This document shows, one piece after another, positions 1 to 64,000 of a stretch of DNA of 64,000 nucleotides. The stretch is from positions 271,123 through 335,122 of the forward strand of contig CP058602.1 in assembly GCA_013426185.1 (NCBI GenBank). The letters are read 5' to 3'. Origin of the DNA: Candidatus Woesebacteria bacterium. Lineage in GTDB: Bacteria > Patescibacteriota > Microgenomatia > UBA8517. The notes beneath the pieces are model-generated. The model was not told the DNA's origin and searched no databases. It saw only the letters and a program-made list of their open reading frames with translations. Position 1 is the stretch's first letter. Each line of letters begins with the position of its first letter. A program made the translations under genes and the position numbers.

Positions 1-22
1 CTAAAAAGCAAGGAATTTTCGT

Positions 23-625
23 ATGGAAACAGGAATAGATAACCCAAAATTTATCAACCTTAATAAAGGCAAAAAAGAAATAGGCTGGTGGAAAGACAAA
101 CCACAAAGTCTAATTCAAATTCCTGATACAGGTAATTCATATCGTCTGATTTATACTTTAAGATCAGAAAAAGAACCAAAAGAAGCAAGAGCTGAAGTCC
201 TAATTGCCATAGAAGAAGCTGGAAGAATGTGGAGAAAAAAGCTAGAAGAGAAACGTATCAAAGCAGACAACTTATTTATCTCTATTACCTCTCTTTTACG
301 CGGCCAAGAGCTTCAAGAAGAAATAAAAAGAAAAAGCGTAAATGCAAATGACACCAGCTCACATCTTTTTGGTGCTGCAGCCGATATAGATCCCAATGGA
401 TTTTACCTTTTAGAGAAAGGGAACTTTACTCCCATAAATAGTTCAAATTATAAAAATATAGAAGATCTAAGAAAAGCTCTTTTTGAAACACTGATTGAGA
501 TGGAGAAAGAAGAGTTGATAAGTTTTATTCCAGAATTTGAACCAAGAGAAGACAATAAATCCACTCTTTCCTGCTTTCACATCTGCCCCAACCCAGATAT
601 AGAAAAAATGTTAAAAGGTGAATAA
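23..625 (+). CDS. Hypothetical protein with an LAS/M15-type metallopeptidase-like motif (S-x-H-x-x-G-x-A-x-D: 'SSHLFGAAADID')
   Basis: ORF of 200 aa. The SxHxxGxAxD motif is typical of M15/VanY-type zinc peptidases. Nothing else in the protein is recognisable. Confidence 0.35.
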   Translation: METGIDNPKFINLNKGKKEIGWWKDKPQSLIQIPDTGNSYRLIYTLRSEKEPKEARAEVLIAIEEAGRMWRKKLEEKRIKADNLFISITSLLRGQELQEEIKRKSVNANDTSSHLFGAAADIDPNGFYLLEKGNFTPINSSNYKNIEDLRKALFETLIEMEKEELISFIPEFEPREDNKSTLSCFHICPNPDIEKMLKGE

Positions 626-627
626 TC

Positions 628-1506
628 TCACTTGCCCATCTTCCCTTTTAAAATCATCTCCAAAACACCAATACTCAAGCCAAAATCATAAACAATTTTA
701 AATATCAAAAACCTCAACTCCATATTTTTTATCCCCTTAAAAAGTCCCAACACCAAAGAAACCGGCAAAGAAGCTCTTATTAAAGCTACTAAATAACCCA
801 AATAACCCATTTTATACTTTCTTTTCCCTACCCACTTTGCATGATTATAAACCTCGCTCAAGCTTTCAGGGTTTTTATGATAAAAAATTGCGCCTTCTGC
901 ATTTTTGGCTTTATAACCAAGTTTTCTATAAAGACTCCAATCATCATCATAACCACCAGCTTCAAAGCCATTAACTCTTTCAAATTCGCTTTTTAAAATT
1001 GCCCTAAAAACAGGCTGAAAATCAGGATAATTTTTAGGGTGGCGACGTTTTTCTTCCCAATTCTCGTTGATATTCCAGCACCTGGCCCAGATATTGTCCC
1101 AATTTGAGACGTACTCTTCCTTGCTAAAAGTTCCCTTAGCTTTGCCTAAGACTATTGGCTCAACCAATTTTTTCAAGAAGTCCTTGTCAAAGGTCATATC
1201 AGCGTCAACAAAAACCAAAATTTCTCCTGTCGCGCTTTTTGTGCCCAAGTTTCTTGCCGCACCTGCGCCAAGATGGGACTCCCTTATCACTTTTAACTTT
1301 AAATTTTCAACTTTTAACTCCGACAAAACCTCCCAAGTTTTGTCGGTTGATCCATCATCAACCACTATAACCTCAAAGTCTTTATAAGTTTGATTTGCCA
1401 AAGACCTCAAGCACTTCCCAATTACTTTTTCCTCATTGTAAGTTGGAATAATTAGTGACGTTTTCATTTCTTTGTAATTTAAAAAGGCCAAAATTTTTTC
1501 CCACAT
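628..1506 (-). CDS. Family 2 glycosyltransferase (GT2)
   Basis: N-terminal 'LIIPTYNEE...EVIVVDDGSTDKT' GT-A signature and a 'VDAD' DxD-like motif. Confidence 0.7.
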   Translation of the reverse strand: MWEKILAFLNYKEMKTSLIIPTYNEEKVIGKCLRSLANQTYKDFEVIVVDDGSTDKTWEVLSELKVENLKLKVIRESHLGAGAARNLGTKSATGEILVFVDADMTFDKDFLKKLVEPIVLGKAKGTFSKEEYVSNWDNIWARCWNINENWEEKRRHPKNYPDFQPVFRAILKSEFERVNGFEAGGYDDDWSLYRKLGYKAKNAEGAIFYHKNPESLSEVYNHAKWVGKRKYKMGYLGYLVALIRASLPVSLVLGLFKGIKNMELRFLIFKIVYDFGLSIGVLEMILKGKMGK

Positions 1507-2758
1507 CTGTTAGTTTAATTGCTTCTTTATAACCAAAGCTTTGTATCTCCCAAACCTGAGTTTCAGAGAAATTGTAATCTAACGGTGCCAAAACATAAAG
1601 GGTTTTTGAGATGGGATAGTCCTCAACACCCAAAGGAGAAATGTTATTATTGAATCTCAAATAATATCTTAAGATATGACCCCGGGTATCAAAATCGTTG
1701 ATAACAACAACATTAAAGTCAAAAGGATTATCTCTTTTAATTTGTGAGGTAGCATAACTAATATTTTTTATAGTAAGGTCTTTCGGCATGCCGGTCGGTC
1801 TATCAAATTTCACCAATGAGGAACTGATATTGAAGAAAAGATAAACAGTCACAAGCAAGCATACTATCAGTTTGTTTTTATCCCAAATTTTAAACAATAA
1901 ATACCCTAAAATTAGTGCGACAACTGGCCAAAATTGCAAAAAATGATAATACGCAATTCCTGAAATTTCAGGTTTACTTATTGCATCAAGAAAATATTGC
2001 CATAAAACAGTTAGATTGTAAAAATTATGTCTCATGTCAAAAATTATCAGAGGCAAATTCGGAATTAACGACGAAGATATAAAAATCAAAAACGATTTAA
2101 CACGCTCCTTTGATAAAGCCAGCGTTAAGATCAAAACCAGTAAATAAGTAGGCAAGTAAAGATATTCCAATGAAATTCCGACACCTGAAAGAATTCCCAA
2201 CCAAAATACTTGCCAGTATTTAAATTTTGTTTTTTCTTCATGTAACAAGTACAAAGTCAAAACACCAACTAGTGGTAGATAATTCAAAATCCAAATAAAG
2301 AGCGAGTGGTAGATCATATAATTGTTAAATAAAAATAATATTAGAGAAAAGGTCGCAGTTTTTTTACCAAACATCCTCTTAGTAACCATGTAAAAAATCA
2401 GGGCGGTGAAAATGTTCAAAACAGAAAAATAAATAGATATTGGCAATACTTGATAATTAAAAACAAATAGTAATGGAATCAAAGAGTAGCTAAATAAAGA
2501 CCCTGAAAAGATTTTAAGTCCTCGCGAAGTGATTCTTTGAACATTTTCAATTCCAAGAAGGGAAAATTTCTCTTTGATCATATTAGCCGAAGTTTCCAGA
2601 CTTATCGCCTGCTCGGGACCAAAAGTAACTCTATTCTCAAAATTATAAAAACGAACAACCACTGCGACCAGAAAGATCACAATTACCAATAAATTATTTT
2701 TTGATAATATTTTTTTGAAAAAGTTCTTCATATCTCTCGGCAATTTTATCCCAATCAA
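1433..2758 (-). CDS. Polytopic integral membrane protein, possible GT-C-type glycosyltransferase or polymerase
   Basis: 441 aa with many hydrophobic helices. Overlaps the downstream GT2 ORF by ~70 nt, so the true start may be internal. Confidence 0.45.
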   Translation of the reverse strand: MIGIKLPRDMKNFFKKILSKNNLLVIVIFLVAVVVRFYNFENRVTFGPEQAISLETSANMIKEKFSLLGIENVQRITSRGLKIFSGSLFSYSLIPLLFVFNYQVLPISIYFSVLNIFTALIFYMVTKRMFGKKTATFSLILFLFNNYMIYHSLFIWILNYLPLVGVLTLYLLHEEKTKFKYWQVFWLGILSGVGISLEYLYLPTYLLVLILTLALSKERVKSFLIFISSSLIPNLPLIIFDMRHNFYNLTVLWQYFLDAISKPEISGIAYYHFLQFWPVVALILGYLLFKIWDKNKLIVCLLVTVYLFFNISSSLVKFDRPTGMPKDLTIKNISYATSQIKRDNPFDFNVVVINDFDTRGHILRYYLRFNNNISPLGVEDYPISKTLYVLAPLDYNFSETQVWEIQSFGYKEAIKLTDVGKNFGLFKLQRNENVTNYSNLQ

Positions 2759-3776
2759 ACTTCTTTGCCTGAAGCCGTGGAATATTTTTCCAATCCTTAT
2801 TCAAGGCCAAATCTAATGCCTTTGCGTATGAATCAATATCAGTCGGGTCAACTAAGACCCCAGCATCTCCAACAATTTCCCTGCGAATAGGATCGTCTGT
2901 TGCCACAACAGGAAGACCACAAGCCATCGCCTCAACCAAGACATTTCCAAAAGCTTCGCTTGATTCAGATGGCAGTGTAAAAACATTCGCCGCCTGATAT
3001 ATTTTTGGCATCTTCTCAAATGGGATGCTAATAACATTGAAGCGGTCCTTTCCTAAAATCTTCAATCCATAATCTATAATCTCCTGCTTTTTGTCTCCTC
3101 CCCCACCAGCAATAACCAGCTTGGCATCTTTTAACCTTGAAACCGCTTCTATCGCAAGCTCAAGTCTCTTTGACTTAACAAAAGCACCCACCGCAAGAAC
3201 TGTCTTTACTGCTTTTTTTTGTAATTTGGTTCTTGGAGCTTGGAATTTGTTTACATCTACTCCATTTGCAATCTCTACTACTTTAACAAAAGGATTTGCC
3301 TTCTTTGCCCAATTTTTGGCTTTTTCAGAAAGTGCAACAAAAACATCAGGAAAGCACCAAAGATTATTCCTATCATCCCACCCTATCCCTGATTGGCCGG
3401 AAATAATCATCTTGCCACCATAGAGCCAGGTTACAATCCTCAAAATAGCAGGCATAAAACCGCCATTTACAGGAATGATAATATCGTATCTTTCTTTCAA
3501 AATCTGGGTTAAAGACTTAAGGGTAAAAATAAAAATAACTCTGTTTTGGTAATCAAGAAAAACCCGCCTTAAAAAACGATCAGTAAAATCTTTTCTATCA
3601 GGATCAAATTTTATAGAAACCTTTTGAATTTTATAAACCTCTTTACCCTCTCTATCTCCTGCCTGAAAAACAGTTACCTGATGATTTTTAGACAAACGAC
3701 TGGCAAGCTCTTTGACAAAAGTCTCAGCTCCTCGATTAACTACCCCGTTATAGATATTTAAAAAAGCAATTTTCAT
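2694..3776 (-). CDS. GT4 (group 1) glycosyltransferase
   Basis: C-terminal 'E..FG.V..EAMA.G.PVV' GT-B/GT4 signature. Confidence 0.7.
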   Translation of the reverse strand: MKIAFLNIYNGVVNRGAETFVKELASRLSKNHQVTVFQAGDREGKEVYKIQKVSIKFDPDRKDFTDRFLRRVFLDYQNRVIFIFTLKSLTQILKERYDIIIPVNGGFMPAILRIVTWLYGGKMIISGQSGIGWDDRNNLWCFPDVFVALSEKAKNWAKKANPFVKVVEIANGVDVNKFQAPRTKLQKKAVKTVLAVGAFVKSKRLELAIEAVSRLKDAKLVIAGGGGDKKQEIIDYGLKILGKDRFNVISIPFEKMPKIYQAANVFTLPSESSEAFGNVLVEAMACGLPVVATDDPIRREIVGDAGVLVDPTDIDSYAKALDLALNKDWKNIPRLQAKKFDWDKIAERYEELFQKNIIKK

Positions 3777-5134
3777 TTACGCTTGAGTACTTCTATATTA
3801 CCAATCTTATCCTTCAAATCATAATTTTCCTTTACATAACCATACAACTTTTGTGGCACATAAGAAGAAAGGCCAGAATCGGTGTAAGGATAAAGTAAAA
3901 TCAAATTAGGTTTTTCTTCTTTAAGATCGTCGATTTCCTTTTCTTCAATTCCAGGCAAATTTTGATACCATGGAAGTTGAGGCACCCAAGGACGAGTGGC
4001 TGGCAAAGTATCACTTAAAGGATAGACGCTGTCCCACCAGTTAAGAACAAGAATTTTCTCACCAGGACTAGTACTTTTCTTAACATAAGAAATAACCTCT
4101 AGGACTTCTCTTTCGTAAAAACGTGTGCCTTTGCCACAATTTTTTAAGCAAAAAGACAAAACCAAATAAAAGGACGCCAAAAAATAAAAGGCTAAAAACA
4201 ATCGGAGAAAAAAAGAGCGAAAATTAAGATTTGATATTAGAAGAGAAGTGGCGATCGCAAGATAAGGAATTGCAGGTTGAAAATGGAAAAACTCAAAACG
4301 AGGAAAAGCGCCTAGAAAACCAGCAAAAGCCCATAAAAAAAGATTTAAGATTTTGGATTTTTGATTTAAGAACAGAGGTAAAAAAATTAAGAAAGGAAAA
4401 AGACTAGCAAGAATATTTCTTAAAGCTGGAAATTGTATCTGCCCTTGAGATTTGGGCAAAACAAAAATTCCAAATTTAATTGCCCAATTCCAGAAATCAG
4501 GCAAAATACCCAAAGCATAGACTAAAACAAAAAACAACGAGAAAACAATTACCGATCCCCCTACAAACTTCAATATTCTACCCTTTAAATGTCTGACCTT
4601 TAAAGATAGTCGCACAATAATTGAATAAGATATGGGAATCAAAAACCAAAAAGCGGTTTGTTTTGAAAGAAAAGCCAAAGCCCAAAAGACGCCCGCCCAA
4701 AACCAATCTTTCCTTAAAGCAAAATAAAAAGAACAAAAAGCAATAACACCCATATACAAATCAAACCAAAGGCCATTCCCTTCATAAAAAATCATCCAAA
4801 AAGAATAAAACAGAACTGAAAAAAGTGCTGTCTTTTTATTCCAGATTCTTTTGACTACAACAAAAATCAATAAATCAAATAGCAAAATTAAAAGCCAGGT
4901 AAAAATCTTAAGTTGAATTATTCCAACTCCAAAAATTTTATAAAAAATAGAAAGATCAAGAAGCATCAAAGGTGTGTGAGCAATTGCGATATCAGAGTAA
5001 GGCAGCCAACCTTTTATCATCAAATACGGCCAAAACAACATCTCAGGCCAAGCAGTAAAGCGAAGCCTTAATAAAAGAAAAAAGTGTATACCGGTGATTA
5101 GAAAAAACAAAAAAGTAATTTTTTTCCAGCTCAT
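3773..5134 (-). CDS. Polytopic membrane protein (glycan polymerase/ligase or GT-C candidate)
   Basis: 453 aa, at least 10 predicted TM helices, translationally coupled to the neighbouring GT4. Confidence 0.45.
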   Translation of the reverse strand: MSWKKITFLFFLITGIHFFLLLRLRFTAWPEMLFWPYLMIKGWLPYSDIAIAHTPLMLLDLSIFYKIFGVGIIQLKIFTWLLILLFDLLIFVVVKRIWNKKTALFSVLFYSFWMIFYEGNGLWFDLYMGVIAFCSFYFALRKDWFWAGVFWALAFLSKQTAFWFLIPISYSIIVRLSLKVRHLKGRILKFVGGSVIVFSLFFVLVYALGILPDFWNWAIKFGIFVLPKSQGQIQFPALRNILASLFPFLIFLPLFLNQKSKILNLFLWAFAGFLGAFPRFEFFHFQPAIPYLAIATSLLISNLNFRSFFLRLFLAFYFLASFYLVLSFCLKNCGKGTRFYEREVLEVISYVKKSTSPGEKILVLNWWDSVYPLSDTLPATRPWVPQLPWYQNLPGIEEKEIDDLKEEKPNLILLYPYTDSGLSSYVPQKLYGYVKENYDLKDKIGNIEVLKRK

Positions 5135-5135
5135 T

Positions 5136-6386
5136 TTATTTCATTAAAGCCAAAACAGATTTTTCTTCAGAATTATACATAAAAGTATACTTTCCAGAAA
5201 AACTTTCATTAATAAAAAGATCCAAAACATTATGTGCTAACATCAACCTAGCATCTCTTTCAAGATTTAAATCACTCAAATCTATCACTCTAGTAGAAGG
5301 CATATCCACCAAACTCCCTTCAACCCTTTTAACAACATTTTCTATAGAAACCTTTTGCCAACTTGGAAATACATGCCAGGCAATTTTGGGAAAAACAGAT
5401 CTACCCCCAAACAAAAATAGAAGCACAAGACACACCAAGATTGTCTTAAAATCAATCTTCCGCATAAAGAGAGAAATATAAATAGACAGATAAATAGAAG
5501 GAATATAAAGATAATACAACTCGCGTCTTGCTCCAAAGAACATAACTGGAAAAATTGTCATAGCAAAAATTAATAAAAATAAAACCGGCTTTAAATCCTT
5601 AAATAAAATAGGCAAAAAACAAAGAAAGAAAATCAATGGCCAACCCACATAAAAAGAAATAGCAGAAACAAGATTAGCAAAATCAAAAGTAACTCCATAG
5701 GATTTAACAAAAGATAAAGACTTAACAACAAACAAGAAATAAGATTGATATAAAGCATACAAAAACAAAACTATAAAAAACGGAAAAGATTTTTTAACAT
5801 TTATTCCTTTAATATAAGAAATCGCTAAGATAGCAAAAGGAAGACTATACGATAATTCTTTAGAAAAAAGAGCTAAGACATAGAAAATCAGAGAGAATAA
5901 GATGTTCTTGGGATACTTCAAAAACAAAAAGATAGAAATTAGACAAAATAAGGCTGCTGATATCTCGTGAATATTGGAAAAATAAAATAAATACAACCTA
6001 TTGAACAAAACAGATAAAAAGAAAGCGACAAAATCGTTGGAGCTGATTCTTTTTAAGATAAAAAACAGAAAAAACAAATTAAGAGTGTGAATTAAAAACA
6101 TCAAAATAATATAAGGAGCAGGATTTACTTTAAAGATCTCGAATAATGTTCCAAAAAATATGTAACCTATAAACTTCCTATACCCAAACATATCGCCATG
6201 AAGAAGGAAGTCAATAATCATTTTAAGGACTCCGTGATCCTTAAAATATTCAAGCACTCTAAAATCATCGACAGAAAAATATAAATTAGTACGAAAGGCA
6301 AAAAGCAGGTGCAAAAAGCTCAAAACGAATAAAAGCAATAAAAAGATAAAATTACTTAGACCTCTTAATTTAGATGCATTTCTCAT
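5136..6386 (-). CDS. Polytopic membrane protein
   Basis: 416 aa, highly hydrophobic, in an operon with GT genes. Confidence 0.45.
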   Translation of the reverse strand: MRNASKLRGLSNFIFLLLLFVLSFLHLLFAFRTNLYFSVDDFRVLEYFKDHGVLKMIIDFLLHGDMFGYRKFIGYIFFGTLFEIFKVNPAPYIILMFLIHTLNLFFLFFILKRISSNDFVAFFLSVLFNRLYLFYFSNIHEISAALFCLISIFLFLKYPKNILFSLIFYVLALFSKELSYSLPFAILAISYIKGINVKKSFPFFIVLFLYALYQSYFLFVVKSLSFVKSYGVTFDFANLVSAISFYVGWPLIFFLCFLPILFKDLKPVLFLLIFAMTIFPVMFFGARRELYYLYIPSIYLSIYISLFMRKIDFKTILVCLVLLFLFGGRSVFPKIAWHVFPSWQKVSIENVVKRVEGSLVDMPSTRVIDLSDLNLERDARLMLAHNVLDLFINESFSGKYTFMYNSEEKSVLALMK

Positions 6387-6417
6387 TCTTAAGTTTTAAT
6401 TTTAAACAATAAAAAAC

Positions 6418-7221
6418 TTATTCTTTTTCAGAAATTACCAAAAGATGTGATCCCCAATATTTAAAAGGATAAATACCCGTTCTTCCTAAAAAACCAAAAA
6501 TTCTCTGATAGAAAGATCGATTCGGTAATTCTTCCTCCCAACAAGAAGAGTAGTATCTTATGGTTAAACCTTTGTGTTTCAAAAACTTTAGTAAACTACC
6601 TAAATACGGCTCGATAGTAGTATCATCATCTATTTGATATTTCTGGCCTGTGTTTAAAGGCTCAACCTTATTCCAAGAAAGACTTTTAGAAAACATAAAA
6701 TCATTAACCAAACCAGCCATTAATTTTATAAATCTGTTTCCTCTGTAAGGAGGAGAAGCTCTATTAGGAGCTCCAAAGTTTGGAGAAACTATTAAAAACA
6801 AACCACCCGGCCTTAAAACTCTAATAGCCTCTTCTATTACCCTGGCAGGATCATCCAGATGTTCAAAGACAAAAGCAGAATAAACCAGATCAAAACTATC
6901 ATTTTTATAAGGAAGATTTTCAAGATCACCAACCAAAAAATTCAAATTTGGATATTTCTTTCTAGCAATAGAGATGGCTTTACTACTAATGTCTATACCG
7001 TATCCTTTCTGACCTTTCTTGACTAATTTAGAAAGTCTCGTACCATCTCCACAACCCATATCCAATATATCACTAGCTCTCGAAGCTAAATCTAAGAGTT
7101 TCTTCATAGCTGGATGCTCCAAACTAGAACTGCCAGATTCCGCAATCTTATAATAATAAGTTTTAAACCAAATATTTTTCAAAAGTATTTCTTTCAATAC
7201 CCAACACCTCCTTTTTTCCAA
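6418..7221 (-). CDS. Class I SAM-dependent methyltransferase
   Basis: Motif I 'ILDMGCGDGTR' and a post-I acidic residue. Resembles Methyltransf_11/12-type enzymes. Confidence 0.65.
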   Translation of the reverse strand: MEKRRCWVLKEILLKNIWFKTYYYKIAESGSSSLEHPAMKKLLDLASRASDILDMGCGDGTRLSKLVKKGQKGYGIDISSKAISIARKKYPNLNFLVGDLENLPYKNDSFDLVYSAFVFEHLDDPARVIEEAIRVLRPGGLFLIVSPNFGAPNRASPPYRGNRFIKLMAGLVNDFMFSKSLSWNKVEPLNTGQKYQIDDDTTIEPYLGSLLKFLKHKGLTIRYYSSCWEEELPNRSFYQRIFGFLGRTGIYPFKYWGSHLLVISEKE

Positions 7222-8045
7222 AATCTCCTTTTCAGCTTTTTTGGAAAAGTTTCAAAAAATGCTCTAAGAACATAATACCCACTTCTTTTCTGCCATGGGT
7301 CAAAAACAAAATCCGGCCTTTTTTGATAAAAAACTTCAGGATATTTAAAACCACGAGGAAAAGGAATTCCAAGTTCATACTTATACTTAATATTTCTTTT
7401 AATAACCTCTTTATCCTTAAAAACGGTTGAGGATCTCACAAGATGAGTGAAGTGAAGATAATAATCATCAAGATGAAGCCTTTTCTTATTATCTCTTTTC
7501 TGGATCAAAACCCCATCCCCATCATAAATACCCTGTCTTCCATGAGGATTTGAAAAATGAAGTCCTGGAATTTTTCTATTGAAAAATCTTATGGTCAAAT
7601 GCCCTGTCACGCCATCAATACTATACCTTCCAGCTTCTTCTTCCTGATAATGATAAATATCTCCAACTAAGTTGTAATACCTATGAACCAATGACTCTAA
7701 ATCATCACCCCTTTTATTAATAACATCAATCGCTCTTTTTATACCATCCTCCCACCAAACTTCATCGCCATCTAAAATCATCACCCAATCACAATTTGAG
7801 GCATCTAGCATCTCCTGCCTTACTTCTGTAAATTTTTGAGAGTCTACCTCACCTACTTGGCGAAAGCTGATTTTATCCCGATACTTTTTTACTAACTCCT
7901 TTTCAATTTCTATGCTTCTGTCTGTACTTCCCGTATCCCAAAGAAGAATCCTGTCAACATAAGGCGCAACTGAATTAACAGCAAACCAAAGCCACCGCTC
8001 TTCATTTTTGACAAGAGTATGAACAAAAACAGATTTATGAATCAT
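7194..8045 (-). CDS. GT2-like glycosyltransferase (KNEE / DTGSTD variant)
   Basis: 'LVKNEE...LWDTGSTDRS...LDGDE' resembles the GT-A fold family. Confidence 0.45.
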   Translation of the reverse strand: MIHKSVFVHTLVKNEERWLWFAVNSVAPYVDRILLWDTGSTDRSIEIEKELVKKYRDKISFRQVGEVDSQKFTEVRQEMLDASNCDWVMILDGDEVWWEDGIKRAIDVINKRGDDLESLVHRYYNLVGDIYHYQEEEAGRYSIDGVTGHLTIRFFNRKIPGLHFSNPHGRQGIYDGDGVLIQKRDNKKRLHLDDYYLHFTHLVRSSTVFKDKEVIKRNIKYKYELGIPFPRGFKYPEVFYQKRPDFVFDPWQKRSGYYVLRAFFETFPKKLKRRFWKKGGVGY

Positions 8046-8048
8046 GAT

Positions 8049-8441
8049 TTAAGATTTATGATTTAAGAAAACCTTAGACTTCTTTATAATCCCCTGCAAC
8101 AATTTGTGACACACATCCGCTTGATTCTTAAGAGTAAGATATACATTCTCATCAATGTAACCCACATCTTTAGATATAATCAGCTGATTTTTTAATTCCA
8201 CTAAAGAACCCTGAGCTAAATAATAAAACTGAATTTTCTCCTTGTAAGTCTGCCTCCCAAAACCCTCAGCAATATTACTAGTAACCGAGATGGAAGATCT
8301 TCTTATTTGATCAATCAAAGAATATCTTTCAGATCTTGGAAATTTATCTGTAATCTTATAAAGCATGAGAACTAGCCTATGCCCTTCTTTCCACACATCA
8401 AGATCAGTGAAATCCCTGATTCTATTTATGTTTTTATTCAT
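8049..8441 (-). CDS. Four-helix-bundle protein (TIGR02436 / 23S rRNA intervening-sequence protein family)
   Basis: 130 aa. Diagnostic 'DLDVWKEGHRLVLMLYKIT..FP..ERYSLIDQIRRSSISVTSNIAEGFGR..YKEKIQFYYLAQGSLVEL' pattern. Confidence 0.8.
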   Translation of the reverse strand: MNKNINRIRDFTDLDVWKEGHRLVLMLYKITDKFPRSERYSLIDQIRRSSISVTSNIAEGFGRQTYKEKIQFYYLAQGSLVELKNQLIISKDVGYIDENVYLTLKNQADVCHKLLQGIIKKSKVFLNHKS

Positions 8442-8588
8442 AAATCATAAATCAAAATTCTATAATCCAGTTCTTGATCTTTAAGTTAATCTGTTAATTG
8501 TTATATTGTGATTTTTTTGTAATTTGTACTTTGGAATTTGTACTTTGGAATTTGCCTGCCCTGAACCGAATTTATTCTGGTTCAAGGT
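8442..8588. repeat. Mosaic intergenic repeat: TCATAAA heptamers, AATTTGT/ACTTTGG units and the hairpin core (copy a, inverted, 8549-8587)
   Basis: The reverse complement of 8549-8587 is 'ccttgaaccagaataaattcggttcagggcaggcaaatt'. Confidence 0.8.
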
Positions 8589-9869
8589 TTAGGATTTAGA
8601 ATTTATTGTGTAATACTTAATTACTATTCCCCATGTATAAACCAAAAGAATTGTGTTTGTGATTCCAAATGTAATCGTTGGACCAAAGGCACCAAATTTT
8701 GGAATTAAAAGATAATTTAAAACCAAAATTGCCGCCGTCTGAAAAACTGAAAAAACACCAATAATCTTAGGTTTTTTCATTGCATAAATGATGGCCGAGA
8801 CCGAAGGAGCAGTAAATAAAAAGGGAATCATAGAAAGAGCCAAAGCCTGAAAGACTTTAAACGATTCAAGATATTTAGTGCCAAAAAGAAAAAGAACAAA
8901 AGGCTTGGCAATTATCACCCAGAAAATTATCCCCAAACTGATACCAAGTAATGCCAAAACAGATTTTAGGATAAACCTCTTTTCCTTCTCCTTATCTCCC
9001 ATCGAAGCAAGGCGTGGAGAAATAACAGCTGCAAAACTTGATGTTAAAACAGCAATAAAAAAAGCAAGACGACTGGCAACTGAATAATAACCAGTTACAG
9101 TTGCGCCAGCTAAAGCCGCAAGCATCTGGATATCCGCCCTTCCTGAAATAGAAGATAAAATTCTGTTTACTCCAAGCCAGCCGGAAAATTTAACTAAATC
9201 AAGATAAATGTCTTTTTTCGGTTTTGCCCTTAAAAAATCAAAACCCAAAACAAAATAGGTAACAACTACTGTAACAAGGCCGGTCAAAGCAAAAGCAAAA
9301 AGGGATTTTGATAGAGTAAGCCCAGCAAGAGCAAAAAGCAAAACAAAAACCACACGGCCAAAAGAGTAAGAAACCTCAACGAGCATTGAGGAAGAAAATC
9401 TCTTGTAAGCCTGAAGAACAGAAGAAACAAAACTTGATAAAGAAAGACCAATAAGAATAACTATCGCCCAGTAAACCAAAGAGATATCATCACTTGCCAA
9501 AAGTCTATTTGAAATAACGCGACCAAAAGCAAAGAGGATAAACGAAATAAAAAGAAAAAATAAAACTCTAATCACCAAACCCGCTTTTATGTATTCCTTT
9601 GCTTTTTTATCTTCACCCTGCTTGATACTCGCTATAAAGTTAATAAGCGCCGAACTTACACCAAGATCAAGAATAGGAACTATCATCAAGGCAAGATTGT
9701 TGACAGCCGAAAATACTCCGAAGTCAGAAACTGAAAGAGCTCTTGCCACAAACCAAGTGAAGACAAATCCCAAAAAAGCCGTGGCCACATTGCTGAAAAA
9801 AAGAATGTAAGTATCCCGCGCAGTAGATGAGCGAGCCAGGCCAAAAGCTTTGTCAAAATATCTTCTCAC
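8589..9869 (-). CDS. Polysaccharide biosynthesis protein / oligosaccharide flippase (MOP superfamily, Wzx-like)
   Basis: 426 aa, ~12-14 TM helices, glycine-rich helices typical of Wzx/MATE-like exporters. The C-terminal codons run into the intergenic repeat. Confidence 0.55.
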   Translation of the reverse strand: MRRYFDKAFGLARSSTARDTYILFFSNVATAFLGFVFTWFVARALSVSDFGVFSAVNNLALMIVPILDLGVSSALINFIASIKQGEDKKAKEYIKAGLVIRVLFFLFISFILFAFGRVISNRLLASDDISLVYWAIVILIGLSLSSFVSSVLQAYKRFSSSMLVEVSYSFGRVVFVLLFALAGLTLSKSLFAFALTGLVTVVVTYFVLGFDFLRAKPKKDIYLDLVKFSGWLGVNRILSSISGRADIQMLAALAGATVTGYYSVASRLAFFIAVLTSSFAAVISPRLASMGDKEKEKRFILKSVLALLGISLGIIFWVIIAKPFVLFLFGTKYLESFKVFQALALSMIPFLFTAPSVSAIIYAMKKPKIIGVFSVFQTAAILVLNYLLIPKFGAFGPTITFGITNTILLVYTWGIVIKYYTINSKS

Positions 9870-9929
9870 TCCTCTATTTTAACATTGAAGCGACAAAAGA
9901 GAGAGTAGCAAGTAGGAAGTAGTAAGGAG

Positions 9930-10262
9930 ACTCAATTTCTAAGCACTAATATCTAAATTCTAAACAAATTACAAGTTCCAAATTCCAATATACAAACAAA
10001 TTACAATAAAAAGAGCATAAATCCTAAATTCTAAATCCTAAATTCTAAATCCTAAATTCTAAATCCTAAACCCTGAACCAGAATAAATTCGATTCAGGGC
10101 AGGCAAATTACAAGAACCAAATCATAAATCATAAATCCTAAATCCATATTCAAGAGTCAAAAATTAGATTATTGATTATAGATTGTAGATTATAGAATTT
10201 GGCTTTCTACTTTCTACGTTCTACTTTCTACTTAAATTTCTTTTAACTTTGCACTTTGAAGT
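9930..10262. repeat. Mosaic intergenic repeat: ACAAATT array, (C/T)CTAAAT x8 array, hairpin core (copy b, 10071-10109), TCATAAA, GATTATA/GATTGTA, TACTTTC and AACTTTG heptamer arrays
   Basis: Direct reading. The modules recur in the spacers at 8442, 25380, 26380, 27405 and 29905. Confidence 0.85.
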
Positions 10263-10379
10263 TTTACGTTGTATCCGTATACTAGTACACAGACCAAACA
10301 AAGAAAGTCAATAAAAAAGGAAAACTAAAGCTATTTATCGATGTTAATACATCTACAACGATGATAAAGGTAAAAGGAT

Positions 10380-10408
10380 ACCCTTTAAAGGCCTGGCCTT
10401 TAAAAGGT
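10380..10408 (-). terminator. Palindromic hairpin (CCCTTTAAAGGCC / GGCCTTTAAAAGG) immediately 3' of CDS 10409..11419
   Basis: 13-bp near-perfect inverted repeat with a 1-nt loop. The A/T tract after it is weak. Confidence 0.35.
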
Positions 10409-11419
10409 TCAAGAATCAACCTTAATTATCACCTCTTTAAAAGCTTCGACAAAAGGAACACAAGCCGTAAAAAATCTACCGTTCTCAATCAATAAAGAAG
10501 GAATCGTTAAATAATAATAATTTTCCCTCTGCACTCTTTTCCTGTAAAATCTATTGTGCAGTTCGGCGTATAACTTAGCGGGTTTGATATTATGTTTGGT
10601 ATAGACAAAATATTCAAATAAACCGTTAACCAGAATTTCCTTCGTCTTAAACCAGAGATATGCCCAAAATTCATCTTCTGGAGCAATCTTTTTCACCAAT
10701 CTCAAAGCAAATTCATAAGCATTCTTTTCTTTCAGATACCGCCCTGCTTGAGAACCACTTTCCAGCAAAATTTTTTCGTGTCTTGCGTGTCCTAATTCAT
10801 GAACAAAAGTAAATATCTCGGGAAGTGTTTTTGTCACCAAATCGCATCTTATTTCAAATACATCCTTTCCACTGTTATAAATACAGGAGGCCTCTTGGTT
10901 CTTTCTTTTTATTCTTATCTTATTAATTAATTCTTTTGCTTTAGGGTCTGTCTTTTTCCAAACTCTATAAATTTCGTCTATTTCGTATTTCTTTTGAGAC
11001 CTGTGAGCAGGAAAAGGGAGATAAAATTCTGACCAATATTCTCTTGGAGTACCTTTTTTAAATTTCACCTTTTCATTTATAAAAGAAATTATTACATCCG
11101 AATTCTCAACAAAATTCTTTAAATCATTCTCGGGAATTTCACTTTTTTCTGATATCTCCTCAATAAAGTTTTTATAACCTTTGTAAACAGAGGATTTATT
11201 TAGAAGCTTTACAAACCTGGCAAAACTCCTATCAGCTTCTTTTAGATCTTTCTCATACTTTTTAAACTTCCTCAACTTCTCAGCATAATCGACCCGCGCA
11301 AAAAAGATTCTTCTCAATCTTTTTGCTTTAACATCAGTTACAAGACTTCTTATTTTATGAAGTTCTAATCCTGCTTCAAACAAAGTAGCCTTATAAAGAA
11401 GATCTTTATTCTTCATCAC
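10409..11419 (-). CDS. ImmA/IrrE-family (COG2856-like) HExxH metallopeptidase-domain protein
   Basis: 'FVHELGHARHEK' matches the HE[LI]GH..H signature of ImmA/IrrE zinc peptidases. The N-terminal ~200 aa is unassigned. Confidence 0.45.
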   Translation of the reverse strand: MMKNKDLLYKATLFEAGLELHKIRSLVTDVKAKRLRRIFFARVDYAEKLRKFKKYEKDLKEADRSFARFVKLLNKSSVYKGYKNFIEEISEKSEIPENDLKNFVENSDVIISFINEKVKFKKGTPREYWSEFYLPFPAHRSQKKYEIDEIYRVWKKTDPKAKELINKIRIKRKNQEASCIYNSGKDVFEIRCDLVTKTLPEIFTFVHELGHARHEKILLESGSQAGRYLKEKNAYEFALRLVKKIAPEDEFWAYLWFKTKEILVNGLFEYFVYTKHNIKPAKLYAELHNRFYRKRVQRENYYYLTIPSLLIENGRFFTACVPFVEAFKEVIIKVDS

Positions 11420-11429
11420 TAATCTTATA

Positions 11430-11500
11430 AAAATGGGGTGGGTAGAAACATCGAGAAAGAAATACTTGGTTTCAACCCACCCCCAGGTTGGCTGGTTATT
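11430..11500 (-). terminator. Putative rho-independent terminator (GC-rich stem GGGGTGGGT/ACCCACCCC followed by a T-run)
   Basis: Minus-strand read: 'ggggtgggttgaaacc...ctacccaccccatttttat'. Confidence 0.4.
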
Positions 11501-11511
11501 CTAAAAGGTCA

Positions 11512-11703
11512 TTAGTTTGAACCGTCCTGCCTAGCTTGATCCATGGCCTCTTTTGCCTCGGAGTCACTAACTCCCGTGTCTTTAGCTGCATCCTTGTAAG
11601 TATAACCATCTCTCGTTGCAAGCCACTCAGCTACTTCGTACGAAAGTTGGCTAACCTCCGGCTTGGTATCCTTATCGTCACTCTTCTTATCTCCAGGTCC
11701 CAT
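11512..11703 (-). CDS. Small acidic protein (63 aa) with N-terminal M-GPGDK, paralog of 25750..25950
   Basis: Strong SD (GGAGG, 7 nt upstream), a sigma70-like promoter and a downstream hairpin. Shares the N-terminal GPGDK and DGYT motifs and a 5'UTR motif GTTGGCT with the 25750 gene. Confidence 0.5.
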   Translation of the reverse strand: MGPGDKKSDDKDTKPEVSQLSYEVAEWLATRDGYTYKDAAKDTGVSDSEAKEAMDQARQDGSN

Positions 11704-11790
11704 AGTTAACCTCCTTACAATGTAAAAGTGCCAGCCAACCTTTAATAATCATATTTTAAAATAAATAGGCTTAATTTTCAAATTCTTCTA
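11704..11790 (-). promoter_or_regulatory. Sigma70-like promoter (TTGAAA-N17-TAAAAT) plus a ~45-nt leader with a GGAGG SD for the small acidic protein gene
   Basis: Read on the minus strand: 'ttgaaaattaagcctatttattttaaaat...gttggctggc...taaggaggttaactATG'. Confidence 0.45.
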
Positions 11791-11817
11791 CAGGTCACAG
11801 ACTTTTTAGACATTCCT

Positions 11818-12245
11818 CATTTCTCAATAAGGTAGCCTAATGGTGGTTTAAAGCCAAAAGACTCATGGAGTCTTTTGCTATTATAGAATATCAGATATTC
11901 TGCTAGTTTTTCATAAAAGAGTTTGGGATGATAGATTAAATCTGAATTTGGTTCTAAGAATTCTTCCTTTAAAGTTCTTTGATATCTTTCAATTACTCCA
12001 TTAATTTTGGGACAAAGAGAGGATAAATAAAGTAATTGGTAATTTGTCTTTTTGAAAGATATTTTTCAAAGATTCCTTGGAATTCTAACCCATTATCAGT
12101 CTGGATGGATCTAATTTGTCCTGGGTAAACTAACTCCAAATTCTTGAAGAAGTCTAAGGTATTGAAACTATTAAGCTTAAAATAGGGTAAAGAAAAACCA
12201 AATTTGAGCTTGATATTACAAGCAGAGTAAAGATAAAGTTTTACT
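11818..12245 (-). pseudogene. Degraded DDE integrase (rve-domain, IS481/IS3-like) transposase remnant, C-terminal part only, frameshifted
   Basis: Minus-strand translation gives '...LVYPGQIRSIQTDNGLEFQG...' then, after a frameshift, 'NGVIERYQRTLKEEF...YNSKRLHESFGFKPPLGY'. This matches the rve core (DNGxEF ... NGxVER..RTLK). There is no intact ORF and the N-terminus is missing. Confidence 0.6.
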
Positions 12246-12291
12246 TCTTGGCCAACTTCAAGCTAAACAAAATTGACAAGGTCCGTCCTTG

Positions 12292-13617
12292 TCACTTAGC
12301 ATCTACAATCTTCAATTTTTCAAAACCATAATAAGCGGCGACACAGGATGAAACCCAGCCTTTATTATCGGTAAAACTATCAAGACCGCCCACCGGTTTA
12401 ATATTTTTAATTTCAGGAAGATTTTTAACTTCCCTATCCCAGCTAACAGCATAGTTTGCTATCTCGGATCTAACAGACAACCAGTGAGAAAAGACCGACC
12501 TGGTCAAAAAGAAAATAGCAAAAAAATTTAAAAACAAAATAAGCACAAACATCTTTTTCTTAATAAAATCCGAAGAAAAATAATAATTGAACAAGCCAAA
12601 AAGAGAAAGCGAAATAATATAAAAAGAAAATAAAACAAAATAAAAGACAATAAAAAGAGTCCTTTCAGGAGGAATTATAGACATTGAATAATATCCGGAG
12701 AAAATAACCGCCATTGTAGAAAAAACTATATTTGCCAAAGCAAAAACTAAAATCAAAACCGTCTTTTTAGGATCGATTTTTATCTTTTTAGCAAAAAATA
12801 GAGTTGACGCAAAAATAATCAAAAGAGAATACAAAAAAGGCTTAAGACTTGCCATTCTCAAAAGGTACCATTTTGTGGCAAGAACTGAGGACTTAATAAC
12901 AAAAACCAAACTCTCAGGCTTTGTGACAGTCAGACTTCTTGCATCATTGCCAGGTGAAAGAGACATCAAAAAGAGAGAGACCAAAACTCCCAAAAAACCT
13001 GAAATAACAAATTTTAATCTTGACTTTAAGCCATCAAGCTTAAGAATATATAAAGAAGAAATAACTAAAAATATAAAGACCAAAAGACTAAGCGCAAAAG
13101 CTTCAGAAAAACCGGAAGCAATAAAAAGCAAAATGAAGCCCAATAAAAACCTGCGCTTATTTTCCCGAAGAATAAGAAGCGATAAAAAGGCATTCAAAAA
13201 TACAAAAGGAATAGTGTAATTTAAAGAACCAGTCTGCCAATAAAAAGACTGAATTATATTCGGCGCATTGATTAAAACCAAAAGAATAAAAACCACGGAA
13301 AAGATAATACTCTTAAAGAAGATAACACGAGAGGTCAAAACCAAAAGGGAAAATAAAACTAAAGGCAATATCCGAACAATCCACGGACCCATTGATTCAA
13401 ACAAATCAGTAAAAAAGACAGCAGAATATCTCCCTGTCCAACTTTTCCACCAGCCAATCTGCGCCCCGATAAAGCCATTATTCCGAAGAAAAACTGCGGA
13501 ACAAAAATCATCAACCCAATAACGGACGTAAAAAGAAGTGGTAATTATAAAATAAAGGCAAATTGAAATAAAAACGAGGTAAGTAAAATAGATGAGAAAC
13601 CTTTTAAAAATAGGCAT
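12292..13617 (-). CDS. Polytopic membrane protein (GT-C or polymerase candidate)
   Basis: 441 aa, highly hydrophobic, multi-TM. Confidence 0.45.
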   Translation of the reverse strand: MPIFKRFLIYFTYLVFISICLYFIITTSFYVRYWVDDFCSAVFLRNNGFIGAQIGWWKSWTGRYSAVFFTDLFESMGPWIVRILPLVLFSLLVLTSRVIFFKSIIFSVVFILLVLINAPNIIQSFYWQTGSLNYTIPFVFLNAFLSLLILRENKRRFLLGFILLFIASGFSEAFALSLLVFIFLVISSLYILKLDGLKSRLKFVISGFLGVLVSLFLMSLSPGNDARSLTVTKPESLVFVIKSSVLATKWYLLRMASLKPFLYSLLIIFASTLFFAKKIKIDPKKTVLILVFALANIVFSTMAVIFSGYYSMSIIPPERTLFIVFYFVLFSFYIISLSLFGLFNYYFSSDFIKKKMFVLILFLNFFAIFFLTRSVFSHWLSVRSEIANYAVSWDREVKNLPEIKNIKPVGGLDSFTDNKGWVSSCVAAYYGFEKLKIVDAK

Positions 13618-13800
13618 CAGATTACAAGCTCCAAATTACAAATCACAAATTACAATTTACAAACAACTAACAAATTACAATATACAAATTACAAATCACA
13701 ATATACAAGCACCAATAAACAAATTACAAGCTACAAATCACAAATCACAATATACAAATTCCAAATCACAAATTAACTCAAAACTTAAAAATCAAAGTCA
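13618..13800. repeat. 7-bp-periodic tandem array (ACAAATT/ACAAATC/ATATACA variants), ~25 units
   Basis: Direct reading: 'acaaatt acaaatc acaaatt acaattt acaaaca ...'. Related arrays occur in at least 8 other spacers. Confidence 0.85.
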
Positions 13801-13803
13801 AAA

Positions 13804-14148
13804 TTACTTAAATTTATTTATTATTGACGAAAGAATATTTCTGATTTCGATGCACTCTTTAATCAAATTTTCAAGTTCGAGCTTAAACTTTGGTTCGGCC
13901 TCGAGTAAAATATCCAACCAATAAGAAGTCTCTTTGGCTTCTTTTCTAGCAATTTTCAGCCTAAGGACAGAATCTTTTTTACTCAAGCTATCATTTGCTT
14001 CTCGATAATTGGCACCAACACTTGTGGCAGACCTTACAATTTGACTAATCAAAGGTATATTAATACTGTTTTTAGGAAGTTTCCTGCAAAGAGAAATCAC
14101 ATCTTTTGAGAAGGCTAAAGTTCTTTCCTCTAAGTCGTAAACCTTCAT
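13804..14148 (-). CDS. Four-helix-bundle protein (TIGR02436 family), second copy
   Basis: 'ERTLAFSKDVISLCRKLPKN...ISQIVRSATSVGANYREA...KIARKEAKETSYWLDIL' matches the family. Flanked on both sides by inverted heptamer arrays. Confidence 0.8.
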   Translation of the reverse strand: MKVYDLEERTLAFSKDVISLCRKLPKNSINIPLISQIVRSATSVGANYREANDSLSKKDSVLRLKIARKEAKETSYWLDILLEAEPKFKLELENLIKECIEIRNILSSIINKFK

Positions 14149-14159
14149 ATTATTTTGTT

Positions 14160-14290
14160 ATCAATTGTAATTTACTTCTTGGAATTTGTGATTTGTTTAT
14201 TGAGATTTGTTATTGTTTGTAATTTAGAATTTGGAGCTTGGGATTTGTTTGTAATTTGTGATTTGTAATTTGGAATTTTAACCAGAAGTA
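14160..14290. repeat. Heptamer tandem array in the opposite orientation (AATTTGT/GATTTGT/AATTTGG)
   Basis: Inverted relative to the 13618-13800 array. Overlaps the 3' end of CDS 14172..15911. Confidence 0.8.
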
Positions 14291-15911
14291 TTGCTTTTGC
14301 ATCCATTCTTTCATAATTCTTGGAGGGCTCAATCTGATACACACCCTTTAATTCATATTCTTCTGCAATTTTGTCGCATCCATCGCATTTCCATTTAGTC
14401 TTATCTTGCGGGTTTTCAAAAATCATTCTCCAATCCTCACCCATATAATAATTCGGGTCGTCAATTTTATAGCTTGTCAGATAAATCGCGTCAAAAGGTA
14501 TTGTTTGAGTTTTTTCGTCAATAAGTTGTTTTGGCTCAAGAGGAAACCAAACGGTTTTGCGTTCTCCATACCAAGTGCCCCAAGTATCAAGATTTGTAAC
14601 AATCACCTGGTTTGGCTCTGTATTCTCCTTTAAAATTTTTGAGAGTTCTACATAAACAGGTGGCTTGCCAACATTATGTGTCCTTGCCTCAAAGCGTGAG
14701 TCAAGAAGTAAAATTCCAAGAGTTTGACCAACAGCTAAGAAAAGCACCAATATACAAGATCCAATAAACAAAAAGCTTCGCTTTGTAACTTGCTTGGAAT
14801 TTGTTTGTGATTTGGAATTTGGAATTTGTAATTTGGAGCTTGGAATTTGTTTGTAATTTGTAATTTGGAATTTGTTAATTATTCCAACCAGTGTTCCTAC
14901 TCCAACTATATAAACCAAAGGCACAACGGGATGTATGTATCTAAAAAAAGGAATTCCAGCTGCTGTTACCAAAAGAGTTAAAACTACCATAAAAAAAGAC
15001 GCTACTTTAAAGCCAGTCTGAAGAGTAGTTTGCCCTTCTTTTGTCCTATCAAAAAGAGAAAATAATCCGATTACAAAAAGAGTAAAAAGATAAGGATTCA
15101 AAATTTGTGGCATCAACTTGTAAAAGTTGTAAAGGTTGTAGAAAACTTTCTTGAAAAGAGAAAGAAAATTAAAAGATTGTCGCGGCAAACCGCGCAAAGC
15201 GTCAGAAACTGCCATATTAGGGCTGTGCTGAAGAGAAACAAAATTGCCGATTGAAGTTACAGAATAAAGGAAGAACCTTCCTTGAAACTTTGGAATTAGA
15301 AAATAATCAACCAAAAGGCCAAATAAAACTAGACTTAAGAACCAAGACAAAGCCTTTTTTGGTTTAAAATTAATAAGTAACCAATAAAGAATAATTCCTG
15401 CGATATAAATAAAGGCTTGAGTGCGGGTAAAATACATTAAAATCAAAAAGAAAAACATCAAGAAATTAGCCCATTTTTTCTTCAAAGAAACAAAATATAA
15501 TGAGGCAACTATCTGAAAAATAAAAGTAGATTCTGAAGCCCCACTTGTTGCATAGTCAATTAGATTATAATTTGCGCCAACTGCCAAAGTAGAAAGGAAG
15601 CCTATTAGTTTTGAATTGAAGATCTTTTTTGCAAGAAGATAAACAAAGACTAAAGTTAAAAGAAAATAAAAAAAGGAATTGGCGATAACTGCAAAATCAG
15701 AAATTCCAAGGATTTTGAAAAAGAAAGCAATTGATAAAGAATGAAAAGGCAAAATGCCAGTGTTTTGGAAAAGAGGTTTTTCCAAAACTTCAAAAATCCT
15801 TTCTCCCCAAAAAGAAAAACTTGTCCCCCACCCCCTACCCAAAACAAAATTCCTAGCAACATCAGCATATTTTGCAGAATCAGAAAAAGTGAGATAAAAG
15901 TCCATATTCAT
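14172..15911 (-). CDS. GT-C-type polytopic membrane glycosyltransferase (ArnT/PMT-like). Carries a repeat-derived in-frame internal insertion and a repeat-derived C-terminal tail
   Basis: N-terminal region and TM architecture resemble the ArnT-like paralogs. Codons at ~14760-14885 and 14172-14290 are heptamer-repeat sequence translating to N/K/S/Q/T-rich peptide (NYKSQITN...). Confidence 0.5.
   Translation of the reverse strand: MNMDFYLTFSDSAKYADVARNFVLGRGWGTSFSFWGERIFEVLEKPLFQNTGILPFHSLSIAFFFKILGISDFAVIANSFFYFLLTLVFVYLLAKKIFNSKLIGFLSTLAVGANYNLIDYATSGASESTFIFQIVASLYFVSLKKKWANFLMFFFLILMYFTRTQAFIYIAGIILYWLLINFKPKKALSWFLSLVLFGLLVDYFLIPKFQGRFFLYSVTSIGNFVSLQHSPNMAVSDALRGLPRQSFNFLSLFKKVFYNLYNFYKLMPQILNPYLFTLFVIGLFSLFDRTKEGQTTLQTGFKVASFFMVVLTLLVTAAGIPFFRYIHPVVPLVYIVGVGTLVGIINKFQITNYKQIPSSKLQIPNSKSQTNSKQVTKRSFLFIGSCILVLFLAVGQTLGILLLDSRFEARTHNVGKPPVYVELSKILKENTEPNQVIVTNLDTWGTWYGERKTVWFPLEPKQLIDEKTQTIPFDAIYLTSYKIDDPNYYMGEDWRMIFENPQDKTKWKCDGCDKIAEEYELKGVYQIEPSKNYERMDAKAILLVKIPNYKSQITNKSQAPNSKLQTITNLNKQITNSKK
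14760..14885. repeat. Heptamer array embedded in-frame inside CDS 14172..15911
   Basis: 'ttggaatttgtttgtgatttggaatttggaatttgtaatttggagcttggaatttgtttgtaatttgtaatttggaattt'. Confidence 0.8.
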
Positions 15912-16034
15912 TCAGACTTAGTATACCTCCCCAAAATCTCGCTGACAAATTTAATAATCATTAAAAAGAATAATATATATACAATTACAAGGTAAACCAT
16001 TATAATAAGGAAAATTAGTAAAATAAAAAGGAGA

Positions 16035-16883
16035 ATGAAAAATCTCATAAGAAAATTAATTAATAAAGCCGAAAGAAATAGTTATTTTTCTGTGTTAAAG
16101 ACTATTTACCACAAGACTCCTGCCTATAATAGGCTGTTAAAAAAACAAAAAGAATTAAAATCAAAAGAAAAATCTATCATTAAAAAATATCTCAAGAATA
16201 ATTTCAAGATAAGGTACGATCCATTTTCAGGAATAAAGTACATCAAAAATTCATTTGGTAGTGTCCTGTTACCCAAAATAATTGGGTCTTATGAAGAACC
16301 TATACAGGAATGGATTAATCAGGCTATTAAAAGAAAATATTATAAGGTAATCGATTTGGGTTCTGCAGAGGGATATTACGCTATAGGCATGGCAAAAAAT
16401 TTACCACAATCAACTGTCTTAGCAAGTGACATAGATCCAAAAGCAAGGCACCTTTGCCGAATTTTAGCAAGAAAAAATAACTGTAATAATATAAAAATCG
16501 TAGGGAAGCTAGATCACCAAAGATTAAACAAGGAAATTATTAGAAATAAGACAATAATAATATGCGACATTGAAGGGAATGAGTTAGAACTGTTAGAACC
16601 AAACAAGGTTAAAAAATTAAATTTTTGTGATATTATTTGCGAACTACATGACGATCTAGTATCAAATAACATAACAGAAGAAATGATAAAAAGATTTCAT
16701 AAAACACACTCTATAGAAATAGTTGTAGATAGACCAAGAGAAAAAAATAGATATAAAATACTAAACTCACTACAAACAGATATTGTATCTTTCATACTAG
16801 ACGAAAGAAGATATGGTATATCAAGATGGGCAAGATTAATAAAAAACAATAATAAAAAGACAAGCAAGACTTCTCATATATGA
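16035..16883 (+). CDS. FkbM-family-like SAM-dependent methyltransferase
   Basis: 'VIDLGSAEGYYAIGMA' motif I with a downstream acidic loop. 282 aa. Confidence 0.5.
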   Translation: MKNLIRKLINKAERNSYFSVLKTIYHKTPAYNRLLKKQKELKSKEKSIIKKYLKNNFKIRYDPFSGIKYIKNSFGSVLLPKIIGSYEEPIQEWINQAIKRKYYKVIDLGSAEGYYAIGMAKNLPQSTVLASDIDPKARHLCRILARKNNCNNIKIVGKLDHQRLNKEIIRNKTIIICDIEGNELELLEPNKVKKLNFCDIICELHDDLVSNNITEEMIKRFHKTHSIEIVVDRPREKNRYKILNSLQTDIVSFILDERRYGISRWARLIKNNNKKTSKTSHI

Positions 16884-17803
16884 AGATAAACATAGGTTGC
16901 ACCTCAGATAACAACTACTCACAACACCTTGCGGTTATGCTAGAGTCCCTTTTTTACAATAACAAAAAACACAAAATCAAAGTCTACATATTCACAAACG
17001 ATATAGATAAAACAAATCAAGAAAAGATACTAAAGGTATCAGAAAAACACAATCAAAAGATAGTATTTCTTGGAGTTAAAATACCAAAAGAAATAAATAA
17101 AATTAGAATACCTGAAAAACATATCAGTATTAACGCTTACTACAAAGTATTGATACCAGAAAGCCTGCCTGAAAAAATAAGTAAAATTCTAATATTAGAT
17201 TGTGACTTAATCGTACTAAAAGACATTTCCAAATTGTATAACACTAAACTTGAGGAAAAAATAATCGGTGCAGTTCCAAATCCTCTCTCAGAAGATAGAT
17301 GTAAGATCTTGGGCATTTCCCCTAAGGATGGTTACTTCAATTCTGGTGTCATGATTGTAAATACAAAAAAGTGGAAAAGTCAAAAAATAGCAAAGAAAGT
17401 CATAGAGTATGCTATCTCTCATAATGATATTATAGCCAATGCCGAACAGGATCCTCTCAACTTTATATTAAAAAACAAGTGGAAAAAAATAGAATATGTA
17501 TATAATCAACAAACCATAATGTATGCTTATAATTACCGGCGCCTCAAGATCAAAAAAAAGGAATACTTAGAAGCTATAAAAAAACCCGTAATTATTCACT
17601 ACACATCCTCCAATAAACCATGGCTACTATCAGGCAACCACCCACAAAGAAGATTGTACTTTCAATATCTTAGAATGACACCTTACAAAAACTACAAATA
17701 CAAAGACTTTACCTTGAAATCTATAGTCCAACACTACTTAAATCCAAAAATCGAATACTGTATAGTTGACACATTAAAGGCCATAAGGTCTTTAAGATTT
17801 TAA
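16880..17803 (+). CDS. GT8 family glycosyltransferase (RfaJ / LPS glycosyltransferase-like)
   Basis: 'NIGCTSDNNYSQHLAVMLESL', DxD 'LDCDLIV' and 'FNSGVMIVN' are GT8 hallmarks. Confidence 0.7.
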   Translation: MKINIGCTSDNNYSQHLAVMLESLFYNNKKHKIKVYIFTNDIDKTNQEKILKVSEKHNQKIVFLGVKIPKEINKIRIPEKHISINAYYKVLIPESLPEKISKILILDCDLIVLKDISKLYNTKLEEKIIGAVPNPLSEDRCKILGISPKDGYFNSGVMIVNTKKWKSQKIAKKVIEYAISHNDIIANAEQDPLNFILKNKWKKIEYVYNQQTIMYAYNYRRLKIKKKEYLEAIKKPVIIHYTSSNKPWLLSGNHPQRRLYFQYLRMTPYKNYKYKDFTLKSIVQHYLNPKIEYCIVDTLKAIRSLRF

Positions 17804-17944
17804 CAGCCCTATAATATAAAGGCCCTATAAATCCTTATGTTTGGTCCACTTCTATCTTTCTAGTAAACAAAACTAGCAATCTTGGCCGAATATGGTTGGT
17901 GTCGTTAAAATCCGTAGACGGTAATAACATATACCTAAATCACA

Positions 17945-19045
17945 TTATAACTTTAATACATTTTTATAGACATTTAATGTTTCTTTTACTGTTTTGTTCC
18001 AAGAAAACTTCTCTACTTGTTCTAACCCCAATTTGCTTAAATCGTTTCTTAATTTGTCATCCTCTATTACTTTTTCAACCATATTTTTAATAGATTTATT
18101 GTCTTTAGGATTTATATACATCGCAGCTTTTCCACAAACTTCTGGAATTGAACTAGTATCACTTGCAACAACCGGACAACCCATTGAGAAAGCTTCTAAA
18201 GCTGTTAGACCAAAACCTTCGTAAAGAGAAGGTAATACATAAACCAGAGCATTTCTGTAAATATATGCCAGCTCAGAATCGTCTTTGAAACCAATTTGAA
18301 CGACTTGTCTTTCAATCCCAAGTCTTGAAATAAAAATCTTCTCACTCGATGAAAAAGGACCCCCGCCGGCACAAACAAGAAAAAGAGATTTGTCTCTTCT
18401 AAGAATAGGACTAATTGATTCCAGGAAAAAAGTAAAATTTTTATATCCTCGCCTACTGCCAACAAAAAGTAAATACTTACCTGGTAAGTCATCAACTTTA
18501 CTAGGATTTACATTCTCAAGAGGATTACCATGATAAATAACCTTTACCTTTTTACCATCAATACCATACAAATCAATAAGATCTCTCTTAGTATTCTCAG
18601 ATACAGAAATTACATAATCAGCCCTTAAAATGACTTCATTTTTGTAAGCTAAAGTTTTTTTTACACCTTTAAATTCGGCGGGAAAAAGTTCAGGAATCAT
18701 ATCGTGAACTGTAACTACAAAAGGCTTTCTGTTCAGCATACTTAAAAAATATGGATGGAAGTAAGTAGCATGTAAGAGATCAAAATCTCCACTTTTCAGA
18801 TAAGAACTATCAAGAAAAACATTCGCATAAAAACTCAAGACATTTTTGTAAGGCAAATTAATTTTCGGAAAGAAACCATCAACACCTCCTTTAAGTTTGG
18901 ATAAATAAATATTATTGGAAAATTTACCATCTACCAAAACTTCATTTTCCGTTCTTCCAACTCTGCTAATCAGCTCATAAAAATACCTAGAAATACCTCC
19001 ATAATTCTGAAAACTAAATATTTGTTGATCGTAAAGAATTTTCAT
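17945..19045 (-). CDS. GT4 glycosyltransferase
   Basis: 'EGFGLTALEAFSMGCPVVASD' C-terminal GT4 motif. Confidence 0.7.
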   Translation of the reverse strand: MKILYDQQIFSFQNYGGISRYFYELISRVGRTENEVLVDGKFSNNIYLSKLKGGVDGFFPKINLPYKNVLSFYANVFLDSSYLKSGDFDLLHATYFHPYFLSMLNRKPFVVTVHDMIPELFPAEFKGVKKTLAYKNEVILRADYVISVSENTKRDLIDLYGIDGKKVKVIYHGNPLENVNPSKVDDLPGKYLLFVGSRRGYKNFTFFLESISPILRRDKSLFLVCAGGGPFSSSEKIFISRLGIERQVVQIGFKDDSELAYIYRNALVYVLPSLYEGFGLTALEAFSMGCPVVASDTSSIPEVCGKAAMYINPKDNKSIKNMVEKVIEDDKLRNDLSKLGLEQVEKFSWNKTVKETLNVYKNVLKL

Positions 19046-19821
19046 TCCGAAGATCTAATTTTAAGACTATCACTAAATGTTTTACTTTTATAGAATATCG
19101 GCAAGAAAAAAGAAAAAAGAGGCGACAGTAAGCTTATTACTACCATAAATACATTAGGAATTCTTTTCTTAGAAAATATATGAATATTCCAACCATTAGT
19201 AGAAAATTTTAAACCCAAATCCTTAGCAAATATATCAAGGCTCTTTTTGGTGTACAAGACAATATGCTGGCCACCATCAGGGACAAAATACCACCAATCT
19301 TGAGGTGGGTTCCCGTTGTGAAGCATTGTACTAAATAATAGAATCTCTGGCTTGTATTTCTTAATCAGGTTTTTAATTTCTTTATGTGGATCTTCAAAAT
19401 GTTCAAACAACTCAAAAGCGGTAACCATACTATATTTTCTGCCATTTTTGTCTTCAAAACCTCTAGCAAAAATATTTTCAGCATACTTGTCAGTCCAATA
19501 AGCATCTACTCCGATATCTCTTAGCATCCTAGTCATCAAGCCATAACCGCCTCCGTAATCTAAAACCTTAGATTTTTTACCAATAAAAAGTAGATTAATT
19601 AAAGCAGCAATTTTAGAAAGTTTTATATTTCTAGATATTACCCCGGTGTCTGAATCAATAATAGGAGAAGAATAAGCTTCCTTTAACCAATAAGGCTTTT
19701 CTGTTTGTATCAAGCCACAATTATCACACTTAAAATACTTTACTTTATATCTGCGCAATATCTTTTTGCTAGCGAAAAAACTTGAGTTAGAACCGCAGAT
19801 CAAACATTCCATATCAAACAA
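19042..19821 (-). CDS. SAM-dependent methyltransferase with an N-terminal Cys4 zinc-ribbon
   Basis: 'CLICGS...CDNCGL' followed by a 'VLDYGGGYGLM' motif I. Confidence 0.6.
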   Translation of the reverse strand: MFDMECLICGSNSSFFASKKILRRYKVKYFKCDNCGLIQTEKPYWLKEAYSSPIIDSDTGVISRNIKLSKIAALINLLFIGKKSKVLDYGGGYGLMTRMLRDIGVDAYWTDKYAENIFARGFEDKNGRKYSMVTAFELFEHFEDPHKEIKNLIKKYKPEILLFSTMLHNGNPPQDWWYFVPDGGQHIVLYTKKSLDIFAKDLGLKFSTNGWNIHIFSKKRIPNVFMVVISLLSPLFSFFLPIFYKSKTFSDSLKIRSSE

Positions 19822-20743
19822 AAATTCTCTTAAAATACAGATACGGTATCAATAATAAAGACTTTAAAAAATTCTTATAATTACCTCCAAACAATTTTAT
19901 CCAAGTATACCTATCCGCATCAACGTCAACTGCAACCGCGCTAGGATGAATAATCTTGTCTATACTTTCTAATCTAACACTAACCAGATAATTCGGCATA
20001 CTAGCACTGTGTGTCGCACTTTTATCAAAACCAATATTTAGAACTAAATTACTGTTAGGGACAATAGCCAAACCTCTATTAACCCAACAAGTGTAAACCC
20101 ATTGATAATCCCAAGTGTCAAGAATACCTAATTTAACAGACATAAATACACTTCTCCAATAAATTCTTTCCCAAAAATTCATCTCGTGCTCGATCTCCTT
20201 AAACCTTTTGCTATTTAGATCTATGCCGAAAGAGTATTTTTTCCAAGCTCTTCTCCAAGTTGCCCAACCCCAAATATGGGGGTATTTGGAAAAATAATAG
20301 CTAGCCATCTTTTCACCTCTATGAACACCATTCTGAAAATTATTGCCGCTTATATGCATAACCTGTGAGTTACCTCTGTACCTTTTAAGAAGGGCCTCGC
20401 AATAATTAAAAAATGAGGGATCGGGTAAACAATCGTCTTCTAAAATGATCCCCTCTTCCACATTTTCAAAGAACCAACTAATAGCTTCGCTTACTGCTTT
20501 TCTACAGCCCAAATTACTCTCTCTGTAGAGTCTTTCGACCTTACAAGGCCAATCAATCTTTTCTGTTATTTCTCTTGTCTCCTCACATTTTTCTTTTTCA
20601 CCCATTCTATCTTTTCTAGGGCCATCAGCAGCAATAAAAAGACGAGAAGGTCTAACTTCTCTAATTGCTTTAAAAACCCTTTTCGTTGTCTCGGGCCGAT
20701 TAAAAATCAGAAAAAGTATTGGAACATCAAACCTTTTTGCCAT
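19814..20743 (-). CDS. Putative nucleotide-diphospho-sugar transferase (HlpA-like GT-A family)
   Basis: N-terminal 'PILFLIFNRPETTKRVFKAIREV.PSRLFIAADGPR' matches my recollection of the HlpA-like glycosyltransferase family. Confidence 0.4.
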   Translation of the reverse strand: MAKRFDVPILFLIFNRPETTKRVFKAIREVRPSRLFIAADGPRKDRMGEKEKCEETREITEKIDWPCKVERLYRESNLGCRKAVSEAISWFFENVEEGIILEDDCLPDPSFFNYCEALLKRYRGNSQVMHISGNNFQNGVHRGEKMASYYFSKYPHIWGWATWRRAWKKYSFGIDLNSKRFKEIEHEMNFWERIYWRSVFMSVKLGILDTWDYQWVYTCWVNRGLAIVPNSNLVLNIGFDKSATHSASMPNYLVSVRLESIDKIIHPSAVAVDVDADRYTWIKLFGGNYKNFLKSLLLIPYLYFKRIFV

Positions 20744-22115
20744 ATTTTTTCTCTCCTAAAAAACCACATAAAACCAGAAAAAAAAGAACAAAAACCAAGA
20801 CTTGCCAAACAATGCTAAATCTCTCTAAAGATCCCGATAAAGCTTTAAATTCTATATCTGTGGATATCAATCTGTAAAAAATAGATCCAAAAAATAATAT
20901 AAAAAGATACCATAATAAGAAAGTAGATAGCAAAAAAACTTCACTCTTAAGAACAATACGCCTATGTTTCAAAAAAATCATAATAGTAAACAAGATTAAA
21001 ATAAATACCTCCCAAATAACATATCTAAATATCATTACTAAAGGATCTAACAACCAAGATAAATTTATATTACCCGAGCTCAAAACAAACTGTTCGACAA
21101 AACCAAATTGATCTGTAAAAAACTTATTTGGGGTAAGACGATACCACTGATTATATTTGATAATAACAAAACCGACTATATAATTTATTGCAAAAAATAC
21201 TAACAAATACAAAATACTTTTGTCCTTAAGCAATTTCCTTTTAATTAGAAGATAAATTATCATAAAAGCGAAAACTGCCATCCAAACAGGCTCATTTCTA
21301 GTAAACCGAGCAAAGGAAAATAAAAGAGTAGCAACAAAAAAATCCTTACTTTTATCTTTTGAGAGCCATATAATCAAATAGAAAACCCCTAGAACCAGAA
21401 ATGTGGAATGGGTTAAATTTGTTAAAGGCTGAATAGAATGTTGATAAACTAAAGGGAAAGAGGAAACCGCAAAAGAAGCCACTATTGCAAACTTACGGCT
21501 AGAATACTTTCTTACAAAAGCATAGACTCCCATAATCAAAGCAAAAAAAACAAGCGTATAAACATATTGAGGATTAGTGCTACCAGCAACATACAAGATT
21601 GAATGCAGGAGAGAAGTTAAAAGGGGATATAAAATATCATAATAAGACTGCGCCGGAAAGAAAATACTCTGACTTTCCACAATCAATTTGGCCCTGTAAT
21701 CATACATCTGAACAGCATCCCACATCCAAATCGGCCAATATAGATTTCTAATTAAAGAAGTCAACAAAAAAAACACTATTCCTCCAACCAGAACTTTCTC
21801 TAACAAGTCCAGCTTCTTAAAAAACCCAACAACGGAAAAAATATCTAAAGAATATTTATTTTTTAGCATAAGATTGAGCAAAGTTAATAGCACATTTACA
21901 CCAATCAAAAAAAAGAGAATATTTTGAAAATTAAATTTATAACCAACAAATCCCAATAAAAACAGACCAAAAGTGGAAAAACCAATGCCCAGCATAAACC
22001 CCGAAGATAATTTTTCTGCCAAACCCGCCTTAAGTCGTAATAATTTTAAAAAATTAATACCTAGAAAAAGTATTAAAAGTATAAAAGTTATTTGTTTCAA
22101 AATACTTGCTATCAT
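20727..22115 (-). CDS. Polytopic membrane protein
   Basis: 462 aa, multi-TM. Confidence 0.45.
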   Translation of the reverse strand: MIASILKQITFILLILFLGINFLKLLRLKAGLAEKLSSGFMLGIGFSTFGLFLLGFVGYKFNFQNILFFLIGVNVLLTLLNLMLKNKYSLDIFSVVGFFKKLDLLEKVLVGGIVFFLLTSLIRNLYWPIWMWDAVQMYDYRAKLIVESQSIFFPAQSYYDILYPLLTSLLHSILYVAGSTNPQYVYTLVFFALIMGVYAFVRKYSSRKFAIVASFAVSSFPLVYQHSIQPLTNLTHSTFLVLGVFYLIIWLSKDKSKDFFVATLLFSFARFTRNEPVWMAVFAFMIIYLLIKRKLLKDKSILYLLVFFAINYIVGFVIIKYNQWYRLTPNKFFTDQFGFVEQFVLSSGNINLSWLLDPLVMIFRYVIWEVFILILFTIMIFLKHRRIVLKSEVFLLSTFLLWYLFILFFGSIFYRLISTDIEFKALSGSLERFSIVWQVLVFVLFFLVLCGFLGEKKYGKKV

Positions 22116-23212
22116 TTCTTTATTTTTATAATTCCCCAGACATCTTTTGTCCTGAAATTATCAGGATTATAATCTTCGTTAACCACTTTCTGCACATAGT
22201 TACCACCTTCTTCTATTATCAAATATATTATTTCGTCGGAACTCACAGAAAAGTCAGGCCAAATATAATCCTTTTTAGGTGGACCATCATAAACGCTGTG
22301 GAAGTACCCCTTTGCTATCAAAACATAATCAAAATCTTTAATATTAACTCCCGAATAAAAATTTTCTATCTTTCTATTCCCCAAAAATGGCCTCCAGTAT
22401 TCTTTTCTTGCATCTACACTATGAGGCGCTGATTCGTCTGGCAAAAGAATATAAGAGCCTTCAGACGTGTTATCTCGTACCAAAGCAATCACCTTGTAAA
22501 AAAGACCCCACTTTAACTGCATTTTTTGATCATAAGAATAATCAGGATGACTAAGTATAAAAACAAGATCAGAAAAAGCATCTCTAAATGTAGCTGCAAG
22601 ATTATTCATAAAATAAAAAAATAACAAAAAAAACAAAACAGCTAAAATAATGTTTCTCCCAAGCAAAGAGGTGGCATCTTTTGTCATCTTTCCAGTTTCT
22701 CTCAAACTCTCTCTAATCATCTCGGATTCTGAAAAAGACCGGAATCCTAACTTTCTAAAGATGCTTACCGCTTGTTCTTTTGTAAAGAAAAAATCTACTT
22801 TAAGTAAAAAAAGCGCTAAGCTCAAATAAACAATGTTAATAAAATTCTGAGGCTGTATGTGATAAGTCGCAAAAACATAATTTGGGTAATTTCTAGCATC
22901 TAGATAAATCATCAACAGATAAACAATAACTAAAGGCAAAAACAAAAATAAATTAACTTTAACTATTATTTTCTCAAACACGCTCTCTTTGTATTTTTTG
23001 TCTTTTAACTTATCATAAAAAATAAAGACGACAGACAAGAGAGATAATACTAAAAAAAACCTTGAGTCAACCAAAATATACTTTCTCAAAAAACCAATAT
23101 ACATATAGGATTCAAGGAGAAGAAAAAAATAAGTAATTCCAATTAAATAAGGGAAGATAGATTTGTTTAAATCTAACAATTTATTTTTTCTTTCTGTTTT
23201 TTTCTTACTCAT
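22112..23212 (-). CDS. Membrane protein with N-terminal TM helices and a C-terminal soluble domain
   Basis: 366 aa. Hydrophobic N-terminal half. Confidence 0.4.
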   Translation of the reverse strand: MSKKKTERKNKLLDLNKSIFPYLIGITYFFLLLESYMYIGFLRKYILVDSRFFLVLSLLSVVFIFYDKLKDKKYKESVFEKIIVKVNLFLFLPLVIVYLLMIYLDARNYPNYVFATYHIQPQNFINIVYLSLALFLLKVDFFFTKEQAVSIFRKLGFRSFSESEMIRESLRETGKMTKDATSLLGRNIILAVLFFLLFFYFMNNLAATFRDAFSDLVFILSHPDYSYDQKMQLKWGLFYKVIALVRDNTSEGSYILLPDESAPHSVDARKEYWRPFLGNRKIENFYSGVNIKDFDYVLIAKGYFHSVYDGPPKKDYIWPDFSVSSDEIIYLIIEEGGNYVQKVVNEDYNPDNFRTKDVWGIIKIKK

Positions 23213-23215
23213 AAA

Positions 23216-25270
23216 TCAGAAATCAAAAACTAAGCTACAAGTTTGTCTTATACGGGCCTTGGAAAAAACAACTAAAACGCAATTACCCTCCTTATAATAA
23301 ATTTCCTTAAAAGGTTCAAAACCATTTTCATAATCACCTTCCCTTGAGAGATTTATCAAACTCTCTGATAACTGCTTAGTTAGCCGATCCCTTTTCGATA
23401 AATCACCATCTTCATAATCTAAAACTATCTTATTCTTAACACCCTCAAATCTCAAAAAACGCTCAAGAGAAAATATTGGTTCGTAACTCCAAGGATTATC
23501 AGCTCTAAAAATAATAACCCTATTATCTTTATCTCTGACTTCTCGAGCAAGAGTAAGCACATTTTCTGTAAACAGATTTGTATACTTCACTGTATTCTCT
23601 TGTGCTCTTATCAGGGTATAATAACCTCTCAGCGGAACAAAGACAAGAAGTGTACTAAAAAAGAACCAATAAAAAAACAACACAATAAAATTCTTTAGTG
23701 TCTTATCAAAAATATAAGAACCTTTAACAGCTCTAGCAAATAAATATAAAGAAGATAACCAAAAAATATACTTTGATAAAATACCGGGGAAATCATATCT
23801 CCACCCACTAGGCCAGCTGCCTGAATAAAACACAAATTGAGAAAGATAAACCAAATAAGAAAAAAATATCAAAAATAATGAAAACTTATTTAAAATTGCG
23901 AACTGTATACGCTTCTTACTCCTTAAAAATGTAAAAGAAATCAAGAGAATTGGAAAAAAAATCAAATTCAGGCCAGTAAATGAGTTTCTTAAACCCAAAA
24001 CTAAATTCTTCAAAAGAACTGATTCATTAACATCATTAGCATAGAAGTTTTGACCAACTTTACTTACAGCCACAAAAACACCTAAAAATACAAAAAAAGA
24101 GAACAAAATATGCAAAGATAAATAAAATAAACCCTTCTTATTATCCTTGATAATTAGAGGATGAGCTAAAATCAAATAAATAGCAGGTAACGCCAAAACA
24201 ACCATATTTTCTTTTGATCCTATAGCCAAAATACCCCCCAACAGGAACAAAAGCCAAAAGAAAAGAGATTTGGGTTTACCATTAAGGATTTTGTATAAAG
24301 AAAGAGAATACAGAGAAAGACCTAGTACCACATAAATTTCACCAGGTCCAAGACGAGCCCAAATATCGTACCAGTATTTGTCGGTCATAATAAACAGGGT
24401 AAAGATGATTCCAGATAACAAACCAAAATACCGAGAAACCAAAAAAGTTACTGAAAAGACAAAAATAGAAAGAATGACAAAACGAGCAAAATACCAAAGA
24501 AAAGGGTTGTCACGCCACAAAGCGCTTTCAACTATCCGCACTAAATAATAAGATGGCCTAAACCTGAGAGCTTTTCCATAATTGCCGACTTCTGTTTTTA
24601 AAAGAAGTTTAGGTATTTCACCAAACAAGATTTTCTTATCAGATCCTAAAAAATAAGCTGTTTCATGATCATCTATCATTGACCATTTAGCCTTAAAATT
24701 TTCTTTAAATATAAGAAAACTAAAAACTAAAGAAAAAATAAGAATCAAAACCAAGGATAACTTAGTTTTTGGAGGATTGAACAACTTTTCTAAAGAAAAA
24801 AAGAACTTAGATTTAGCAAACTTTTCAATTAATGCATAAACTAAACTAAAATTATTTCTAAAATCTTTTTTTGAATCAAGAATTGTTCTCAAAAAAATAA
24901 CGGCAAAAAAAACTAGCAGATAATTTAATGGGGCTAAAGAAATGTGATACCTAGAAAAAACGAAATTAGGAAAATTCAATCTTTCTTCTATATTTAAGAA
25001 AATTGCAACAAACAAAATAAAAGGGGTTATGTAGAACACTGCTCTTTTTAATAAATAAGGGTAACGAACCTTATAGAAAATAATCAAGGCAACAGAAATA
25101 AGAAGAAAAACTTGAATAGGAACTTTTATATGATTAAAAACAACACCGGGATAAACAAAAACTTCAGCCAATAACAAAAAAAGAACAAAAGATAGAAAAA
25201 AAAGAAAAATTATAAATGATACTGTTTTTTTGGTCTTAGTCATAATATTGAAATTAAATGATAAACTCAA
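23216..25270 (-). CDS. Large polytopic membrane protein (684 aa), GT-C candidate
   Basis: At least 14 TM helices plus a C-terminal soluble domain. Confidence 0.45.
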   Translation of the reverse strand: MSLSFNFNIMTKTKKTVSFIIFLFFLSFVLFLLLAEVFVYPGVVFNHIKVPIQVFLLISVALIIFYKVRYPYLLKRAVFYITPFILFVAIFLNIEERLNFPNFVFSRYHISLAPLNYLLVFFAVIFLRTILDSKKDFRNNFSLVYALIEKFAKSKFFFSLEKLFNPPKTKLSLVLILIFSLVFSFLIFKENFKAKWSMIDDHETAYFLGSDKKILFGEIPKLLLKTEVGNYGKALRFRPSYYLVRIVESALWRDNPFLWYFARFVILSIFVFSVTFLVSRYFGLLSGIIFTLFIMTDKYWYDIWARLGPGEIYVVLGLSLYSLSLYKILNGKPKSLFFWLLFLLGGILAIGSKENMVVLALPAIYLILAHPLIIKDNKKGLFYLSLHILFSFFVFLGVFVAVSKVGQNFYANDVNESVLLKNLVLGLRNSFTGLNLIFFPILLISFTFLRSKKRIQFAILNKFSLFLIFFSYLVYLSQFVFYSGSWPSGWRYDFPGILSKYIFWLSSLYLFARAVKGSYIFDKTLKNFIVLFFYWFFFSTLLVFVPLRGYYTLIRAQENTVKYTNLFTENVLTLAREVRDKDNRVIIFRADNPWSYEPIFSLERFLRFEGVKNKIVLDYEDGDLSKRDRLTKQLSESLINLSREGDYENGFEPFKEIYYKEGNCVLVVFSKARIRQTCSLVFDF

Positions 25271-25379
25271 CTATCAGACGCAGACAAAGCATATTAGTAT
25301 AAACTCCCCCTATTTTAGCATCTTTAAAAATTTTTTGAGTATAAAACAGAAGTTAACTTAAAACTTATGATCAGATTAT

Positions 25380-25530
25380 AGAAACAAATTACAATATACA
25401 AGCTCCAAATTACAAACTAACTTAAAACTTAAAAATCAAAAGTCAAAAATATAACTCAAAAATTAAAACTCAAAAGTTAAAACATTGATTATAGAATTTT
25501 GATTTATGATTTATGAATTAAGAAGCAATC
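25380..25530. repeat. Mosaic intergenic repeat (ACAAATT heptamers, AAAACTT/AAAAGTC heptamers, TTGATTTATGA units)
   Basis: Shares modules with the spacers at 8442-8588, 9930-10260 and 27405-27780. Confidence 0.7.
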
Positions 25531-25666
25531 AACTCCGATATCCGAAGGCTGATAGCTGAAATCCGAATTCTTTCAACTTTGAACTATTGAATATTGATTT
25601 AAGAATTAGGAATCTCATTCATCTTTATTCTAAAACTACCAAAATTCTTCCTAGATGCACAACGAA

Positions 25667-25695
25667 TTGCCTTAAGACCAGATTTGTTGTAATAT
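25667..25695 (+). promoter_or_regulatory. Sigma70-like promoter TTGCCT-N17-TAATAT for the small acidic protein gene
   Basis: Followed by a leader containing 'GTTGGCT' and the SD 'AGGAGG' 6 nt before the ATG. Confidence 0.45.
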
Positions 25696-25749
25696 ACCAT
25701 TAGTAGGGTAAAAGTTGGCTCTTTCAAATTCTCAAAACAGGAGGCAAAG

Positions 25750-25950
25750 ATGTCTGGCCCTGGAGATAAAAGTGGAGTATCTGATATACAAGATAAGTTT
25801 GGAGTTGACGGTTACACTGTCTCTTCGAACGATTATGGTGGGCAACATCATACCGTCTTTGATTCTGACGGTGGTTCATACCGATTTTCTTGGGATACCG
25901 ACAGTAAAGGTGAATACGTCGATGGTAGCGCTCACATAAGTGAGCAATAA
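25750..25950 (+). CDS. Small acidic S/T/D/G/Y-rich protein (66 aa) with N-terminal MSGPGDK, paralog of 11512..11703
   Basis: Strong SD, promoter and a terminator hairpin immediately 3'. Preferred over the overlapping antisense ORF 25724..25987. Confidence 0.5.
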   Translation: MSGPGDKSGVSDIQDKFGVDGYTVSSNDYGGQHHTVFDSDGGSYRFSWDTDSKGEYVDGSAHISEQ

Positions 25951-25958
25951 TCTTTTTT

Positions 25959-26006
25959 GCTACAGGTCCTACCTCTATAGTAGCCAACTGCCTGTAGCAT
26001 TTTTTA
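25959..26006 (+). terminator. Rho-independent terminator candidate (GCTACAGG ... CCTGTAGC + ATTTTTTAT)
   Basis: 8-bp perfect inverted repeat followed by a T-run, directly after the stop codon at 25948-25950. Confidence 0.5.
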
Positions 26007-26007
26007 T

Positions 26008-26376
26008 ATGAGATACTTTACGGGAAAGAACAAAATTGAATTGCCTTTATCCAAATCAAAATGGAAGGAAATCCTTAAAGTCGTTAGGGCGGATGAAAGA
26101 AACCTAAGCGAAGAAGATGCCAAAAATATCTTCTGCCTATCTTTTGAGTTTTTCCTAAAAGGCAAACTTTCAATAGATGATATATCTTCAATCAATGGTA
26201 GGCTTTTGGAAGCCATAAGCGGTAGAACCAATAAATACCCAGAACTAATTGACGGACTAGAAGCAGGATCAGAACTAGGCTTTTACATTAGAGACATAAA
26301 CTTGATACTAAACTTTAAAAACTTTCTTGAAGAAGTCTTCTCTGTTTATAATTCACTCCGCTCTCAGACAAAATAA
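26008..26376 (+). CDS. Hypothetical soluble protein (122 aa)
   Basis: ORF only. No recognisable motif. Confidence 0.35.
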   Translation: MRYFTGKNKIELPLSKSKWKEILKVVRADERNLSEEDAKNIFCLSFEFFLKGKLSIDDISSINGRLLEAISGRTNKYPELIDGLEAGSELGFYIRDINLILNFKNFLEEVFSVYNSLRSQTK

Positions 26377-26379
26377 CAA

Positions 26380-26640
26380 TTAACAGTTAACAAATTAACA
26401 AATTAACTCAAAACTTGAGATTAGAATAAAGAACATAGAACAAAGGGAAAAATTACCCGCCTGCAAAAGCTATCGCTTTAGCGATTGCGGGCAGGCAAAT
26501 TCCAAATTCCAAATTACAAACAAAAAATTTCAACTTTTAACTTTGCACTTTGAACTTTTAACTATTTATTTTTATTAATTTGGCTTTCTACTTACTACGT
26601 TCTACTTTCTACTTAAATTTATTTTAACTTTGAACTTTTA
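26380..26640. repeat. Mosaic intergenic repeat (AACTTTT/AACTTTG heptamers, TACTTTC heptamers, a short palindrome GCAAAAGCTATCGCTTTAGCGATTGCGGGCAGGC)
   Basis: The 'ggctttctacttactacgttctactttctactt' and 'aacttttaactttgcactttgaacttttaac' modules recur at 10199-10262 and 30113-30185. Confidence 0.75.
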
Positions 26641-27404
26641 ACTATCATTCTTCTTCCCCAATTATTGAGCTTGTGAAGGAATAAGATCAAGGGGTTTTTG
26701 GTGTATTTTTGGACAATATCCTCGTCTTTTGTAAGTAATTTTTCAAATGATGTTGAAGAAGCATTTTCTCCGCTCATTCTGAATGATGAAAGATTTTTAT
26801 TAATTAAAAGAGGCATTCTCTCTTTTGAAATCTTAAGCCAAAGGTCGTATTCCATAACAAAGTGATCAGTGCCAATAAATGGGCCGAATTTTTGCCACGC
26901 CTTGCGGGTTATAAATACGGAAGGTTGAATAAGATAATTTACAATTAAAAGTATTGTTCTTAAGTTTAAAAATAAAAGTAAATTTTTATAGAAAGTAACA
27001 AGTTTTGCCACTTCTTTCCCCGCGCTATTTACCACTTTTCCTTTCCCTGCCACCCAAAGACAATCGGGATTTTTTTGATAAGTTTTTGCAACTTCAAAAA
27101 AAGCGTCTTTTTCATAAAAATCATCAGCATTAATAAAAGCTAAGATTTCACCTGTTGCTTTATCAAAGCCCTTATTAATTGCATCCCATTGGCCTTTATC
27201 TTTTTTGGATTCAAATTTAATAATTTTTGGATATTTTTGAGCGTATTTTCTAATAATTTCCAAAGTTCCGTCGGTTGACGCCCCATCCTGAATAATCACT
27301 TCTAAATTTGGGTAATTTTGGGAAATAATAGAGTCAATCGTCTTTTTAATAAATTGTTTTTTATTAAAAGAGGGAATGACTACTGAAATTTTGGGTAAGT
27401 CCAT
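26619..27404 (-). CDS. GT2 glycosyltransferase
   Basis: 'ISVVIPSFNKKQFIKKTIDSIISQ...EVIIQDGASTDGT' and a 'NADD' DxD-like motif. Confidence 0.7.
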   Translation of the reverse strand: MDLPKISVVIPSFNKKQFIKKTIDSIISQNYPNLEVIIQDGASTDGTLEIIRKYAQKYPKIIKFESKKDKGQWDAINKGFDKATGEILAFINADDFYEKDAFFEVAKTYQKNPDCLWVAGKGKVVNSAGKEVAKLVTFYKNLLLFLNLRTILLIVNYLIQPSVFITRKAWQKFGPFIGTDHFVMEYDLWLKISKERMPLLINKNLSSFRMSGENASSTSFEKLLTKDEDIVQKYTKNPLILFLHKLNNWGRRMIVKSSKLK

Positions 27405-27514
27405 AGGATTATTATAACAGGGTGAAAGGTAAAAGGTGAAAGTTAAAAGAAATTTGGACTTCAGACTTCGGACATCGGCTGCCGGATATCAGCTGCCAGA
27501 AGTTAGTCAAAGTT

Positions 27515-27702
27515 GGTGAAGCTGGCCAAAAGATAGTATTTAGTATCTTGTATTATGTATTATGCATAAAAATGCATCGTCCCCATAATACATAATTCAT
27601 AATACTAAGTTCAGATTTTTTCCCTTTGTTCTTTGTTCTAATCTAGTAAGTAAAAGGCAAGAGGTAAAAGGTAAAAGAGATGCAAGTAGAAAGTAGAAAG
27701 CC
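27515..27702. repeat. Inverted-repeat element copy A (~185 bp) with a central 13-bp-stem hairpin (ATTATGTATTATG / CATAATACATAAT)
   Basis: Near-perfect reverse complement of 30161-30345, except the asymmetric hairpin loop, which keeps the same orientation. Confidence 0.8.
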
Positions 27703-27707
27703 AAATT

Positions 27708-28844
27708 CTATAATCTACAATCTATAATCAATAATCTAATTTTTGACTTTTGACTTTTAAGTTTTGAGTTAATAAAAGATCCCAACGAAAGATAAATAAA
27801 AGGAAGAATTATAAGAAAATAACGGCTGAAAGGAGCATTAAAGATATTTATCAAAAAATAAAAAATAGGAAAAATAAAAATAAAATCCTTCTTTTCCAGC
27901 CTTTTGATATTTTTAATCTGCAAAATCCCAAAAACAAAACCCAAAGGCCAGAAGAAATTCCAAACATCAGCTTTTAAGATTCTTCCCTTCTCCCACCAAC
28001 TCACAAAATGACCACTGAAAAACAAAAGTAGATTATTGCCAAAAATAGAAGTGGTATTGTGAGAAAGCATAAACTTAAGCATTTTTAATTCAAAAAGAAA
28101 AATGTTAAAAAGGCCGCCATAATTTATGAAAGTCTTGATATAAGTAAGACTGAAAGTAAAAAAGGCTACCAAAAAACTCAAAAACATATTTTTATAATCA
28201 ACCTTTTCTTTAATCAAAAATTTTCTGTAAAGAAAAATAAAAACCACAAGAAGCAAGCTTGAGCTCCAAAACTTGGAGGCAAAAAGAAGACCCAAGACAA
28301 AACCGTTCAAAAGAAAATTATTGGGAAAATATAAAGCCAAAATTATGTAAAATAAAGAAAACACAGCTTGTGCCGGATCCAAAAGCAATTGTGTAATATT
28401 ATCCTTTAGAAGTGGGTCAAAAACAAGAAAAAGCGAGGCCAAAAAAGCAACTTCTCTCTTCTTAAAAGCCATCTTTCCCAAAAGATAAGTCAAGAATATT
28501 AAAAATAAAGCAAAGAAAATTTGCACCCAATAGGGATTTACAAAAAAGAGGGTAGCAAAACCAAAAAGATACTTTACAAGAGGAGGATGCTGAAAATTAA
28601 ATTTTGTCGGGTCCTCACCCTTGGCATAAAGATAACCTGTGGCAAGGTAAATTTCAGAATCAGATAAAAATATTCTATCTTTTATTTTGTCTTCTTTATC
28701 TTCTATATCTTGGCTGCGAAAATAATTATCGATTAGACCTTCATCAAAACGATATTTGAAAATATCAGGATTTTTAAAATAGGAAAAAACCAAAAAGAGA
28801 ATAAAAAGCAAAAACAAAAGCCAAAAATCAACTTTTTTAAGCAT
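27708..28844 (-). CDS. Polytopic membrane protein
   Basis: 378 aa, multi-TM. Lies between the inverted repeat copies together with gmd. Confidence 0.45.
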   Translation of the reverse strand: MLKKVDFWLLFLLFILFLVFSYFKNPDIFKYRFDEGLIDNYFRSQDIEDKEDKIKDRIFLSDSEIYLATGYLYAKGEDPTKFNFQHPPLVKYLFGFATLFFVNPYWVQIFFALFLIFLTYLLGKMAFKKREVAFLASLFLVFDPLLKDNITQLLLDPAQAVFSLFYIILALYFPNNFLLNGFVLGLLFASKFWSSSLLLVVFIFLYRKFLIKEKVDYKNMFLSFLVAFFTFSLTYIKTFINYGGLFNIFLFELKMLKFMLSHNTTSIFGNNLLLFFSGHFVSWWEKGRILKADVWNFFWPLGFVFGILQIKNIKRLEKKDFIFIFPIFYFLINIFNAPFSRYFLIILPFIYLSLGSFINSKLKSQKSKIRLLIIDCRL

Positions 28845-28853
28845 TAATAGAGG

Positions 28854-29864
28854 CTACTTCAAACGAGCCAGATTAGCATCAACAAGCATCTGAACAAGCT
28901 CTTTAAAAGAGGTTTTGGGCTTCCAGCCAAGAACTTTCTTTGCTTTTGATGGATCAGCCACAAGAGGCCCAGTTTCAGTAGGTCTTATGAAACGAGGATC
29001 AACATAAATATACTTTTTATAGTCAAGGCCAACATAAGAAAAGGCCTCTTCACAAAGCTCTTTGATAGAGTGAGTTTCACCTGTACCTACAACAAAATCA
29101 TCAGGTTCTTTGTGCTGAAGCATTAGCCACATGCTTTCTACATAATCACCAGCAAAACCCCAATCTCGTCTTGCTTCGAGATTGCCAAGTGCCACTTTTC
29201 CATCTTTAACAATGGGTTCTCCCTCTTCATTCAAATGCTGACTAGTTCTAATACCAAGCTTTGCACAGGCAGCAGCATAAGTAACTTTTTGGGTTACAAA
29301 ACCAAGACCACGGCGAGGCGACTCGTGATTAAATAAAATACCACAGGAAATAAACATTTTATAACTCTTTCGATAAATTCTGGCAATATTATGAGCATAA
29401 AGCTTTGCGGCAGCATAAGGATTTGCGGGATTAAAGGGCGTTTCTTCATTTTGTGGAATCTCCTTCACCCATCCGAACATCTCGCTAGATGACGCTTGAT
29501 AAAACCTCGCATTAGGAACTACGTCTAAAGCAGCATCCATTACTCTATGAGCACCAATACCAGTTATTTCAGCTGTGTGAATAGGCTGTCTGAAGGATTC
29601 GGCGGGATGAGATTGAGAAGCTAAATTATAAATTTCATCGGGCTTAACTTTTTGTATAGCCTCTCTTATTGCCACAGGGTCAAGTAAATCTGCCTGAATA
29701 AGATTAAGCCTCTCTTGAATGTGAGCAATATTGGCATAATAAAAGTGGCTAGTTTTTCTTACAATACCCGAGACCTCGTAACCCTTTTTAAGAAGAAATT
29801 CAGCCAAGTAAGAACCGTCTTGACCAGTGATACCCGTAATAAGTGCCTTTTTCTTCTTTGACAT
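28854..29864 (-). CDS. gmd: GDP-mannose 4,6-dehydratase
   Basis: 'ALITGITGQDGSYLAEFLLKKGYEVSGIVR' N-terminus, a YxxxK active site, and the conserved 'RRGxxFVTxK' region. Full length of 336 aa. Confidence 0.9.
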   Translation of the reverse strand: MSKKKKALITGITGQDGSYLAEFLLKKGYEVSGIVRKTSHFYYANIAHIQERLNLIQADLLDPVAIREAIQKVKPDEIYNLASQSHPAESFRQPIHTAEITGIGAHRVMDAALDVVPNARFYQASSSEMFGWVKEIPQNEETPFNPANPYAAAKLYAHNIARIYRKSYKMFISCGILFNHESPRRGLGFVTQKVTYAAACAKLGIRTSQHLNEEGEPIVKDGKVALGNLEARRDWGFAGDYVESMWLMLQHKEPDDFVVGTGETHSIKELCEEAFSYVGLDYKKYIYVDPRFIRPTETGPLVADPSKAKKVLGWKPKTSFKELVQMLVDANLARLK

Positions 29865-29904
29865 AAAAGTATCAGTATTATAAACCCATTAATGATAGAT
29901 AAGC

Positions 29905-30160
29905 AAGAGACAAACAATGCATAAAACAAATTCCAAGTTCCAATATACAAATTACAAACAAATCACAATATACAAATTCCAAATTACAAATCACAAACTA
30001 CAAGAAACAAATTCTAAATTCTAATATCTAAATTCTAAATCCTAAACCCTGAACCAGAATAAATTCGATTCAGGGCAGGCAAATTCCAAATCACAAATTA
30101 CAAACAAAAAAATTCCAACTTTTAACTTTTAACTTTGAACTTTTAACTATTTATTAATTT
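29905..30160. repeat. Mosaic intergenic repeat: ACAAATT and CTAAATC heptamer arrays, a hairpin core (copy c, 30047-30085), AACTTTT heptamers
   Basis: The core 'ccctgaaccagaataaattcgattcagggcaggcaaatt' also occurs at 10071-10109 and, inverted, at 8549-8587. Confidence 0.8.
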
Positions 30161-30400
30161 GGCTTTCTACTTTCTACTTGCATCTCTTTTACCTTTTACC
30201 TCTTGCCTTTTACTTACTAGATTAGAACAAAGAACAAAGGGAAAAAATCTGAACTTAGTATTATGAATTATGTATTATGCAGAAAAATGCATTGTTCCCA
30301 TAATACATAATACAAGATACTAGATACAATCTTCCGGCCAGCTTTTGACCAACTCCACTGCAAGCGGGGACTAGCTTCGACCAGCTTCGACCAGCTTCGA
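30161..30400. repeat. Inverted-repeat element copy B (inverse of 27515-27702) followed by a 3x 10-mer 'CAGCTTCGAC' tandem
   Basis: The reverse complement aligns with copy A over ~185 bp. The hairpin stem is at 30267-30279 / 30299-30311. Confidence 0.8.
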
Positions 30401-30406
30401 CCAGTT

Positions 30407-31606
30407 TCACGCTACCCAATAGCCCCTGATGAAATAGGTAAGAAGAATAAATTGAAGAATAATCAGAAATGGTATTACCAACTTTACAAGACGTGGATAT
30501 TTTTCTGCCAAAAAAGGAAAAATCAAAAAGGCGGTTAAAGTATAACGAGGCATTGAGGTTAGAGTTCCTGTTAGGGTAGGTATAATTAAAACCAAAAAAG
30601 TAAAAATAAAATAAGAAAACCTCATTTTTCTGATAAAAAGAAAAAGCAAAGAAAAAAACAAAAGGGCAAGTAACAACTCAAATAAAGCAATGTTAAATTG
30701 ATAAGAAAAGATCGGAGTGTGAATAAAAATTTTGAAGTATCTATAAACTACTTGAGGCAAAAGAATAATTGGTTTGTCGCTTCTTTCTGCTGCAAAAAGA
30801 GGTTGTGCCTCAACAAAATAAAAAGGCTTACCAAAAAATTTCCAAAGATAAAACATATAAAAAACAAGACCTAAAGGAGAAATCAAAACTCCCAAAAAAT
30901 CTTTTAGAAATTGCTTTGACAGTTTTATTTTGCCTTTATAATTTAGATAAAACTCAATAAGAATAAGCAGAAAAAGACAAACTCCAACTACCTTTGTGAG
31001 AGAAGCAAAAGCGGCAAAAATACCTGCAAACAAAAATTTTTTCTTGAAAGAAAAATAAACAGAAAGAGAAGCTAAAAACAAAAACAAAGATTCGGTATAA
31101 ATAGCTCCAAAATAAAAACCAGTCGGCCAGGACAAAAGCAAGATAAGAGAAAGAAGAGCAGTTTTTGAATTAAAAATATTTTTGACTAGAAGATAAAAGG
31201 CATAAAAAGCCAACAAAGCAAAAACGTTTGAGACCAAAAGGGCAACGGCAAAAAAAGAGGGATCAACATAAACACTGGTATCAAGAGCCATATCTTTGGG
31301 CAAGAAATTCAAAATTCTAACGAGGAAAGGATAGAGAGGAAAAAATGCCTGAGAAGGTATAAAATCATAGCCGTTTTGAGCTATCCTTAAATAATGCACT
31401 CCATCAAAACCTCCCCATCCCCAAAGCCAAGGTGGAAGTTTGGTTATCTCCAAAACCCTTTCAACATAAGGAAACCAATGGCCATAATTGGGTACTAAAA
31501 AAACAGAAAGATAAGAAACAACAAAAAGTAAAATTCTCCATAATAAAAAGACAAAGAAAACAAGAAGAAAATCATTTCGCAACAATTTAGAAAAGAATTT
31601 TTTCAT
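30407..31606 (-). CDS. GT-C mannosyltransferase-like membrane protein (PIG-V / GT76-like, bacterial DUF-type)
   Basis: 'PWLWGWGGFDGVHYLRIAQNGYDF...AFFPLYP' resembles the PIG-V family W-DG-HY..IA..GY motif. Multi-TM. Confidence 0.45.
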   Translation of the reverse strand: MKKFFSKLLRNDFLLVFFVFLLWRILLFVVSYLSVFLVPNYGHWFPYVERVLEITKLPPWLWGWGGFDGVHYLRIAQNGYDFIPSQAFFPLYPFLVRILNFLPKDMALDTSVYVDPSFFAVALLVSNVFALLAFYAFYLLVKNIFNSKTALLSLILLLSWPTGFYFGAIYTESLFLFLASLSVYFSFKKKFLFAGIFAAFASLTKVVGVCLFLLILIEFYLNYKGKIKLSKQFLKDFLGVLISPLGLVFYMFYLWKFFGKPFYFVEAQPLFAAERSDKPIILLPQVVYRYFKIFIHTPIFSYQFNIALFELLLALLFFSLLFLFIRKMRFSYFIFTFLVLIIPTLTGTLTSMPRYTLTAFLIFPFLAEKYPRLVKLVIPFLIILQFILLTYFIRGYWVA

Positions 31607-32720
31607 AAACCTTCAAAGTTTCTCTTGCTGTTTTTAACCAAGAAAAATCTTCGACTCTTTTTAAACCCTTTTCAACAAGCCTTTTCCTTAAATCTTTTTG
31701 AGAAATTATTTCATTAAGCTTCTCTTTGAGATCAGAAACACTATAAGGATCAAAAAACAAAGCAGCATCAGAAGCTATTTCTCTATGCGCACCTATATCG
31801 CTTGCCAAAACAGGCGTTCCACAGGACATTGCTTCAAGCAAAGGAAGACCAAAGCCTTCATAAAAAGAGGGTTGAACATAAAGTGTCGCCAAATTGTAGA
31901 TAGCAACAAGGTCATTATCAGGCACAAAACCCAAACGAACAACTTTTTTACTCTTAGATATAATTTTAGAGAGATTTTTAAGATGACTAATTTCTGGGTG
32001 AGATTTGCCGAACAAAAATCTTACCCAATCCATTGGTCCTGCCAAATTTTTCTCTTGATGCAAATTGTCAATTTCGAGAGCTTGCTTGCCTACTATTACC
32101 AATGTTAAATCAAGGCTATCACATGCCTCAACTAAAGTGGATATGTTTTTATTGTAATTAACATCACCAACATAAAGTACAAACTTATCAGGCAAACTGT
32201 AGCGCTTCGCAACTTCCAACTGCCAACTTCCAGCTGACAGCCGTTTGAAAATATCGCGGGGTGCAAGATAAATAACATCAATTTTTCCTTGCGGGTAAGA
32301 AAGAAACTTAACTATATCTTTTTTGGAGGTTTCAGAGATGGTAACTATTCTATCAACATCAGAAAGCCTTGATTTTTGAAACTTAAAATTAAGCCTTCCC
32401 CTGACACCTGGCGGATAATGACTTGGATAGATAAGAGGAATCAAGTCGTGAATAGTAAGAACAACTTTATTGGCAGGCTTTGAGAGAGGAAGAGTTTTAA
32501 AAAAGGGATGAAAGTATTGATAATGAACAAGATCAAAATTTGATAAATCAAAGGATGAAAAATCAACTGCTTTAACCTTTATTTTGTTTTTGCCAAAAAC
32601 AAAATCAGACTTGGGTAATTTCTCAAAAGCAGATATTAACTCACGAGTGTTTACTCCAATACCCCGAACCTTATGTCCAGATATTAAAGGAGATGTGTCA
32701 ACAGCAACTTTTTTAATCAT
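31587..32720 (-). CDS. GT4 glycosyltransferase
   Basis: 'EGFGLPLLEAMSCGTPVLASD' motif. Confidence 0.7.
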   Translation of the reverse strand: MIKKVAVDTSPLISGHKVRGIGVNTRELISAFEKLPKSDFVFGKNKIKVKAVDFSSFDLSNFDLVHYQYFHPFFKTLPLSKPANKVVLTIHDLIPLIYPSHYPPGVRGRLNFKFQKSRLSDVDRIVTISETSKKDIVKFLSYPQGKIDVIYLAPRDIFKRLSAGSWQLEVAKRYSLPDKFVLYVGDVNYNKNISTLVEACDSLDLTLVIVGKQALEIDNLHQEKNLAGPMDWVRFLFGKSHPEISHLKNLSKIISKSKKVVRLGFVPDNDLVAIYNLATLYVQPSFYEGFGLPLLEAMSCGTPVLASDIGAHREIASDAALFFDPYSVSDLKEKLNEIISQKDLRKRLVEKGLKRVEDFSWLKTARETLKVYEKILF

Positions 32721-33469
32721 ACCTTTTCCCTTCTTGATTCCTCATAATAATTCTTGGGATAAATCGAGATTTCTTCTTTTAAAGTACCGTTTTTTATCTT
32801 TGCAATAATCGTTTTTGCTAGATCAATAGGATCAAGATAAGCTTTGCCCTTTTTGTTCTTCTTTATCTTCTCCTCAAGAGTCAAGGGACCAAAAGCAGTT
32901 AGAACACTCCCCAAAGTCAAAAGAATAAAATTAACATTTGTATTTTTATATTCCTTGGCAAGAGAAAGCATTAAGCCGCGAAGCCCAAATTTACTGGCGC
33001 AGTAAGCGCTTCTTTTTGAGACTGCTATTTTCCCCATCCCGGAACCCATACTAAAAACTAAGGACTTCTGAGATTTCTTAAGAAGAGGCAAAAATTCCTT
33101 AATCACCAAAAAAACTGAATCAAGGTTAATAGATAAAGACTTCCTCCACTCATCAAAACTCAAATCCTCAAGCTTCTTATAAATACCAATTCCGGCGGCA
33201 TTAACTAAGATGTCAATATTTTTAAAACTAGAAGACACTTTTCTTACCAGCCTTCTCACTTCTTTTTCAGAAGAAATATCTGTTTTAAATATAAACATCT
33301 TCCCTTTAAAGCCCAAGCTTTTTATTTCTTTTTGAAGAGCTTTTAAAATCAACACTCTTCTCCCAACCAAAACCAAGTTAGTGCCTTCAAGAGCAAAAGC
33401 AAAAGACAACGCCCGTCCAATGCCACCCGTTGCTCCTATTATCACCACATTTTTATCTTTAAGCTGCAT
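32717..33469 (-). CDS. Short-chain dehydrogenase/reductase (SDR)
   Basis: 'VVIIGATGGIGRALSFAFALEG' Rossmann TGxxxGxG, 'NAAG', and a YxxxK ('YCASKFG'). Confidence 0.75.
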   Translation of the reverse strand: MQLKDKNVVIIGATGGIGRALSFAFALEGTNLVLVGRRVLILKALQKEIKSLGFKGKMFIFKTDISSEKEVRRLVRKVSSSFKNIDILVNAAGIGIYKKLEDLSFDEWRKSLSINLDSVFLVIKEFLPLLKKSQKSLVFSMGSGMGKIAVSKRSAYCASKFGLRGLMLSLAKEYKNTNVNFILLTLGSVLTAFGPLTLEEKIKKNKKGKAYLDPIDLAKTIIAKIKNGTLKEEISIYPKNYYEESRREKV

Positions 33470-33507
33470 ATTTAATCAAGTTTAACAAAACAAATAGGAT
33501 AAAAATA

Positions 33508-35145
33508 CTATCTTGTTGAGACAATATAAAAAGCCACCTTGCCATTTGAAAGATAAATCTTCTCAAGCAACTTATCGCCTAAAACTTTCTCGTCAGGGAA
33601 GCTCCACGGGCTACCTACTAAAAGAGCATTCTTATTTAATGAATCCCTATACCAATTAATATAACCAAAAGCATATTTATCAAATGAAAAATAGGGCTCA
33701 TCTTGGTATATATCTCTTATTTTTTCTATAGTCTGATACTTTTCGGGGTCATATTTTGAATAAAACAAGAGATACATATGGGGATTATTTACCATATAAG
33801 GCCCATCAACACCCCTTCTGATATCAAAGATAACCTTATCATACTTATCTTGATATTTAAGGACGGCATAAACAACTTCTCTTAAACCTTCGTCAAAAGA
33901 TTCGCTTTTTTGATAAGGGAAATGAACTCTAAAAACAAGAAAAGCAAAAACCAAATTTAAAATAACTAAAGACGAAAAAACAAATATAAAAGAAAATCTA
34001 AGCAACCTATTTTTGAAAGAGAAAATCCATTTTATAAAGCTAAAGGCACCAAGAGTAGTCAAAAAGAAGATTATAGGAGTAAGATGTAAGAGACGGCCAG
34101 CATGTTGCTCATTGTTGGTAATAGAATCAGGAATTATCCCGGTAAATAACCAAATCAAAAGAATATCTTTATTTCTATTTTTCCATTTTACAAACTCAAA
34201 AATACCAAAGCCTAAAAACAAAGCCTCAAATGGACACAATAAACCCAAACCCATATTTGATGGTAAGACCATCTGCAAAGCATTTGAAAAAATGAAAAAC
34301 GGCTGGAGATAATTAAGGTATCTTTTAATCCAAAAGAAAAAAAGATAAATATAATCAACAAGACCGTTTAGATAACCAAAAATAACATAACGAACATAAT
34401 TTATATCATTTGCAATAAATACCATCTTAAAACGTGTACTTGCACCTTGAAATAAAGAAACATAAACAAGAGGCAAAGACAAAAACAAAAAGGTAAGAAT
34501 AAACAAACTAGTTTGTTTTTTACTTTTCAAGAGGTCCTTAATTTTAAAGACAGATATTGCAAAAACAAAGATAGGAATAAAAAGCCTCTGAGCAAAACCT
34601 GTATACATTGTTAAAACCATAAAAAGAGCTGAAAGAAATGAAAATCTTAGTTTTCTGTCATCAAGCATCTTCATAAAAAACCAAATACCAAGCATAGAGA
34701 AAAAACTTGCTATTAACGGTTCATAAGCAAAGCGAGAATAAAAAATATTCCAAGGAGAAATTGATAAAAATAGACTCCCCAAAAGAGCAAAATTATCTTT
34801 TCCAGTCAAATATTTAAGAAAAAAGAAAAAGAAAAAAACGAAAAGGGTGCCAAAAAGAGCATTCTGAAAACGTATAGCAAAATCAGAAACTCCAAATATT
34901 TTAAAAGACAAAACCATAAGGTAGGCCGGCAGAGGGTTTTTGTAATCGCCGATTGACTCGATAACCAGCGGTAAAAACCTCCCCGATTCATCTCTACCCG
35001 TTTCCAAAATTGAGTAAGCAGCATAGCCAAAAGATATCTCATCACCGGTCAGGCTAGTAGGATTTTTATCTACTTTATAGAATCTCAAAAATCCCCCAAA
35101 CAAAGTGATAATAATTAAAATCAAAAGAGTATTTTTCTTTATCAT
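33508..35145 (-). CDS. GT-C glycosyltransferase, ArnT/PMT-like (GT39/GT83-like, PMT_2-type)
   Basis: N-terminal TM helix then 'TGDEISFGYAAYSILETGRDESGRFLPL' DE-loop typical of ArnT/PMT. 545 aa, polytopic, with a C-terminal soluble domain. Confidence 0.65.
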   Translation of the reverse strand: MIKKNTLLILIIITLFGGFLRFYKVDKNPTSLTGDEISFGYAAYSILETGRDESGRFLPLVIESIGDYKNPLPAYLMVLSFKIFGVSDFAIRFQNALFGTLFVFFFFFFLKYLTGKDNFALLGSLFLSISPWNIFYSRFAYEPLIASFFSMLGIWFFMKMLDDRKLRFSFLSALFMVLTMYTGFAQRLFIPIFVFAISVFKIKDLLKSKKQTSLFILTFLFLSLPLVYVSLFQGASTRFKMVFIANDINYVRYVIFGYLNGLVDYIYLFFFWIKRYLNYLQPFFIFSNALQMVLPSNMGLGLLCPFEALFLGFGIFEFVKWKNRNKDILLIWLFTGIIPDSITNNEQHAGRLLHLTPIIFFLTTLGAFSFIKWIFSFKNRLLRFSFIFVFSSLVILNLVFAFLVFRVHFPYQKSESFDEGLREVVYAVLKYQDKYDKVIFDIRRGVDGPYMVNNPHMYLLFYSKYDPEKYQTIEKIRDIYQDEPYFSFDKYAFGYINWYRDSLNKNALLVGSPWSFPDEKVLGDKLLEKIYLSNGKVAFYIVSTR

Positions 35146-36320
35146 CTTATTTTTACTTCTTGGATTTTGCCATAATATCTAATAAATCTTTCCTTTTCTT
35201 TGGTTCTAATATCATAAAGCGTAAAAATAAACTGGAAAATTAATATAAATAAAGAAAGAATGATTAAAAATCGAAAACGCAAGCCTTTAGAATCAGACAG
35301 AGAAGAAAAGCCGTAACTAATAAGATAAATAACGACGGGAAAAAACAAAATTAGTCTATCTATGTTTATAAGATTAAGAGACATTAATGATGGCAAAAGC
35401 AATACCAGACCTAAAATTAGATACTTATTTCTAGAGATAAAAGATTTATAAAGACCATAAACAAAAGGAATCAAAAAACCTAAAAATATAGGGGGGCTGA
35501 AAGAAAAACCAAACATCTTTTCCTGAGATGTAAAAAATGTAGCGGGAGTTAAACTCTGCAATAATTTCAAAACAATAAATTCAAAACCCAAAATATATTT
35601 ATTCTCAACAATCTTTGAAAGAAAACCAAAGCCTTCTCTAACTGACTCGCCGCGATAGGTATTAATCATATTGATAAAACCGGGATCACCAAAGGCGCTC
35701 AATTCATTCTTAAAATATGAAAAGACAGCTTCTTTATTAACCAAGTAAGTGACAACAATTAAAGAAAAAACCAATATCAAGGAAAATATTAGAAATTTCT
35801 CTACCGTGCTTCTTAATTTTTTATCTTCCACTAAAAGGTAAAATAAAAACCAGAACAAAGGCAAAATAAAAAGGAAAAATAACGAGGTTGATATCCCAAG
35901 AAATAAGGAAAAAGTAATGACAAAAATAGATAATCCCTTATTCTCTTTTAGCAAGATGATACCCAAAACAAAAAGAAGTACTATAGACAAAAAGAAAATG
36001 TATGGAGAAACAAATGCAGTATGATAAAAAGACCAAGGACTAAAAGAATAAATCAAAAGAGGTAAAAGTGGGTTCTTGTCTGCAAAAAAATAATTACCTA
36101 AAACAAAAATCAAAAATAAATTAAAAAATTCTGATAAGTAAATGAATGTTTTAGTAATATAAAATTCTTTACCTAGAAAAGTAGAAATAAAAAACTTGTC
36201 TGGCAAAATAGAAACCCCAGACAAATGTTTTGATAAAAAATAAACCAAAAGAAAATGGAGAAAAACAATCAAAAAAAATCTAGGAAGGTATTTATTTACT
36301 CTTAGGAAAGACATGATCAA
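35142..36320 (-). CDS. Polytopic membrane protein
   Basis: 392 aa, multi-TM, translationally coupled on both sides. Confidence 0.45.
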   Translation of the reverse strand: MIMSFLRVNKYLPRFFLIVFLHFLLVYFLSKHLSGVSILPDKFFISTFLGKEFYITKTFIYLSEFFNLFLIFVLGNYFFADKNPLLPLLIYSFSPWSFYHTAFVSPYIFFLSIVLLFVLGIILLKENKGLSIFVITFSLFLGISTSLFFLFILPLFWFLFYLLVEDKKLRSTVEKFLIFSLILVFSLIVVTYLVNKEAVFSYFKNELSAFGDPGFINMINTYRGESVREGFGFLSKIVENKYILGFEFIVLKLLQSLTPATFFTSQEKMFGFSFSPPIFLGFLIPFVYGLYKSFISRNKYLILGLVLLLPSLMSLNLINIDRLILFFPVVIYLISYGFSSLSDSKGLRFRFLIILSLFILIFQFIFTLYDIRTKEKERFIRYYGKIQEVKIR

Positions 36321-37177
36321 GAATTCTTAAGATACCTGAAATAAGCCCTTGGGAACCTTAAAGCTGAAAAGAAGCTGAAGACTATCCCCTGCCAGCCATC
36401 AAGTATACCCTTATGTCTTATTTGAGTTAAAAAGAACCAATGCAAGGGTTTAAAAACAAAGAAATTTAGAAATTGAACAGGGTTTTTACCAACTCCATCT
36501 TTCTTCAAATTTTTTGCAATCAGGTCTATATACCTTGAATTCCTTTCAAGGTATCTTTTGAAATTAGGCGAATCATAATGAAAAAGCGGTTTACTAAGCC
36601 ATCCAACCCTACCTTGAACTACTATTTGCTCATGAACATCCTTGCAAGGAAAATAAGCCTTTCCCTTTTTGACCAATCTAATGACACCATCTGGATAAGT
36701 ACCACCATACTTTAGAAACTTACCTAAAAAATAGTTTCTTCTTGGGATAAAAAAACCAGCATACTCCCCATTTCCCCCTATTTTTCCATCTCTTTCTTCA
36801 AGCAAAGCCTGATGTCTTAAAAACAAATCTCTTTCTTTTAAAGATTTTTGATACAAATCAATTTCTTCCTCACTCATATTAATTATTTTTTTAATTTCGC
36901 AAGCAAGATCTTTTGAGACAACTTCATCAGCATCAAGCTGCAAAATCCAACTATACCGCGCAAGATCTAACGCCTTTTGCTTATTGATATGGAATATTGG
37001 AGGATTATCAGTAACTAAAACTTTAGCTTTAAATCTTTTTGCTATTTGGACAGTTTTATCCTTTGAAGAGCCATCAACAACAACTATTTCACTGGCAATA
37101 TCAATAACCGAATCAAGACATCTGCCAATATTTTCTTCCTCATTATATGTCGCTAAAACTACCGAAAGTTTATTCAT
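36317..37177 (-). CDS. GT2 glycosyltransferase (paralog of 61346..62179 and 63146..end)
   Basis: 'LSVVLATYNEEENIGRCLDSV...VVVDGSSKDKTVQIAKRFKAKV' and 'LDADE'. Confidence 0.7.
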   Translation of the reverse strand: MNKLSVVLATYNEEENIGRCLDSVIDIASEIVVVDGSSKDKTVQIAKRFKAKVLVTDNPPIFHINKQKALDLARYSWILQLDADEVVSKDLACEIKKIINMSEEEIDLYQKSLKERDLFLRHQALLEERDGKIGGNGEYAGFFIPRRNYFLGKFLKYGGTYPDGVIRLVKKGKAYFPCKDVHEQIVVQGRVGWLSKPLFHYDSPNFKRYLERNSRYIDLIAKNLKKDGVGKNPVQFLNFFVFKPLHWFFLTQIRHKGILDGWQGIVFSFFSALRFPRAYFRYLKNS

Positions 37178-37178
37178 A

Positions 37179-38777
37179 CTAATAACTTGAAACTATATAA
37201 AAAGCGTCACTGCCATTTGGATATTTTACCAGCTTTAAGACTGAAAAATCCTCCCTTCTTCTAAGACCAGTATACTTATAAGGCTCAATTACGTAAATAA
37301 CTCCATCAAGAGGTGTACTTTCAATCCAATCCCAACCGCCAAACTGATACCTGTCAAAAGAAAATACTGTATTGAAACTACTAGCAGTTGTTCTATCGTA
37401 TTTTACTGTTCTGAGAAATTCCGGCAAAGGCACTTTTTCATACCAAAGGAAGAAAACATATGGCTGTTGACGAATATTATCTACATAAACCTGATTATAT
37501 TTAGGATTATTTTTCAAAAAATATACAATATCTTTCATACCATACTGCCATTCAATAGCCTTTTCTGAATAATTTTTAAAATAAGAATAAATCTGAGGAA
37601 ACAATTCCCAAAAAAATAAAACAAAAACAGAAATTAAAATCAAACCCTTAAAGTATTTAGAGGAAAAAAGATCAATTAACCTAAAAAAACCATAACCCGA
37701 AAGAAATTCAATTGGACCAAGCATAAAAATAGCCCTAGTTGCATTTGCTTCGCCCCCAGCAAAAACAGCAGGAAGAGGAGCTAGTACAACCCACAAGATA
37801 AAAATTAAAAGAATAGAAAATTTCCTGCTAGAAAATAACAAAATAAAACCCAATAAAGCTAAAGAAAATACAACTTTTGAAAAGAGACCTCCATAACCCA
37901 TACTCGCGCGAGGAGAGACACTACCTTCTTTAAAAAGATAGTTGTAAGAAAAATAGTCCTTATAACCCGAAAGTCTGTATTCCAACTGTCCCAAAAGCCC
38001 GCTACCAGTCTTCTGAAAAAGATAGGTCTTTGCCACAACTTCACTAGACAATTTATTCTGATTGATTCTTGCTATCCCTAAAAGGCGTGGCTCAAAGAAC
38101 AAGACACTAATAAAGACCAAAAAAACAAAAAAGCCAATGGCAAACCACCTGAATAATTTAAAAAGATCTCGAATAAAAACAAATGTTAAAAGTAAAACAA
38201 GAGGAGGAACAACTATCAAGGCCGAGTGATAAGAAAGAAGAGAAACGCCAAAAGAAAAGCAAGAAAAGGGTAAGAGAACTTCTCTACCCTTTTTGCTCAA
38301 GGAGGCTTTAAACAAGACTAGACCCAAAACGAAAAAGAAAAGAGCAAAATGGGCTTCCCAAAGACCACGCGAGTAATGAATATCATAAGAAGAAAAAGCA
38401 ATTGCAAAAGCTGAAAAAAGACCTGCCAAGTCGCTGCCAAAATAAAGCTTACCCAATAAGAAAAATAAGGGAATTAAAAGTATCCCAAGCAAAGCTGAAG
38501 AAAAACGTGCAGAAAAATCACTAACCCCAAGAAAATTAAAAACCATAGAAGTGATATAGATATGGACAGGCCTTTTATCATCCCGAAACGAAGCAAAAAC
38601 CAAGGGCAAGGTTTTCCCCCATTCATCTTTTGCCCAATTTTTAATAGTATAAGCATTATAAGAAGCAGCCACTTCATCCCAATTCAAAGAAGGAGGAATT
38701 TGATCAAGCTTATAAAGCCTTAAAAAAGATCCTATCAAAAAAATAAAAATAAAGATAAAAGAATAAATTCTTTTCAT
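37179..38777 (-). CDS. GT-C glycosyltransferase, ArnT/PMT-like paralog
   Basis: 'NWDEVAASYNAYTIKNWAKDEWGKTLPL' N-terminal loop motif. 532 aa. Confidence 0.65.
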   Translation of the reverse strand: MKRIYSFIFIFIFLIGSFLRLYKLDQIPPSLNWDEVAASYNAYTIKNWAKDEWGKTLPLVFASFRDDKRPVHIYITSMVFNFLGVSDFSARFSSALLGILLIPLFFLLGKLYFGSDLAGLFSAFAIAFSSYDIHYSRGLWEAHFALFFFVLGLVLFKASLSKKGREVLLPFSCFSFGVSLLSYHSALIVVPPLVLLLTFVFIRDLFKLFRWFAIGFFVFLVFISVLFFEPRLLGIARINQNKLSSEVVAKTYLFQKTGSGLLGQLEYRLSGYKDYFSYNYLFKEGSVSPRASMGYGGLFSKVVFSLALLGFILLFSSRKFSILLIFILWVVLAPLPAVFAGGEANATRAIFMLGPIEFLSGYGFFRLIDLFSSKYFKGLILISVFVLFFWELFPQIYSYFKNYSEKAIEWQYGMKDIVYFLKNNPKYNQVYVDNIRQQPYVFFLWYEKVPLPEFLRTVKYDRTTASSFNTVFSFDRYQFGGWDWIESTPLDGVIYVIEPYKYTGLRRREDFSVLKLVKYPNGSDAFYIVSSY

Positions 38778-38780
38778 AAA

Positions 38781-40343
38781 CTATTTTTGATAAACAAAAA
38801 ATGCAACCTTATCTGTCACTAATATCTTATCAATCAAAAATCTCTCCTGCCCCACCATTTCTTTATCAGAAAAAACCAAAACTTCTTCTCTTAGATCCTG
38901 ATCTTCAACTTTCTTAAACACAAATTTATCAAAAGAATAAACAGTTGAAAAACCCCATCTATCATAAGAATTGTAGGTCACTGATCGCCAAAATTCTTTT
39001 GGGTCATAACTATTATAGAAAAGTGCAAAGATATAAGGCTGAGCATAATTTTCAGAAACAACTACCTTCTCGCTTTTTCTAATTAAATCTTTTCTATCGT
39101 AAAAAACCTGCTTGTACTCGCTCTGCCAGCTTGAAGCTGAAATCAAATTATAAGTTTTCAAAAAACGCAGAAAATAAATACCAAATAAAACTAGATAAGA
39201 AAAACAGACAATATTAAAAACCATTTTTTGTTTTCTCTTCTCAAAAATAGCCACAAAATCAATAATTCCAAGAGAAATAGCTAAAGGCATAAGAAAAGCA
39301 AAAAGAATAGATCTTAAAGAATGGGGGGATTCTTTAGTAAGGCTTGCTGGAATTGGAGCAATCAAAAAGAGGAAAATCAAAAACAAAGACTTAAAATCCT
39401 TTTTTCTTGCAAGCTTTAAAAGACCAAGAAACAAAAACGGCAAACTAAGAGGATAAATTTCACCGAAACCAGGCATCTGGCTTCTTAAATTTTTATCCCC
39501 GCCAAAAAATAAAAAATCAAAAGAAAAATGAGAAAAGTAGTTTCTGACAAAAGCAATCAACTTGTCTTTCCTTTCGCCTTCTAAAGAAAGAACTTGAAAA
39601 CGAAACGCACCACTATCAAATTTATACAAGCGATATGCAGGAAGCAAAGAGACTCCAATAATTATAAAGGATAAAAGCAAAAATATTAATTTCCTGCCCA
39701 AATTGCCACTTTGTTTAGAGAAAGCATCTAAAAATAGAAAAGTAAAAGTCAAAGGAGAAATAATGCGAAAAGAATTATAAGAATAAAAAGAAAGGACAAG
39801 AGGCAACAAAAGCAAAAACATCACTCCAAAGATCTTTAAAGAAAATTTGCCGGTATCAAACACAAGAGGACTAAAAACAAACCACAAAAATATAAAAAGC
39901 AAATAAAAGAAAAGACCCGAAGAGGCTTCATAACCCGTCCTTGAAAAAATAAAATTCCAAGGCAAAATCAAGAAAAGAAAAGAAGATAACAAAGCAAGCT
40001 TTTCTTCTTTAAAGATTCTCTTAACAAGTAAATAAATTAGAATAAGGGAGAGAAAAGAATAAAAAACTGAAGGCAATCTGAGAGAAAGCTCGTTCAATCC
40101 AAGGAAATAGACAAAAGGAATAACAGAATAAATATAAACAGGCAACTTAAACTCCCCAAAAGCGCGAAAATGCAGTGGCAAGAATTCCCTCCACTCATCA
40201 CGGCCGGTTTTTAAAACCGAATAAGCATTATAGCCAATCGAAGCCTCATCCCAATAAACAGACGAAGGAATAGAATTTATCTTATATAAACGGGTAAAAA
40301 GAAAAAGTATTATCAAAAGCAAGAATATTTCTTTGTTTTTCAT
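38781..40343 (-). CDS. GT-C glycosyltransferase, ArnT/PMT-like paralog
   Basis: 'YWDEASIGYNAYSVLKTGRDEWREFLPLHFRAFGEFKLPVYIY'. Confidence 0.65.
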   Translation of the reverse strand: MKNKEIFLLLIILFLFTRLYKINSIPSSVYWDEASIGYNAYSVLKTGRDEWREFLPLHFRAFGEFKLPVYIYSVIPFVYFLGLNELSLRLPSVFYSFLSLILIYLLVKRIFKEEKLALLSSFLFLILPWNFIFSRTGYEASSGLFFYLLFIFLWFVFSPLVFDTGKFSLKIFGVMFLLLLPLVLSFYSYNSFRIISPLTFTFLFLDAFSKQSGNLGRKLIFLLLSFIIIGVSLLPAYRLYKFDSGAFRFQVLSLEGERKDKLIAFVRNYFSHFSFDFLFFGGDKNLRSQMPGFGEIYPLSLPFLFLGLLKLARKKDFKSLFLIFLFLIAPIPASLTKESPHSLRSILFAFLMPLAISLGIIDFVAIFEKRKQKMVFNIVCFSYLVLFGIYFLRFLKTYNLISASSWQSEYKQVFYDRKDLIRKSEKVVVSENYAQPYIFALFYNSYDPKEFWRSVTYNSYDRWGFSTVYSFDKFVFKKVEDQDLREEVLVFSDKEMVGQERFLIDKILVTDKVAFFVYQK

Positions 40344-41980
40344 TCAAATACATTAAACGCTCTCTTTCCATTAAGAAAGTCAACCGAATAAAGTAAGCTT
40401 GTTCCTTGAGGGGTTTCATCGGGAGTAGCTATAAACAATATTTTCTTGCCTGCAAATTCTTTTCTGATATCACTAACTTTCGTTCCTTCATCACCAAGAT
40501 CGGGAAAATAAAACTTATCAAACTTAAGAACACGCACCCAGTCGTAAGTTTCAAAACGAATAAGGTTTTTATCATCTTGAAACTTACTTGGAGGATAATT
40601 CAAATAAAACAAAGTAAACATATGAGGTTCCCCATACTCACGAGTAAAAACTATTAGATCATACTTACTATAGTTTTCCTTTATATACTCGACAACCTGT
40701 TTATTGCCATATTGCCAATCGCGAGAGTACAAAACTGGATACTGGTTATAGAAATAGAGTTGGTATCTAATAAATTGATAAAGAAAAATAGTAAAACAAG
40801 TAGTAATTAGTAAGTAGTAAGTAGTAAGGTTAAGAGATTTTAAGTAAGAAAAGGCATAGTAAAAACCAATCGCTGTTAAAATCTGATAAACAGGTGCTGC
40901 ATTTAGCGTTCTTAGAGCATGAGGAATACTGTCACGAGTTAGTGATACTGGAATAAAAGCAGTCAAAAGCCACAAAATTAAAATCCACCTATATCTATTT
41001 TTCTTTCTAAAAAGAAGGTAAAGTCCCAAAATTAAAAACGGAGCTTGAATAAAGTATAACTGACCTATTTTTTGCGGATGGTGCTGCTTATGCCCCGCTC
41101 CTGAGACAAAAAGAAAGTCAGGAGTAAAATGAGCCAAATAATTTTTAGCTACATAAAAACTAACAAAAGTGTATCTATTGTAAATCAACCTTTTAAATAA
41201 AAATGGTAAAGTTGATAAATTTCTTCTTTCCTCAATCCTTGGGATAAGACCCGCTTCATCAGTAACACTCACCAACTTATAACGGGCTCTTCCTTCCCCG
41301 AAGAAAAGAAAATAAAAAATAGGCAAAATCAAAACAGAAAGAAAAAGAATTGGTAAAAAAATCTCTTTGCGCTTTTGCCATACTTTTTTGAAATAAACTA
41401 CAATTAAAAGAAAAATAAATATAGGGATAAAACCGCGAGCTGAATTGTAAGTATACATTGAAAGAGCCAAAAACAAACTAGAAAGAAAGAAAAATTTACT
41501 GTTTTTAATCCCTTTGACTAAAAATAAAATTCCTAAAATAAGCCACATCAAAGCAAAAGATGCTTCAAAAGAAGCTCTTGTTAATTGGATATGCCAGGGA
41601 GAAACTGCCAGGAAAAAGGCTGAAATTAAAGCTATAGTTTTTAATTTAGTAATCTCAAGAGTCAAAAAATACAAAAACAAGATAGTAAGTGTTCCATAAA
41701 TAACTGGGGTAATACGAACAGAAAAGTCATTCAAGCCAAAAATAAAAATTGCAGGAATGGAAAAATAAATTTGTCCAGGGAGCTTATATTCACCATAAGA
41801 TTTGAAATGCAAAGGTAAGAACTGACCCCATTCATCACGACCTGTTTTTAAGATCGAATAAGCATTATACCCAATTGATACCTCGTCCCAATTCAAAGAA
41901 GGAGGAACCTCAAGAACCTTGTAAAATCTAAGAAAAAAGGCCAAGATAATAATAAGAAAAAGTAAGATTTTATTTTTCAT
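40340..41980 (-). CDS. GT-C glycosyltransferase, ArnT/PMT-like paralog
   Basis: 'NWDEVSIGYNAYSILKTGRDEWGQFLPLHFKSYGEYKLPGQIY', near-identical motif to 38781..40343. Confidence 0.65.
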   Translation of the reverse strand: MKNKILLFLIIILAFFLRFYKVLEVPPSLNWDEVSIGYNAYSILKTGRDEWGQFLPLHFKSYGEYKLPGQIYFSIPAIFIFGLNDFSVRITPVIYGTLTILFLYFLTLEITKLKTIALISAFFLAVSPWHIQLTRASFEASFALMWLILGILFLVKGIKNSKFFFLSSLFLALSMYTYNSARGFIPIFIFLLIVVYFKKVWQKRKEIFLPILFLSVLILPIFYFLFFGEGRARYKLVSVTDEAGLIPRIEERRNLSTLPFLFKRLIYNRYTFVSFYVAKNYLAHFTPDFLFVSGAGHKQHHPQKIGQLYFIQAPFLILGLYLLFRKKNRYRWILILWLLTAFIPVSLTRDSIPHALRTLNAAPVYQILTAIGFYYAFSYLKSLNLTTYYLLITTCFTIFLYQFIRYQLYFYNQYPVLYSRDWQYGNKQVVEYIKENYSKYDLIVFTREYGEPHMFTLFYLNYPPSKFQDDKNLIRFETYDWVRVLKFDKFYFPDLGDEGTKVSDIRKEFAGKKILFIATPDETPQGTSLLYSVDFLNGKRAFNVFE

Positions 41981-43637
41981 AATTTCTCTTCTCTCTAATA
42001 TTCTTCCAGATTAAAAAGGAAAATACAAACAAACTAATCAAAGTTGTAAATAAAGATACGTTAATTATTAATGTTCTTTTAAAAACAACTTCTATCTCGC
42101 TTGAAGACCTAGAAACAAAGACCTTCAAAAATGGTTCGCTTTTGATATCTTGCTTCACATAAACACCATCTACTAAGACACTAACAAAAGGATAATTAAA
42201 TTTTGGTAATAATATGCTTTTCTCTTCGTCAAATAAAATTTTATACTTACTAGAATTTATACTTTCTGAGACTAAGCTAATCTGACTTTCGTTAATTATT
42301 TTTTCCTTAAGTTTGGTGTCAATAGAAAATAAACTAGCTCCCTTGGGAAAATACTCGTTATAAGTGCTTGTTGTTGACTCGCTTTCAATAAACGGCCTAA
42401 ATTCATTCTCAGCAAGAAACATATTAGGCCGAATATGGTTTCGGTTTGTATAAAAGGCGACAAAGAGAATTAAAAAAGGAAAAATATAATAAAAAATCTT
42501 GCTTTTTACCTCTTCTGTCAATAAAACAAACAAAAGGCTGGTTAAAAATACATTGGGGTAAATAAAACGAAAAGGAAAGTCAAGACCAGTCTTTGAGATA
42601 AACTTTTCCCAAAACAAAGACGAAGAATAATTAGTAAAAAATATGTTAATTAAGAAAGCAAGAATCAAAAATAAAACCAGGCTATCAAACTTAAACGACC
42701 TGAATAATCCCAAGAGGACAACTGACAGAGAAAACAAAAAAATAAGCCACTGGGCTATTCCAATCTGAAAAGAAAAAGGATTTTCAGAAGCAGATTTAAC
42801 AATTATTCCAAATCCCCATTTGGAATAAATAAGCTGGCTTAAATTAACAAAACCCATTTCAAATATTCTTGGCAAGCCGAGGATATAATTTTTGTAATAA
42901 AAAGCAGGAAACAAGTAGAAAGATGAAATTCCTAGAGAAAGAAATACTGAAAATAATATCGTTTTTAGAAATTTAATCTTAAACTTTGATTTAAAAAGAA
43001 AATATAAAGACAAAAAGAAAAAGGATGGTAAAAAAACAATCAAAGTGGGAAAATGAGAAAGGATAACGCCTGAAAGGCCGGATGTCATCAACAAACCCCC
43101 ATCTAACAGCCTACCTTTTTGAATCCTTAAAAGTCCCAAAGCTATCAATGGAATAAAAATAAAAGTAAAGGAAATACCCACTGCAGCCGAAACAAAAATA
43201 ATTAAAAATCTATAAGGAGCAATAAGGTAAAGAAAACTAGAAACAAGAGATAAATATCTCCTACGAGAAAGCTCAAAAGCTAAAAGGTACATAGTGACAC
43301 CTGATAAGAAAAAGCTTAAGAAAAACAAAATTTTAACAACAGAGACATCACTTAACCCAAAAAACATAAAAATTGAACCAAAGATCCAAGGCAAATGATA
43401 AGAAAACAAAAACAAAGGATAACCAAAACCTGAAGCCGCATCTGAAAGATAATAAGGAGGAAATTGGCCCTCTTTCAAAGCTTGAAAATAATAATTAAGC
43501 CGAGCCAAATTGTGCCAAATATCATGAGCTGTATAAATGCCAGACTGAAAAATATAACGAAGTGTAAATAAAGAGAAAATAAGAATAAACAAAAAAGACA
43601 AAAAGTCTTTCTTCCTTAAAAAATTCAAAAAAAACAT
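41970..43637 (-). CDS. Large polytopic membrane protein of the second paralog family (YfhO-like / uncharacterised GT-C candidate)
   Basis: 'SGFGYPLFLFSYHLPWIFGS' and '...FPFRFIYPN' motifs, shared with 53574..55247, 55216..56883 and the C-terminal domain of 56864..59362. Confidence 0.5.
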   Translation of the reverse strand: MFFLNFLRKKDFLSFLFILIFSLFTLRYIFQSGIYTAHDIWHNLARLNYYFQALKEGQFPPYYLSDAASGFGYPLFLFSYHLPWIFGSIFMFFGLSDVSVVKILFFLSFFLSGVTMYLLAFELSRRRYLSLVSSFLYLIAPYRFLIIFVSAAVGISFTFIFIPLIALGLLRIQKGRLLDGGLLMTSGLSGVILSHFPTLIVFLPSFFFLSLYFLFKSKFKIKFLKTILFSVFLSLGISSFYLFPAFYYKNYILGLPRIFEMGFVNLSQLIYSKWGFGIIVKSASENPFSFQIGIAQWLIFLFSLSVVLLGLFRSFKFDSLVLFLILAFLINIFFTNYSSSLFWEKFISKTGLDFPFRFIYPNVFLTSLLFVLLTEEVKSKIFYYIFPFLILFVAFYTNRNHIRPNMFLAENEFRPFIESESTTSTYNEYFPKGASLFSIDTKLKEKIINESQISLVSESINSSKYKILFDEEKSILLPKFNYPFVSVLVDGVYVKQDIKSEPFLKVFVSRSSSEIEVVFKRTLIINVSLFTTLISLFVFSFLIWKNIREKRNYEK

Positions 43638-43640
43638 AGA

Positions 43641-45143
43641 CTATTGAGCCTTGTTCATTACCAAAAAACGCCAAAAAAATGGTATTCTTAATTCTGATAT
43701 TTTACTTGATTCAACAATCGGACAAGACTTGCTTTGGCAAGCAAGCTCAAAGGAATTGTAAATATACTTGACATTAAAAAATAAACCTAAAATCACGATA
43801 ACCAAAATCATAAGCTGAGTTGTTTTTTGAATAAACTTCTTTCTAAACAAAAGATTTAATATCGGCAAAAAGAAAAAGAAAACAATCCAAAACCTATATT
43901 GGTGTGGCAGAACGTTAGGATGAAAAGGGTTAACCAAAAGCATTCGGTTGCCAAGCAATAACCCAAAAGCTAAAAACATACTAAAGAAATCGGATTTCTT
44001 AAGAATAAGCAACAGACCCCAAGCAATTAGAATAGACAAGAAAGGATAAGAAGGGAAACGATACCAAGCCAATAAATCATTTTCCCCTCCTGAAACCATA
44101 ACCACCAACACCCAAAAGACAAAAGCCATTAAAACGACAAATTTATCGCCTTTTAATCCTTTGAAGAGAAAATAAGCAGAAGAAAGTAAACCAAAAACAA
44201 ACCAGCTATCACGAGTTATTTGTGTATCAAAAGACGGCGTGATAAAAAACCATGCAAGGCTGCCAAAACCAACAGGTCTTGATGACTGTATAGAGTTAAT
44301 TCTCTTAAAGACCTCCCAATCAAGATGATATCCCCACCAAAAATAAAAACCCACAAAAGGTAAAGTCAAAAACAACAAAAGAAAGGAATAAATAAAAGCT
44401 TTTCTATAGGAACTTTTCCTGCAAAGATCCATAAAGACAAAAAATATGGCAAATAAAATGATAAAAAAGCCTGTAGGTTTTGAAAGGCCAGCTACACCGG
44501 CAAGAATAGGCATTAGAATAAGGTACCAAAACGATTGTTTTTTTCTAAAAAGAAGAATTAGATAAACAAGAATAGAAAAACACAAAGTTATTAATGTTTC
44601 AGGCATAGCTGTTCTTGATGCAAAGACAAAGATTGGAACAGTACCATAAATTAGCATTGAAAGCATTCCAACCCAAAAACCAGATATATGAGAAGCTATT
44701 AGAAAAACAAAAATAGAAGTTAAAGCCGATATAAAAATCATAGGATAACGAATAAAAGTAGATGGGACAAAATCACGCTCTTCTACTCCAAATTTATTAG
44801 CAAAAAAACCAACCAGATAAGAGAAAAGAGGTGGTTCATCAAGCCAAGGTTTATAAAGAGTAACCGAAGCCTTAGGATCTCCACCTTTATAATTTATCTC
44901 TCCCCTATACACCTCTCTACTTTTCGGATAATCAAGGGTAGACCAAGAAATAGGAACCCCCGACTTGATTAAACTAACTCCACTTAAAGCGTAAAGTTGT
45001 TCGTCTAGATGCCCTACCCCTGGTGTTTTCTCATAATTATGAGCTCGCAAGATAAATGTAAAAATAAGAACTAGCAAGAAAACAAAGAACTTAAAAAGAA
45101 AAATTTTGAACCTAAAGCCAGACTTTAAAAGATGCTTCATCAA
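43641..45143 (-). CDS. GT-C-type membrane glycosyltransferase candidate (PMT_2-like, divergent)
   Basis: 'VGHLDEQLYALSGVSLIKSGVPISW' DE-loop after the first TM. 500 aa, polytopic. Confidence 0.5.
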   Translation of the reverse strand: MMKHLLKSGFRFKIFLFKFFVFLLVLIFTFILRAHNYEKTPGVGHLDEQLYALSGVSLIKSGVPISWSTLDYPKSREVYRGEINYKGGDPKASVTLYKPWLDEPPLFSYLVGFFANKFGVEERDFVPSTFIRYPMIFISALTSIFVFLIASHISGFWVGMLSMLIYGTVPIFVFASRTAMPETLITLCFSILVYLILLFRKKQSFWYLILMPILAGVAGLSKPTGFFIILFAIFFVFMDLCRKSSYRKAFIYSFLLLFLTLPFVGFYFWWGYHLDWEVFKRINSIQSSRPVGFGSLAWFFITPSFDTQITRDSWFVFGLLSSAYFLFKGLKGDKFVVLMAFVFWVLVVMVSGGENDLLAWYRFPSYPFLSILIAWGLLLILKKSDFFSMFLAFGLLLGNRMLLVNPFHPNVLPHQYRFWIVFFFFLPILNLLFRKKFIQKTTQLMILVIVILGLFFNVKYIYNSFELACQSKSCPIVESSKISELRIPFFWRFLVMNKAQ

Positions 45144-45172
45144 ATGAATTATAACATTATAGAAGAATAATC

Positions 45173-46816
45173 TTACCTTTCAGAGCAGGGCTTGTTTGTA
45201 TTGTAACCAAAAAGATAAGCTTCGCCTCTTAGATCTTCAATCTCAAAAACTTTAGTAAGGAAATGAGATTTCATTTGATCCTGAGACACAGAAAATCTAT
45301 CTCCAACTAAAAGCAAGTCTTTACCACAAATCTCACCCCACTCAATAGGCTTAATTATAATATTGTCTATCACAAAAATCTCATAAGGATTAACTTCACC
45401 ACTATAGTAAGGCGTTATCAGTTGCGACTTCAGATTATTCTGCATCAAATATGGGTCAGCGCCCAGAATATAAGCCGACACCGTTCCTATACCCCATGCT
45501 CTGTCTGTCCTATCAATATAGATTTTGTTTTCCCTATACTTATCTATCTGCTTCAAAAGCTTAAGATAAGGGAAACTGCCCTCTGAATTTACTATCCGAT
45601 ATTTAAAAAGCACAAACCTCGAAGTGTACAAAATAAATAAAGAGTAGATAAGCAGTAGGGAAAAAACCAATAAACGAAATAGCCCATTCTTAATAAATTT
45701 AAAAACCATATAGAAACCATAAGAAATAATGTTAGTAATTAACCAAAGAAACACCAACACCCTAATAGGAAAAAAGATATCTCCTGTAAGACCAGCAGGA
45801 ACTGGAGATATTAAAATCAAAAAACTAAAAACTTTTACAATATTCCTATCTATATTATTGATAAAACCTCTCAACCCCAAGACGGCTAAAAACAAAAACA
45901 AAGGATAAAAAACACTCAAATCAGGACCTACTCTACCGAGCTCATTACCTGAATTAAAGAATAAATTTTTGGGAGAAAAATAATCAAGATAATGGCCGGC
46001 AAAATTTTTAAAGGCAAACAATACCTTTCCACTAAAGTCTGAGTTAACAAAAGCGGGATCACTAAAATAACCTACCTGTGCCAATCTTCTTGTCAAAGCG
46101 CCTGTTTTTGCAATATACAAATGAGGCAAGATAAATAAAAGAAAAACAAAGAACCCATAAAGCAAAGCTTTCTTGTTAGCTTTAAAGTAATTTCTAGACA
46201 AAATGATAAAAAAGAAAATGTACAAAAAGGCTGTAACTCTTTCCGTGTAATAAGTATGTGTTGAAAGACCCAAAAACAAACAACCAAGGACAAAAAATAA
46301 AGTTTGTCTTCTACTTTTCTCAAGAGATAAAAGGGTAAAAAACACACCCAACCCAAAAACTAAAACTACCAGATTTCCCTCAGCAGTAAGTCTCCCAAAA
46401 TGAACAGACCATGGAGAAATGGCTACAAACAAAGCAGCGAAAACGCCCTGCAAAATTTTTTCTTCTTTTTTTCCCAAACCGAAAAACTTCCAAAAATAAA
46501 AAGAAAGAATCACTAAAAGAACTCCCGAAAAAGCCGAGACAAACCTAGCAGCGAAAATGGTGTTACCAAATAAAAATACTGGAATAGTAGTTAAATAGGT
46601 ATAAACAGGAGGCTGATATGAACCGTTAGCCCGAAAAAGAATAGGAAAGGTTTGGCCGTACATATCGCGACCTGTTTTAATAAGCGAGTAAGCATTGTAA
46701 GCTATTGAGGATTCATCAGCATGAAAGTGAAAAGAAATATCCCCTAGTTTCCAAAATCGCAGGACGAAAGCCAAAACAAAAATAGCAAAAAGAGATAATT
46801 TTTGCGCTTTACTCAT
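45173..46816 (-). CDS. GT-C glycosyltransferase, ArnT/PMT-like paralog
   Basis: 'HADESSIAYNAYSLIKTGRDMYGQTFPILFRANGSYQPPVYTY'. Confidence 0.65.
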   Translation of the reverse strand: MSKAQKLSLFAIFVLAFVLRFWKLGDISFHFHADESSIAYNAYSLIKTGRDMYGQTFPILFRANGSYQPPVYTYLTTIPVFLFGNTIFAARFVSAFSGVLLVILSFYFWKFFGLGKKEEKILQGVFAALFVAISPWSVHFGRLTAEGNLVVLVFGLGVFFTLLSLEKSRRQTLFFVLGCLFLGLSTHTYYTERVTAFLYIFFFIILSRNYFKANKKALLYGFFVFLLFILPHLYIAKTGALTRRLAQVGYFSDPAFVNSDFSGKVLFAFKNFAGHYLDYFSPKNLFFNSGNELGRVGPDLSVFYPLFLFLAVLGLRGFINNIDRNIVKVFSFLILISPVPAGLTGDIFFPIRVLVFLWLITNIISYGFYMVFKFIKNGLFRLLVFSLLLIYSLFILYTSRFVLFKYRIVNSEGSFPYLKLLKQIDKYRENKIYIDRTDRAWGIGTVSAYILGADPYLMQNNLKSQLITPYYSGEVNPYEIFVIDNIIIKPIEWGEICGKDLLLVGDRFSVSQDQMKSHFLTKVFEIEDLRGEAYLFGYNTNKPCSER

Positions 46817-47310
46817 AATTTCAAAGACTTTCTAATAAATCTAAGAAAGACACAAAATCCTAAAAATATAGAAAAAAAGAATAAGGGCAAGTATAAAAGC
46901 AAAGATCTTTCAGATGGTAACAAGATACTGAAAAACATAGCCAAAACAAGGTATATAAAAAACTCAAATAGAAAGTTTTTAACAAGATAAAAAAGACCAG
47001 CAAATAAAAATGGCAAAACAAAATAAAACAGAAGGTATTTTTCTAGGTAAGGCCTGAAATCCAAAGGATAAGCTGCTTTATTGAGAAATTTGTTAAAAAA
47101 ATAGGCTCTTTTACCCATAAACAGACGCGAAGCCTTGAGATTAAACAAAAAACCAAGTTCGCTATTCAATAAATGGCTATCATTTTCCTGAATTATCTGT
47201 TTATCAAGATCGGGGATAAAAAGGATATTTCTGTCAAAATATTTAAGAGAAAGGTAAATTCCCAAGAAAAATAAAAAAATAATAAGTAAATATGAGATTT
47301 TTTTATTCAT
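46813..47310 (-). CDS. Small membrane protein (165 aa), possible accessory or flippase-like component
   Basis: 2-4 TM helices. Lies between the Dpm1-like GT2 and a GT-C. Not recognisably GtrA. Confidence 0.35.
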   Translation of the reverse strand: MNKKISYLLIIFLFFLGIYLSLKYFDRNILFIPDLDKQIIQENDSHLLNSELGFLFNLKASRLFMGKRAYFFNKFLNKAAYPLDFRPYLEKYLLFYFVLPFLFAGLFYLVKNFLFEFFIYLVLAMFFSILLPSERSLLLYLPLFFFSIFLGFCVFLRFIRKSLKL

Positions 47311-48050
47311 CTAAATCTTCTATCCCTCTTAATGCCAAGACGATGGAGGTAATAAAAAAAGATAGTCAAAAATCCCTCTAAAACAAATTTAGAGCCTTTC
47401 CAAAATCTAATAGAAGAAGCTTTTTCGTGGTATCGAGTTGGAATGGGAATCTCGCCAATTCTAAAACCATAACTTAAAGCTGAGATTGTCATTTCCTGAT
47501 CAAAGACAAAATCATTAGAAAAACGTTGAAAAGGAACTTTCCTTAAAAGCTTGGCGCTATACGCCCTAAAACCTGAAAAATGCTCAGTAAAATTAACTCC
47601 CAAAAGAATATTCTGAATAAAACAAACTATTCTATTGACATAATATTTAAGAGGAGGCATTCCCCCTTCAAGAGCTCCCTTTTTTGTGGCAATACGGCTA
47701 CCAAACATAAAATCATACTTTCCATCAAGAATTGGCTGAACAAGGTAAGGAATCATTGTCGCATCATATTGATAATCAGGATGAAGCATTACAACAACAT
47801 CTGGCTTTAATTTCAGAGCTTCCCAATAACAAGTCTTTTGGTTTCCACCATAACCTAAATTATTAGGGTGAGCAAAAACTTTAATACCAAGTTTTTTTGC
47901 TACTTTTGTCGTATCATCTGAACTATTATCATCAACCAGAATAACATGCTTCCTATACTCAAGAGGAGTCTCGCGATAGGTATCTTCTACAGTTTTTGCC
48001 GCATTGTAAGCGGGCATAACAATAACTACTTTTCCAGTTTTTTTACTCAT
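47307..48050 (-). CDS. Polyprenyl-phosphate sugar synthase-type GT2 (dolichol-phosphate mannosyltransferase / GtrB / ArnC-like)
   Basis: 'VVIVMPAYNAAKTVEDTY...VILVDDNSSDDT...' followed by '...HPDYQYD' and 'FSGFRAY', as in Dpm1-like enzymes. Confidence 0.75.
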   Translation of the reverse strand: MSKKTGKVVIVMPAYNAAKTVEDTYRETPLEYRKHVILVDDNSSDDTTKVAKKLGIKVFAHPNNLGYGGNQKTCYWEALKLKPDVVVMLHPDYQYDATMIPYLVQPILDGKYDFMFGSRIATKKGALEGGMPPLKYYVNRIVCFIQNILLGVNFTEHFSGFRAYSAKLLRKVPFQRFSNDFVFDQEMTISALSYGFRIGEIPIPTRYHEKASSIRFWKGSKFVLEGFLTIFFYYLHRLGIKRDRRFR

Positions 48051-49708
48051 TTCTTATATGATTCTTTAATCAAAATAGGTCTTGTGCCTATTCTAAAATT
48101 AATAACCTTATAATCAGATATGATATCCTTAAGTATAACAAAATCACCAATAAACAAACAACGACCGCTACAACTTTCAATAAAGAAATCTAGATCTTTA
48201 TTTGGCACATCAACAATAAAAATATTATCAAAATTTCTAACCCAAAATCCTTTAATCTTGGGGTTTTCCTGATTCTGCCTCTGAACCTCCTTTGGATCTA
48301 CTTTTCCATAAACCTCATAAGCATACTCTATATTTTCTATACTTTTTGACAAAAAGACATAATCATATTTATTCTTAACTTTTGAAACAAACTCAAAAAC
48401 ATCTCTCGCTTGATATGACCATAAATCAGCATTTTTATAAGGCAAAAGAAAATTAGCACGGGCAAATCCCAAAGCCAATTGGAAAAATACCAAAAAGCAA
48501 ACTGCAAATAAACCAAGCCTCGCCAAAACATTTTTCCTCTTCTCAAACAGTTGATAAAAACCCAAAGCACTAATTAACAAAAGCGGTGGAAGCATAAAAC
48601 TATTGCGCAAAGCATGTTCTTCCAAAAGCAAAAAAGAACCAAGAGGTGCAATAAAAAGCCAGGAAAAAATAAACAAAAACGGCTTAAAATTCTTGGTCTT
48701 AAACACCATAAAAGCAAAAGCTAAAACACCCAAAAAAATAAGCAAAAAATCAGCATAATACATTTGCCCAAATTCAAACAGATTGTGTTTGGGATTTTTG
48801 TCTCCAGAAATAAAAAGAAAATCCGGCGAGAAGTTGTTCAAATAAGCACCTATTAAAAGATTGAAATAATAAAAAGCCTTATTAGAAAGTAAAAATTCAA
48901 TTTTTTCTGGCAGTTTTACCAGACCTCTCTCCCAAGCAACTTCTGAAGTAATTTCATCTTTTACATCCTTTCTTGAAAAAACGTTAATAGAAAGAAATCT
49001 TTCTTCAGAAAATCCTTTAAAGGTTTCATTGAGAGAAAGAGCAATAGCGAAAAAACCAAGAAAAATTGAAATTAAGATAGGAAAAAAACTTTTCTTGTCT
49101 TTTAAAGAAACTTTTAAATCTTCAAAAACATAAAAAAACAAAAATGGCAAGAAAAGAAAAAGAACCAACTTATAAACTGGATAAGTGTGGATAGACAACC
49201 CCCAAGATAAAGAAAAAACCACATACAACCAAGGTCTACCTTTTGAATAAAGCAAAGAGGCCACACCCAAAAGAGCCAAAAAAAGAGCAAAATGCGCTTC
49301 AAATCCAACCCGCGACAAGGAGATATCCCAAAAAGAAACAGCAGTAAACAAAGAAGCTATAAGGCCTATTCTTTCGTTGAAAAGCTTTTTGCCAAGAAAA
49401 TAAATTAAAATTATTATCCCTAAACCCGATAAAAAAGATAAAAACCTTACTCCCCAAGCTGTAGGGCCAAAAATAGCCACGAAGGGAATACTAAAATAAA
49501 CATATCCAGCTGGTCTACCAGCACCCATTTTGAAGGTTAGAGGTAAAAAATTACCAAGCTGGTCTTTACCAGTTCTCAATAAAGAATAAGAATCATAAAC
49601 CATAGTCAACTCGTCGCCATAAAGTGGAAGATTGGCCAATTTATAAAACCTGAGGCAAAAACCAATAAAAAGGATCAAGACCAAGACAAGCAAACTTTTT
49701 TTATTCAT
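48047..49708 (-). CDS. GT-C glycosyltransferase, ArnT/PMT-like paralog
   Basis: 'YGDELTMVYDSYSLLRTGKDQLGNFLPLTFKMGAGRPAGYVY'. Confidence 0.65.
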   Translation of the reverse strand: MNKKSLLVLVLILFIGFCLRFYKLANLPLYGDELTMVYDSYSLLRTGKDQLGNFLPLTFKMGAGRPAGYVYFSIPFVAIFGPTAWGVRFLSFLSGLGIIILIYFLGKKLFNERIGLIASLFTAVSFWDISLSRVGFEAHFALFLALLGVASLLYSKGRPWLYVVFSLSWGLSIHTYPVYKLVLFLFLPFLFFYVFEDLKVSLKDKKSFFPILISIFLGFFAIALSLNETFKGFSEERFLSINVFSRKDVKDEITSEVAWERGLVKLPEKIEFLLSNKAFYYFNLLIGAYLNNFSPDFLFISGDKNPKHNLFEFGQMYYADFLLIFLGVLAFAFMVFKTKNFKPFLFIFSWLFIAPLGSFLLLEEHALRNSFMLPPLLLISALGFYQLFEKRKNVLARLGLFAVCFLVFFQLALGFARANFLLPYKNADLWSYQARDVFEFVSKVKNKYDYVFLSKSIENIEYAYEVYGKVDPKEVQRQNQENPKIKGFWVRNFDNIFIVDVPNKDLDFFIESCSGRCLFIGDFVILKDIISDYKVINFRIGTRPILIKESYKK

Positions 49709-49734
49709 AGTCTAAGTATAATATAATAGCTTAA

Positions 49735-51714
49735 ATGTTTCTGGTAAATACACTTTTTTTTCTTTTTATCTCTTTTGTTTTTTTCCTAAACCCGGGGCTT
49801 TTAATCTTAAGACTTTCAAAAGTTAAAAAGATAGGTTTTGAGGAGATATTAATATCATTTGTTTTTGGATTATGCCTTTATAACTTATCTTCCCTATTAT
49901 TCCATAATCTCGGCGTTCCTCATATTTTGCTAGCGTTTGTAATTATCGCCAATATAATTTTATTAAAACAAGGGCCACTTGTAACAAAAATACCCACTGC
50001 CAATAAAAAAACCTATATCTTATTTGCAATCTTAATTCTTGGTATCATAGGTCAACTTCTAGTAATATCTCCAAGCGGTATTAAAAATAAACAAGGAGAT
50101 ATGGTTTTTTACAGTTCAAATGGCCATGATGGAGCCTGGCATATAGCCATAATGAACGAGGTGCAAAAAAAATTCCCGCTTCAAAATCCAAGTTATGCCG
50201 GAGAAAAACTGACTAACTATCATTTCCTTTCAGATATTGCTCCATCTGATATTAACCTTTTTTTCAAACTAAACAAGACCGACCTCTACTTCAGATTTTT
50301 CCCTCTACTTTATTCCATATTGCTTGGTCTTTTAGCTTACTTTTTGGGGAAAATAATATCAAAAAGTGTAAACGGAGGTTTGTGGAGTGTTTTTTTTACC
50401 TATTTTGCGGGAAGCTTTGGCTATATCGTCACTCTAATAAGAGAAGGTAAAATCAGCGGGGAAAGTTTGTTCTGGAGCTCGCAGGTCCAAAGTGTATCAG
50501 GCAATCCACCTCAAGCTTTTGCTCTAACAATCATTCTTGCCATCCTCATCTCCATTCAAAAATATGGAAAGGACAAGAAAATAATTTGGCTATTAATGCT
50601 TACCGCGATGGCAACTTCCCTTTCTCTTATAAAAATATACGCTTTTATAGTTTTGGTGTTATCGCTGGGATTTTTATCTTTATACCAAATAATAAAAAGA
50701 AAAAACTACAAATATTTAATAGCAACAATCATAATAGGTGTTTTATCATTTTCAATCTACTTCTTAAGCACCTCAAATCCAATGGAATCAAAATCCTTTT
50801 TAATCTTTGAGCCATGGTGGTATATCAGAACAATGGTGGTAGAACCAAGTAGATTAAACTTACTTGACTGGGAGTTAAGGAGACAAACCTATTTATATGA
50901 AAGAAACTTCTTAAGAGTAATACAAATTGAATTTCAAAGTTTCATTATCTTCCTTATTGGAAACCTGGGAACAAGAATAATAGCCATTTATTGGCTAATC
51001 AAAGAAAGGAAAAAAATATTTTTAAATCAACTATACATAAACTTAATAATCATAATTCTGATTTCCCTAACATTCCCCCTATTTTTCATTCAAAAGGGAG
51101 TAGCAGGTAATACAATTCAGACTTTTCAATATGTTCTTTTGATAACAGGAATATTAGCAGGTGTTTCAACAGCAAAAATAATGGAAAAAATAAAAACTAA
51201 GATCCTAAAAATCTTCCTCGCTATATTAATTATTGTTGTTTCAATGCCAACTCAAGTTGCACTAATTTATGAATTCTATTCAAAACCACCAATAGCCAAA
51301 ATAAGTATAGGTGAAATAGAAGCTCTAAATTTCTTAAAAGAAAAAACATCAAAAGATTCAATCATCTTAACTCCTCTTTACAACCAATATTCAAAATTCA
51401 AAAACCAAAGTACACCCAAAATCTGGGCATGGTTTGATAGTTCTTATATTGCCGCTTTTTCAGAAAGAAAGACTTTCTTTTCCGACTTTGAACAGATGGA
51501 TATCATGGGTTATGACATAAACAAAAGAAGAAAAATAGTGCAAGAAATTCTTATGAGCCCGAACATAGACTTATTCAAAAATTTATTAATTGAAAACAAA
51601 ATAGATTATCTATATATTCCAAGGGAATTAAAAGACGAAATAAAGCTTTATCCCGAAGTTCTTAAAAAGGTATTTGAAAATAGTGAAGTAGAAATTTGGC
51701 AATTGAGAACCTAA
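49735..51714 (+). CDS. Large polytopic membrane protein (659 aa) with a C-terminal soluble domain
   Basis: Divergent from the minus-strand operon, separated by a 26-bp spacer containing TATAATATAAT. Confidence 0.45.
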   Translation: MFLVNTLFFLFISFVFFLNPGLLILRLSKVKKIGFEEILISFVFGLCLYNLSSLLFHNLGVPHILLAFVIIANIILLKQGPLVTKIPTANKKTYILFAILILGIIGQLLVISPSGIKNKQGDMVFYSSNGHDGAWHIAIMNEVQKKFPLQNPSYAGEKLTNYHFLSDIAPSDINLFFKLNKTDLYFRFFPLLYSILLGLLAYFLGKIISKSVNGGLWSVFFTYFAGSFGYIVTLIREGKISGESLFWSSQVQSVSGNPPQAFALTIILAILISIQKYGKDKKIIWLLMLTAMATSLSLIKIYAFIVLVLSLGFLSLYQIIKRKNYKYLIATIIIGVLSFSIYFLSTSNPMESKSFLIFEPWWYIRTMVVEPSRLNLLDWELRRQTYLYERNFLRVIQIEFQSFIIFLIGNLGTRIIAIYWLIKERKKIFLNQLYINLIIIILISLTFPLFFIQKGVAGNTIQTFQYVLLITGILAGVSTAKIMEKIKTKILKIFLAILIIVVSMPTQVALIYEFYSKPPIAKISIGEIEALNFLKEKTSKDSIILTPLYNQYSKFKNQSTPKIWAWFDSSYIAAFSERKTFFSDFEQMDIMGYDINKRRKIVQEILMSPNIDLFKNLLIENKIDYLYIPRELKDEIKLYPEVLKKVFENSEVEIWQLRT

Positions 51715-51716
51715 TT

Positions 51717-52394
51717 CTACCTTTCCCTTCTTAAAAAATAAATAATTAAAGATGTTAACAAAAATAAAGTAGCAACAAAAAAGTAGAAAAAGGATGAATC
51801 TTGATAAAAACGACTAAACCAAGAGTTATAGATATCAATAACCAAAGAAAGCCGACTTTTGGGAGCAAAATAAAGTAAAAAGGAGATTGGTTTTTCAACC
51901 GGCATATCATTAATATAAAGACTACCCGCAAAATCTTGGGGCTCATTAGTCGTATAGACTTCATAAGCTTTTTCTTTACCAACCTCAAGAGTAGAAAGCT
52001 TAAATACATAACTAACTGAACGGGAATTGGGTATTTTGTCAAAAGTAAATATTACAATATCACCATCTTTAATCGAGCTGCCAGAAACTACAGATCTTCT
52101 TATTAGACCCCCTCTTGAATAAACTTCAAGAATAACATCCCCTTTACTTTGCAAATTAAAATTCCTGATACTAACACCAATGGCAGTCAGGTTATCTTGA
52201 GGTGAGATAAACTCTTGAGAAAGACTTTGTTCGTTAAACAATTTTTCACTACCAAAAAGTGGGGGTTGAAAAGAATAAGGAATATACCTCAAGCCCAAAC
52301 TCATAAATATGGGCGAGACAAAAACTAAAACCAAAAAAAAGCTTAATAAAAATAATAAAATCTTTACTTCTTTATGTAATTTATATTTTTCCAT
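51717..52394 (-). CDS. Single-pass membrane-anchored protein (225 aa)
   Basis: N-terminal TM helix then a soluble domain, plus a C-terminal TM helix. Confidence 0.35.
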   Translation of the reverse strand: MEKYKLHKEVKILLFLLSFFLVLVFVSPIFMSLGLRYIPYSFQPPLFGSEKLFNEQSLSQEFISPQDNLTAIGVSIRNFNLQSKGDVILEVYSRGGLIRRSVVSGSSIKDGDIVIFTFDKIPNSRSVSYVFKLSTLEVGKEKAYEVYTTNEPQDFAGSLYINDMPVEKPISFLLYFAPKSRLSLVIDIYNSWFSRFYQDSSFFYFFVATLFLLTSLIIYFLRRER

Positions 52395-53581
52395 AATAAG
52401 AATAAGGCCAAAGAACTAGAAGCTGTCTGTAACAAAGATTGCAAATAATATGAATTGTAAACCTTCTGGACAATAACAAAAGGATAAGGGATAAGACTAA
52501 AATACCTTGAAAAAAGTGAAAATAAAGATACTGTCATTTGTTTATCATCATAAAGAAACGGCAAGAAAAACATAACCAAAAACCATAAAACAGCAATAAA
52601 ATAATTTTCCTTATATTTAACTAAAAACAAAATAAGAAGCGGCAAAATCCAAACCAACCATTGTATATGGAAATGTATAAAACTTAAGACAACTACTAGT
52701 AATAGAAAAAAATAAAGTTCGATGCGCTTATCTAGGCGTGAAAGAAGATAAACAATAAAAATAATCAAAAATGGAATTATAATCCTCACACCAAAACCTA
52801 AATCAATAGAAGGAGCAAAAATTCTATTCATCAATCCTGAAGAAATAGCCCCACTAATAAAAGATTTCGAGAAAAACGGATAAGATAAAGACAGAAATGT
52901 TGCCAGAACAACTAAAAACATTTTAAGGAAATCGCCAAACTTATTTACTTTAAGGAAAATGATAGGTAATAAAAGCAGAGGATAAGCCTTAAAAAGAGAA
53001 CCCAAAACCAAGAAAAAACTTGATAAAACCAGCCTATCCTTCTTTGCCAAATACAAAGATAAAAGAACCAAGAAAGAAACAATAATATCAAAACCAGAAT
53101 AAGCATAAATAATAAAAATAGAAAATGGATTTAGAAGCCAAAGCGTAAACACTCTTGATTTCCTCTTCTTGTCATCAAAAAATGAAGCAAGGAGAAAAGC
53201 TGTCAGAACATCAAAAAATAAAAGTGGCAACTTAAGCAAAAAAATAAAGCGAAAAATTCTAAAATTTTCAACAGACTGCTGACTTGCATCCCAAAGCCAT
53301 TCTTTAAAACCGCTCCCCAATAGAGGTTTGATTAATACTTGATATGACCCCCAAAAAAGATAAGCGAGAGGTTGGTATACAAATTCCTCTCTAAAAGGCA
53401 GTTCTTGCTTTCTTTCATTTAAAAAGTCATAGATATTCAAAACTCCACTACTCAAAAAAGAGGATTGGAAATTGTATATTTTTATATCGGGGTGATACAA
53501 AAAGGGCATGATCAAAAGCCTCACCAATAAAGCAAAAACAAAAAGATACCGAGGAATGGGAATTTGGAAAAAGTCACGCAT
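52364..53581 (-). CDS. Polytopic membrane protein (GT-C candidate)
   Basis: 405 aa, at least 10 TM helices. Confidence 0.45.
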   Translation of the reverse strand: MRDFFQIPIPRYLFVFALLVRLLIMPFLYHPDIKIYNFQSSFLSSGVLNIYDFLNERKQELPFREEFVYQPLAYLFWGSYQVLIKPLLGSGFKEWLWDASQQSVENFRIFRFIFLLKLPLLFFDVLTAFLLASFFDDKKRKSRVFTLWLLNPFSIFIIYAYSGFDIIVSFLVLLSLYLAKKDRLVLSSFFLVLGSLFKAYPLLLLPIIFLKVNKFGDFLKMFLVVLATFLSLSYPFFSKSFISGAISSGLMNRIFAPSIDLGFGVRIIIPFLIIFIVYLLSRLDKRIELYFFLLLVVVLSFIHFHIQWLVWILPLLILFLVKYKENYFIAVLWFLVMFFLPFLYDDKQMTVSLFSLFSRYFSLIPYPFVIVQKVYNSYYLQSLLQTASSSLALFLLWKNINYIKK

Positions 53582-55247
53582 ATTTTTTCTTATTTAAAAA
53601 TAGATACAAACATAATAAAAACGACAAAAATGAAACCAAATCTAACAATTTATTCCTTAAAGTCTCATTATAAAAAACCTCAAGATCGTGCTCACCTTTT
53701 GCAACCGAGACTACAATCTGACCAAAAGGCTTGCCTGAGTCAATAGTAACCTCTTCCCCATCCAATTTTACCACCCAACCAGGAAAATAGTATCTTCTGA
53801 TATTGACATCTGTTTTGTCTTCAAAAACTTCTATCTTGGCTTTAAAATCAAGACTGTTATTTTCCTTAAAATCCTTAACTATAAAATTAGAACCAAATAG
53901 AATCGGCATCACCCTATCTGGCCTTAATTCTGTTAAAACAGGCAATCTTAGGTATTCTTCAGAGGTTTTTTTGTACTCCTCACTTGCCTCAGGAAGAGGT
54001 ATATAACGATTAAGATAATAGCCATCCTGTCTATTCAAATATTCACTTGGCTTAAAATAAGAGAAACCAAAATATAAAGATAGACAAATTAAAGAAAATA
54101 TCACAAGCTCCCTTATCTTTAACTTTTCAAAAGTTATGACAAAAATGGCAGAAGTAAAAATTACCAAAGTCAAAAACCGCCAAGGAAATTGGAAATAAGG
54201 TAAAAAGGGAAAATTCTGCCAAATAAAGCTTGATCTATGGTTAGTCATAAAAATAGAAGCAAAAAATACAATAAAAGACCAAATTAAGACTGAAGACTTG
54301 TCAAGAGAAAACTTCTTAAAATTACGAAAAAGCAAAAATATCGAAAGCACTAAAACTACAATCTGTGGCAGACCGATAAAAAATGACATACCATCATAAG
54401 GTCCGGGAACCGAGGCGCCATAACCAAAATAAGGAGTAATAAGCTGCTTAAAAGTGGGAAAGTGATCAGAATAATTAAATACTGTGTCGTACTTCATTAA
54501 TCTGATGTCAAGAATTGCTGGCACCCAAAAATAAGAAGAGGCAAGAAAACCCAATAGAAAAGTAAGCAAAAAGGGCTTAACGATCAGACGACCATGCTTT
54601 AGAAAAAGACCAAAAAAGACAAGAGACGACAAAGGTAAAAACATATAAGAGGTTATGTTGTGAGACAAAACTAAACAAAAAATAGACAAAGAAGCAATAG
54701 CAACCCATCGCCAATTAATTTTCTTTTTGTCTTCATCCAAAAGGGAGAAAAAAGAAAGTAAAACCAAAGGTAAAAAGACAAAAGCCAAAGATTCCCCGAT
54801 TGCTCCCCTTACATAGACATCTGTCGCTCGATATGGAGCATAAAGATAAATAGTTGCACCAAGAAGACTAAGATACTTGTCGGTAAACTTTTTTAGAAGT
54901 AAGTACATAGAAAAAAACGACAAAAATAAGCTTAAAGCAAGTACTATTTTTACGCTATTAACTAAGCTAAAACCTAAAAGATGAAAAACTTCACCCAGGT
55001 AAAATGGCAAGGGAAAAACAAAATTAAAAAGAGGGTAGCCAAAACCATAACTTAAGCTGGGAGTATATCTTGGGGGGAACTTGCCAGACCTAATTGCCTG
55101 GTCCATTTCATAAAGCCAAGCAATATGCATATCATCAGACACACCAAAATATCCTGGTTTTAAAAACAAAGCAAGAATAGAGGGCAAAGGAATCAAAAAA
55201 AGAACAAGCCAAAAATTATGATCTAAAAAATTTAAAAGCTTTTTCAT
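53574..55247 (-). CDS. YfhO-like / second-family GT-C membrane protein
   Basis: 'SYGFGYPLFNFVFPLPFYLGE' and 'QFPWRFLTLVIF'. Confidence 0.5.
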   Translation of the reverse strand: MKKLLNFLDHNFWLVLFLIPLPSILALFLKPGYFGVSDDMHIAWLYEMDQAIRSGKFPPRYTPSLSYGFGYPLFNFVFPLPFYLGEVFHLLGFSLVNSVKIVLALSLFLSFFSMYLLLKKFTDKYLSLLGATIYLYAPYRATDVYVRGAIGESLAFVFLPLVLLSFFSLLDEDKKKINWRWVAIASLSIFCLVLSHNITSYMFLPLSSLVFFGLFLKHGRLIVKPFLLTFLLGFLASSYFWVPAILDIRLMKYDTVFNYSDHFPTFKQLITPYFGYGASVPGPYDGMSFFIGLPQIVVLVLSIFLLFRNFKKFSLDKSSVLIWSFIVFFASIFMTNHRSSFIWQNFPFLPYFQFPWRFLTLVIFTSAIFVITFEKLKIRELVIFSLICLSLYFGFSYFKPSEYLNRQDGYYLNRYIPLPEASEEYKKTSEEYLRLPVLTELRPDRVMPILFGSNFIVKDFKENNSLDFKAKIEVFEDKTDVNIRRYYFPGWVVKLDGEEVTIDSGKPFGQIVVSVAKGEHDLEVFYNETLRNKLLDLVSFLSFLLCLYLFLNKKKYA

Positions 55248-56883
55248 ATTTTATGAAAACAACCAACAAAAACAAACTTAAAAGTGAAATCCAATTAGAA
55301 ATTCTTCTAACTCGCGTGTCTACTAGCTTACCTTCAACCATATATTCACCTCTTGGCAAACTCACTACTACAAGACCTTTATCGCTTGTTTCATAATTCA
55401 AAAACTTATTACCTGATTTTACCTCCCAAACAGGAAAATTAAACACCGGCACTTCTACTTTCCCTTCCCTTTCCGCCTTAACCAAAAAACTCCAACTATC
55501 AGTCTTTCGATTAAAATTTGAAACAACAATACTGTCATCCACGCTAGATACCTGAAGAGGAGCTGGAGAATCTGGAACAAGAGCGCCAACAGGCAAATAG
55601 TCATTAATTGACCCTTTTTGCATTATTCTCAAGCTTTCGCCGCTCAACATCTCTTTGTCACTTGTTTTGAAAAATCTCTCGGGTCTAAAGTACCTATAAT
55701 TCAAGAAGATAGTCAGAAGAACCATAAAAATAAAAAACCACCTGAAGTTCTTCACACCCAAACCAGCAAGGCGCGATATAAAAAAACCTCCAATAATTGA
55801 TGAGGAAAAAATTGATAATGATAAAAATCTCCAAGGAAACTGAGTAAAACTTAAAATAGGAATTCTTTCCCAGATAAAAGCCGACTTATTGTGAATCATA
55901 AAAATTGAAAAGACAAAAACAAAAAACATAAAGAGAGAAAGCAAAAGACCTAAATCAAATTTCTTTTTCTTGACGATATAGAAAATTATGAATGGCAGAG
56001 ATAAAAATACAATGAACCAATGCGGCCAACCAATTTGAAAAGAGATAGTATCCTCCTTTTGAGGATTTGAAGCGCTATAATGCCAACTTCTATCCCAAAA
56101 AAGCTGACTAACTTTCACAAAATGAGCTCTAAAATTAAGTTCATCTTTGGTCATAGATTCTATCTGAACTAAATTTTTCTCAAAAAAGGCTGGCAAGAGA
56201 AAAAAACTTGAAACACCAAGGCTAATAAAAAGAGAGACTAACAAAATCTTTAGACCGAGTCCTTTTTTATAAAGATACACCAAGATCATCCAAATGATAA
56301 TTAACGGAGAAAAAAGCATCACCATAACATTGTGTGACAAAAAGAAAGAAGTTAAAGATATCACCAAACCCAAAAAATACTTTTTTTCTTTCTTTTGGGA
56401 CAATTTATAAACAAAATAAAAAATAAAAGGGACAAGAGAAATAGCAAAGATTTCAGCCAAAGCCCCCCTAACATAAACATCAAGAGCCCGATATGGAGCA
56501 TAGGTAAAAAGCACAGACGAGAAAATTGCTGCCCAAACTCCAAAAAATTCTTTTGTTAAAAGATACATCCCCAAAAAAGAAAGGATAAAGGTTAACAAAA
56601 AAAGAATTTTTACTGAAGTAATATAGCCAAAAACAAAACTCAAAAGCCCACCTAAATAATAGGCAAAAGGAGCATAATAATTAAAAAGAGGAAAACCATA
56701 GCCATAGCCCATATCAGGCACCCAACGGCAAGGAATCTGGAGATCAAGAAGACATTTTTTCATTTCGTAAACTCTAATCACCTGTAAATTATCATGATGA
56801 GTAAAGAAACCGGGAACAAAAAGAGGCCAAATTACAAAGATTAAGATCAAAAACAAAAGAAAGCTAAGAAGTTTTTTGCTCAT
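55216..56883 (-). CDS. YfhO-like / second-family GT-C membrane protein
   Basis: 'CRWVPDMGYGYGFPLFNYYAPFAYYLGG' and 'QFPWRFLSLSIF'. Confidence 0.5.
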   Translation of the reverse strand: MSKKLLSFLLFLILIFVIWPLFVPGFFTHHDNLQVIRVYEMKKCLLDLQIPCRWVPDMGYGYGFPLFNYYAPFAYYLGGLLSFVFGYITSVKILFLLTFILSFLGMYLLTKEFFGVWAAIFSSVLFTYAPYRALDVYVRGALAEIFAISLVPFIFYFVYKLSQKKEKKYFLGLVISLTSFFLSHNVMVMLFSPLIIIWMILVYLYKKGLGLKILLVSLFISLGVSSFFLLPAFFEKNLVQIESMTKDELNFRAHFVKVSQLFWDRSWHYSASNPQKEDTISFQIGWPHWFIVFLSLPFIIFYIVKKKKFDLGLLLSLFMFFVFVFSIFMIHNKSAFIWERIPILSFTQFPWRFLSLSIFSSSIIGGFFISRLAGLGVKNFRWFFIFMVLLTIFLNYRYFRPERFFKTSDKEMLSGESLRIMQKGSINDYLPVGALVPDSPAPLQVSSVDDSIVVSNFNRKTDSWSFLVKAEREGKVEVPVFNFPVWEVKSGNKFLNYETSDKGLVVVSLPRGEYMVEGKLVDTRVRRISNWISLLSLFLLVVFIKYEKAFKFFRS

Positions 56884-59362
56884 ATTTTCCTTTGACTAAC
56901 AAGAATATTATTGCACAAAAAGAAACCAAAGAGATAATATTTGCAATTTTTCTAACTGGCGTGTCTTTCAATCTAATTTCAACATTATATCTACCATAAT
57001 CAAGGTCAAAAGTTACAAGGCCAAGACAATATTTCTGCGAAGAGCAGTCGTTATTAAAATGAGGAATTGTCTTTCCGTTTGCCAAAACCACCATTCCAGG
57101 AAAATCAAAAATAGGAGCGCGAATGCGAGCCTTATCACTTAAAACTATAACTTCCCCAATTTGATAATCACTTCCTTTGTTGTATGACAAAATTTTAGCA
57201 TCACCAAAAATAATTTCGGGAGATTCAGGCGCCTTTGACCACGGAGGTAAAGTAGCATAAATTGGCAGATAATCAAAGATACTAATAGTTAATTGCCTTT
57301 CCCAAAGCTCGCCCGAAAACTTCTTTGAATCATCAATATCAAAATACCAATCACGAGGTTTAAAATAATTTATATTCAAAAAAATTGCCAGAACAGAAAT
57401 CAAAATACCTAAAAATAATCTACTTTTCCTCCTAAAAAGTGTTAGGCCGATACCTGTAACAAAAGCAGAAAGGAAAAGAGCTACTGTCATAAAGCGCCAA
57501 GGAAACTGAAACAAGGCTAAAAATGGCAAATTCTCCCAGATAAAAATTGATCTTGGGTGGATAATAAACAAAGAAAAAAGAATTAACAAAAAGCCTATAA
57601 AAATCATCAAATCATAATTAGATTGTTTTTTGGTCTTCAAAATAAATTTACGAAAAGAAAATATCAAAAAGAAAATAAGAGGGAAAAACCACTGCACAAA
57701 ACCTAAAGATAAATTAAGTTTCTCGTCCTTGAAGCCTGAGGAACCATAACCCCACTCCCTATCAAAAAGCAACTTATAAATACCCAAAAAATGCTTCCTG
57801 TAATCAAAATAACCCATTGTCATTGTTTCAATATGAGCATATTGCCTTTCAAAAGCGACAGGTAAAACAAAGAAAGCAGAAAGAGCAAATGCAAAAATTC
57901 CTGAAAGTAAAACTCGAAAAAGGCTCGAAACCTTTTTTTCGTGAAGAGCCCAAAACAAAACCCAAACCAAGAAAGGAACAAAAAAGGATATTGTCATTAA
58001 GATGTGAGTAGTAAAAAGCGAGGCCAAAAATAAAGACAACAGAACAAAATAAATACTCTTGCCTTTCTTAATCAAAAGATAAGAAGACCAAAAAATAAGA
58101 GGAAAAAAGACAAAAGCCCAAAACTCGCTCAAGGCTCCCCTTACATAGACCTCAACTGCTTTATAAGGAGCGTAAGTATAAACAAGACTAGCCACCAAAG
58201 CAGGTAAATTACCCGTAAACAACCTTAACAAAATAAACATTGATAAAGCAGATAGAAGATAACCCAAGACAAAAAGTATCTTAACAGTGTCAACAAATTC
58301 AAAACCTAAAAGATGAATTAATTCGCCCAAATAATAGACAAAAGGAGGGTAATAATTAAATTGAGGATAGCCATATCCGTAACCAGCATCAGGAACCCAA
58401 CGACAAGGAATCTGTAAGTCCTTAAAGCATTTATCCATTTGCTGGACCCGGAAAGCTTGAAGATCATCCTGCATATAAAAAAACCCTCTTCTTAACAAAG
58501 GAGAAATCGTAGGCAAAACAAGTAGTAATAAAAGAATAACACTTAAAATAGTGCCCCTTTTATTTCTAAAAAGATTGGAAAATCTGATTATAGAATTAAT
58601 AAGGTAATGATTAACTGTGCCATAATAGATCTTGCTTGAAGGAATTAATCTCTTCCACTGATCTTTATCGGAAGCTAAATTCTTTCCGCTTTGCCCATGA
58701 AGATGAATTATTTCAGAATCTGGAAGATAGTAGACTTTCAAACCTTTTTTGTTAACTCGCCTGCAATAATCAAGGTCCTCAAAATACATAAAATAACGCT
58801 CATCAAACAGGCCGACCTTTTTAAGAGCAATAGGGGTAATCAGAAAAGCAGCACCTACTGCTGATTCTACAACTGTTGGTTTTTTGCCCGTAGGATAAAA
58901 TTTATCAAGTAATCCCTTTTGACCTAAGAAATATTGCTTGAACGCTCTTGAGACAGAAGGCAGATTAAAACAGGATGGTTGTATTGAATTATCCGCATTA
59001 AGAAGACGAGGGGCAATAACACCAGCGTCTTTTGTCCTTCTAGCAAAGTCGATAAGTTTTTTTATCGCGCCTTTTTTAACTGTTGTATCTGAATTTAAAA
59101 GTAAAATATATTCACCCCTTGAAAGCTTTATTCCCTGATTTACTGCTTTTGCAAAACCAAGATTTTCTTTATTTCTTACCAAGACCAAATTTTTCCACTT
59201 TAATTCATTAAACTTATCAAACGATCCATCTGTTGAAGCGTTATCAATCAGAATTATTTCATAAGGAGGAATACTTTTGTCTTTGGCAATAGAAGACAGG
59301 CAGTCAATTGTCAAATCAGAAGTATTGTAATTTACAATAATTATTGAAATTGCCTTTTTCAC
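56864..59362 (-). CDS. Fusion protein: N-terminal GT2 (WbbL/rhamnosyltransferase-like GT-A) + C-terminal second-family GT-C membrane domain
   Basis: Residues 1-~250 read 'IIIVNYNTSDLTIDCLSSI...IILIDNASTDGS...FEDLDYCRR'. The remainder is homologous to 55216..56883 ('CRWVPDAGYGYGYPQFNYYPPFVYYLGE', 'QFPWRFMTVALF'). Confidence 0.6.
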   Translation of the reverse strand: MKKAISIIIVNYNTSDLTIDCLSSIAKDKSIPPYEIILIDNASTDGSFDKFNELKWKNLVLVRNKENLGFAKAVNQGIKLSRGEYILLLNSDTTVKKGAIKKLIDFARRTKDAGVIAPRLLNADNSIQPSCFNLPSVSRAFKQYFLGQKGLLDKFYPTGKKPTVVESAVGAAFLITPIALKKVGLFDERYFMYFEDLDYCRRVNKKGLKVYYLPDSEIIHLHGQSGKNLASDKDQWKRLIPSSKIYYGTVNHYLINSIIRFSNLFRNKRGTILSVILLLLLVLPTISPLLRRGFFYMQDDLQAFRVQQMDKCFKDLQIPCRWVPDAGYGYGYPQFNYYPPFVYYLGELIHLLGFEFVDTVKILFVLGYLLSALSMFILLRLFTGNLPALVASLVYTYAPYKAVEVYVRGALSEFWAFVFFPLIFWSSYLLIKKGKSIYFVLLSLFLASLFTTHILMTISFFVPFLVWVLFWALHEKKVSSLFRVLLSGIFAFALSAFFVLPVAFERQYAHIETMTMGYFDYRKHFLGIYKLLFDREWGYGSSGFKDEKLNLSLGFVQWFFPLIFFLIFSFRKFILKTKKQSNYDLMIFIGFLLILFSLFIIHPRSIFIWENLPFLALFQFPWRFMTVALFLSAFVTGIGLTLFRRKSRLFLGILISVLAIFLNINYFKPRDWYFDIDDSKKFSGELWERQLTISIFDYLPIYATLPPWSKAPESPEIIFGDAKILSYNKGSDYQIGEVIVLSDKARIRAPIFDFPGMVVLANGKTIPHFNNDCSSQKYCLGLVTFDLDYGRYNVEIRLKDTPVRKIANIISLVSFCAIIFLLVKGKYEQKTS

Positions 59363-60261
59363 TTTTTAAAGCTATCAAGTATAAATTCATCAGCCACGAG
59401 ACTTTCCTTGCTTTCCTTCTTACGCATTTTTATTACATCCCTAACTTTCAGAAGAGCCATAAAAACAATTAGCAAATAACCTGGATGCCTAAACAAACGC
59501 TGAAAAAGGCCAGCTATGTGCTTGGTCATAAGTCTTCTGCTCGTTAAATTCTTCCAAATAAAAAGAAGCTGATTCCTTTCCTGAATACGCGCCTTTTTCT
59601 TCTGATTGAATTTCCCTATCGTCGCTTCATGCTGATGAATTACTTTAGCTTGTGGATCCCAATAAAGTTCATAGCCACGCTTCAAGGCACGGTAAGATAA
59701 ATCAACATCTTCCCAATAAAACGGTATAAACAATTTCTCATCCATCCAACCCAATTCTATCCATATATCTCTTCTGAATACTCCGCTGCCGCCACTTACC
59801 CAGAAAGTCTTTCGCGGCCTCTTAGACAAAGGAAGCGGCTTGTGGACTATAAAACCATCCTCAAAATAACCACAAGCAGGACCATATAAACCCTCATTTA
59901 AAGAAACAGCAAACACCTTGTCATTTTTATCAAAAATATCAAAAACAGATTCTAGAAAATCTTCTGTACAAGATACATCGTTATTCAAAAGACATACCAA
60001 GTTTCCTTTAGCTAGTCTTACTCCCGTATTTGTGGCAACAGCAAATCCTCTATTTTTTTTATGAGAAATAACACGTACTCCTGGAAAATTTCTCTTTAAA
60101 AAATTAACGCTACCATCAGATGAGGCATCGTCAACCATTATTATCTCAATTATCCTATTTTTGGGGTTTTCTTTGGCCTTAATTAAAGAAGGTAAATTTT
60201 TGGAAAGAAGATCTTTGCCATTATAATTTGTAACAATAACAGAAACTTTAAATTTATCCAT
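59359..60261 (-). CDS. GT2 glycosyltransferase
   Basis: 'VSVIVTNYNGKDLLSKNLPSL...IIMVDDASSDGS', 'WEDVDLSYR'. Confidence 0.7.
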   Translation of the reverse strand: MDKFKVSVIVTNYNGKDLLSKNLPSLIKAKENPKNRIIEIIMVDDASSDGSVNFLKRNFPGVRVISHKKNRGFAVATNTGVRLAKGNLVCLLNNDVSCTEDFLESVFDIFDKNDKVFAVSLNEGLYGPACGYFEDGFIVHKPLPLSKRPRKTFWVSGGSGVFRRDIWIELGWMDEKLFIPFYWEDVDLSYRALKRGYELYWDPQAKVIHQHEATIGKFNQKKKARIQERNQLLFIWKNLTSRRLMTKHIAGLFQRLFRHPGYLLIVFMALLKVRDVIKMRKKESKESLVADEFILDSFKK

Positions 60262-60267
60262 ATTTTT

Positions 60268-61329
60268 TCAAGCACGATTAATCAAGTTTTTTATTCTATC
60301 AGAAAAAGCTTGATAAGAAAAATTGGCACTTTTTTCAATTGAAGCATAACTCAACCTTTGAAAAAGAGAATTATCCGCCGCAATTTTTTGGGTAAGATCA
60401 ATCAATTCATCTTTTTCATTCCACAAAAACCCGTCCCTACCTTGACTAACTATCTCTTTATGACCACCTGCATTAAAGACAATAGGAACAGCGCCTGAAG
60501 CCATAGCTTCAACTACTGTGATACCAAAATGCTCAACTTTCTCCGGATTATATTCCTCACTAACTCCAAAACCACTTGCAGACCAAAAAATGCTAGCCCT
60601 CTCATACAAAGATTTGATTTCCCTAAAATCAGGATTTTCTATGATTTCAACCGGAAGCCTGCGGGAAAGAAGATGTAGTTTTCTAACATAGTCCTTGCCT
60701 CCCACCTCAGAACCACCAGCAAGAATTAATCTCCAATCAGAAAAACCTTGCTTATACATCCTTGAGAAAACTTCAACCAAAATATGTTGATTTTTGGCCT
60801 GTTTTAATTGAGAGAAACGACCAACCGAAAGAATAACTTTTTCTTTATTCTTTAAACTAGGTTTAAATGTTTCTACATCAACAGGAGGATACAAAACCAC
60901 GCTATTAACTTTATATTCTCTATCTACAAACTTCTTGGTAAAAAAAGAGTTTACTACAACTTTATTTACTCTCAAAAACTTAATCCTGTTTATTAAAGAA
61001 CCGCCACCTACACCTTTAAAAGGAACTTGAAAATGAATAAAATTTCGACCCGCAAAAAGAAGAGGCACACTCCCATCAGAAAGCCAAAAACAAAAATCGT
61101 AACCCCGACCTCTTTTAATACTGTCTACAATATTGACACCTGACAAATCAACACCAAATCTAGACTCAAGTTTAGGCAATATGTCTTTGTCTTTCCACTC
61201 AAGATCTACTCTATAACCCAAATCAAGAAGAACTCTTGCTACCCCCATAAGATATCTTTCCCCTCCTCCAAGAGTATCAAGATAAGGGCTGTAAATTGAT
61301 GCGAACATAAAAGATAATTTAAAACGCAA
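60268..61329 (-). CDS. GT4 glycosyltransferase
   Basis: 'EHFGITVVEAMASGAVPIVFNAGGHKE'. Confidence 0.7.
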   Translation of the reverse strand: MRFKLSFMFASIYSPYLDTLGGGERYLMGVARVLLDLGYRVDLEWKDKDILPKLESRFGVDLSGVNIVDSIKRGRGYDFCFWLSDGSVPLLFAGRNFIHFQVPFKGVGGGSLINRIKFLRVNKVVVNSFFTKKFVDREYKVNSVVLYPPVDVETFKPSLKNKEKVILSVGRFSQLKQAKNQHILVEVFSRMYKQGFSDWRLILAGGSEVGGKDYVRKLHLLSRRLPVEIIENPDFREIKSLYERASIFWSASGFGVSEEYNPEKVEHFGITVVEAMASGAVPIVFNAGGHKEIVSQGRDGFLWNEKDELIDLTQKIAADNSLFQRLSYASIEKSANFSYQAFSDRIKNLINRA

Positions 61330-61345
61330 AAATTAAAAGTCAAAA

Positions 61346-62179
61346 CTAGAAAAGCTTAAGGTCAAACAAATCGTTATTCATTTTTGACTTTTGAGTTTTA
61401 AGTTTTGAGTTATTTTCTTGCATTTCCCAAAGTTTGGCGTAACTTAAAAATCTGCTCCAAACTTGGTATATGCCGTAAATCACGCCCTCAACACCATCAA
61501 GAAAAGCCAGTTGTTTTATCATTCTTAAATAAAACTCACGAAAAATAGATGAGGCAAAACGCAGAAAATTCATGGGCGGGTGGCAAGCATTAAACATCAA
61601 CTTAGCCTCAATAAGAGACCATTTATTAGTCTTCTCTACTATGTCAAAAAGGTTATCATGTTTTATATGAATAAAATAATTGTTCATATATCCCAACCTA
61701 CCTTTAACAAGAGGTGTCTCATGCAAATCTCCCTGCCAAGTAACAAAATCTTTCTTCTTAAAAAGCCTGACTACATAATCAGGCCAAAGCCCACAGTGCT
61801 TCATCTTTTTGCCAAAAACAAAATTAGAACGAGGAATAGCATAATGAGAAAAGCTACTAGAAGAAATCGCTTCTAAAATTTCCTCCCTTAAACCTTCTGT
61901 TATTCTTTCGTCAGAATCAATATGCAAAACCCACTCTCCTCGTGCCTTTTTGGTGCCAAAATTCCGTCTTTCAGCAAAGCTTTCTTTTATAAACTCAAAT
62001 ATTTTAGCTTTAAATCTCTTAGCTAAACTACAAGTTGCATCCACAGAACCACCATCCACCAAAATTATTTCATCCACCCAACCAAGAGATCTCAAACATT
62101 CATTTATCTTTTTTTCTTCATTTTTAGCCAAAATAACAACGCTTATATTAATTTTATTTTTATTCTCTCTACTTGCCAT
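61346..62179 (-). CDS. GT2 glycosyltransferase (paralog of 36317..37177 and 63146..end)
   Basis: 'ISVVILAKNEEKKINECLRSL...ILVDGGSVDATCSLAKRFKAKIFEF', 'IDSDE'. Confidence 0.6.
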   Translation of the reverse strand: MASRENKNKINISVVILAKNEEKKINECLRSLGWVDEIILVDGGSVDATCSLAKRFKAKIFEFIKESFAERRNFGTKKARGEWVLHIDSDERITEGLREEILEAISSSSFSHYAIPRSNFVFGKKMKHCGLWPDYVVRLFKKKDFVTWQGDLHETPLVKGRLGYMNNYFIHIKHDNLFDIVEKTNKWSLIEAKLMFNACHPPMNFLRFASSIFREFYLRMIKQLAFLDGVEGVIYGIYQVWSRFLSYAKLWEMQENNSKLKTQKSKMNNDLFDLKLF

Positions 62180-62221
62180 ATTTACAAAATATTTACTACA
62201 GATACATCGATGTATTTATAG

Positions 62222-63139
62222 TTATTTCCAGCTACCTTTTCCGAATTTACCAAGGTAAAAATCCCTCACCCCAATTTTCTGCCACTTTCTACCTCTTAAT
62301 AGGAACCTTAGACTTTCCCTGAACAAAGCGATTTTTGTTCTAGTTGGCGCATACTTGAAACCAAACAAAAGACGATTACGACTGATAAAATAATCATTCA
62401 AATCACTACCAATACCCGAGCTTTGAGCAACTTTGTGCCAAACTATACCCTTTGGCTGAAACATAACTTTATAACCAGCTTTTTTAATCCGCAGGGAAAG
62501 ATCCACATCTTCAAAATACATAAAATAACGCTTGTCATAAAGACCTACATCTTTTAAAACAGAAACAGGAAAAAGACTACAGCAACCAGTTGAGAAATCT
62601 ACTTCCTTAACTTCACCAAATTGTCCTTGATCTACCTCATCAACACCTGAGTTAATACCCATCACATTATCCCAATCTACTTTACCACCAGCATACCAAA
62701 TTACCTTACCTAAATCACGAGCTGAATATCTTTCTTTATGAAACTCAAAACCTTTAGCAAAATAGATTTTGGGCGATACTACACCAACTCCTCTATTGTC
62801 TTCAAAGACAGATAAGAGATGAGAGAAGATTTTCCTATCAACCAGGGTATCATTATTCAAAACCATCACATAATCAAAACCTTTAGAGATTGCGTACCTT
62901 AAACCTACATTATTACCTTCGGCAAATCCCAAATTGGATGCGTTTTTAATCAACTTAAAATCAAATTTTTTCTTAAATTTTTCGAGCTTATGTATAGAAT
63001 CATCACTTGAGGCATTATCAACAACCAAAACTTCAGGATCGAAAGAAAACGCATCAACATGAGACAGACTTTCAAGACAAGAAATAGTATCTTTCCACCT
63101 ATTCCAATTTAAAACAACAGTAGCAACTTTTTTCTTCAT
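62222..63139 (-). CDS. GT2 glycosyltransferase (WbbL/RfbF-like)
   Basis: 'VATVVLNWNRWKDTISCLESL...VLVVDNASSDDS', 'FEDVDLSLR'. Confidence 0.7.
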   Translation of the reverse strand: MKKKVATVVLNWNRWKDTISCLESLSHVDAFSFDPEVLVVDNASSDDSIHKLEKFKKKFDFKLIKNASNLGFAEGNNVGLRYAISKGFDYVMVLNNDTLVDRKIFSHLLSVFEDNRGVGVVSPKIYFAKGFEFHKERYSARDLGKVIWYAGGKVDWDNVMGINSGVDEVDQGQFGEVKEVDFSTGCCSLFPVSVLKDVGLYDKRYFMYFEDVDLSLRIKKAGYKVMFQPKGIVWHKVAQSSGIGSDLNDYFISRNRLLFGFKYAPTRTKIALFRESLRFLLRGRKWQKIGVRDFYLGKFGKGSWK

Positions 63140-63145
63140 CCAAGG

Positions 63146-64000
63146 TTAAGAAATCCTTAATTTTCTTTTAAGTCTTAAAAAAAGAGAGTTGATCTTTTTG
63201 TTTTTGTTAATCTTAAGAAGCATATCAGCCTTCCAATAATTTAATTCTCTTTCACTTTTTATCAGTTCTTGATTTAAATCATCAAGATCAAAAACAACTT
63301 CCTTAAACTTATTTGCTTGCCACAACTTAAGATAAAGCACCAATTCCGAAAAAGATTGTAGTAAAGCCAAAGCCAAACCATGAAGGCCATCTTTATAACC
63401 ACTAGCCGAAAAAAAGCGGCTGACAAATTCAGCTGTTGGCCTTCTTATTAAATCTTTCCAATCAAAGACATAACCTTCTTTTATCTTATCTTGAGCTTGT
63501 ATATCGGTATATCTATTCATCCTAAGAATATAAGAAGAAACTGATGAGTAATTTCTGTGAACAATGGCATATTTTTCCTTGGGTAATAAATTTATTCCTT
63601 TACCTTTGGTCTCAGGCTGGCTATGTATTTCATCTTTCCAGATAACCGAACCTTTCCTAAAAAACCTGATGTTATAGTCAGGCCACCACAAAGAATGTCT
63701 TATCCACTTACCAAAGATCAAATTCTTGCGAGGGATATTAACAAAATCATATTGATTTTCTTTGACAATCTTTTTAAGCTTCGCCAAAAGTTGTGGTGTT
63801 GCTCTTTCGTCAGCGTCTAAGATAAAAACCCAGTCACCACTTGCTTTGCTGATAGCAAAATTCCGAGCTGGCTCCACATAACTTTTCCTCTCAAAGGTAA
63901 AAACCCTGGCTCCAAGGCTTTCTGCCACCTCGCAAGTCTTATCTTCAGAATGCATATCAACAACTACCACCTCATCAGCAAACTGACGCACAGACCTGAT
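63146..64000 (-). CDS. GT2 glycosyltransferase, 5' end beyond the window (partial)
   Basis: 'VVVVDMHSEDKTCEVAESLGARVF...LDADE' is homologous to 61346..62179. The expected N-terminal NEE motif is missing because the gene runs off the window edge. Confidence 0.6.
   Translation of the reverse strand: MRSVRQFADEVVVVDMHSEDKTCEVAESLGARVFTFERKSYVEPARNFAISKASGDWVFILDADERATPQLLAKLKKIVKENQYDFVNIPRKNLIFGKWIRHSLWWPDYNIRFFRKGSVIWKDEIHSQPETKGKGINLLPKEKYAIVHRNYSSVSSYILRMNRYTDIQAQDKIKEGYVFDWKDLIRRPTAEFVSRFFSASGYKDGLHGLALALLQSFSELVLYLKLWQANKFKEVVFDLDDLNQELIKSERELNYWKADMLLKINKNKKINSLFLRLKRKLRIS

Follow-up and report, generated by a model that had tools for sequence, protein, structure and literature searches.

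The mosaic arrays of 7-nt units in the spacers of a 64,000-nt stretch of Candidatus Woesebacteria DNA (the window) are, on balance, probably the arms and gene-less derivatives of stem-loop cassettes of the intervening-sequence type. Such a cassette would consist of a small TIGR02436/PF05635 gene (S23p, '23S rRNA intervening-sequence protein', Avd-like) between inverted arrays of degenerate heptanucleotides. Of the gene-less derivatives, the window would have a single empty cassette and a number of solo arms, and cassette pieces appear to have piled up in nearly all spacers of a glycosylation locus that varies between strains.

The window comes from the 818-kb genome of a CPR bacterium with 32% G+C and is one large glycosylation (sugar-coat) locus throughout. 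No rRNA lies in it, the neighbours of the cassettes are glycosylation genes, and its approximately 50 ORFs include no transposase, integrase or reverse transcriptase. The arrays were read in the window and in strain variants of it.

Heptanucleotide arrays in the window

The period scan suggested with the original prediction was run on the window. At a threshold of at least 0.85 lag-k identity over 21 nt, it gave 19 strict segments at lag 7 as compared with 0.02 in block shuffles, and zero at lags 4-6, 8, 9, 11 and 12. The two segments at lag 10 are the decamer GACCAGCTTC, present four times at 30369-30408. Period 7 is the sole enriched short period in the window. Lag-7 identity in the named spacers was 0.46-0.66, with approximately 0.30 at other lags, and arrays were found in seven of the ten window spacers of at least 120 nt. 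The following regions lie apart from the two gene-bearing cassettes:

9930-10262, no strand: mosaic array spacer upstream of the flippase gene; ACAAATT, TAAATCC/TAAATTC (eight times), AAATCAT, GATTATA, CTTTCTA and AACTTTG (TRF)
14794-14880, minus strand: intragenic array, an in-frame linker of ORF 14172-15911
25380-25530, no strand: putative solo-arm spacer; ACAAATT units, the arm of the third cassette type in two copies and a cassette-1-type upstream arm including ATGAAT
26380-26640, no strand: mosaic array spacer; lag-7 identity 0.53, 54% copied elsewhere in the window
27405-27780, no strand: mosaic array spacer with one arm of a 124-nt inverted repeat (27584-27707) and a putative solo arm (27741-27771)
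29905-30400, no strand: mosaic array spacer with the other 124-nt arm (30156-30279); 73% copied elsewhere in the window
61315-61413, plus strand: putative empty cassette; both third-type arms with just 33 nt between them

TRF and the sequence bore out a 7-nt-periodic mosaic family at every position that had been named for it. The period had been called strict, which was too strong: TRF matches range from 66 to 100%, with indels and some 8-nt units. The arrays said to occupy nine spacers are present, but they form eight array regions and one intragenic array. Likewise, all named sites within 8442-30400 hold arrays, but an additional element lies outside this range, at 61315-61413. Array-like matches at 1289-1319 and 3207-3274 are within intact GT2 and GT4 genes.

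Copies elsewhere in the window cover 43-83% of each array spacer and 0% of three array-less spacers. The module order predicted to recur in inverted form at 10156-10215 and 27700-27760 was found as an 86-nt pair (10132-10217 and 27686-27771) that is 90% complementary; the 124-nt inverted repeat is perfect, and a period-14 array with 100% matches occupies 10018-10070 (TRF). Units abut each other, with no unique CRISPR-like spacers between them. We rejected a CRISPR array on this ground and for want of identical 23-50-nt repeats with unique spacers of similar length.

Short-read contigs often stop at arrays (L214), as would be expected if low-complexity sequence had been collapsed during assembly. 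However, the same modules occupy the same places in independent NCBI, JGI, ENA and Logan assemblies of related strains, and the same architecture is found in finished genomes of cultured isolates. An assembly artefact, which the original prediction had named as a refuting finding, is hardly conceivable. A role as promoter modules, which had also been proposed, gained no support: sigma-70-like matches numbered 80 versus 76.4 ± 7.2 in shuffled sequence, and several matches within modules face away from genes.

Cassettes, hairpin modules and strain differences

Both four-helix-bundle genes of the window are bracketed by inverted heptamer arrays:

8031-8068, minus strand: cassette 1, downstream arm; CATAAAT-type heptamers, which overlap the gene's 3' end and the beginning of the following gene; TRF period 7
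8049-8441, minus strand: four-helix-bundle gene 1; 130 aa; PF05635 4.1e-37 (Pfam), TIGR02436 1e-34 (NCBIfam)
8433-8487, minus strand: cassette 1, upstream arm; ATTTATG units and GATTATAGAAT
8442-8588, no strand: array spacer from the flippase gene to gene 1; AAATTCC/AAAGTAC; lag-7 identity 0.46, 74% copied elsewhere in the window
13618-13800, minus strand: cassette 2, downstream arm; ACAAATT/ACAAATC arrays on the plus strand; 22.6 copies (TRF)
13804-14148, minus strand: four-helix-bundle gene 2; 114 aa; PF05635 2.5e-19 (Pfam), TIGR02436 1.1e-25, PDB 2RLD 2.3e-16
14160-14290, minus strand: cassette 2, upstream arm, which also codes for the C-terminal tail of ORF 14172-15911

NCBI names the product of gene 1 '23S rRNA-intervening sequence protein'. 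The two arms of cassette 1 (8031-8068 and 8433-8487) pair in the RNA fold, which is weak around this gene (z = -1.7); the fold of 13600-14300 on the minus strand pairs the arms of cassette 2 at -168.5 kcal/mol (z = -4.0). The upstream arm of cassette 1 has an 84% inverted copy at 25467-25521, and the downstream arm of cassette 2 measures 109-290 nt across eight strains. The arms of the putative empty cassette, itself a weak hairpin (z = -2.1), are 91-94% identical to those around a 124-aa PF05635 gene of strain L207. A four-helix-bundle gene adjoins just two of the nine array regions, and the modules CTTTCTA, GATTATA, CTTTTAC and the CATAATA palindrome were traced to no cassette.

The original prediction had missed the link of two arrays with PF05635 genes that they bracket; this tie to a cassette architecture of wide occurrence is decisive for our reading of the arrays. 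A diversity-generating retroelement was considered and rejected: the Avd model scored the four-helix-bundle proteins of the window at 29.6 bits (cutoff 80), and the window has no reverse transcriptase.

Nested in the arrays is a GC hairpin module, a short imperfect extragenic palindrome. Its four window copies share the 3' flank CAGGCAAATT:

8549-8587, minus strand: copy 1, hairpin followed by the 3' flank
10071-10109, plus strand: copy 2
26457-26501, plus strand: copy 3, a variant that is found inside an ORF in strain L211
30047-30085, plus strand: copy 4

Genomes of Desulfobacterales, Cloacimonadota and CPR bacteria contain multiple copies of the module. Among 130 motif matches, in which the 3' CAGGCAAATT was fixed by the search pattern, 59 form a stem of 6 bp or more that closes at GGG, with 29 distinct stem sequences. 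These features, and a copy in L211 that is absent from the same site of the window, would suit REP/REPIN-like elements that a tyrosine (RAYT-type) transposase had spread and for which the heptamer arrays were just favoured landing sites. However, the GTAG-type 5' motif is missing, the window has no transposase, and such elements would explain approximately 40 nt per spacer and not the arrays; we regard this explanation as quite unlikely. No enrichment of the module near four-helix-bundle genes was detected (1 match vs 0.7 expected).

Comparison of related strains, suggested earlier as a check for polymorphism, showed that arrays differ in length and content from strain to strain. For instance, the module content of spacer 29905-30400 differs in L001, L004 and L006, and a clean 7-nt indel distinguishes two strains. 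The arms of a third four-helix-bundle gene are present or absent together with the gene. The breakpoints of homology and gene content between strains fall at arrays, in agreement with the recombination substrate that had been among the proposed functions, and the arrays mark the sites of gene swapping between strains. The intragenic array at 14794-14880 is hypervariable: in L211 it contains a hairpin module of 42 nt, and in L212 it is intergenic.

Such variation could also be expected of contingency repeats, in which the 7-nt copy number in promoters, leaders and reading frames tunes or switches surface-glycosylation genes. In Haemophilus influenzae, 7-bp repeats upstream of hmw1A cause phase variation by copy number. 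Arrays occur within glycosylation genes as well as upstream of them, copy number and content vary among close strains (a unit-number polymorphism at a surface-structure gene), and 7 is not a multiple of three; phase variation by 7-bp repeats has published precedents (PMC8262952). Yet the tracts are mostly degenerate mosaics and not long perfect runs, the intragenic array is in frame in every strain seen, and the architecture also occurs in places where variable glycans play no part, namely rRNA and the operons for CRISPR, restriction and suf. Phase variation has, in our estimate, a low probability.

The same architecture in other phyla

Flanking inverted arms were also found at related genes elsewhere. 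The flank-complementarity score had a median of 41 in 77 metagenomic relatives and of 18 in control segments, and scores of at least 40 were reached by 40 of the 77 but by only 3 of 184 controls (p = 2.8e-29). Identity within their arms was 0.60 at lag 7 and 0.34 at other lags. Spacers adjoining these genes had a lag-7 excess of 0.129, compared with 0.023 for the remaining spacers of those loci (p = 4.5e-11); for coding sequence the value was -0.009. Among 16 such genes on finished plasmids from cultured isolates, 15 are flanked by arrays, and at 14 the arrays form inverted arms. The hosts include Nostoc, Calothrix, Planktothrix, Treponema and Riemerella, and plasmid matches to the two four-helix-bundle genes of the window are mostly from Nostocales, Calothrix among them. 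Besides CRISPR, restriction and suf operons, the architecture occupies rRNA: the Azospirillum L231 cassette, one of the plasmid cases, sits in LSU rRNA (Rfam, 704 bits) and is a true 23S rRNA intervening sequence, with GGACGGA/TGACAGA arms that are near the GACAGAT repeats of Coxiella (PMC4990558). Because it is found in many phyla, the family is not confined to the glycosylation locus.

Arm units vary widely by cassette and phylum, from GGGTGTA to AACTTTT. This is an ill fit to one conserved host factor and bears on the possibility that the arrays bind a host nucleic-acid-binding protein (a nucleoid protein, cold-shock protein or S1), which would organise the DNA or regulate translation without involvement of the cassette protein. 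In favour of it, the period is regular, upstream arms have a sense strand rich in A (51%) and poor in G (6%), and one heptamer is bound per CspB molecule in work cited in PMC4679880. The window gives no hint of such a protein, however, and we consider host-protein binding very improbable.

Between Dolichospermum and Nostoc flagelliforme, the ORFs of one cassette share 77.5% identity, and its (TAATTCG)x4 arms are 100% identical. On the downstream side, homology stops at the outer edge of the arm; on the upstream side, the shared arm lies at a differing distance from the ORF and the flanks cannot be aligned. In these alignments the cassette behaves as a unit. No target-site duplication is evident at its boundaries in the two genera, and we found no clean pair of filled and empty sites.

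Unit sequence follows protein relatedness beyond composition. Pairs of cassettes with 60-80% protein identity are only 29% identical at 4-fold sites, approximately the value of the least related pairs, and their units are within one mismatch in 52% of cases versus 2-3% of distant pairs; a composition-preserving null was exceeded in 0 of 2000 permutations, the pairs being non-independent.

This relation, together with the conservation of arms between genera, argues against ordinary slippage-born heptanucleotide microsatellites, that is, neutral spacer filler in which four-helix-bundle genes merely land or survive. Heptanucleotides are indeed the most over-represented long simple repeat in prokaryotes, for which polymerase slippage has been proposed (PMC4679880, PMC4692102); most window arrays lack an adjacent gene of this family, and the 7-nt indel between strains is of the kind expected. 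However, insertion into an existing tandem array would give direct flanks and not the inverted, complementary ones observed, and where the third cassette is missing its arms are missing too. Microsatellites of this origin are therefore an unlikely explanation.

Relation to known repeats and proposed origin

We agree with the original prediction that the arrays are not REP, BIME, ERIC or CRISPR in the strict sense. A comparable class has nevertheless been described: heptanucleotide repeats are known in prokaryotes (PMC4692102, PMC4679880), and in Coxiella variable heptameric repeats lie beside the S23p ORF of the 23S rRNA intervening sequence (PMC4990558). Intervening sequences with an S23p ORF (Coxiella, Leptospira, Azospirillum L231) resemble the window cassettes in protein family, in the position of the ORF in the loop of a stem formed by inverted flanks, and in heptameric tandem repeats that abut the ORF in strain-variable number (PMC4990558). 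Unlike these, the window cassettes lie between protein-coding genes and not inside a 23S rRNA helix, their arms are much longer (to approximately 180 nt) and mosaics of several units, and gene-less arms far exceed complete cassettes.

Cyanobacterial short tandemly repeated repetitive (STRR) heptanucleotides and long heptanucleotide repeats are likewise tandem 7-nt units, intergenic and multi-copy. Canonical STRR units are CCCCAGT, TTGGTCA and CAACAGT. The units of the window differ from these (ACAAATT, CTAAATC, AACTTTT and others) and form degenerate mosaics in a CPR bacterium of 32% G+C. Three tandem heptanucleotides have been reported in Calothrix PCC 7601 (PMC4692102). In Xanthomonas, intergenic GGGAATC heptamers form 70-75 closely spaced, stem-loop-capable inverted pairs per genome, and their array length differs among related genomes (Rehm et al. 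2015; PMC4692102). The pairs resemble the putative empty cassette at 61315-61413; unlike the window arrays, their units are G-rich and quadruplex-capable, and no link to a four-helix-bundle gene is reported in that paper. TAACTGA direct repeats of marine Beggiatoaceae, Cyanobacteria and Bacteroidetes share with the window arrays a mostly intergenic position, occasional ORF read-through and a scattered occurrence among phyla suggestive of horizontal transfer (PMC4679880), but they have one fixed unit, lie just upstream of start codons and are almost never inverted. REP, BIME, REPIN and MITEs are also extragenic mosaics of short palindromic modules and recombination substrates whose gene-less copies exceed the gene-bearing form, and the window arms are comparable with the terminal inverted repeats of MITEs. 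In contrast to them, the window elements have no GTAG motif and no transposase in the window, no target-site duplication was seen, and the single gene associated with them encodes a helical bundle of 115-130 aa, without a transposase in the gene-bearing form.

What the arrays do, we infer. Under the cassette explanation, they would grow and shrink unit by unit through replication slippage, and recombination or gene conversion between dispersed copies would shuffle them and swap the genes in between. Both arms could pair as a long stem in the transcript; processed like the stem of an rRNA intervening sequence, it would be cleaved by RNase III, and such cleavage would make insertion in operons or rRNA tolerable. 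Mismatches in paired arms showed no excess of G.U (161) over A.C (165; p = 0.87) and therefore no signature of selection on a sense RNA stem, so that arm pairing could be a feature of the DNA. The four-helix-bundle protein may recognise its own heptamer arms, because units remain alike in cassettes that are already saturated at synonymous sites. Neither a target-site duplication nor a gene for a transposase, integrase or reverse transcriptase came to light, and we therefore assign no route of spreading.

More tentatively, TIGR02436 genes with inverted heptanucleotide arms might constitute one ancient, horizontally spreading cassette type whose protein recognises its own arms. rRNA intervening sequences would then be one insertion niche among several, next to glycosylation, CRISPR-Cas, restriction and Fe-S assembly operons, and gene-less derivatives would account for much of the prokaryotic heptanucleotide excess that has been noted for a long time, including cyanobacterial STRR and the inverted GGGAATC pairs of Xanthomonas.

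Periodicity and content of the arrays

The 7-nt arrays are real. The source is a CPR bacterium (~32% G+C), and at every place where the original prediction put an array, Tandem Repeats Finder (TRF) detected a period of 7 or 14. The period is not 'strict', as had been proposed, since TRF matches were only 66–100% and indels were present. An independent test compared bases k apart (identity ≥0.85 over 21 nt) and returned 19 segments in the window at k=7, against 0.02 in composition-preserving block shuffles. No segment was obtained at k=4–6, 8, 9, 11 or 12, and the two at k=10 were both due to the decamer GACCAGCTTC, repeated four times at 30369–30408. Within the named spacers, lag-7 identity was 0.46–0.66 and that at other lags ~0.30. 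The decamer repeat (period 10, 93% matches) closes an array spacer and reaches slightly into the stop end of gene 30407–31606; at 27456–27497 there is a related stretch, richer in GC, of period 7/14, and the units of both are unlike the AT-rich heptamers.

A recurrence of module order in inverse orientation had also been predicted and extends over 86 nt (10132–10217 against 27686–27771, 90% complementary). Copies elsewhere in the window cover 43–83% of each array spacer and 0% of three array-less spacers (11420–12291, 15912–16034 and 17804–17944). Of two further predicted arrays, a spacer at 14160–14290 and an intragenic one at 14760–14885, both are arrays, but the first is not intergenic, being read in frame by ORF 14172–15911. 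Arrays 14160–14290 and 14794–14880 encode KFQITNYKQIP-like peptides in this ORF. Array-like matches also occur within intact glycosyltransferase genes (1289–1319 and 3207–3274).

An assembly artefact is ruled out by the recurrence of these modules in independent NCBI, JGI, ENA and Logan assemblies. The suggestion that the arrays act as promoter modules was dropped, as we saw no enrichment of promoters. None of the arrays or hairpins matched an Rfam family at gathering and E-value thresholds, and a search for tRNA and tmRNA found none.

Among the ~50 window ORFs scanned against Pfam, those with a match encode glycosyltransferases, a flippase, sugar-nucleotide enzymes and methyltransferases, apart from two four-helix-bundle genes and one DUF5715 protein; ~15 had no match, and no transposase, integrase or reverse transcriptase was found. 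The arrays cluster at 8–31 kb because spacers occur there, while genes past 32 kb directly abut. A dense run at 33508–59362 comprises at least 12 paralogous membrane glycosyltransferase genes (PMT_2/PTPS_related) with hardly any spacers, and a 102-nt segment in it has copies at 54749, 56409 and 58081.

A perfect 124-nt inverted repeat (27584–27707 and 30156–30279) surrounds two genes, which encode a hypothetical 378-aa protein and a GDP-mannose 4,6-dehydratase. It could be an inversion mediator or the product of very recent gene conversion; the inverted arrangement of the two genes was not seen in six other contigs.

Four-helix-bundle cassettes and hairpins in the window

Two genes in the window belong to PF05635/TIGR02436 (alias S23p), an Avd-related four-helix-bundle family that was first discovered within 23S rRNA intervening sequences. 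Both have heptamer arrays on either side in inverted orientation, an arrangement that we call a cassette.

Cassette genes, solo arms and empty cassette in the window
8049–8441: four-helix-bundle gene 1 (PF05635/TIGR02436)
13804–14148: four-helix-bundle gene 2 (PF05635/TIGR02436)
25418–25483 and 27741–27771: solo copies of a third-cassette arm
25485–25520: upstream arm of the first cassette type, including ATGAAT
61315–61348 and 61382–61413: arms of an empty cassette of the third type, 91–94% identical to third-cassette arms, 33 nt between them

In an RNA fold of 13600–14300 (minus strand), the arms around gene 2 pair over more than 100 nt (−168.5 kcal/mol, z=−4.0); the fold around gene 1 is weaker (z=−1.7). 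Related strains carry a third family gene (124 aa, AAAACTT/AAGTTTT arms) at a position that is occupied in the window by two array-less genes. Thus, the arms of this third type appear or vanish along with the gene. The gene-less arrays of the window are in part related to cassettes; no source cassette was traced for the modules CTTTCTA, GATTATA and CTTTTAC. The 122-aa ORF 26008–26376, which lies between arrays, was considered as a diverged family member and rejected (hhalign probability 0.1).

A GC hairpin also occurs in the window, in four copies that each have CAGGCAAATT after them. For a motif scan of genome contigs with GGGCAGGCAAATTMCAA, ~140 chance matches are expected by our own arithmetic. 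The raw count is therefore uninformative, and we used the sequence context of the matches instead. Among the matches listed, the motif was set in AAATTCC/AAATTAC arrays at at least 50 of 120 loci, and 59 of 130 had stems of 6 bp or longer, of 29 distinct sequences. The genomes among these listed matches were from CPR groups, Desulfobacterales, Cloacimonadota, WOR-3, Bacteroidota and others. The module was not enriched near four-helix-bundle genes, which rules it out as part of the cassettes; it is thus a small element in its own right that sits within the arrays. In a contig from Lentimicrobiaceae (L033, ~3170–3200), units of CCCTAAA come right after the hairpin module and AAAACCC/AAGATCC units. 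CCCTAAA is the plant-telomere heptamer.

Cassette architecture across phyla

We scanned metagenomes with relatives of gene 2 as queries, which returned 80 loci with 91 such genes. For a flank score, the 220 nt upstream of each gene were set against the reverse-complemented 220 nt on its downstream side, and local complementarity was scored. Its median was 41 for 77 genes, whereas 184 control segments of equal size gave 18 and shuffles 19; a score of at least 40 was reached by 40 of the 77 genes and by 3 of the 184 controls (P=2.8×10−29). The arms of these relatives are degenerate heptamer arrays, with a lag-7 identity of 0.60 versus 0.34 at other lags and a modal spacing of 7 between successive AAAT motifs. 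On the sense strand, the upstream arm is A-rich and G-poor (51% A, 6% G). The lag-7 excess was 0.129 in spacers adjoining four-helix-bundle genes, 0.023 in other spacers of the same loci (P=4.5×10−11 against the adjoining ones) and −0.009 in coding sequence.

A Bacteroidota metagenome-assembled genome (L039, 4923–5208) has AACTTTT repeated ~40 times on the downstream side of a four-helix-bundle gene and (AAAAGTT)n upstream; the unit AACTTTT also occurs in the window at 30117–30153. Two loci have runs of N (masked) in or near four-helix-bundle genes and arrays (L073: 3095–3131, 3404–3454 and 6582–6617; L080: 2919–2955, 4352–4418 and 4972–5082).

In a sample of 16 annotated four-helix-bundle genes on finished plasmids of cultured organisms, flanking arrays were found at 15 and took the form of inverted arms at 14.

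Arms and positions of isolate four-helix-bundle genes
Nostoc punctiforme: arms (CAATTCG)x4 / (GCGAATT)x4
Dolichospermum and N. flagelliforme: arms (TAATTCG)x4
Planktothrix: arms (AATCCCC)x6 (AATCGTA)x4
Calothrix: arms (GGGTGTA)n
Bernardetia: arms (GATTAGT)x15
Treponema: arms of ~20 GAAAGGT-type units
Riemerella: position between an Fe-S cluster assembly accessory gene and sufB
Other isolates: positions cas2/cas1, cas10/cmr3 and hsdS/hsdR

In cultured isolates (L217, L222, L229, L225, L218 and L230), the genes lie between neighbouring genes of defence systems and, in one case, of a housekeeping cluster; the flanking pairs are cas2-cas1, csx2-cas1, cas10-cmr3, hsdS-hsdR, drmD-MmeI and Fe-S accessory-sufB.

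The Azospirillum lipoferum gene lies within an LSU rRNA gene (Rfam, 704 bits) and has GGACGGA/TGACAGA arms; it is a genuine intervening sequence of identical design. These arms resemble the variable GACAGAT repeats described in Coxiella (PMC4990558).

The ORFs of Dolichospermum and N. flagelliforme are 77.5% identical and their arms 100% identical. On the downstream side, homology extends as far as the arm's outer edge and no further; upstream, the shared arm lies at differing distances from the ORF and the flanks are unalignable. On the Dolichospermum plasmid (L220), an annotated hypothetical gene contains more (TAATTCG) arm copies (1923–1990 and 2436–2476), which lie 400–900 nt downstream of the cassette.

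We compared 43 cassettes pairwise, with a focus on pairs of 60–80% protein identity. In these pairs, 4-fold sites were 29% identical, about the level of the least related pairs. Units were within one mismatch in 52% of them versus 2–3% of distant pairs, the pairs being non-independent. The observed unit similarity was never attained in 2000 permutations of a composition-preserving null. Non-independent as the pairs are, the sequence comparison is suggestive of a constraint on the unit that tracks the protein.

Variation between strains and interpretation

Comparison with related genomes, which the original prediction had proposed as a check, revealed presence/absence and length polymorphism of the arrays. 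Across strains, genes are 90–99% identical but the spacers vary extremely. In eight strains, the second cassette (gene 2) has a downstream arm of 109, 186, 258, 283, 289 or 290 nt. One of these length differences is a clean 7-nt unit, the sole clean single-unit indel that we found; the large indels in arrays were not multiples of 7. In the flippase-GT2 spacer, strains share just the first and last ~20 nt, and in other strains this spacer is without any four-helix-bundle gene. The DUF6056-flippase interval contains zero, one or two different genes, depending on the strain.

The intragenic array of ORF 14172–15911 is a variable linker that stays in frame between strains; in one strain (L211), it holds a 42-nt hairpin module. 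The 579-aa ORF is a fusion with a heptamer array as its joint. Its C-terminal 196 residues are encoded by a separate gene in another strain (L212, 1738–2328), beside unrelated MacB/FtsX genes, and the array is there the upstream spacer of that gene.

The interval 11420–12291 (872 nt) has no arrays and no ORF of 80 aa or more. At its place, a 63-aa gene is called in two strains (L208 and L210), and others have an opposite-strand 525-aa PMT gene or nothing. Short-read contigs tend to stop at arrays (L214 ends at 9653), and many contigs with four-helix-bundle genes are only 1–3 kb long. Metagenome assemblies are probably fragmented by the arrays.

The arrays are best read as parts and remains (arms, empty shells, debris) of four-helix-bundle cassettes of the intervening-sequence type, heaped together with nested hairpins in the spacers of the glycosylation locus, which is variable between strains. 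Units would be gained and lost by slippage, and the arrays may take part in recombination. The arms may be processed by RNase III, and the four-helix-bundle protein may recognize its own arms. In paired arms, G.U and A.C mismatches were about equally frequent (161 versus 165). As there is no G.U excess, selection on a sense-RNA stem is unsupported; the inverted repeat could be a feature of the DNA itself.

Heptanucleotide repeats (PMC4692102, PMC4679880) and S23p intervening sequences (PMC4990558) are known, each separately. In the searchable literature, we found no description of a general cross-phylum link between heptanucleotide repeats and S23p genes outside rRNA. To our knowledge, three matters have been without explanation for decades: why heptanucleotide tandem repeats are in excess in bacterial genomes, how 23S rRNA intervening sequences originated and what the very large S23p family does. 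The succession of heptamer arm, small gene and inverted heptamer arm joins these three puzzles in a simple, checkable architecture, which occurs in CPR bacteria as well as in Nostoc, Treponema and Azospirillum. What was vaguely a 'repeat of unknown function' thereby becomes experimentally approachable in tractable cyanobacteria. In this genome, the arrays serve as variable joints in a surface-glycan locus that is specific to the strain.

Follow-up and report, generated by a model that had tools for sequence, protein, structure and literature searches.

Two segments of a 64,000-nt stretch of DNA from a Candidatus Woesebacteria bacterium (the whole stretch is hereafter called the window), at 13618-14279 (ca. 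660 bp) and 8021-8588, are probably insertion modules resembling the intervening sequences (IVS) of 23S rRNA, a reading to which a probability of about 0.6 is given. Each consists of a gene encoding a four-helix-bundle protein, which is flanked by reverse-complementary arms of heptamer repeats and runs in the direction of the host operon. Comparison with homologous genes showed that the gene together with its inverted arms is a widespread polar unit, present in many phyla and in unrelated operons.

Structure of the two modules

The gene and arms of module 2 and the two host genes are located as follows:
13804..14148, minus strand: four-helix-bundle gene of module 2, S23p / Avd-like family, 114 aa
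14149..14279, minus strand: upstream arm of module 2, degenerate (A/C)CAA(A/G)NN heptamers on the sense strand
13618..13803, minus strand: downstream arm of module 2, TTG-type heptamers on the sense strand, ACAAATT-type on the plus strand
14172..15911, minus strand: PMT_2-like glycosyltransferase, host gene upstream of module 2, weak PF13231 match
12292..13617, minus strand: DUF6056 / GT_STM0557_N, host gene downstream of module 2, PF19528 match with E 3e-20

The module 2 gene has the same direction as its operon, and the arms fill the whole spacer between the two host genes. Tandem Repeats Finder reported rows at 14186-14215 and 14248-14278 in the upstream arm, the plus strand of which shows TTG runs in a 7-nt register; the outer edge of this right-hand array was placed at ca. 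14279 by comparison with relatives. The arm is read as about 33 C-terminal residues of the PMT_2-like ORF: PMT_2 orthologues stop at ILL(V/I)K.., and the ORF of the window continues through the array. In the downstream arm the same program found 22.6 copies of period 7 at 13621-13775. This arm contains CAA runs of 6 and 16 units, and its left end coincides with the start codon of DUF6056 (13617). Among 42-nt windows with at least 80% self-identity, 22 occurred at lag 7 and 0 at the other lags from 3 to 12. When 13633-13758 was aligned with the reverse complement of 14154-14278, 94 of 122 columns were complementary, with a score of 53 against 25.5 ± 3.2 for 300 dinucleotide shuffles (z 8.6). 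A first-pass annotation had described this gene as bracketed by an ACAAATT-type array and its reverse-complement counterpart; the alignment bears out the inverted configuration, and the coordinates given for it were correct to about 10 nt.

The arms of module 1 are shorter and consist of another heptamer:
8049..8441, minus strand: four-helix-bundle gene of module 1, 130 aa
8442..8588, minus strand: upstream spacer of module 1, with a TGATTTA-type arm beside the start codon (8433-8479 as aligned)
8021..8069, minus strand: downstream arm of module 1, TAAATCA/TAAATCT units, tandem repeats of period 7 at 8031-8068

The upstream spacer additionally holds CAA-type units (8517-8554) and a GC-rich hairpin (8560-8587). 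The downstream arm and the four-helix-bundle gene share the latter's final codons, and the GT2 gene takes its start codon and first codons from the arm; the GT2 product begins with MIHKSVFVHTL in the window and with MKSIYVHTL in the relative L001, which is without the module. Segments 8021-8066 and 8433-8479 were complementary at 36 of 46 positions (z 7.0). An orthologue of the module 1 gene is present at the same place in L089 and absent from L001 and L006.

Both proteins scored far above the cut-offs of the family profiles, and both genes have inverted arms, in agreement with the earlier assignment of the two genes to the TIGR02436 family and their location within repeats. Copy 2, from module 2, reached 89.9 bits against TIGR02436 (cut-off 24) and 69.9 bits against PF05635 (cut-off 33.8; E 2.5e-19). 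The corresponding values for copy 1 were 119 bits and 127.1 bits (E 4e-37 for PF05635).

The encoded protein and the predicted transcript

The four-helix-bundle protein is under purifying selection, with a dN/dS of 0.10-0.25 for copy 2 against its relatives; the pI of this copy is 9.3. Residues 6-112 of copy 2 match PDB entry 2RLD (E 2.3e-16), which was deposited as five chains. From one query sequence, 7,681 clusters at 50% identity were detectable for the S23p / TIGR02436 family, for which structures have been solved and to which, to our knowledge, no function has been assigned. PADLOC defence-system models matched neither protein. A homologue from Xanthomonas is a pentameric toroid (PMC4990558).

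In the predicted RNA folds, the arms closed a loop containing the ORF in module 2 (z -4.0), in module 1 (z -2.1) and in a 124-aa copy of L001 (z -3.3); for modules 2 and 1, the minimum-free-energy and centroid folds both closed the stem round the ORF. Between the PMT_2-like gene, the four-helix-bundle gene and DUF6056 no terminator-like site was found, and promoter-like sites did not exceed shuffled expectation. Mismatches of the G.U and A.C kinds in the arms numbered 49 and 38, respectively (p 0.28), and many mismatches were transversions. Because G.U pairs were not in excess, the data do not demonstrate that the sense transcript is selected for its RNA stem, and support for such a stem comes from the architecture; an origin of the inverted repeat at the DNA level is possible. 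No Rfam family, rRNA included, matched the window or the arms, and no rRNA was detected in the 11 comparison loci whose ORF-free flanks were largest. In the window, the modules are flanked by protein-coding genes and not by helix 9, 25 or 45 of 23S rRNA.

Homologous genes in other species and phyla

A set of 80 loci from other species and phyla was selected as the best matches to copy 2, and its 74 homologous genes were compared with 394 control genes from the same loci; owing to this selection, the percentages given here cover the copy 2 subfamily and not all of PF05635. An inverted-repeat bracket (score of at least 18) enclosed 77% of the 74 homologous genes and 1.3% of the 394 controls, so that the flanking by arrays, which the first-pass annotation had proposed to check on other copies of the gene, is a property of most of those compared; 8% had neither arrays nor an inverted repeat. 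CAA/TTG runs in a 7-nt register were 16-fold denser within 250 nt of the genes than elsewhere (1.08 versus 0.067 per kb). Strong periodicity at lag 7 was seen for 56% of the homologous genes and 17.5% of the controls, other lags being unenriched. The arrangement is polar, with CAA upstream and TTG downstream in 34% of the homologous genes versus 0.4%, and the reverse polarity in 0-4%. A conserved signature, CAAAYAAW / WTTRTTTG, keeps a constant spacing to the start codon and was present on both sides in 31% versus 0.6%.

In these loci, a typical arm measures about 55 nt, with 12 nt between its inner end and the ORF. Within the heptamer, periodicity is strongest in the CAA core, the other four positions being variable. 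A strict criterion (both arms at least 17/21 at lag 7) captured only 2.7% of the homologous genes because the units are too degenerate; the informative measures are the inverted-repeat alignment and the CAA/TTG register. Arms of the same element pair at -37.2 kcal/mol, versus -27.1 kcal/mol with arms from other elements. Protein similarity correlated with the 6-mer similarity of the arms (Spearman 0.50), a value matched by 0 of 200 permutations.

The homologous genes were co-oriented with the upstream gene in 69 of 74 cases (93%), compared with a baseline of 73% (p 5e-5). Neighbours in the comparison loci are unrelated housekeeping genes: the 74 upstream ones matched 115 Pfam families, including MreB, SecA, SecY, ClpP and RuvB, and the families listed for the two neighbour sets (141 neighbouring genes) included no reverse transcriptase or transposase. 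In cultured Nostoc, Planktothrix, Bernardetia and Treponema, the finished plasmid sequences show arrays on both sides of annotated four helix bundle genes; they are clearly inverted in the first three, and their heptamers differ from those of the window. Cultured carriers with finished genomes include Nostoc punctiforme PCC 73102 (NPUN_RS35560 on pNPUN02), Planktothrix agardhii (NMG84_RS21765 on p1) and Bernardetia sp. Wsw4-3y2 (V9L05_RS21845). Three of the four strong heptamer arrays of the 70.6-kb Planktothrix plasmid flank its sole four-helix-bundle gene. One plasmid copy of the gene is located between DISARM and MmeI genes.

Empty sites, exchanged cargo and strain variation

In relatives whose DUF6056 is 47-56% identical to that of the window, the PMT_2-like gene abuts DUF6056, and neither a four-helix-bundle gene nor arrays are present. 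Where DUF6056 is 96% identical, the module 2 slot holds alternative cargo, consisting in L103 of a different four-helix-bundle gene of 124 aa and in L102 of a DUF5674 gene with an 87-aa ORF, a cassette that carries some heptamer units. Across strains at least 95% identical, the downstream arm of module 2 measures 109, 186, 258, 283, 289 or 290 bp, and the positions of the modules differ between strains. In Woesebacteria-like relatives with 69-76% protein identity, the position of the genes within the glycosylation cluster is approximately retained, which argues for long-term residents and against frequent jumpers.

Comparison of filled and empty sites revealed no obvious target-site duplication, and the termini were not sharply defined, since the arms overlap host coding sequence. 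No transposition machinery was found linked to the modules. In L093 a Y1 transposase gene lies 5 kb away, and an rve-like integrase fragment was read by eye at 11993-12139 of the window. The first-pass annotation had suggested that gene and repeats form a mobile or selfish unit and had called for a presence/absence comparison at orthologous loci; abutting host genes in distant relatives, exchanged cargo in close ones and the flanking of homologous genes all support that suggestion.

Heptamer arrays devoid of the gene

Five spacers of the window contain heptamer arrays and no four-helix-bundle gene (9869-10409, 25270-26008, 26376-26650, 27404-27770 and 29864-30407), and further arrays lie inside two coding sequences (14792-14880 and 3207-3274); arrays are therefore not exclusive to such genes. 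One of the intragenic arrays interrupts the host gene upstream of module 2:
14792..14880, minus strand: CAA-type array within the PMT_2-like coding sequence, tandem repeats, in-frame reading FQITNYKQIPSSKLQIPNSKSQTNSKQ

A 52% identical PMT_2-like orthologue (L113) lacks exactly the 27 residues encoded by this array. ACAAATT-type arrays recur at 9965-9995, 25385-25415, 26496-26519 and 29927-30010, and TGATTTA / AAATCAT-type arrays at 10117-10148 and 25497-25524. Two sugar-pathway genes of the window are bracketed by a 124-nt perfect inverted repeat of heptamer arrays; this and the gene-less arrays indicate that arrays lead an existence of their own. Gene-less CAA/TTG hairpins were found in module-carrying genomes. 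ACAAATT and the other units of the window differ from the published heptamers, and the tandem 7-nt runs are far above chance.

The spacer at 27404-27770 was considered as a module that had lost its gene, L093 having a four-helix-bundle gene at that junction. This was rejected: the two counterparts share no arrays, which points to replacement and not to simple deletion. A correspondence between runs of five units and a pentameric protein was likewise discarded, since runs in register are most often four units long, with a +4 phase shift, forming a super-repeat of about 25 nt with no obvious fit.

Discussion

For the mobility mechanism, the role of the protein and the processing of the modules by RNase III, we infer the following scheme. 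A module would lack a promoter of its own and would be transcribed by read-through from the host operon. In the transcript, the arms would zip into a long imperfect duplex enclosing the ORF as a loop, as in the predicted folds. By analogy with the IVS of 23S rRNA, RNase III could cut this duplex and free the module from the polycistronic RNA, a release that would cost the host little. Because the stem reaches to about 12 nt from the start and stop codons, translation would be limited to the time before synthesis of the 3' arm, or to cases in which ribosomes coming from the upstream gene enter the 5' arm. Slippage and homologous recombination might allow arms to spread, shrink and swap cargo with no dedicated transposase. 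In the most speculative step, the basic protein, pentameric in solved homologues, may bind its own heptamer repeats. It is conceivable, if rather doubtful, that proteins of this family are in general sequence-specific binders of 7-nt repeats. One pentameric ring would recognise a block of CAA-N4 units much in the way that TRAP recognises spaced triplets, each lineage of the protein and its particular heptamer would evolve together, and the resulting self-propagating pairs would be the source of many of the hitherto unexplained arrays in cyanobacteria, Bacteroidota, candidate-phyla (CPR) bacteria and others, and of the ORF-carrying IVS of rRNA.

The concentration of arrays at the genes bears on two other explanations. 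One holds that the four-helix-bundle proteins are host regulators, or RNA or DNA chaperones, of the glycosylation cluster and that the arrays are their binding sites, acting as autoregulatory operators at the genes themselves. A basic protein under purifying selection would suit such a role, as would a periodic CAA core with four variable positions, which is what a recognition site would look like; moreover, further spacers of this cluster contain the array types that flank both genes, and in relatives at 69-76% identity the genes have a comparable position there. Elsewhere, however, the package sits between unrelated housekeeping genes with arrays concentrated at the gene (1.08 versus 0.067 per kb), distant relatives have the same operon junction without the module, and near-identical strains carry unrelated cargo in its stead, so that a regulatory role of this kind appears unlikely. 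The sixteen-fold enrichment also makes it very improbable that the association is incidental, with heptamer arrays being general in the intergenic DNA of these organisms, comparable to cyanobacterial heptamer repeats or the TAACTGA arrays of Beggiatoaceae, and small horizontally acquired genes tending to land there. Gene-less arrays are indeed common in the window, the DUF5674 cassette in the same slot has some heptamer units, and mixed heptamer arrays have been described in spacers of Microcystis, Bacteroidetes and Beggiatoaceae with the gene unmentioned (PMC4679880). Yet chance landing does not predict a polarity fixed relative to the gene, a conserved signature with constant spacing to the start codon, complementarity greater within than between elements, arms that follow the protein phylogeny, or a whole Planktothrix plasmid with three of its four arrays at its single gene.

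Some transposons have ends similar to these inverted arms with their repeated subterminal motifs, and the module could be a small DNA transposon or MITE-like element, its arms being terminal inverted repeats with several subterminal binding sites, served by a transposase in trans and its gene a passenger or accessory. Gene-less hairpin versions, a patchy distribution across phyla, co-inheritance of arms and gene and the lack of a G.U bias would agree with this, as would the Y1 gene of L093 and the rve-like fragment. No transposase is consistently near modules, however, no target-site duplication was seen, and the arms are unequal in length and vary freely from one strain to another. A self-expressed DNA transposon would also not be expected to show 93% co-orientation against a 73% baseline, and we hold this explanation to be quite improbable. 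The proposal that the genes encode Avd accessory proteins of diversity-generating retroelements originates in weak matches of copy 1 to NF033474 (29.6 bits), PF22296 (28.8 bits) and PHROG 3206 (E 7e-11). It is effectively refuted: the first two scores are below the curated cut-offs (80 and 40 bits, respectively), no template/variable repeat pair was seen, and no reverse transcriptase was found among the window ORFs of at least 100 aa (four antisense shadow ORFs left out). Assignment to such a retroelement was therefore rejected.

Tandem arrays of heptamers have long been known in bacteria and are still unexplained. If the gene and its inverted arrays are one unit, the protein gains a candidate ligand and the arrays a candidate origin, and the IVS of rRNA become a special case of a far commoner operon-borne element. 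The arms have consequences for annotation, producing spurious ORFs and extending the products of adjacent genes at the C or N terminus; here, one glycosyltransferase acquires a 33-residue tail and a 27-residue insert and another a new start codon. They further mark sites at which gene cassettes of the surface-glycosylation cluster are swapped, and their lengths differ between near-identical strains. A literature search, with subscription journals mostly outside its scope, found no paper tying the gene family to heptamer repeats, which leaves novelty unproven.

Comparison with known systems

The protein shares with Avd of diversity-generating retroelements a homologous four-helix-bundle fold, a basic character and a pentameric state in solved structures, but the modules have neither reverse transcriptase nor template/variable repeats, and the gene is solitary, with unrelated genes on either side. 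REP/BIME and MITE-type elements resemble the modules in occupying operon spacers, in a mosaic modular build, in occurring in both orientations and in forming hairpins with gene-less copies; no RAYT-type or other transposase is linked to the modules, which, unlike those elements, carry a conserved ORF and have arms of tandem heptamers and not a single palindromic unit.

Cyanobacterial STRR-type repeats and TAACTGA arrays, the latter known from Beggiatoaceae, cyanobacteria and Bacteroidetes (PMC4679880), have 7-nt units in short tandem runs, often with several heptamers per spacer, as do the module arrays. Like these, they frequently lie directly upstream of start codons and can be read through in one orientation, and roles in translation and rearrangement are suspected for both. 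They have, however, been described as direct repeats with no partner gene, whereas the module arrays form complementary pairs round genes of one particular family, their polarity being fixed and their signature conserved.

The closest parallel is the IVS of 23S rRNA encoding S23p in Coxiella burnetii and Leptospira (PMC4990558). The protein family is the same, and in both cases a single small ORF, sense to the host transcript, lies in the loop of an inverted-repeat stem; mobility genes are lacking, short versions without the ORF are known, and a sporadic distribution suggests horizontal spread. In Coxiella, the stem with its sense-oriented S23p ORF is excised by RNase III, and the protein appears not to be made (PMC4990558). 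The hosts differ, the modules lying in spacers of protein-coding operons and not in helix 9, 25 or 45, and so do the arms, with 45-180 nt of degenerate heptamers in place of a unique 28-bp stem. The analogy is thus only partial, for the Coxiella ORF is decaying and apparently untranslated, whereas that of the modules is plainly conserved and under purifying selection.

Two four-helix-bundle genes between inverted heptamer arrays

Nearly all genes of the window (G+C content 32.6%) lie on the minus strand, in a very large glycosylation cluster encoding GT2, GT4, PMT_2-like, flippase, methyltransferase and GDP-mannose dehydratase proteins. Two of them encode four-helix-bundle proteins that match TIGR02436 / PF05635 far over the cut-off:

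8049..8441 (-), copy 1, 130 aa
13804..14148 (-), copy 2, 114 aa

The copy 2 product is basic (pI 9.3), evolves under purifying selection (dN/dS 0.10-0.25) and has a relative of solved structure, PDB 2RLD (five chains; E 2e-16). The family is large: a single query matched 7,681 clusters (50% identity) at E 0.001 or better.

The first-pass annotation had described copy 2 as bracketed by an array and its reverse complement, and both copies as associated with repeats. The bracket of copy 2 was borne out. Tandem Repeats Finder placed 22.6 copies of a 7-nt unit at 13621-13775 and smaller arrays at 14186-14215 and 14248-14278; among lags 3-12, only lag 7 gave at least 80% self-identity in 42-nt windows. 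The arms, 13633-13758 and 14154-14278, are complementary at 94/122 positions (z 8.6 against dinucleotide shuffles), and the sense-strand layout is [(A/C)CAA(A/G)NN]n, gene, [complement]n. Copy 1 also proved to be bracketed, with a heptamer of its own (TGATTTA upstream, TAAATCA downstream; 8021-8066 versus 8433-8479, 36/46 positions, z 7.0). A sister strain carries a third four-helix-bundle gene, of 124 aa, with the unit AAAACTT / AAGTTTT. The 5' arm of copy 2 is stop-free in the frame of the upstream gene, a frame that ends 24 nt before the copy 2 start codon.

The same package in other genomes

Relatives of copy 2 (45-65% identity) were compared at 80 loci from other species (L009-L088), with the other genes of those loci as controls; all gene calls there were simple ORF calls made in this analysis. 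The loci are labelled Patescibacteria, Omnitrophota, Gammaproteobacteria, Planctomycetota, Desulfobacterales, Bacteroidota, Ignavibacteria, Dehalococcoidia and others, although the labels of metagenome-assembled genomes may be wrong. Percentages refer to the copy 2 subfamily; sampling of other subfamilies was confined to second copies in the loci and to four plasmids. In line with the first-pass annotation, most copies elsewhere are bracketed.

Flank features of four-helix-bundle genes versus control genes
Flank-to-flank inverted-repeat alignment score >=18: 77% of 74 versus 1.3% of 394
Neither arrays nor inverted repeat: 8% versus 77%
Strong lag-7 periodicity in a flank (>=20/28): 56% versus 17.5%
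>=3 CAA in 7-nt register upstream: 43% versus 1.3%
>=3 TTG in 7-nt register downstream: 39% versus 2.5%
CAA register upstream and TTG register downstream: 34% versus 0.4%
CAAAYAAW upstream and WTTRTTTG downstream: 31% versus 0.6%

No enrichment was seen at the other lags between 4 and 12 (at most 1.5% in genes and controls alike), and the opposite polarity occurred in 0-4% of cases. Periodicity within the unit is strongest for the trinucleotide CAA, the positions after it being variable, and the signature lies most commonly 13 nt ahead of the start codon. Arms are about 55 nt long; the upstream one stops 12 nt short of the first profile position and the downstream one starts 12 nt past the stop, so that they fill the spacers up to the neighbouring genes. 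The lengths of CAA runs that keep exact 7-nt register depart from a geometric distribution: 65 runs have three units, 101 four and 16 five, and lengths 6-11 are absent. In most cases the following run begins 4 nt after the last CAA, which produces a super-repeat of about 25 nt joined by CAAA(C/T)AA.

The two arms of one gene pair better than arms of different elements do (-37.2 versus -27.1 kcal/mol); for 35% of the genes, own arms outdid 95% of cross pairs, versus 2.7% of controls. Arm 6-mer content correlated with protein similarity (Spearman 0.50, equalled in 0/200 permutations), a correlation to which host relatedness and base composition may contribute. In three database proteins (P0130, P0168 and P0205; 213, 425 and 210 aa) the domain is C-terminal in a far longer protein; gene callers may have fused the upstream gene through a stop-free 5' arm.

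Annotated "four helix bundle protein" genes on finished plasmids of cultured strains likewise have heptamer arrays on both sides, with a unit that differs per plasmid, so the bracket is not an assembly artefact. Arms are clearly inverted in Nostoc punctiforme, Planktothrix agardhii and Bernardetia; the layout in Treponema saccharophilum is more complex, with inverted arrays ahead of the gene and one of them recurring, in unchanged orientation, downstream. Across an entire Planktothrix plasmid of 70.6 kb there are only four strong heptamer arrays, three of which flank its single four-helix-bundle gene. On Planktothrix agardhii plasmid p1 (L096 / L099), the gene and its arms (13214-13843) have the DISARM helicase gene drmD on one side and an MmeI-type restriction-modification gene on the other; past the inverted 3' arm the 5'-type array recurs in direct orientation before the next gene, and a further 205-bp array (23468-23672) lies beneath an annotated 'hypothetical protein'.

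Neighbours and evidence for insertion

The upstream neighbour was on the same strand in 69/74 cases, versus 73% of other adjacent pairs (p 5e-5), and both neighbours were co-oriented in 80% versus 55%. Upstream neighbours are highly varied, the 74 genes matching 115 Pfam families that include MreB, SecA, SecY, ClpP, RuvB and tRNA synthetases, and no reverse transcriptase or transposase family recurs among the families listed for the neighbouring genes. This context speaks for insertion rather than for a function tied to the neighbours.

At six loci of relatives (L104, L105, L107, L108, L111 and L113), with DUF6056 47-56% identical, the PMT_2-like gene abuts DUF6056 (spacing -1 to 65 nt), and neither a four-helix-bundle gene nor arrays are present. 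A PMT_2 orthologue (52% identical) ends ILLIKKPG*, where the window ORF (14172..15911, -) is prolonged by about 33 residues read from the upstream arm. Among strains with DUF6056 96-97% identical, the copy 2 slot has three alternative contents:

L101: copy 2
L103: a different four-helix-bundle gene, 124 aa
L102 (1095-1684): DUF5674 gene (E 1e-20) and an 87-aa ORF, flanking genes about 96% identical to the window

The L102 slot has TGATTTA-type units upstream and a GC hairpin with TTG-type units downstream; no clear inverted bracket surrounds its DUF5674 cassette. Copy 1 occurs in the window and in L089 and is missing from L001 and L006, which have the 124-aa gene one gene further along, and L093 has a copy 2 relative at the junction that in the window is the array-only spacer 27404-27770. 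Among strains at least 95% identical, the length of the copy 2 downstream arm is 109, 186, 258, 283, 289 or 290 bp, with both ends conserved and internal units gained or lost.

The earlier suggestion of a mobile or selfish unit was supported: the module is absent from the orthologous junction of more distant relatives and its arms change length fast. In relatives at 69-76% identity these genes still occupy similar cluster places, which counts against frequent mobility.

Arrays without the gene and variable islands

Arrays and gene are associated and not inseparable, since window arrays also occur alone. Module-carrying genomes also contain gene-less short CAA/TTG hairpins (z -2.7 to -5.4). The following window spacers are array mosaics lacking the gene:

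9869-10409
25270-26008
26376-26650
27404-27770
29864-30407

Their heptamers include ACAAATT, TAAATCC, AAATCAT, TAGATTA, CTTTCTA, TTTTAAC, CTTTTAC and AGAACAA, in modules of partly conserved order that are common to several spacers in either orientation (85-94% identity). GC-rich hairpins (ccctgaaccagaataaattcgattcaggg, or cccgcctgc...gcgggcagg) recur in spacers that are AT-rich apart from them:

10071-10099
30047-30075
8560-8587 (reverse strand)
26456-26495
relatives: L089, ~415-455; L102, ~1711-1750

In the window, CAGGCAAATT and then a CAA-type array come after each hairpin; the hairpins seem to form a REP-like module of their own within the mosaic. At 30369-30408, four tandem 10-nt units (GACCAGCTTC), GC-rich beyond the norm of this genome, cover the first two stop-codon bases of gene 30407..31606 and reach into the spacer beyond.

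A perfect 124-nt inverted repeat (27584-27707 / 30156-30279, extended by 27519-27564 / 30299-30344) combines micro-arrays of several heptamers with a palindrome. It encloses the gene for GDP-mannose 4,6-dehydratase (28854..29864) and one for a 378-aa protein (27708..28844) that has no Pfam match, both on the operon strand. In the transcript its two halves would pair perfectly over a very long stretch and close a loop of 2.4 kb.

Arrays also lie within coding sequences in stop-free orientation, at 3207-3274 (gene 2694..3776) and 14792-14880 (gene 14172..15911). The latter adds exactly 27 residues (FQITNYKQIPSSKLQIPNSKSQTNSKQ) missing from the 52% identical orthologue, and is longer in strain L001; the last ~33 residues of the same gene are likewise array-encoded.

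The stretch between the DUF6056 and flippase genes (10409-12292) varies among near-identical strains (compared with L001 11929-12221, L006 11796-13373 and L002 3564-4858):

L001: nothing
L003, L006, L007, L008: 525-aa PMT gene, opposite strand
window, L002, L004: 63-aa ORF and a 324-336-aa gene

A DNGxEF motif at 11993-12139 resembles an rve-type integrase fragment, with no Pfam confirmation. Two small ORFs, 11512-11703 (-) and about 25750-25950 (+), share an M(G/S)GPGDK N-terminus and both lie in the variable islands that repeats delimit; after the second comes a 122-aa ORF (26008..26376), opposite to the operon strand and with no Pfam match.

Proposed mechanism and relation to known systems

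The module is a discrete, polar and widely distributed package that sits in sense orientation in operon spacers. Since no terminator was found between the PMT_2-like, four-helix-bundle and DUF6056 genes, and promoter-like sites are not enriched, it would be transcribed by read-through. According to folding predictions, the arms would then close a long imperfect RNA stem round the ORF; because they are repeats, the stem could form in many registers and tolerate slippage. It would cover the translation start of the gene, whose protein might be made co-transcriptionally or upon invasion of the 5' arm by ribosomes from the upstream gene. One direct test of RNA-level selection, for an excess of G.U among arm mismatches, gave none, and the arm symmetry may thus possibly have originated at the DNA level. 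The most speculative proposal is that the protein binds its own repeats, as hinted by the conserved CAA core at 7-nt spacing across phyla, arm-protein co-variation, basic charge and pentameric toroid homologues.

Several known categories were ruled out: a diversity-generating retroelement (no reverse transcriptase family among the window ORFs scanned, Avd scores sub-threshold), a known defence protein (neither copy matched PADLOC models), a curated RNA family (no Rfam match) and, in the strict sense, an rRNA intervening sequence (IVS), as no rRNA was found in the window or in the 11 comparison loci whose ORF-free flanks are longest. Heptamer arrays and mixed assemblages (PMC4679880), IVS-encoded S23p (PMC4990558) and the domain in CPR rRNA insertions (PMC11270868) have been described. 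In the part of the literature covered, neither a link of this gene family to inverted heptamer arrays nor operon-borne IVS-like modules were found; other papers may hold an earlier mention.

In Coxiella the IVS is a selfish element: RNase III cuts its inverted-repeat stem, and its ORF lies in the loop in sense orientation (PMC4990558). S23p-encoding IVSs of 23S rRNA have the same stem-enclosed-ORF architecture as that predicted here, and by this analogy we infer the module to be an IVS-like element of messenger RNA, one that would be excised from the RNA or insulated within it.

Follow-up and report, generated by a model that had tools for sequence, protein, structure and literature searches.

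Inverted repeats around gmd in a Candidatus Woesebacteria genome as likely members of a dispersed family of intergenic hairpin repeats

The two inverted repeats that bracket gmd and a membrane-protein gene in this DNA are likely to be members of one dispersed intergenic repeat family that lie close together in opposite orientation; they belong to different loop subfamilies and part of their sequence seems to have been made identical by gene conversion. Each member consists of degenerate heptamers strung together over about 130–200 nt, and at its centre is a hairpin with a 19-nt loop and a perfect stem of 13 bp (25 bp at most if imperfect pairing is allowed). The host is a hot-spring lineage of Candidatus Woesebacteria (Patescibacteria). 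The family is apparently new and undescribed for Patescibacteria, and a literature search found no paper linking heptamer repeats with this group.

Geometry of the inverted repeats and the genes between them

In the window (the whole 64,000-nt stretch of DNA that was analysed), self-BLAST paired 27511-27707 with 30354-30156 at 92% over 200 nt (E = 4e-75). This pair, 27511-27707 / 30156-30354, is the strongest repeat within the window, and weaker similarity continues beyond its limits. Near-perfect inverted repeats had been described here from the sequence alone at 27515-27702 and 30161-30345; they are present, with the slightly wider limits given by self-BLAST and the repeat search. The features discussed below are as follows.

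27470..27659, plus strand: left copy of the dispersed repeat, class 2, running from X flank through hairpin to Y flank (nhmmer E = 6e-46, profile positions 2-194)
27511..27707, no strand assigned: left arm of the inverted repeat (self-BLAST and repeat search)
27552..27596, no strand assigned: left hairpin, stem 27552-27564 / 27584-27596, loop 27565-27583
27584..27707, no strand assigned: inner perfect tract, complementary to 30156-30279 and starting exactly at the right stem arm (repeat search)
27708..28844, minus strand: membrane protein of 378 aa related to GT-C glycosyltransferases (homologue comparison)
28854..29864, minus strand: gmd, GDP-mannose 4,6-dehydratase (PF16363, E = 1e-115; TIGR01472, E = 3e-111)
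29865..30155, no strand assigned: heptamer-array spacer upstream of gmd (TRF, self-BLAST and sequence)
30156..30354, no strand assigned: right arm of the inverted repeat (repeat search and self-BLAST)
30203..30378, minus strand: right copy of the dispersed repeat, with X flank and loop of class 1 (nhmmer E = 5e-45)
30267..30311, no strand assigned: right hairpin, stem 30267-30279 / 30299-30311, loop 30280-30298

The repeat search divided the arms into an inner part of 124 nt that is 100% complementary (27584-27707 / 30156-30279) and an outer part of 46 nt that is 91% complementary (27519-27564 / 30299-30344). Both hairpins have the same 13-bp perfect stem, ATTATGTATTATG / CATAATACATAAT. Matches to this stem with at most one mismatch occur six times in the window compared with 0.17 expected from shuffles. 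The left stem can be extended to 25 bp with three mismatches (27540-27608) and the left hairpin forms in a predicted RNA fold of the minus strand. The loops, CATAAAAATGCATCGTCCC on the left and CAGAAAAATGCATTGTTCC on the right, are both 19 nt long. Read in direct orientation they are identical at 16 of 19 positions, but when one is reverse-complemented only 6 of 19 positions agree. By contrast, the positions of the mismatches in the 25-bp extended stem reveal a swap of the arms themselves between the left and right copies. Thus, the inversion includes the flanks and stem arms but not the loop. The sequence-only reading was correct about the stem and the approximate loop length in each copy, about the plus-strand orientation common to both loops, and about the opposite polarity of the two loops relative to their arms.

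No site was found at either hairpin in a terminator scan; the stems are A/T-rich with no immediate T run, and intrinsic terminator function was rejected because a GC-rich stem followed by a U tract is missing. Rfam gave no match at E ≤ 1 across 25200-30700. A viral origin of the repeat was also rejected, the exact stem having no match in IMG/VR.

The window's membrane protein itself has no match in Pfam or NCBIfam. Its homologues in Patescibacteria are named by JGI as predicted membrane-bound dolichyl-phosphate-mannose-protein mannosyltransferases. The last ~15-20 codons of this gene run into heptamer modules, and the tail of the protein is variable among strains (lengths of 370, 378 and 399 aa). 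The neighbouring gmd is annotated under that name in record QLG69536.1. In the spacer upstream of gmd there is a hairpin module with a 7-bp stem near 30049-30077, further copies of which occur at 8553-8590 and 10066-10100.

The dispersed family and its two loop classes

When JGI metagenomes were scanned for the exact stem, 83 stretches were obtained with 93 hairpins, nearly all of which have the flanks and the 19-nt loop in common, with at most six hairpins per 66-kb contig. This amounts to ~62 distinct copies of the same ~190-nt element in related metagenome contigs, several per contig, so the arms are not the private pair of a switch. A family profile built from 61 copies matched the window with nhmmer at the two arms only. 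Copies lie between genes in either orientation, whether the genes are tail-to-tail, head-to-head or co-directional, and some are found at the boundaries of strain-specific rearrangements. Self-BLAST showed that sub-modules (27624-27662, 27663-27698 and 27705-27773) recur in many combinations and orientations.

Neighbouring copies within 3.5 kb of each other form 24 direct and 6 inverted pairs, and a general preference for inverted pairs around genes was therefore rejected. Pairs occur in every combination; L197 holds an inverted pair of the same class (168 nt, 96%), L186 and L218 hold inverted pairs of mixed class, and direct pairs are numerous.

The loops fall into two classes, X-[GGAACAATGCATTTTTCTG]-Y (class 1) and X-[CAtgAaAATGCATTATCCC]-Y (class 2), where the class-2 loop corresponds to a reverse-complemented class-1 loop with three to four linked substitutions. 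There are 33 class 1 copies, 22 of them with an identical loop, and 29 class 2 copies, whose loops are more diverse. According to diagnostic bases in the flanks, the left arm belongs to class 2 and the X flank of the right arm to class 1; the right loop is the class-1 consensus read on the opposite strand. That the arms differ in class (class 1 on the right, class 2 on the left) explains the non-inverted loop: copies that face in opposite directions and belong to different classes have loops of the same plus-strand polarity. From the subfamily frequencies, the chance that two loops share plus-strand polarity is ~50%.

The right arm itself appears to be mixed. Its Y flank is of the class-2 type, identical to that of the left copy, and carries a base that is associated with class 2 across the family (Fisher p = 0.0014), although 6 of 28 class-1 copies also carry this base and three of those six are the gmd locus itself. 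The link between flank and loop class is therefore partial, and a chimeric right arm is suggested at most.

We also considered whether one loop had recently inverted in place after a simple inverted duplication, through recombination between its own stem arms or through template switching. There is precedent for this in chloroplast spacers, where small inversions between stem arms involve loops of 2-31 bp in perfect stems of 8-18 bp (PMC5492656). The hairpins of the present family resemble these in having a short loop (19 nt) in a perfect stem (13 bp) with either polarity found at orthologous sites in close relatives, and a small number of members (L178, L159 and L206) resemble clean flips or hybrids. 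However, the two loops in the window differ by three substitutions that are class-diagnostic or lie close to class-diagnostic positions, each loop matches many copies of its own class elsewhere, and the X flanks of the two arms are class-specific as well. This indicates that the copies differ in descent on the X-and-loop side, rather than being a duplicate followed by a flip. Unlike in chloroplasts, the two polarities carry three to four linked substitutions that are common to dozens of paralogous copies, so that the changes look mostly like exchange of two alleles and not like repeated clean flips. We regard a recent local flip as quite unlikely.

Descent from two old subfamilies modifies the earlier suggestion of recombination or inversion across the stem. 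That part of it stands in which the loop state differs between close strains at the same locus; what does not stand is a local event in this pair, since the two loop states are old subfamilies represented among ~62 copies. Judging from the sequences, the second polarity presumably arose long ago by loop inversion across the stem.

The other possibility raised was a fixed direction of reading for the loop. This was contradicted by the absence of polarity bias, both relative to co-directional neighbouring genes (15:12) and relative to the GC-skew strand (19:19). A promoter scan found nothing inside the loop. On these grounds a -10 box (GATAAT or TATAAT) in a loop of fixed direction was rejected. 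A loop mini-ORF (ATG CAT TTT TAT GCA TAA) was rejected because of the unbiased polarity and because L001 has no ATG at that position.

Orientation and turnover among strains

Glycan loci are classic targets of phase variation. The sequence-only reading had proposed an invertible or exchangeable gmd cassette. In such a cassette, a site-specific recombinase acting on the repeats or the stem would flip the 2.46-kb segment with gmd and the membrane-protein gene and so vary a GDP-sugar modification. Several features fit this idea. Long near-perfect inverted repeats surround two glycan genes and the spacer that lies upstream of these, and the gene content beside gmd differs among strains (L222, L218 and L221). 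Inverted repeats around a surface-glycan segment are also what is seen in invertible DNA switches such as fimS, hin, Bacteroides capsule promoters and shufflons.

However, every contig that spans a junction has one orientation. The left junction is crossed by L001, L002, L005, L217 and L221 and the right junction by L004, L007, L143, L211 and L218, all in the orientation of the window. These 10 contigs come from at least nine assemblies; assemblies give majority paths, and a minority inverted form would escape this test. A strain identical to that of the window is present in the samples SRR6825874 and SRR6186653. Look-ups of exact proteins (gmd, the 399-aa gene, the GT2 gene and close variants) in public assemblies gave no inverted form, and many contigs ended in the repeat. 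Contig breaks at the hairpin are expected for a multi-copy repeat, yet they hide linkage. In addition, syntenic comparison failed to show a second orientation. A relative with 59% amino-acid identity, AP024680 (L219), has no repeat, yet its genes follow one another as in the window and point the same way (GT4 / 395-aa mannosyltransferase / gmd / membrane protein). The right-arm hairpin and its Y flank are also absent from L001, L131, L133 and L222, in which the genes are 99% identical.

A recombinase is likewise lacking near the repeats, as had been noted. A Pfam scan of the ORFs from 12.3 to 37.2 kb found no tyrosine or serine recombinase, but only glycan-synthesis, methyltransferase and unknown proteins. 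The degraded integrase that had been reported at 11818-12245 was not borne out; a TDNGxEF-like motif occurs in just one ORF of this region (11993-12139, 48 aa), which has no Pfam match at E ≤ 0.1 and no similarity to the rve transposase found beside hairpins in L218. Compared with the known switches, the arms are far longer than typical recombinase sites and come from a dispersed family that mostly brackets nothing inverted, and the segment consists of whole genes instead of a promoter or alternative gene ends. Finally, the differences among strains do not match the repeat-bounded segment, because gmd stays and its neighbours change. Together, these data make a programmed invertible cassette highly improbable. 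Occasional RecA-type inversion between the perfect arms would be possible as an unprogrammed event, and none was observed. The pair of gmd and the membrane-protein gene is a fixed part of a co-directional glycan-biosynthesis cluster and no switch. This removes a false lead, in that the locus gives no evidence for programmed surface variation in CPR bacteria. The finding left standing is a dispersed hairpin family whose copies exchange two loop-polarity alleles; the spacers that contain it are rebuilt even among nearly identical strains.

The extent of the repeat varies considerably among these strains. In L004, L006 and L007, whose genes are 99% identical to those of the window, the repeat is longer by 66 nt. 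The L001-type strains retain 61 nt at 70% complementarity and L222 retains none, with the same genes. In L218, a 93%-identical strain, inverted similarity between the spacers on either side of this gene pair is even more extensive (163 nt at 83%, 70 nt at 93% and 59 nt at 95%), with modules that are partly different. Repeated conversion can explain the similarity in L218, but selection for complementarity could do so too.

Another reading is that the arms act in RNA. Read-through from the upstream 399-aa gene would allow the arms to pair into a ~190-bp double-stranded stem, which might be cut by RNase III or insulate the mRNA of gmd and the membrane-protein gene in the manner of rRNA-flanking stems. 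The genes from 19.8 to 38.7 kb all point the same way, and co-transcription of both arms is possible. The longer repeat in L004, L006 and L007 and the inverted similarity kept in L218 with partly different modules fit this as well. The loss of most or all complementarity in the L001-type strains and in L222 argues against it, as does the prevalence of direct pairs among nearby copies of the family. Moreover, there is a TATAAT near gmd inside the bracketed segment, and the main transcript may, as far as the sequence indicates, exclude the right arm for this reason. An RNA-level role of the pair is very unlikely in our view.

There are no mismatches in the inner 124-nt tract compared with seven in the 65 nt of loop and outer arm, and at ~10% divergence 124 clean positions would occur by chance with a probability of about 2e-6. 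Because identity steps at the stem, and in view of the strain comparison, the tract is best read as the product of recent local gene conversion. Neighbouring copies would have been homogenised in this strain by gene conversion, or by template switching, that ended at the stem.

Loop states do change between strains. At three pairs of orthologous loci (L151/L175, L195/L197 and L209/L212) the far flanks are 96-99% identical and the loop classes are opposite; in L209/L212 the near flanks are almost identical too, and the difference is essentially the loop alone. The opposite states are 3-4 substitutions apart and are no exact reverse complements. Different loop states at orthologous loci of such identity mean that the loop state has been exchanged. 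The exchange probably took place by gene conversion through the identical stems. Loop states would then move between loci as short patches of conversion, with end points inside the stems.

Likeness to known repeats and the heptamer spacers

The family has much in common with REP/BIME, ERIC, Correia, BOX and RUP elements. Like these it is multi-copy and strictly intergenic, has an imperfect palindrome at its centre, and occurs in either orientation in all gene contexts. As in BIMEs, the palindromic unit is part of an extragenic mosaic of short recombining modules. It differs from REP/BIME in being AT-rich and composed throughout of degenerate heptamers in one register, in its large 19-nt loop, in its two loop-polarity subfamilies, and in having no link to a cognate transposase.

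A related alternative is that the repeats are MITE- or REPIN-like non-autonomous elements and that this pair delimits a composite element with gmd and the membrane-protein gene as its cargo. The family is multi-copy, short, palindromic and intergenic and it is centred on a hairpin, all as in REPINs, which also occur at tens of copies per genome; RAYT-like Y1 proteins (PF01797) are encoded on related contigs, and an IS of the rve family lies within the X flank of some copies. Against this, conservation in the 61-copy alignment fades gradually outward into heptamer blocks, and neither side has a sharp end; nor are there terminal inverted repeats or target-site duplications of the kind that define MITEs. 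No Y1 gene is present in the window. One Y1 gene lies near the homologous AP024680 locus and six are in hairpin-bearing contigs, but the latter are flanked by GC-rich palindromes of their own with CTAC/GTAG ends (for example, CTACCCCTTTAAAGGCC / GGCCTTTAAAGGGGTAG) that are unrelated to the ATTATG hairpin. A REPIN-RAYT link was rejected for this reason. The gene pair occupies the same position in the repeat-free relative, from which it follows that it was not inserted as a unit. We consider a mobile-element origin of the pair quite unlikely.

IS1397 and ISKpn1 are IS elements that target palindromic repeats (BIME or ERIC). In a similar way, at least two different copies (L218/L146 and L150/L153) carry the rve-family IS within the heptamer array of their X flank, at a distance of 9-16 nt from the stem. 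These insertions are beside the stem and not in the loop, and the cases are too few to show target specificity. Separately, genes for PF05635 (23S rRNA intervening-sequence protein, Avd-like) number only six in 569 kb of hairpin-bearing loci and are mostly distant from the hairpins, and a link between the hairpins and the window's two PF05635 genes was rejected.

In sequence texture there is a likeness to heptanucleotide spacer repeats, including cyanobacterial STRR, long heptamer SSRs and the TAACTGA repeats of Beggiatoaceae (PMC4679880). These also have intergenic units of period seven, mixed unit types within one spacer, and a patchy taxonomic spread that includes Cyanobacteria and Bacteroidota. 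In the spacers studied here, match frequency at lags 7, 14 and 21 is 0.386, 0.360 and 0.341, compared with a baseline of about 0.28 and about 0.30 in coding sequence, and TRF reported dozens of period-7 arrays in the window. A scan of genome contigs for the stem pattern with W at two positions gave matches that, among those listed, were dominated by (ATTATGA)n hairpins of other phyla. Unlike STRR-like arrays, the heptamer chains here form a conserved, dispersed element of ~190 nt with a central hairpin and are not merely local arrays.

It is conceivable, if rather doubtful, that an uncharacterised and still active process writes and reshuffles heptamer-phased DNA between genes, with the hairpin stem as the exchange point for loop states and flanking modules. 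If so, strains with 99% identical genes would come to have entirely different spacers, and such a process could also account for the heptamer-repeat hairpins of Cyanobacteria, Bacteroidota, Chloroflexota and other phyla. In practical terms, metagenome assemblies of such genomes break at these repeats, strain-specific changes of gene content in the glycan cluster have the repeats at their boundaries, and the repeats could serve as fine-scale strain markers. The lineage, with its compact genome of ~0.8 Mb, offers a setting to study the heptamer-written spacers of several phyla. The source genome of the window is ~819 kb in size.

Inverted repeats at gmd and the hairpin family

The gmd gene and the neighboring 378-aa membrane-protein gene are both on the minus strand and sit within a long co-directional cluster of GT2, GT4, GT-C/PMT-like, and SDR genes. 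The source genome is closed, is ~819 kb, and is labelled Candidatus Woesebacteria bacterium (QLG69536.1). Homologues of the 378-aa protein are Patescibacteria proteins, which JGI names predicted membrane-bound mannosyltransferases. The features of the locus are:

27511-27707, left arm of the inverted repeat
27708-28844, minus strand, membrane-protein gene
28854-29864, minus strand, gmd
30156-30354, right arm of the inverted repeat
30369-30408, decamer GACCAGCTTC, four copies in tandem

The sequence-only reading described near-perfect repeats in which everything is inverted except a hairpin loop, and the repeat finder, self-BLAST, and loop comparison agree with this. The top-ranked repeat in a self-BLAST of the whole window was 27511-27707 versus 30354-30156 (92% over 200 nt, E = 4e-75). 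The repeat finder and the sequence itself give 124 nt of 100% complementarity between 27584-27707 and 30156-30279, and the repeat finder adds 46 nt at 91% between 27519-27564 and 30299-30344. All six occurrences of the 13-nt stem sequence in the window at no more than one mismatch (0.17 expected) lie within the two arms. The two 19-nt loops match at 16 of 19 positions in direct orientation versus 6 of 19 with one reverse-complemented, and mismatches in the extended 25-bp stems indicate that the stem arms go with the flanks.

Scanning JGI metagenome contigs for the exact stem recovered 93 hairpins in 83 stretches. Nearly all had a 19-nt loop and common flanks, X (...GGCCGGAAGATTGTATCTAGTATCTTGT) on one side and Y (TCATAATACTAARTTCAGAATTTTTCCCTTTGTTCT...) on the other, with up to six copies on a single 66-kb contig. 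Alignment of 61 distinct copies gave a conserved core of ~130-190 nt with no defined termini; conservation decays gradually into heptamer blocks. The outer X flank of many copies is made up of GGTCGAAGCTGG units akin to the decamer that lies just beyond the right arm and overlaps the stop of a 399-aa gene. The only matches of the 61-copy profile in the window were 27470-27659 (+) and 30378-30203 (-), both at E near 1e-45. An Rfam search of 25200-30700 returned no match, and no copy of the element was found in viral contigs. The arms are neighboring members of a new heptamer-built, hairpin-centered repeat family with two loop-polarity alleles. Interspersed palindromic or mosaic repeats of intergenic DNA are a known kind, to which it belongs; its heptamer register, its two loop forms, and the very rapid turnover of its spacers are unusual and give it modest wider interest.

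Y1 proteins encoded on related contigs would favor a REPIN-RAYT system, and RAYT-like Y1 genes do occur on hairpin-bearing contigs (L157 5197-5988, L188 9899-10437, L205 6627-7466, and L149 10039-10878). However, every such gene has its own GC-rich, CTAC/GTAG-ended palindromes on both sides (for example, CTACCCCTTTAAAGGCC/GGCCTTTAAAGGGGTAG and AGGAGGTGCGAACCT...AGGTTCGCACCTCCT), unrelated to the hairpin, and the window holds no Y1 transposase. The palindromes suggest that these small genomes have REP-like systems distinct from the hairpin family.

Loop classes and changes of loop state

Copies oriented from X to Y sort into two classes by loop. Class 1 (n = 33) has the loop GGAACAATGCATTTTTCTG, identical in 22 of the 33; class 2 (n = 29) has loops such as CATGAAAATGCATTATCCC, the reverse complement of the class-1 loop with 3-4 linked substitutions. 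The right arm is class 1 by its consensus loop and X flank and the left arm is class 2. The loop therefore has the same plus-strand polarity in both arms because copies of different classes lie in opposite orientation. Since the classes are about equally common, this mixed outcome would arise in about half of inverted neighbor pairs. Contigs L186 and L218 carry mixed-class inverted pairs as in the window, and in L197 both members of an inverted pair are class 1, the loop being inverted together with the arms. Many other neighbor pairs are direct.

The proposal that the loop is read in a fixed direction does not hold. For copies between co-directional genes, the G-form loop was on the sense strand in 15 and the C-form in 12, although the gene calls are crude, and polarity was 19:19 when scored against the G-rich strand as a proxy for the direction of replication. 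Promoter and terminator scans placed nothing in or at the hairpins and thus give no support for either function.

Orthologous elements, defined by far flanks (120-900 nt away) matching at 96-99%, were of the same class in 82 pairs and of different class in six. L209 and L212 have almost identical near flanks, and the difference is essentially confined to the loop; in L195/L197 and L151/L175 the loop change comes with differences in neighboring modules. Loop state does change over short evolutionary distances. Most changes cannot be simple flips, since neither state is the exact reverse complement of the other, and the simplest mechanism would be gene conversion of short patches from a different copy, ending within the shared stems. 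The copies in L178, L159, and L206 resemble clean flips or hybrids, and in this are like the hairpin-associated small inversions long known in chloroplast spacers (PMC5492656). An inversion of this type presumably gave rise to the second loop class originally. The earlier idea of recombination or inversion across the stem is thus retained for the origin of this class and for the occurrence of changes between strains, but not as a flip for most of them.

A contig 99.96% identical to the window (L132, Logan SRR6186653) passes at its end through the X flank and stem of the right arm (~30299-30320). Where the window then has GGAACAATG, it reads CAGGTGAAT, with which a class-2 loop in X-to-Y polarity begins; there is one additional mismatch 14 nt ahead of the stem. 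Either the locus has a minority variant with this loop state, or the contig is joined here to a different copy.

Heptamer-phased spacers and their turnover

TRF found dozens of short period-7 arrays of many unit types in the window, nearly all intergenic. Base-match frequency in spacers peaks at lags 7 (0.386), 14 (0.360), and 21 (0.341) over a baseline of ~0.28, and coding DNA has no such peaks (~0.30). Spacers throughout the window consist almost wholly of short degenerate-heptamer arrays (for example, 8031-8554, 9904-10233, 13621-13796, 14186-14880, 25384-25597, 26368-26643, 27421-27767, and 29926-30329). Adjacent units often differ by 1-2 bases, as if duplicated step by step with changes along the way. 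That bacterial spacers contain heptamer repeats is known but unexplained (PMC4679880). The two arms are heptamer chains in one register, stem (ATTATGT ATTATG) included, and their modules recur in other spacers in either orientation.

Recurring modules and a second inverted pair in the window
10150-10217 versus 27753-27686, inverted, 98.5%
26482-26598 versus 30066-30177, direct
8545-8605 versus 10113-10053, inverted, 61 nt, 95%, bracketing a flippase-like gene (8589-9869)

The second inverted pair holds a hairpin with a 7-bp stem (CCCTGAA...TTCAGGG) whose loop inverts along with the arms; a third copy of this module is at 30029-30104. Inverted heptamer arrays (ATTACAA/TTTGTAA types; 13618-13776 and 14150-14278) bracket the gene at 13804-14148, which encodes a 114-aa PF05635 product (23S rRNA intervening-sequence protein, Avd-like). 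Another PF05635 gene is at 8049-8441, and no general link between these genes and the hairpin family was found. A genome-contig scan listed hairpins that have tandem-heptamer stems, (ATTATGA)n...(TCATAAT)n, but unrelated loops; they number more than 120, a lower bound that by rough estimate is far above chance for a 26-nt pattern. Hosts among the matches listed were Bacteroidota, Cyanobacteria (Scytonema, Stigonema, Tolypothrix, and Fischerella), Chloroflexota, Myxococcota, Planctomycetota, and another Patescibacteria MAG.

Identity between the arms drops exactly at the stem, from 100% (0 mismatches in 124 nt) to ~89% (7 in 65 nt). The probability of 124 clean positions at ~10% divergence is near 2e-6, which argues that the inner half was homogenized recently. 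The Y flank of the right arm carries a base typical of class 2 despite the class-1 loop and X flank; across the family, flank base and loop class are associated (Fisher p = 0.0014), though not absolutely.

In four related strains (L001, GCA_020725745.1; L131; L133; L222) the flanking genes are 98-99% identical to those of the window, but at the right-arm site only a remnant of the X half is present, together with heptamer blocks unlike those of the window. The spacer upstream of gmd (30104-30400) is completely unalignable with L001 9499-9761 and with the other three. By this comparison, spacers turn over far faster than coding sequence diverges. Co-transcription of the arms is possible and might give a long-range RNA stem, but L001-type strains have lost most of the complementarity, L222 has none, and family copies that lie close together are mostly in direct orientation. 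In L004, L006, and L007 the right arm extends 66 nt further inward, and the extension is a copy of 27708-27773, which adjoins the left arm. L002 and L221 lack 27641-27736 at the left arm. L218 (93% identical) has the same two hairpins, left class 2 and right class 1, and its spacers, with partly different modules, have more inverted similarity than those of the window. Repeated sequence exchange between the two nearby copies would account for this variation, with one half of the arm pair recently homogenized through local recombination. Selection for complementarity between the two spacers is a possible but weaker explanation.

Turnover also reaches coding sequence. The last ~15-20 codons of the membrane-protein gene (27708-27773) are heptamer modules also present at 10150-10217. 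The protein is 370, 378, or 399 aa depending on strain, which points to a C-terminal tail rewritten by repeat turnover.

Orientation and gene content of the gmd cassette

The sequence-only reading proposed an invertible or exchangeable cassette and suggested comparison with syntenic loci in relatives. The left junction is spanned by L001, L002, L005, L217, and L221 and the right by L004, L007, L143, L211, and L218, from at least nine assemblies, and every one has the window orientation. In the complete genome AP024680 the membrane protein is 59% identical to that of the window and the order GT4, mannosyltransferase, gmd, membrane protein is retained on one strand, with an ordinary spacer and no repeat. 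No recombinase was found between 12 and 37 kb of the window, in agreement with the earlier remark that none is encoded nearby apart from a degraded integrase (11818-12245). The gmd pair is fixed, and the switch is unsupported. A MITE or composite transposon would likewise have to explain a family without defined ends and a gene pair whose position is unchanged in a genome that lacks the repeats. Conversion between inverted copies implies recombination intermediates, so rare RecA-type inversion is possible; any such inversion would be a by-product, not a switch. Where the degraded integrase was proposed, a 48-aa ORF (11993-12139) in an 870-nt gene-free stretch has a TDNGLEF motif recalling a DDE integrase core, with no Pfam match at E ≤ 0.1, so the integrase is at most a candidate.

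Gene content near gmd varies between strains, but not in repeat-bounded units. In L222 (8738-11326), a 494-aa PMT_2 gene comes after gmd, along with a GT2 gene that is inverted and 84% identical; these two stand where the window has the 378-aa membrane protein and GT2. In L221 (1915-2477), an AbiEii toxin gene replaces GT2 just past the left element, and in L218 (2146-3119) an rve-family (DDE) IS lies within the X flank of the left element. The hairpin elements therefore mark the edges of rearrangements, which is usual for dispersed repeats. The IS has ends of ~25 nt (TTGTTTGACTACGATACGTTGTCAG / ...GGTACAACGTATCGTAATATAACAA; L218, and also L146, L150, L153, and L180). At least two distinct element copies carry it within the GTAT-type heptamers of their X flank, at a distance of 9-16 nt from the stem, and this placement may reflect a target preference for the repeat.
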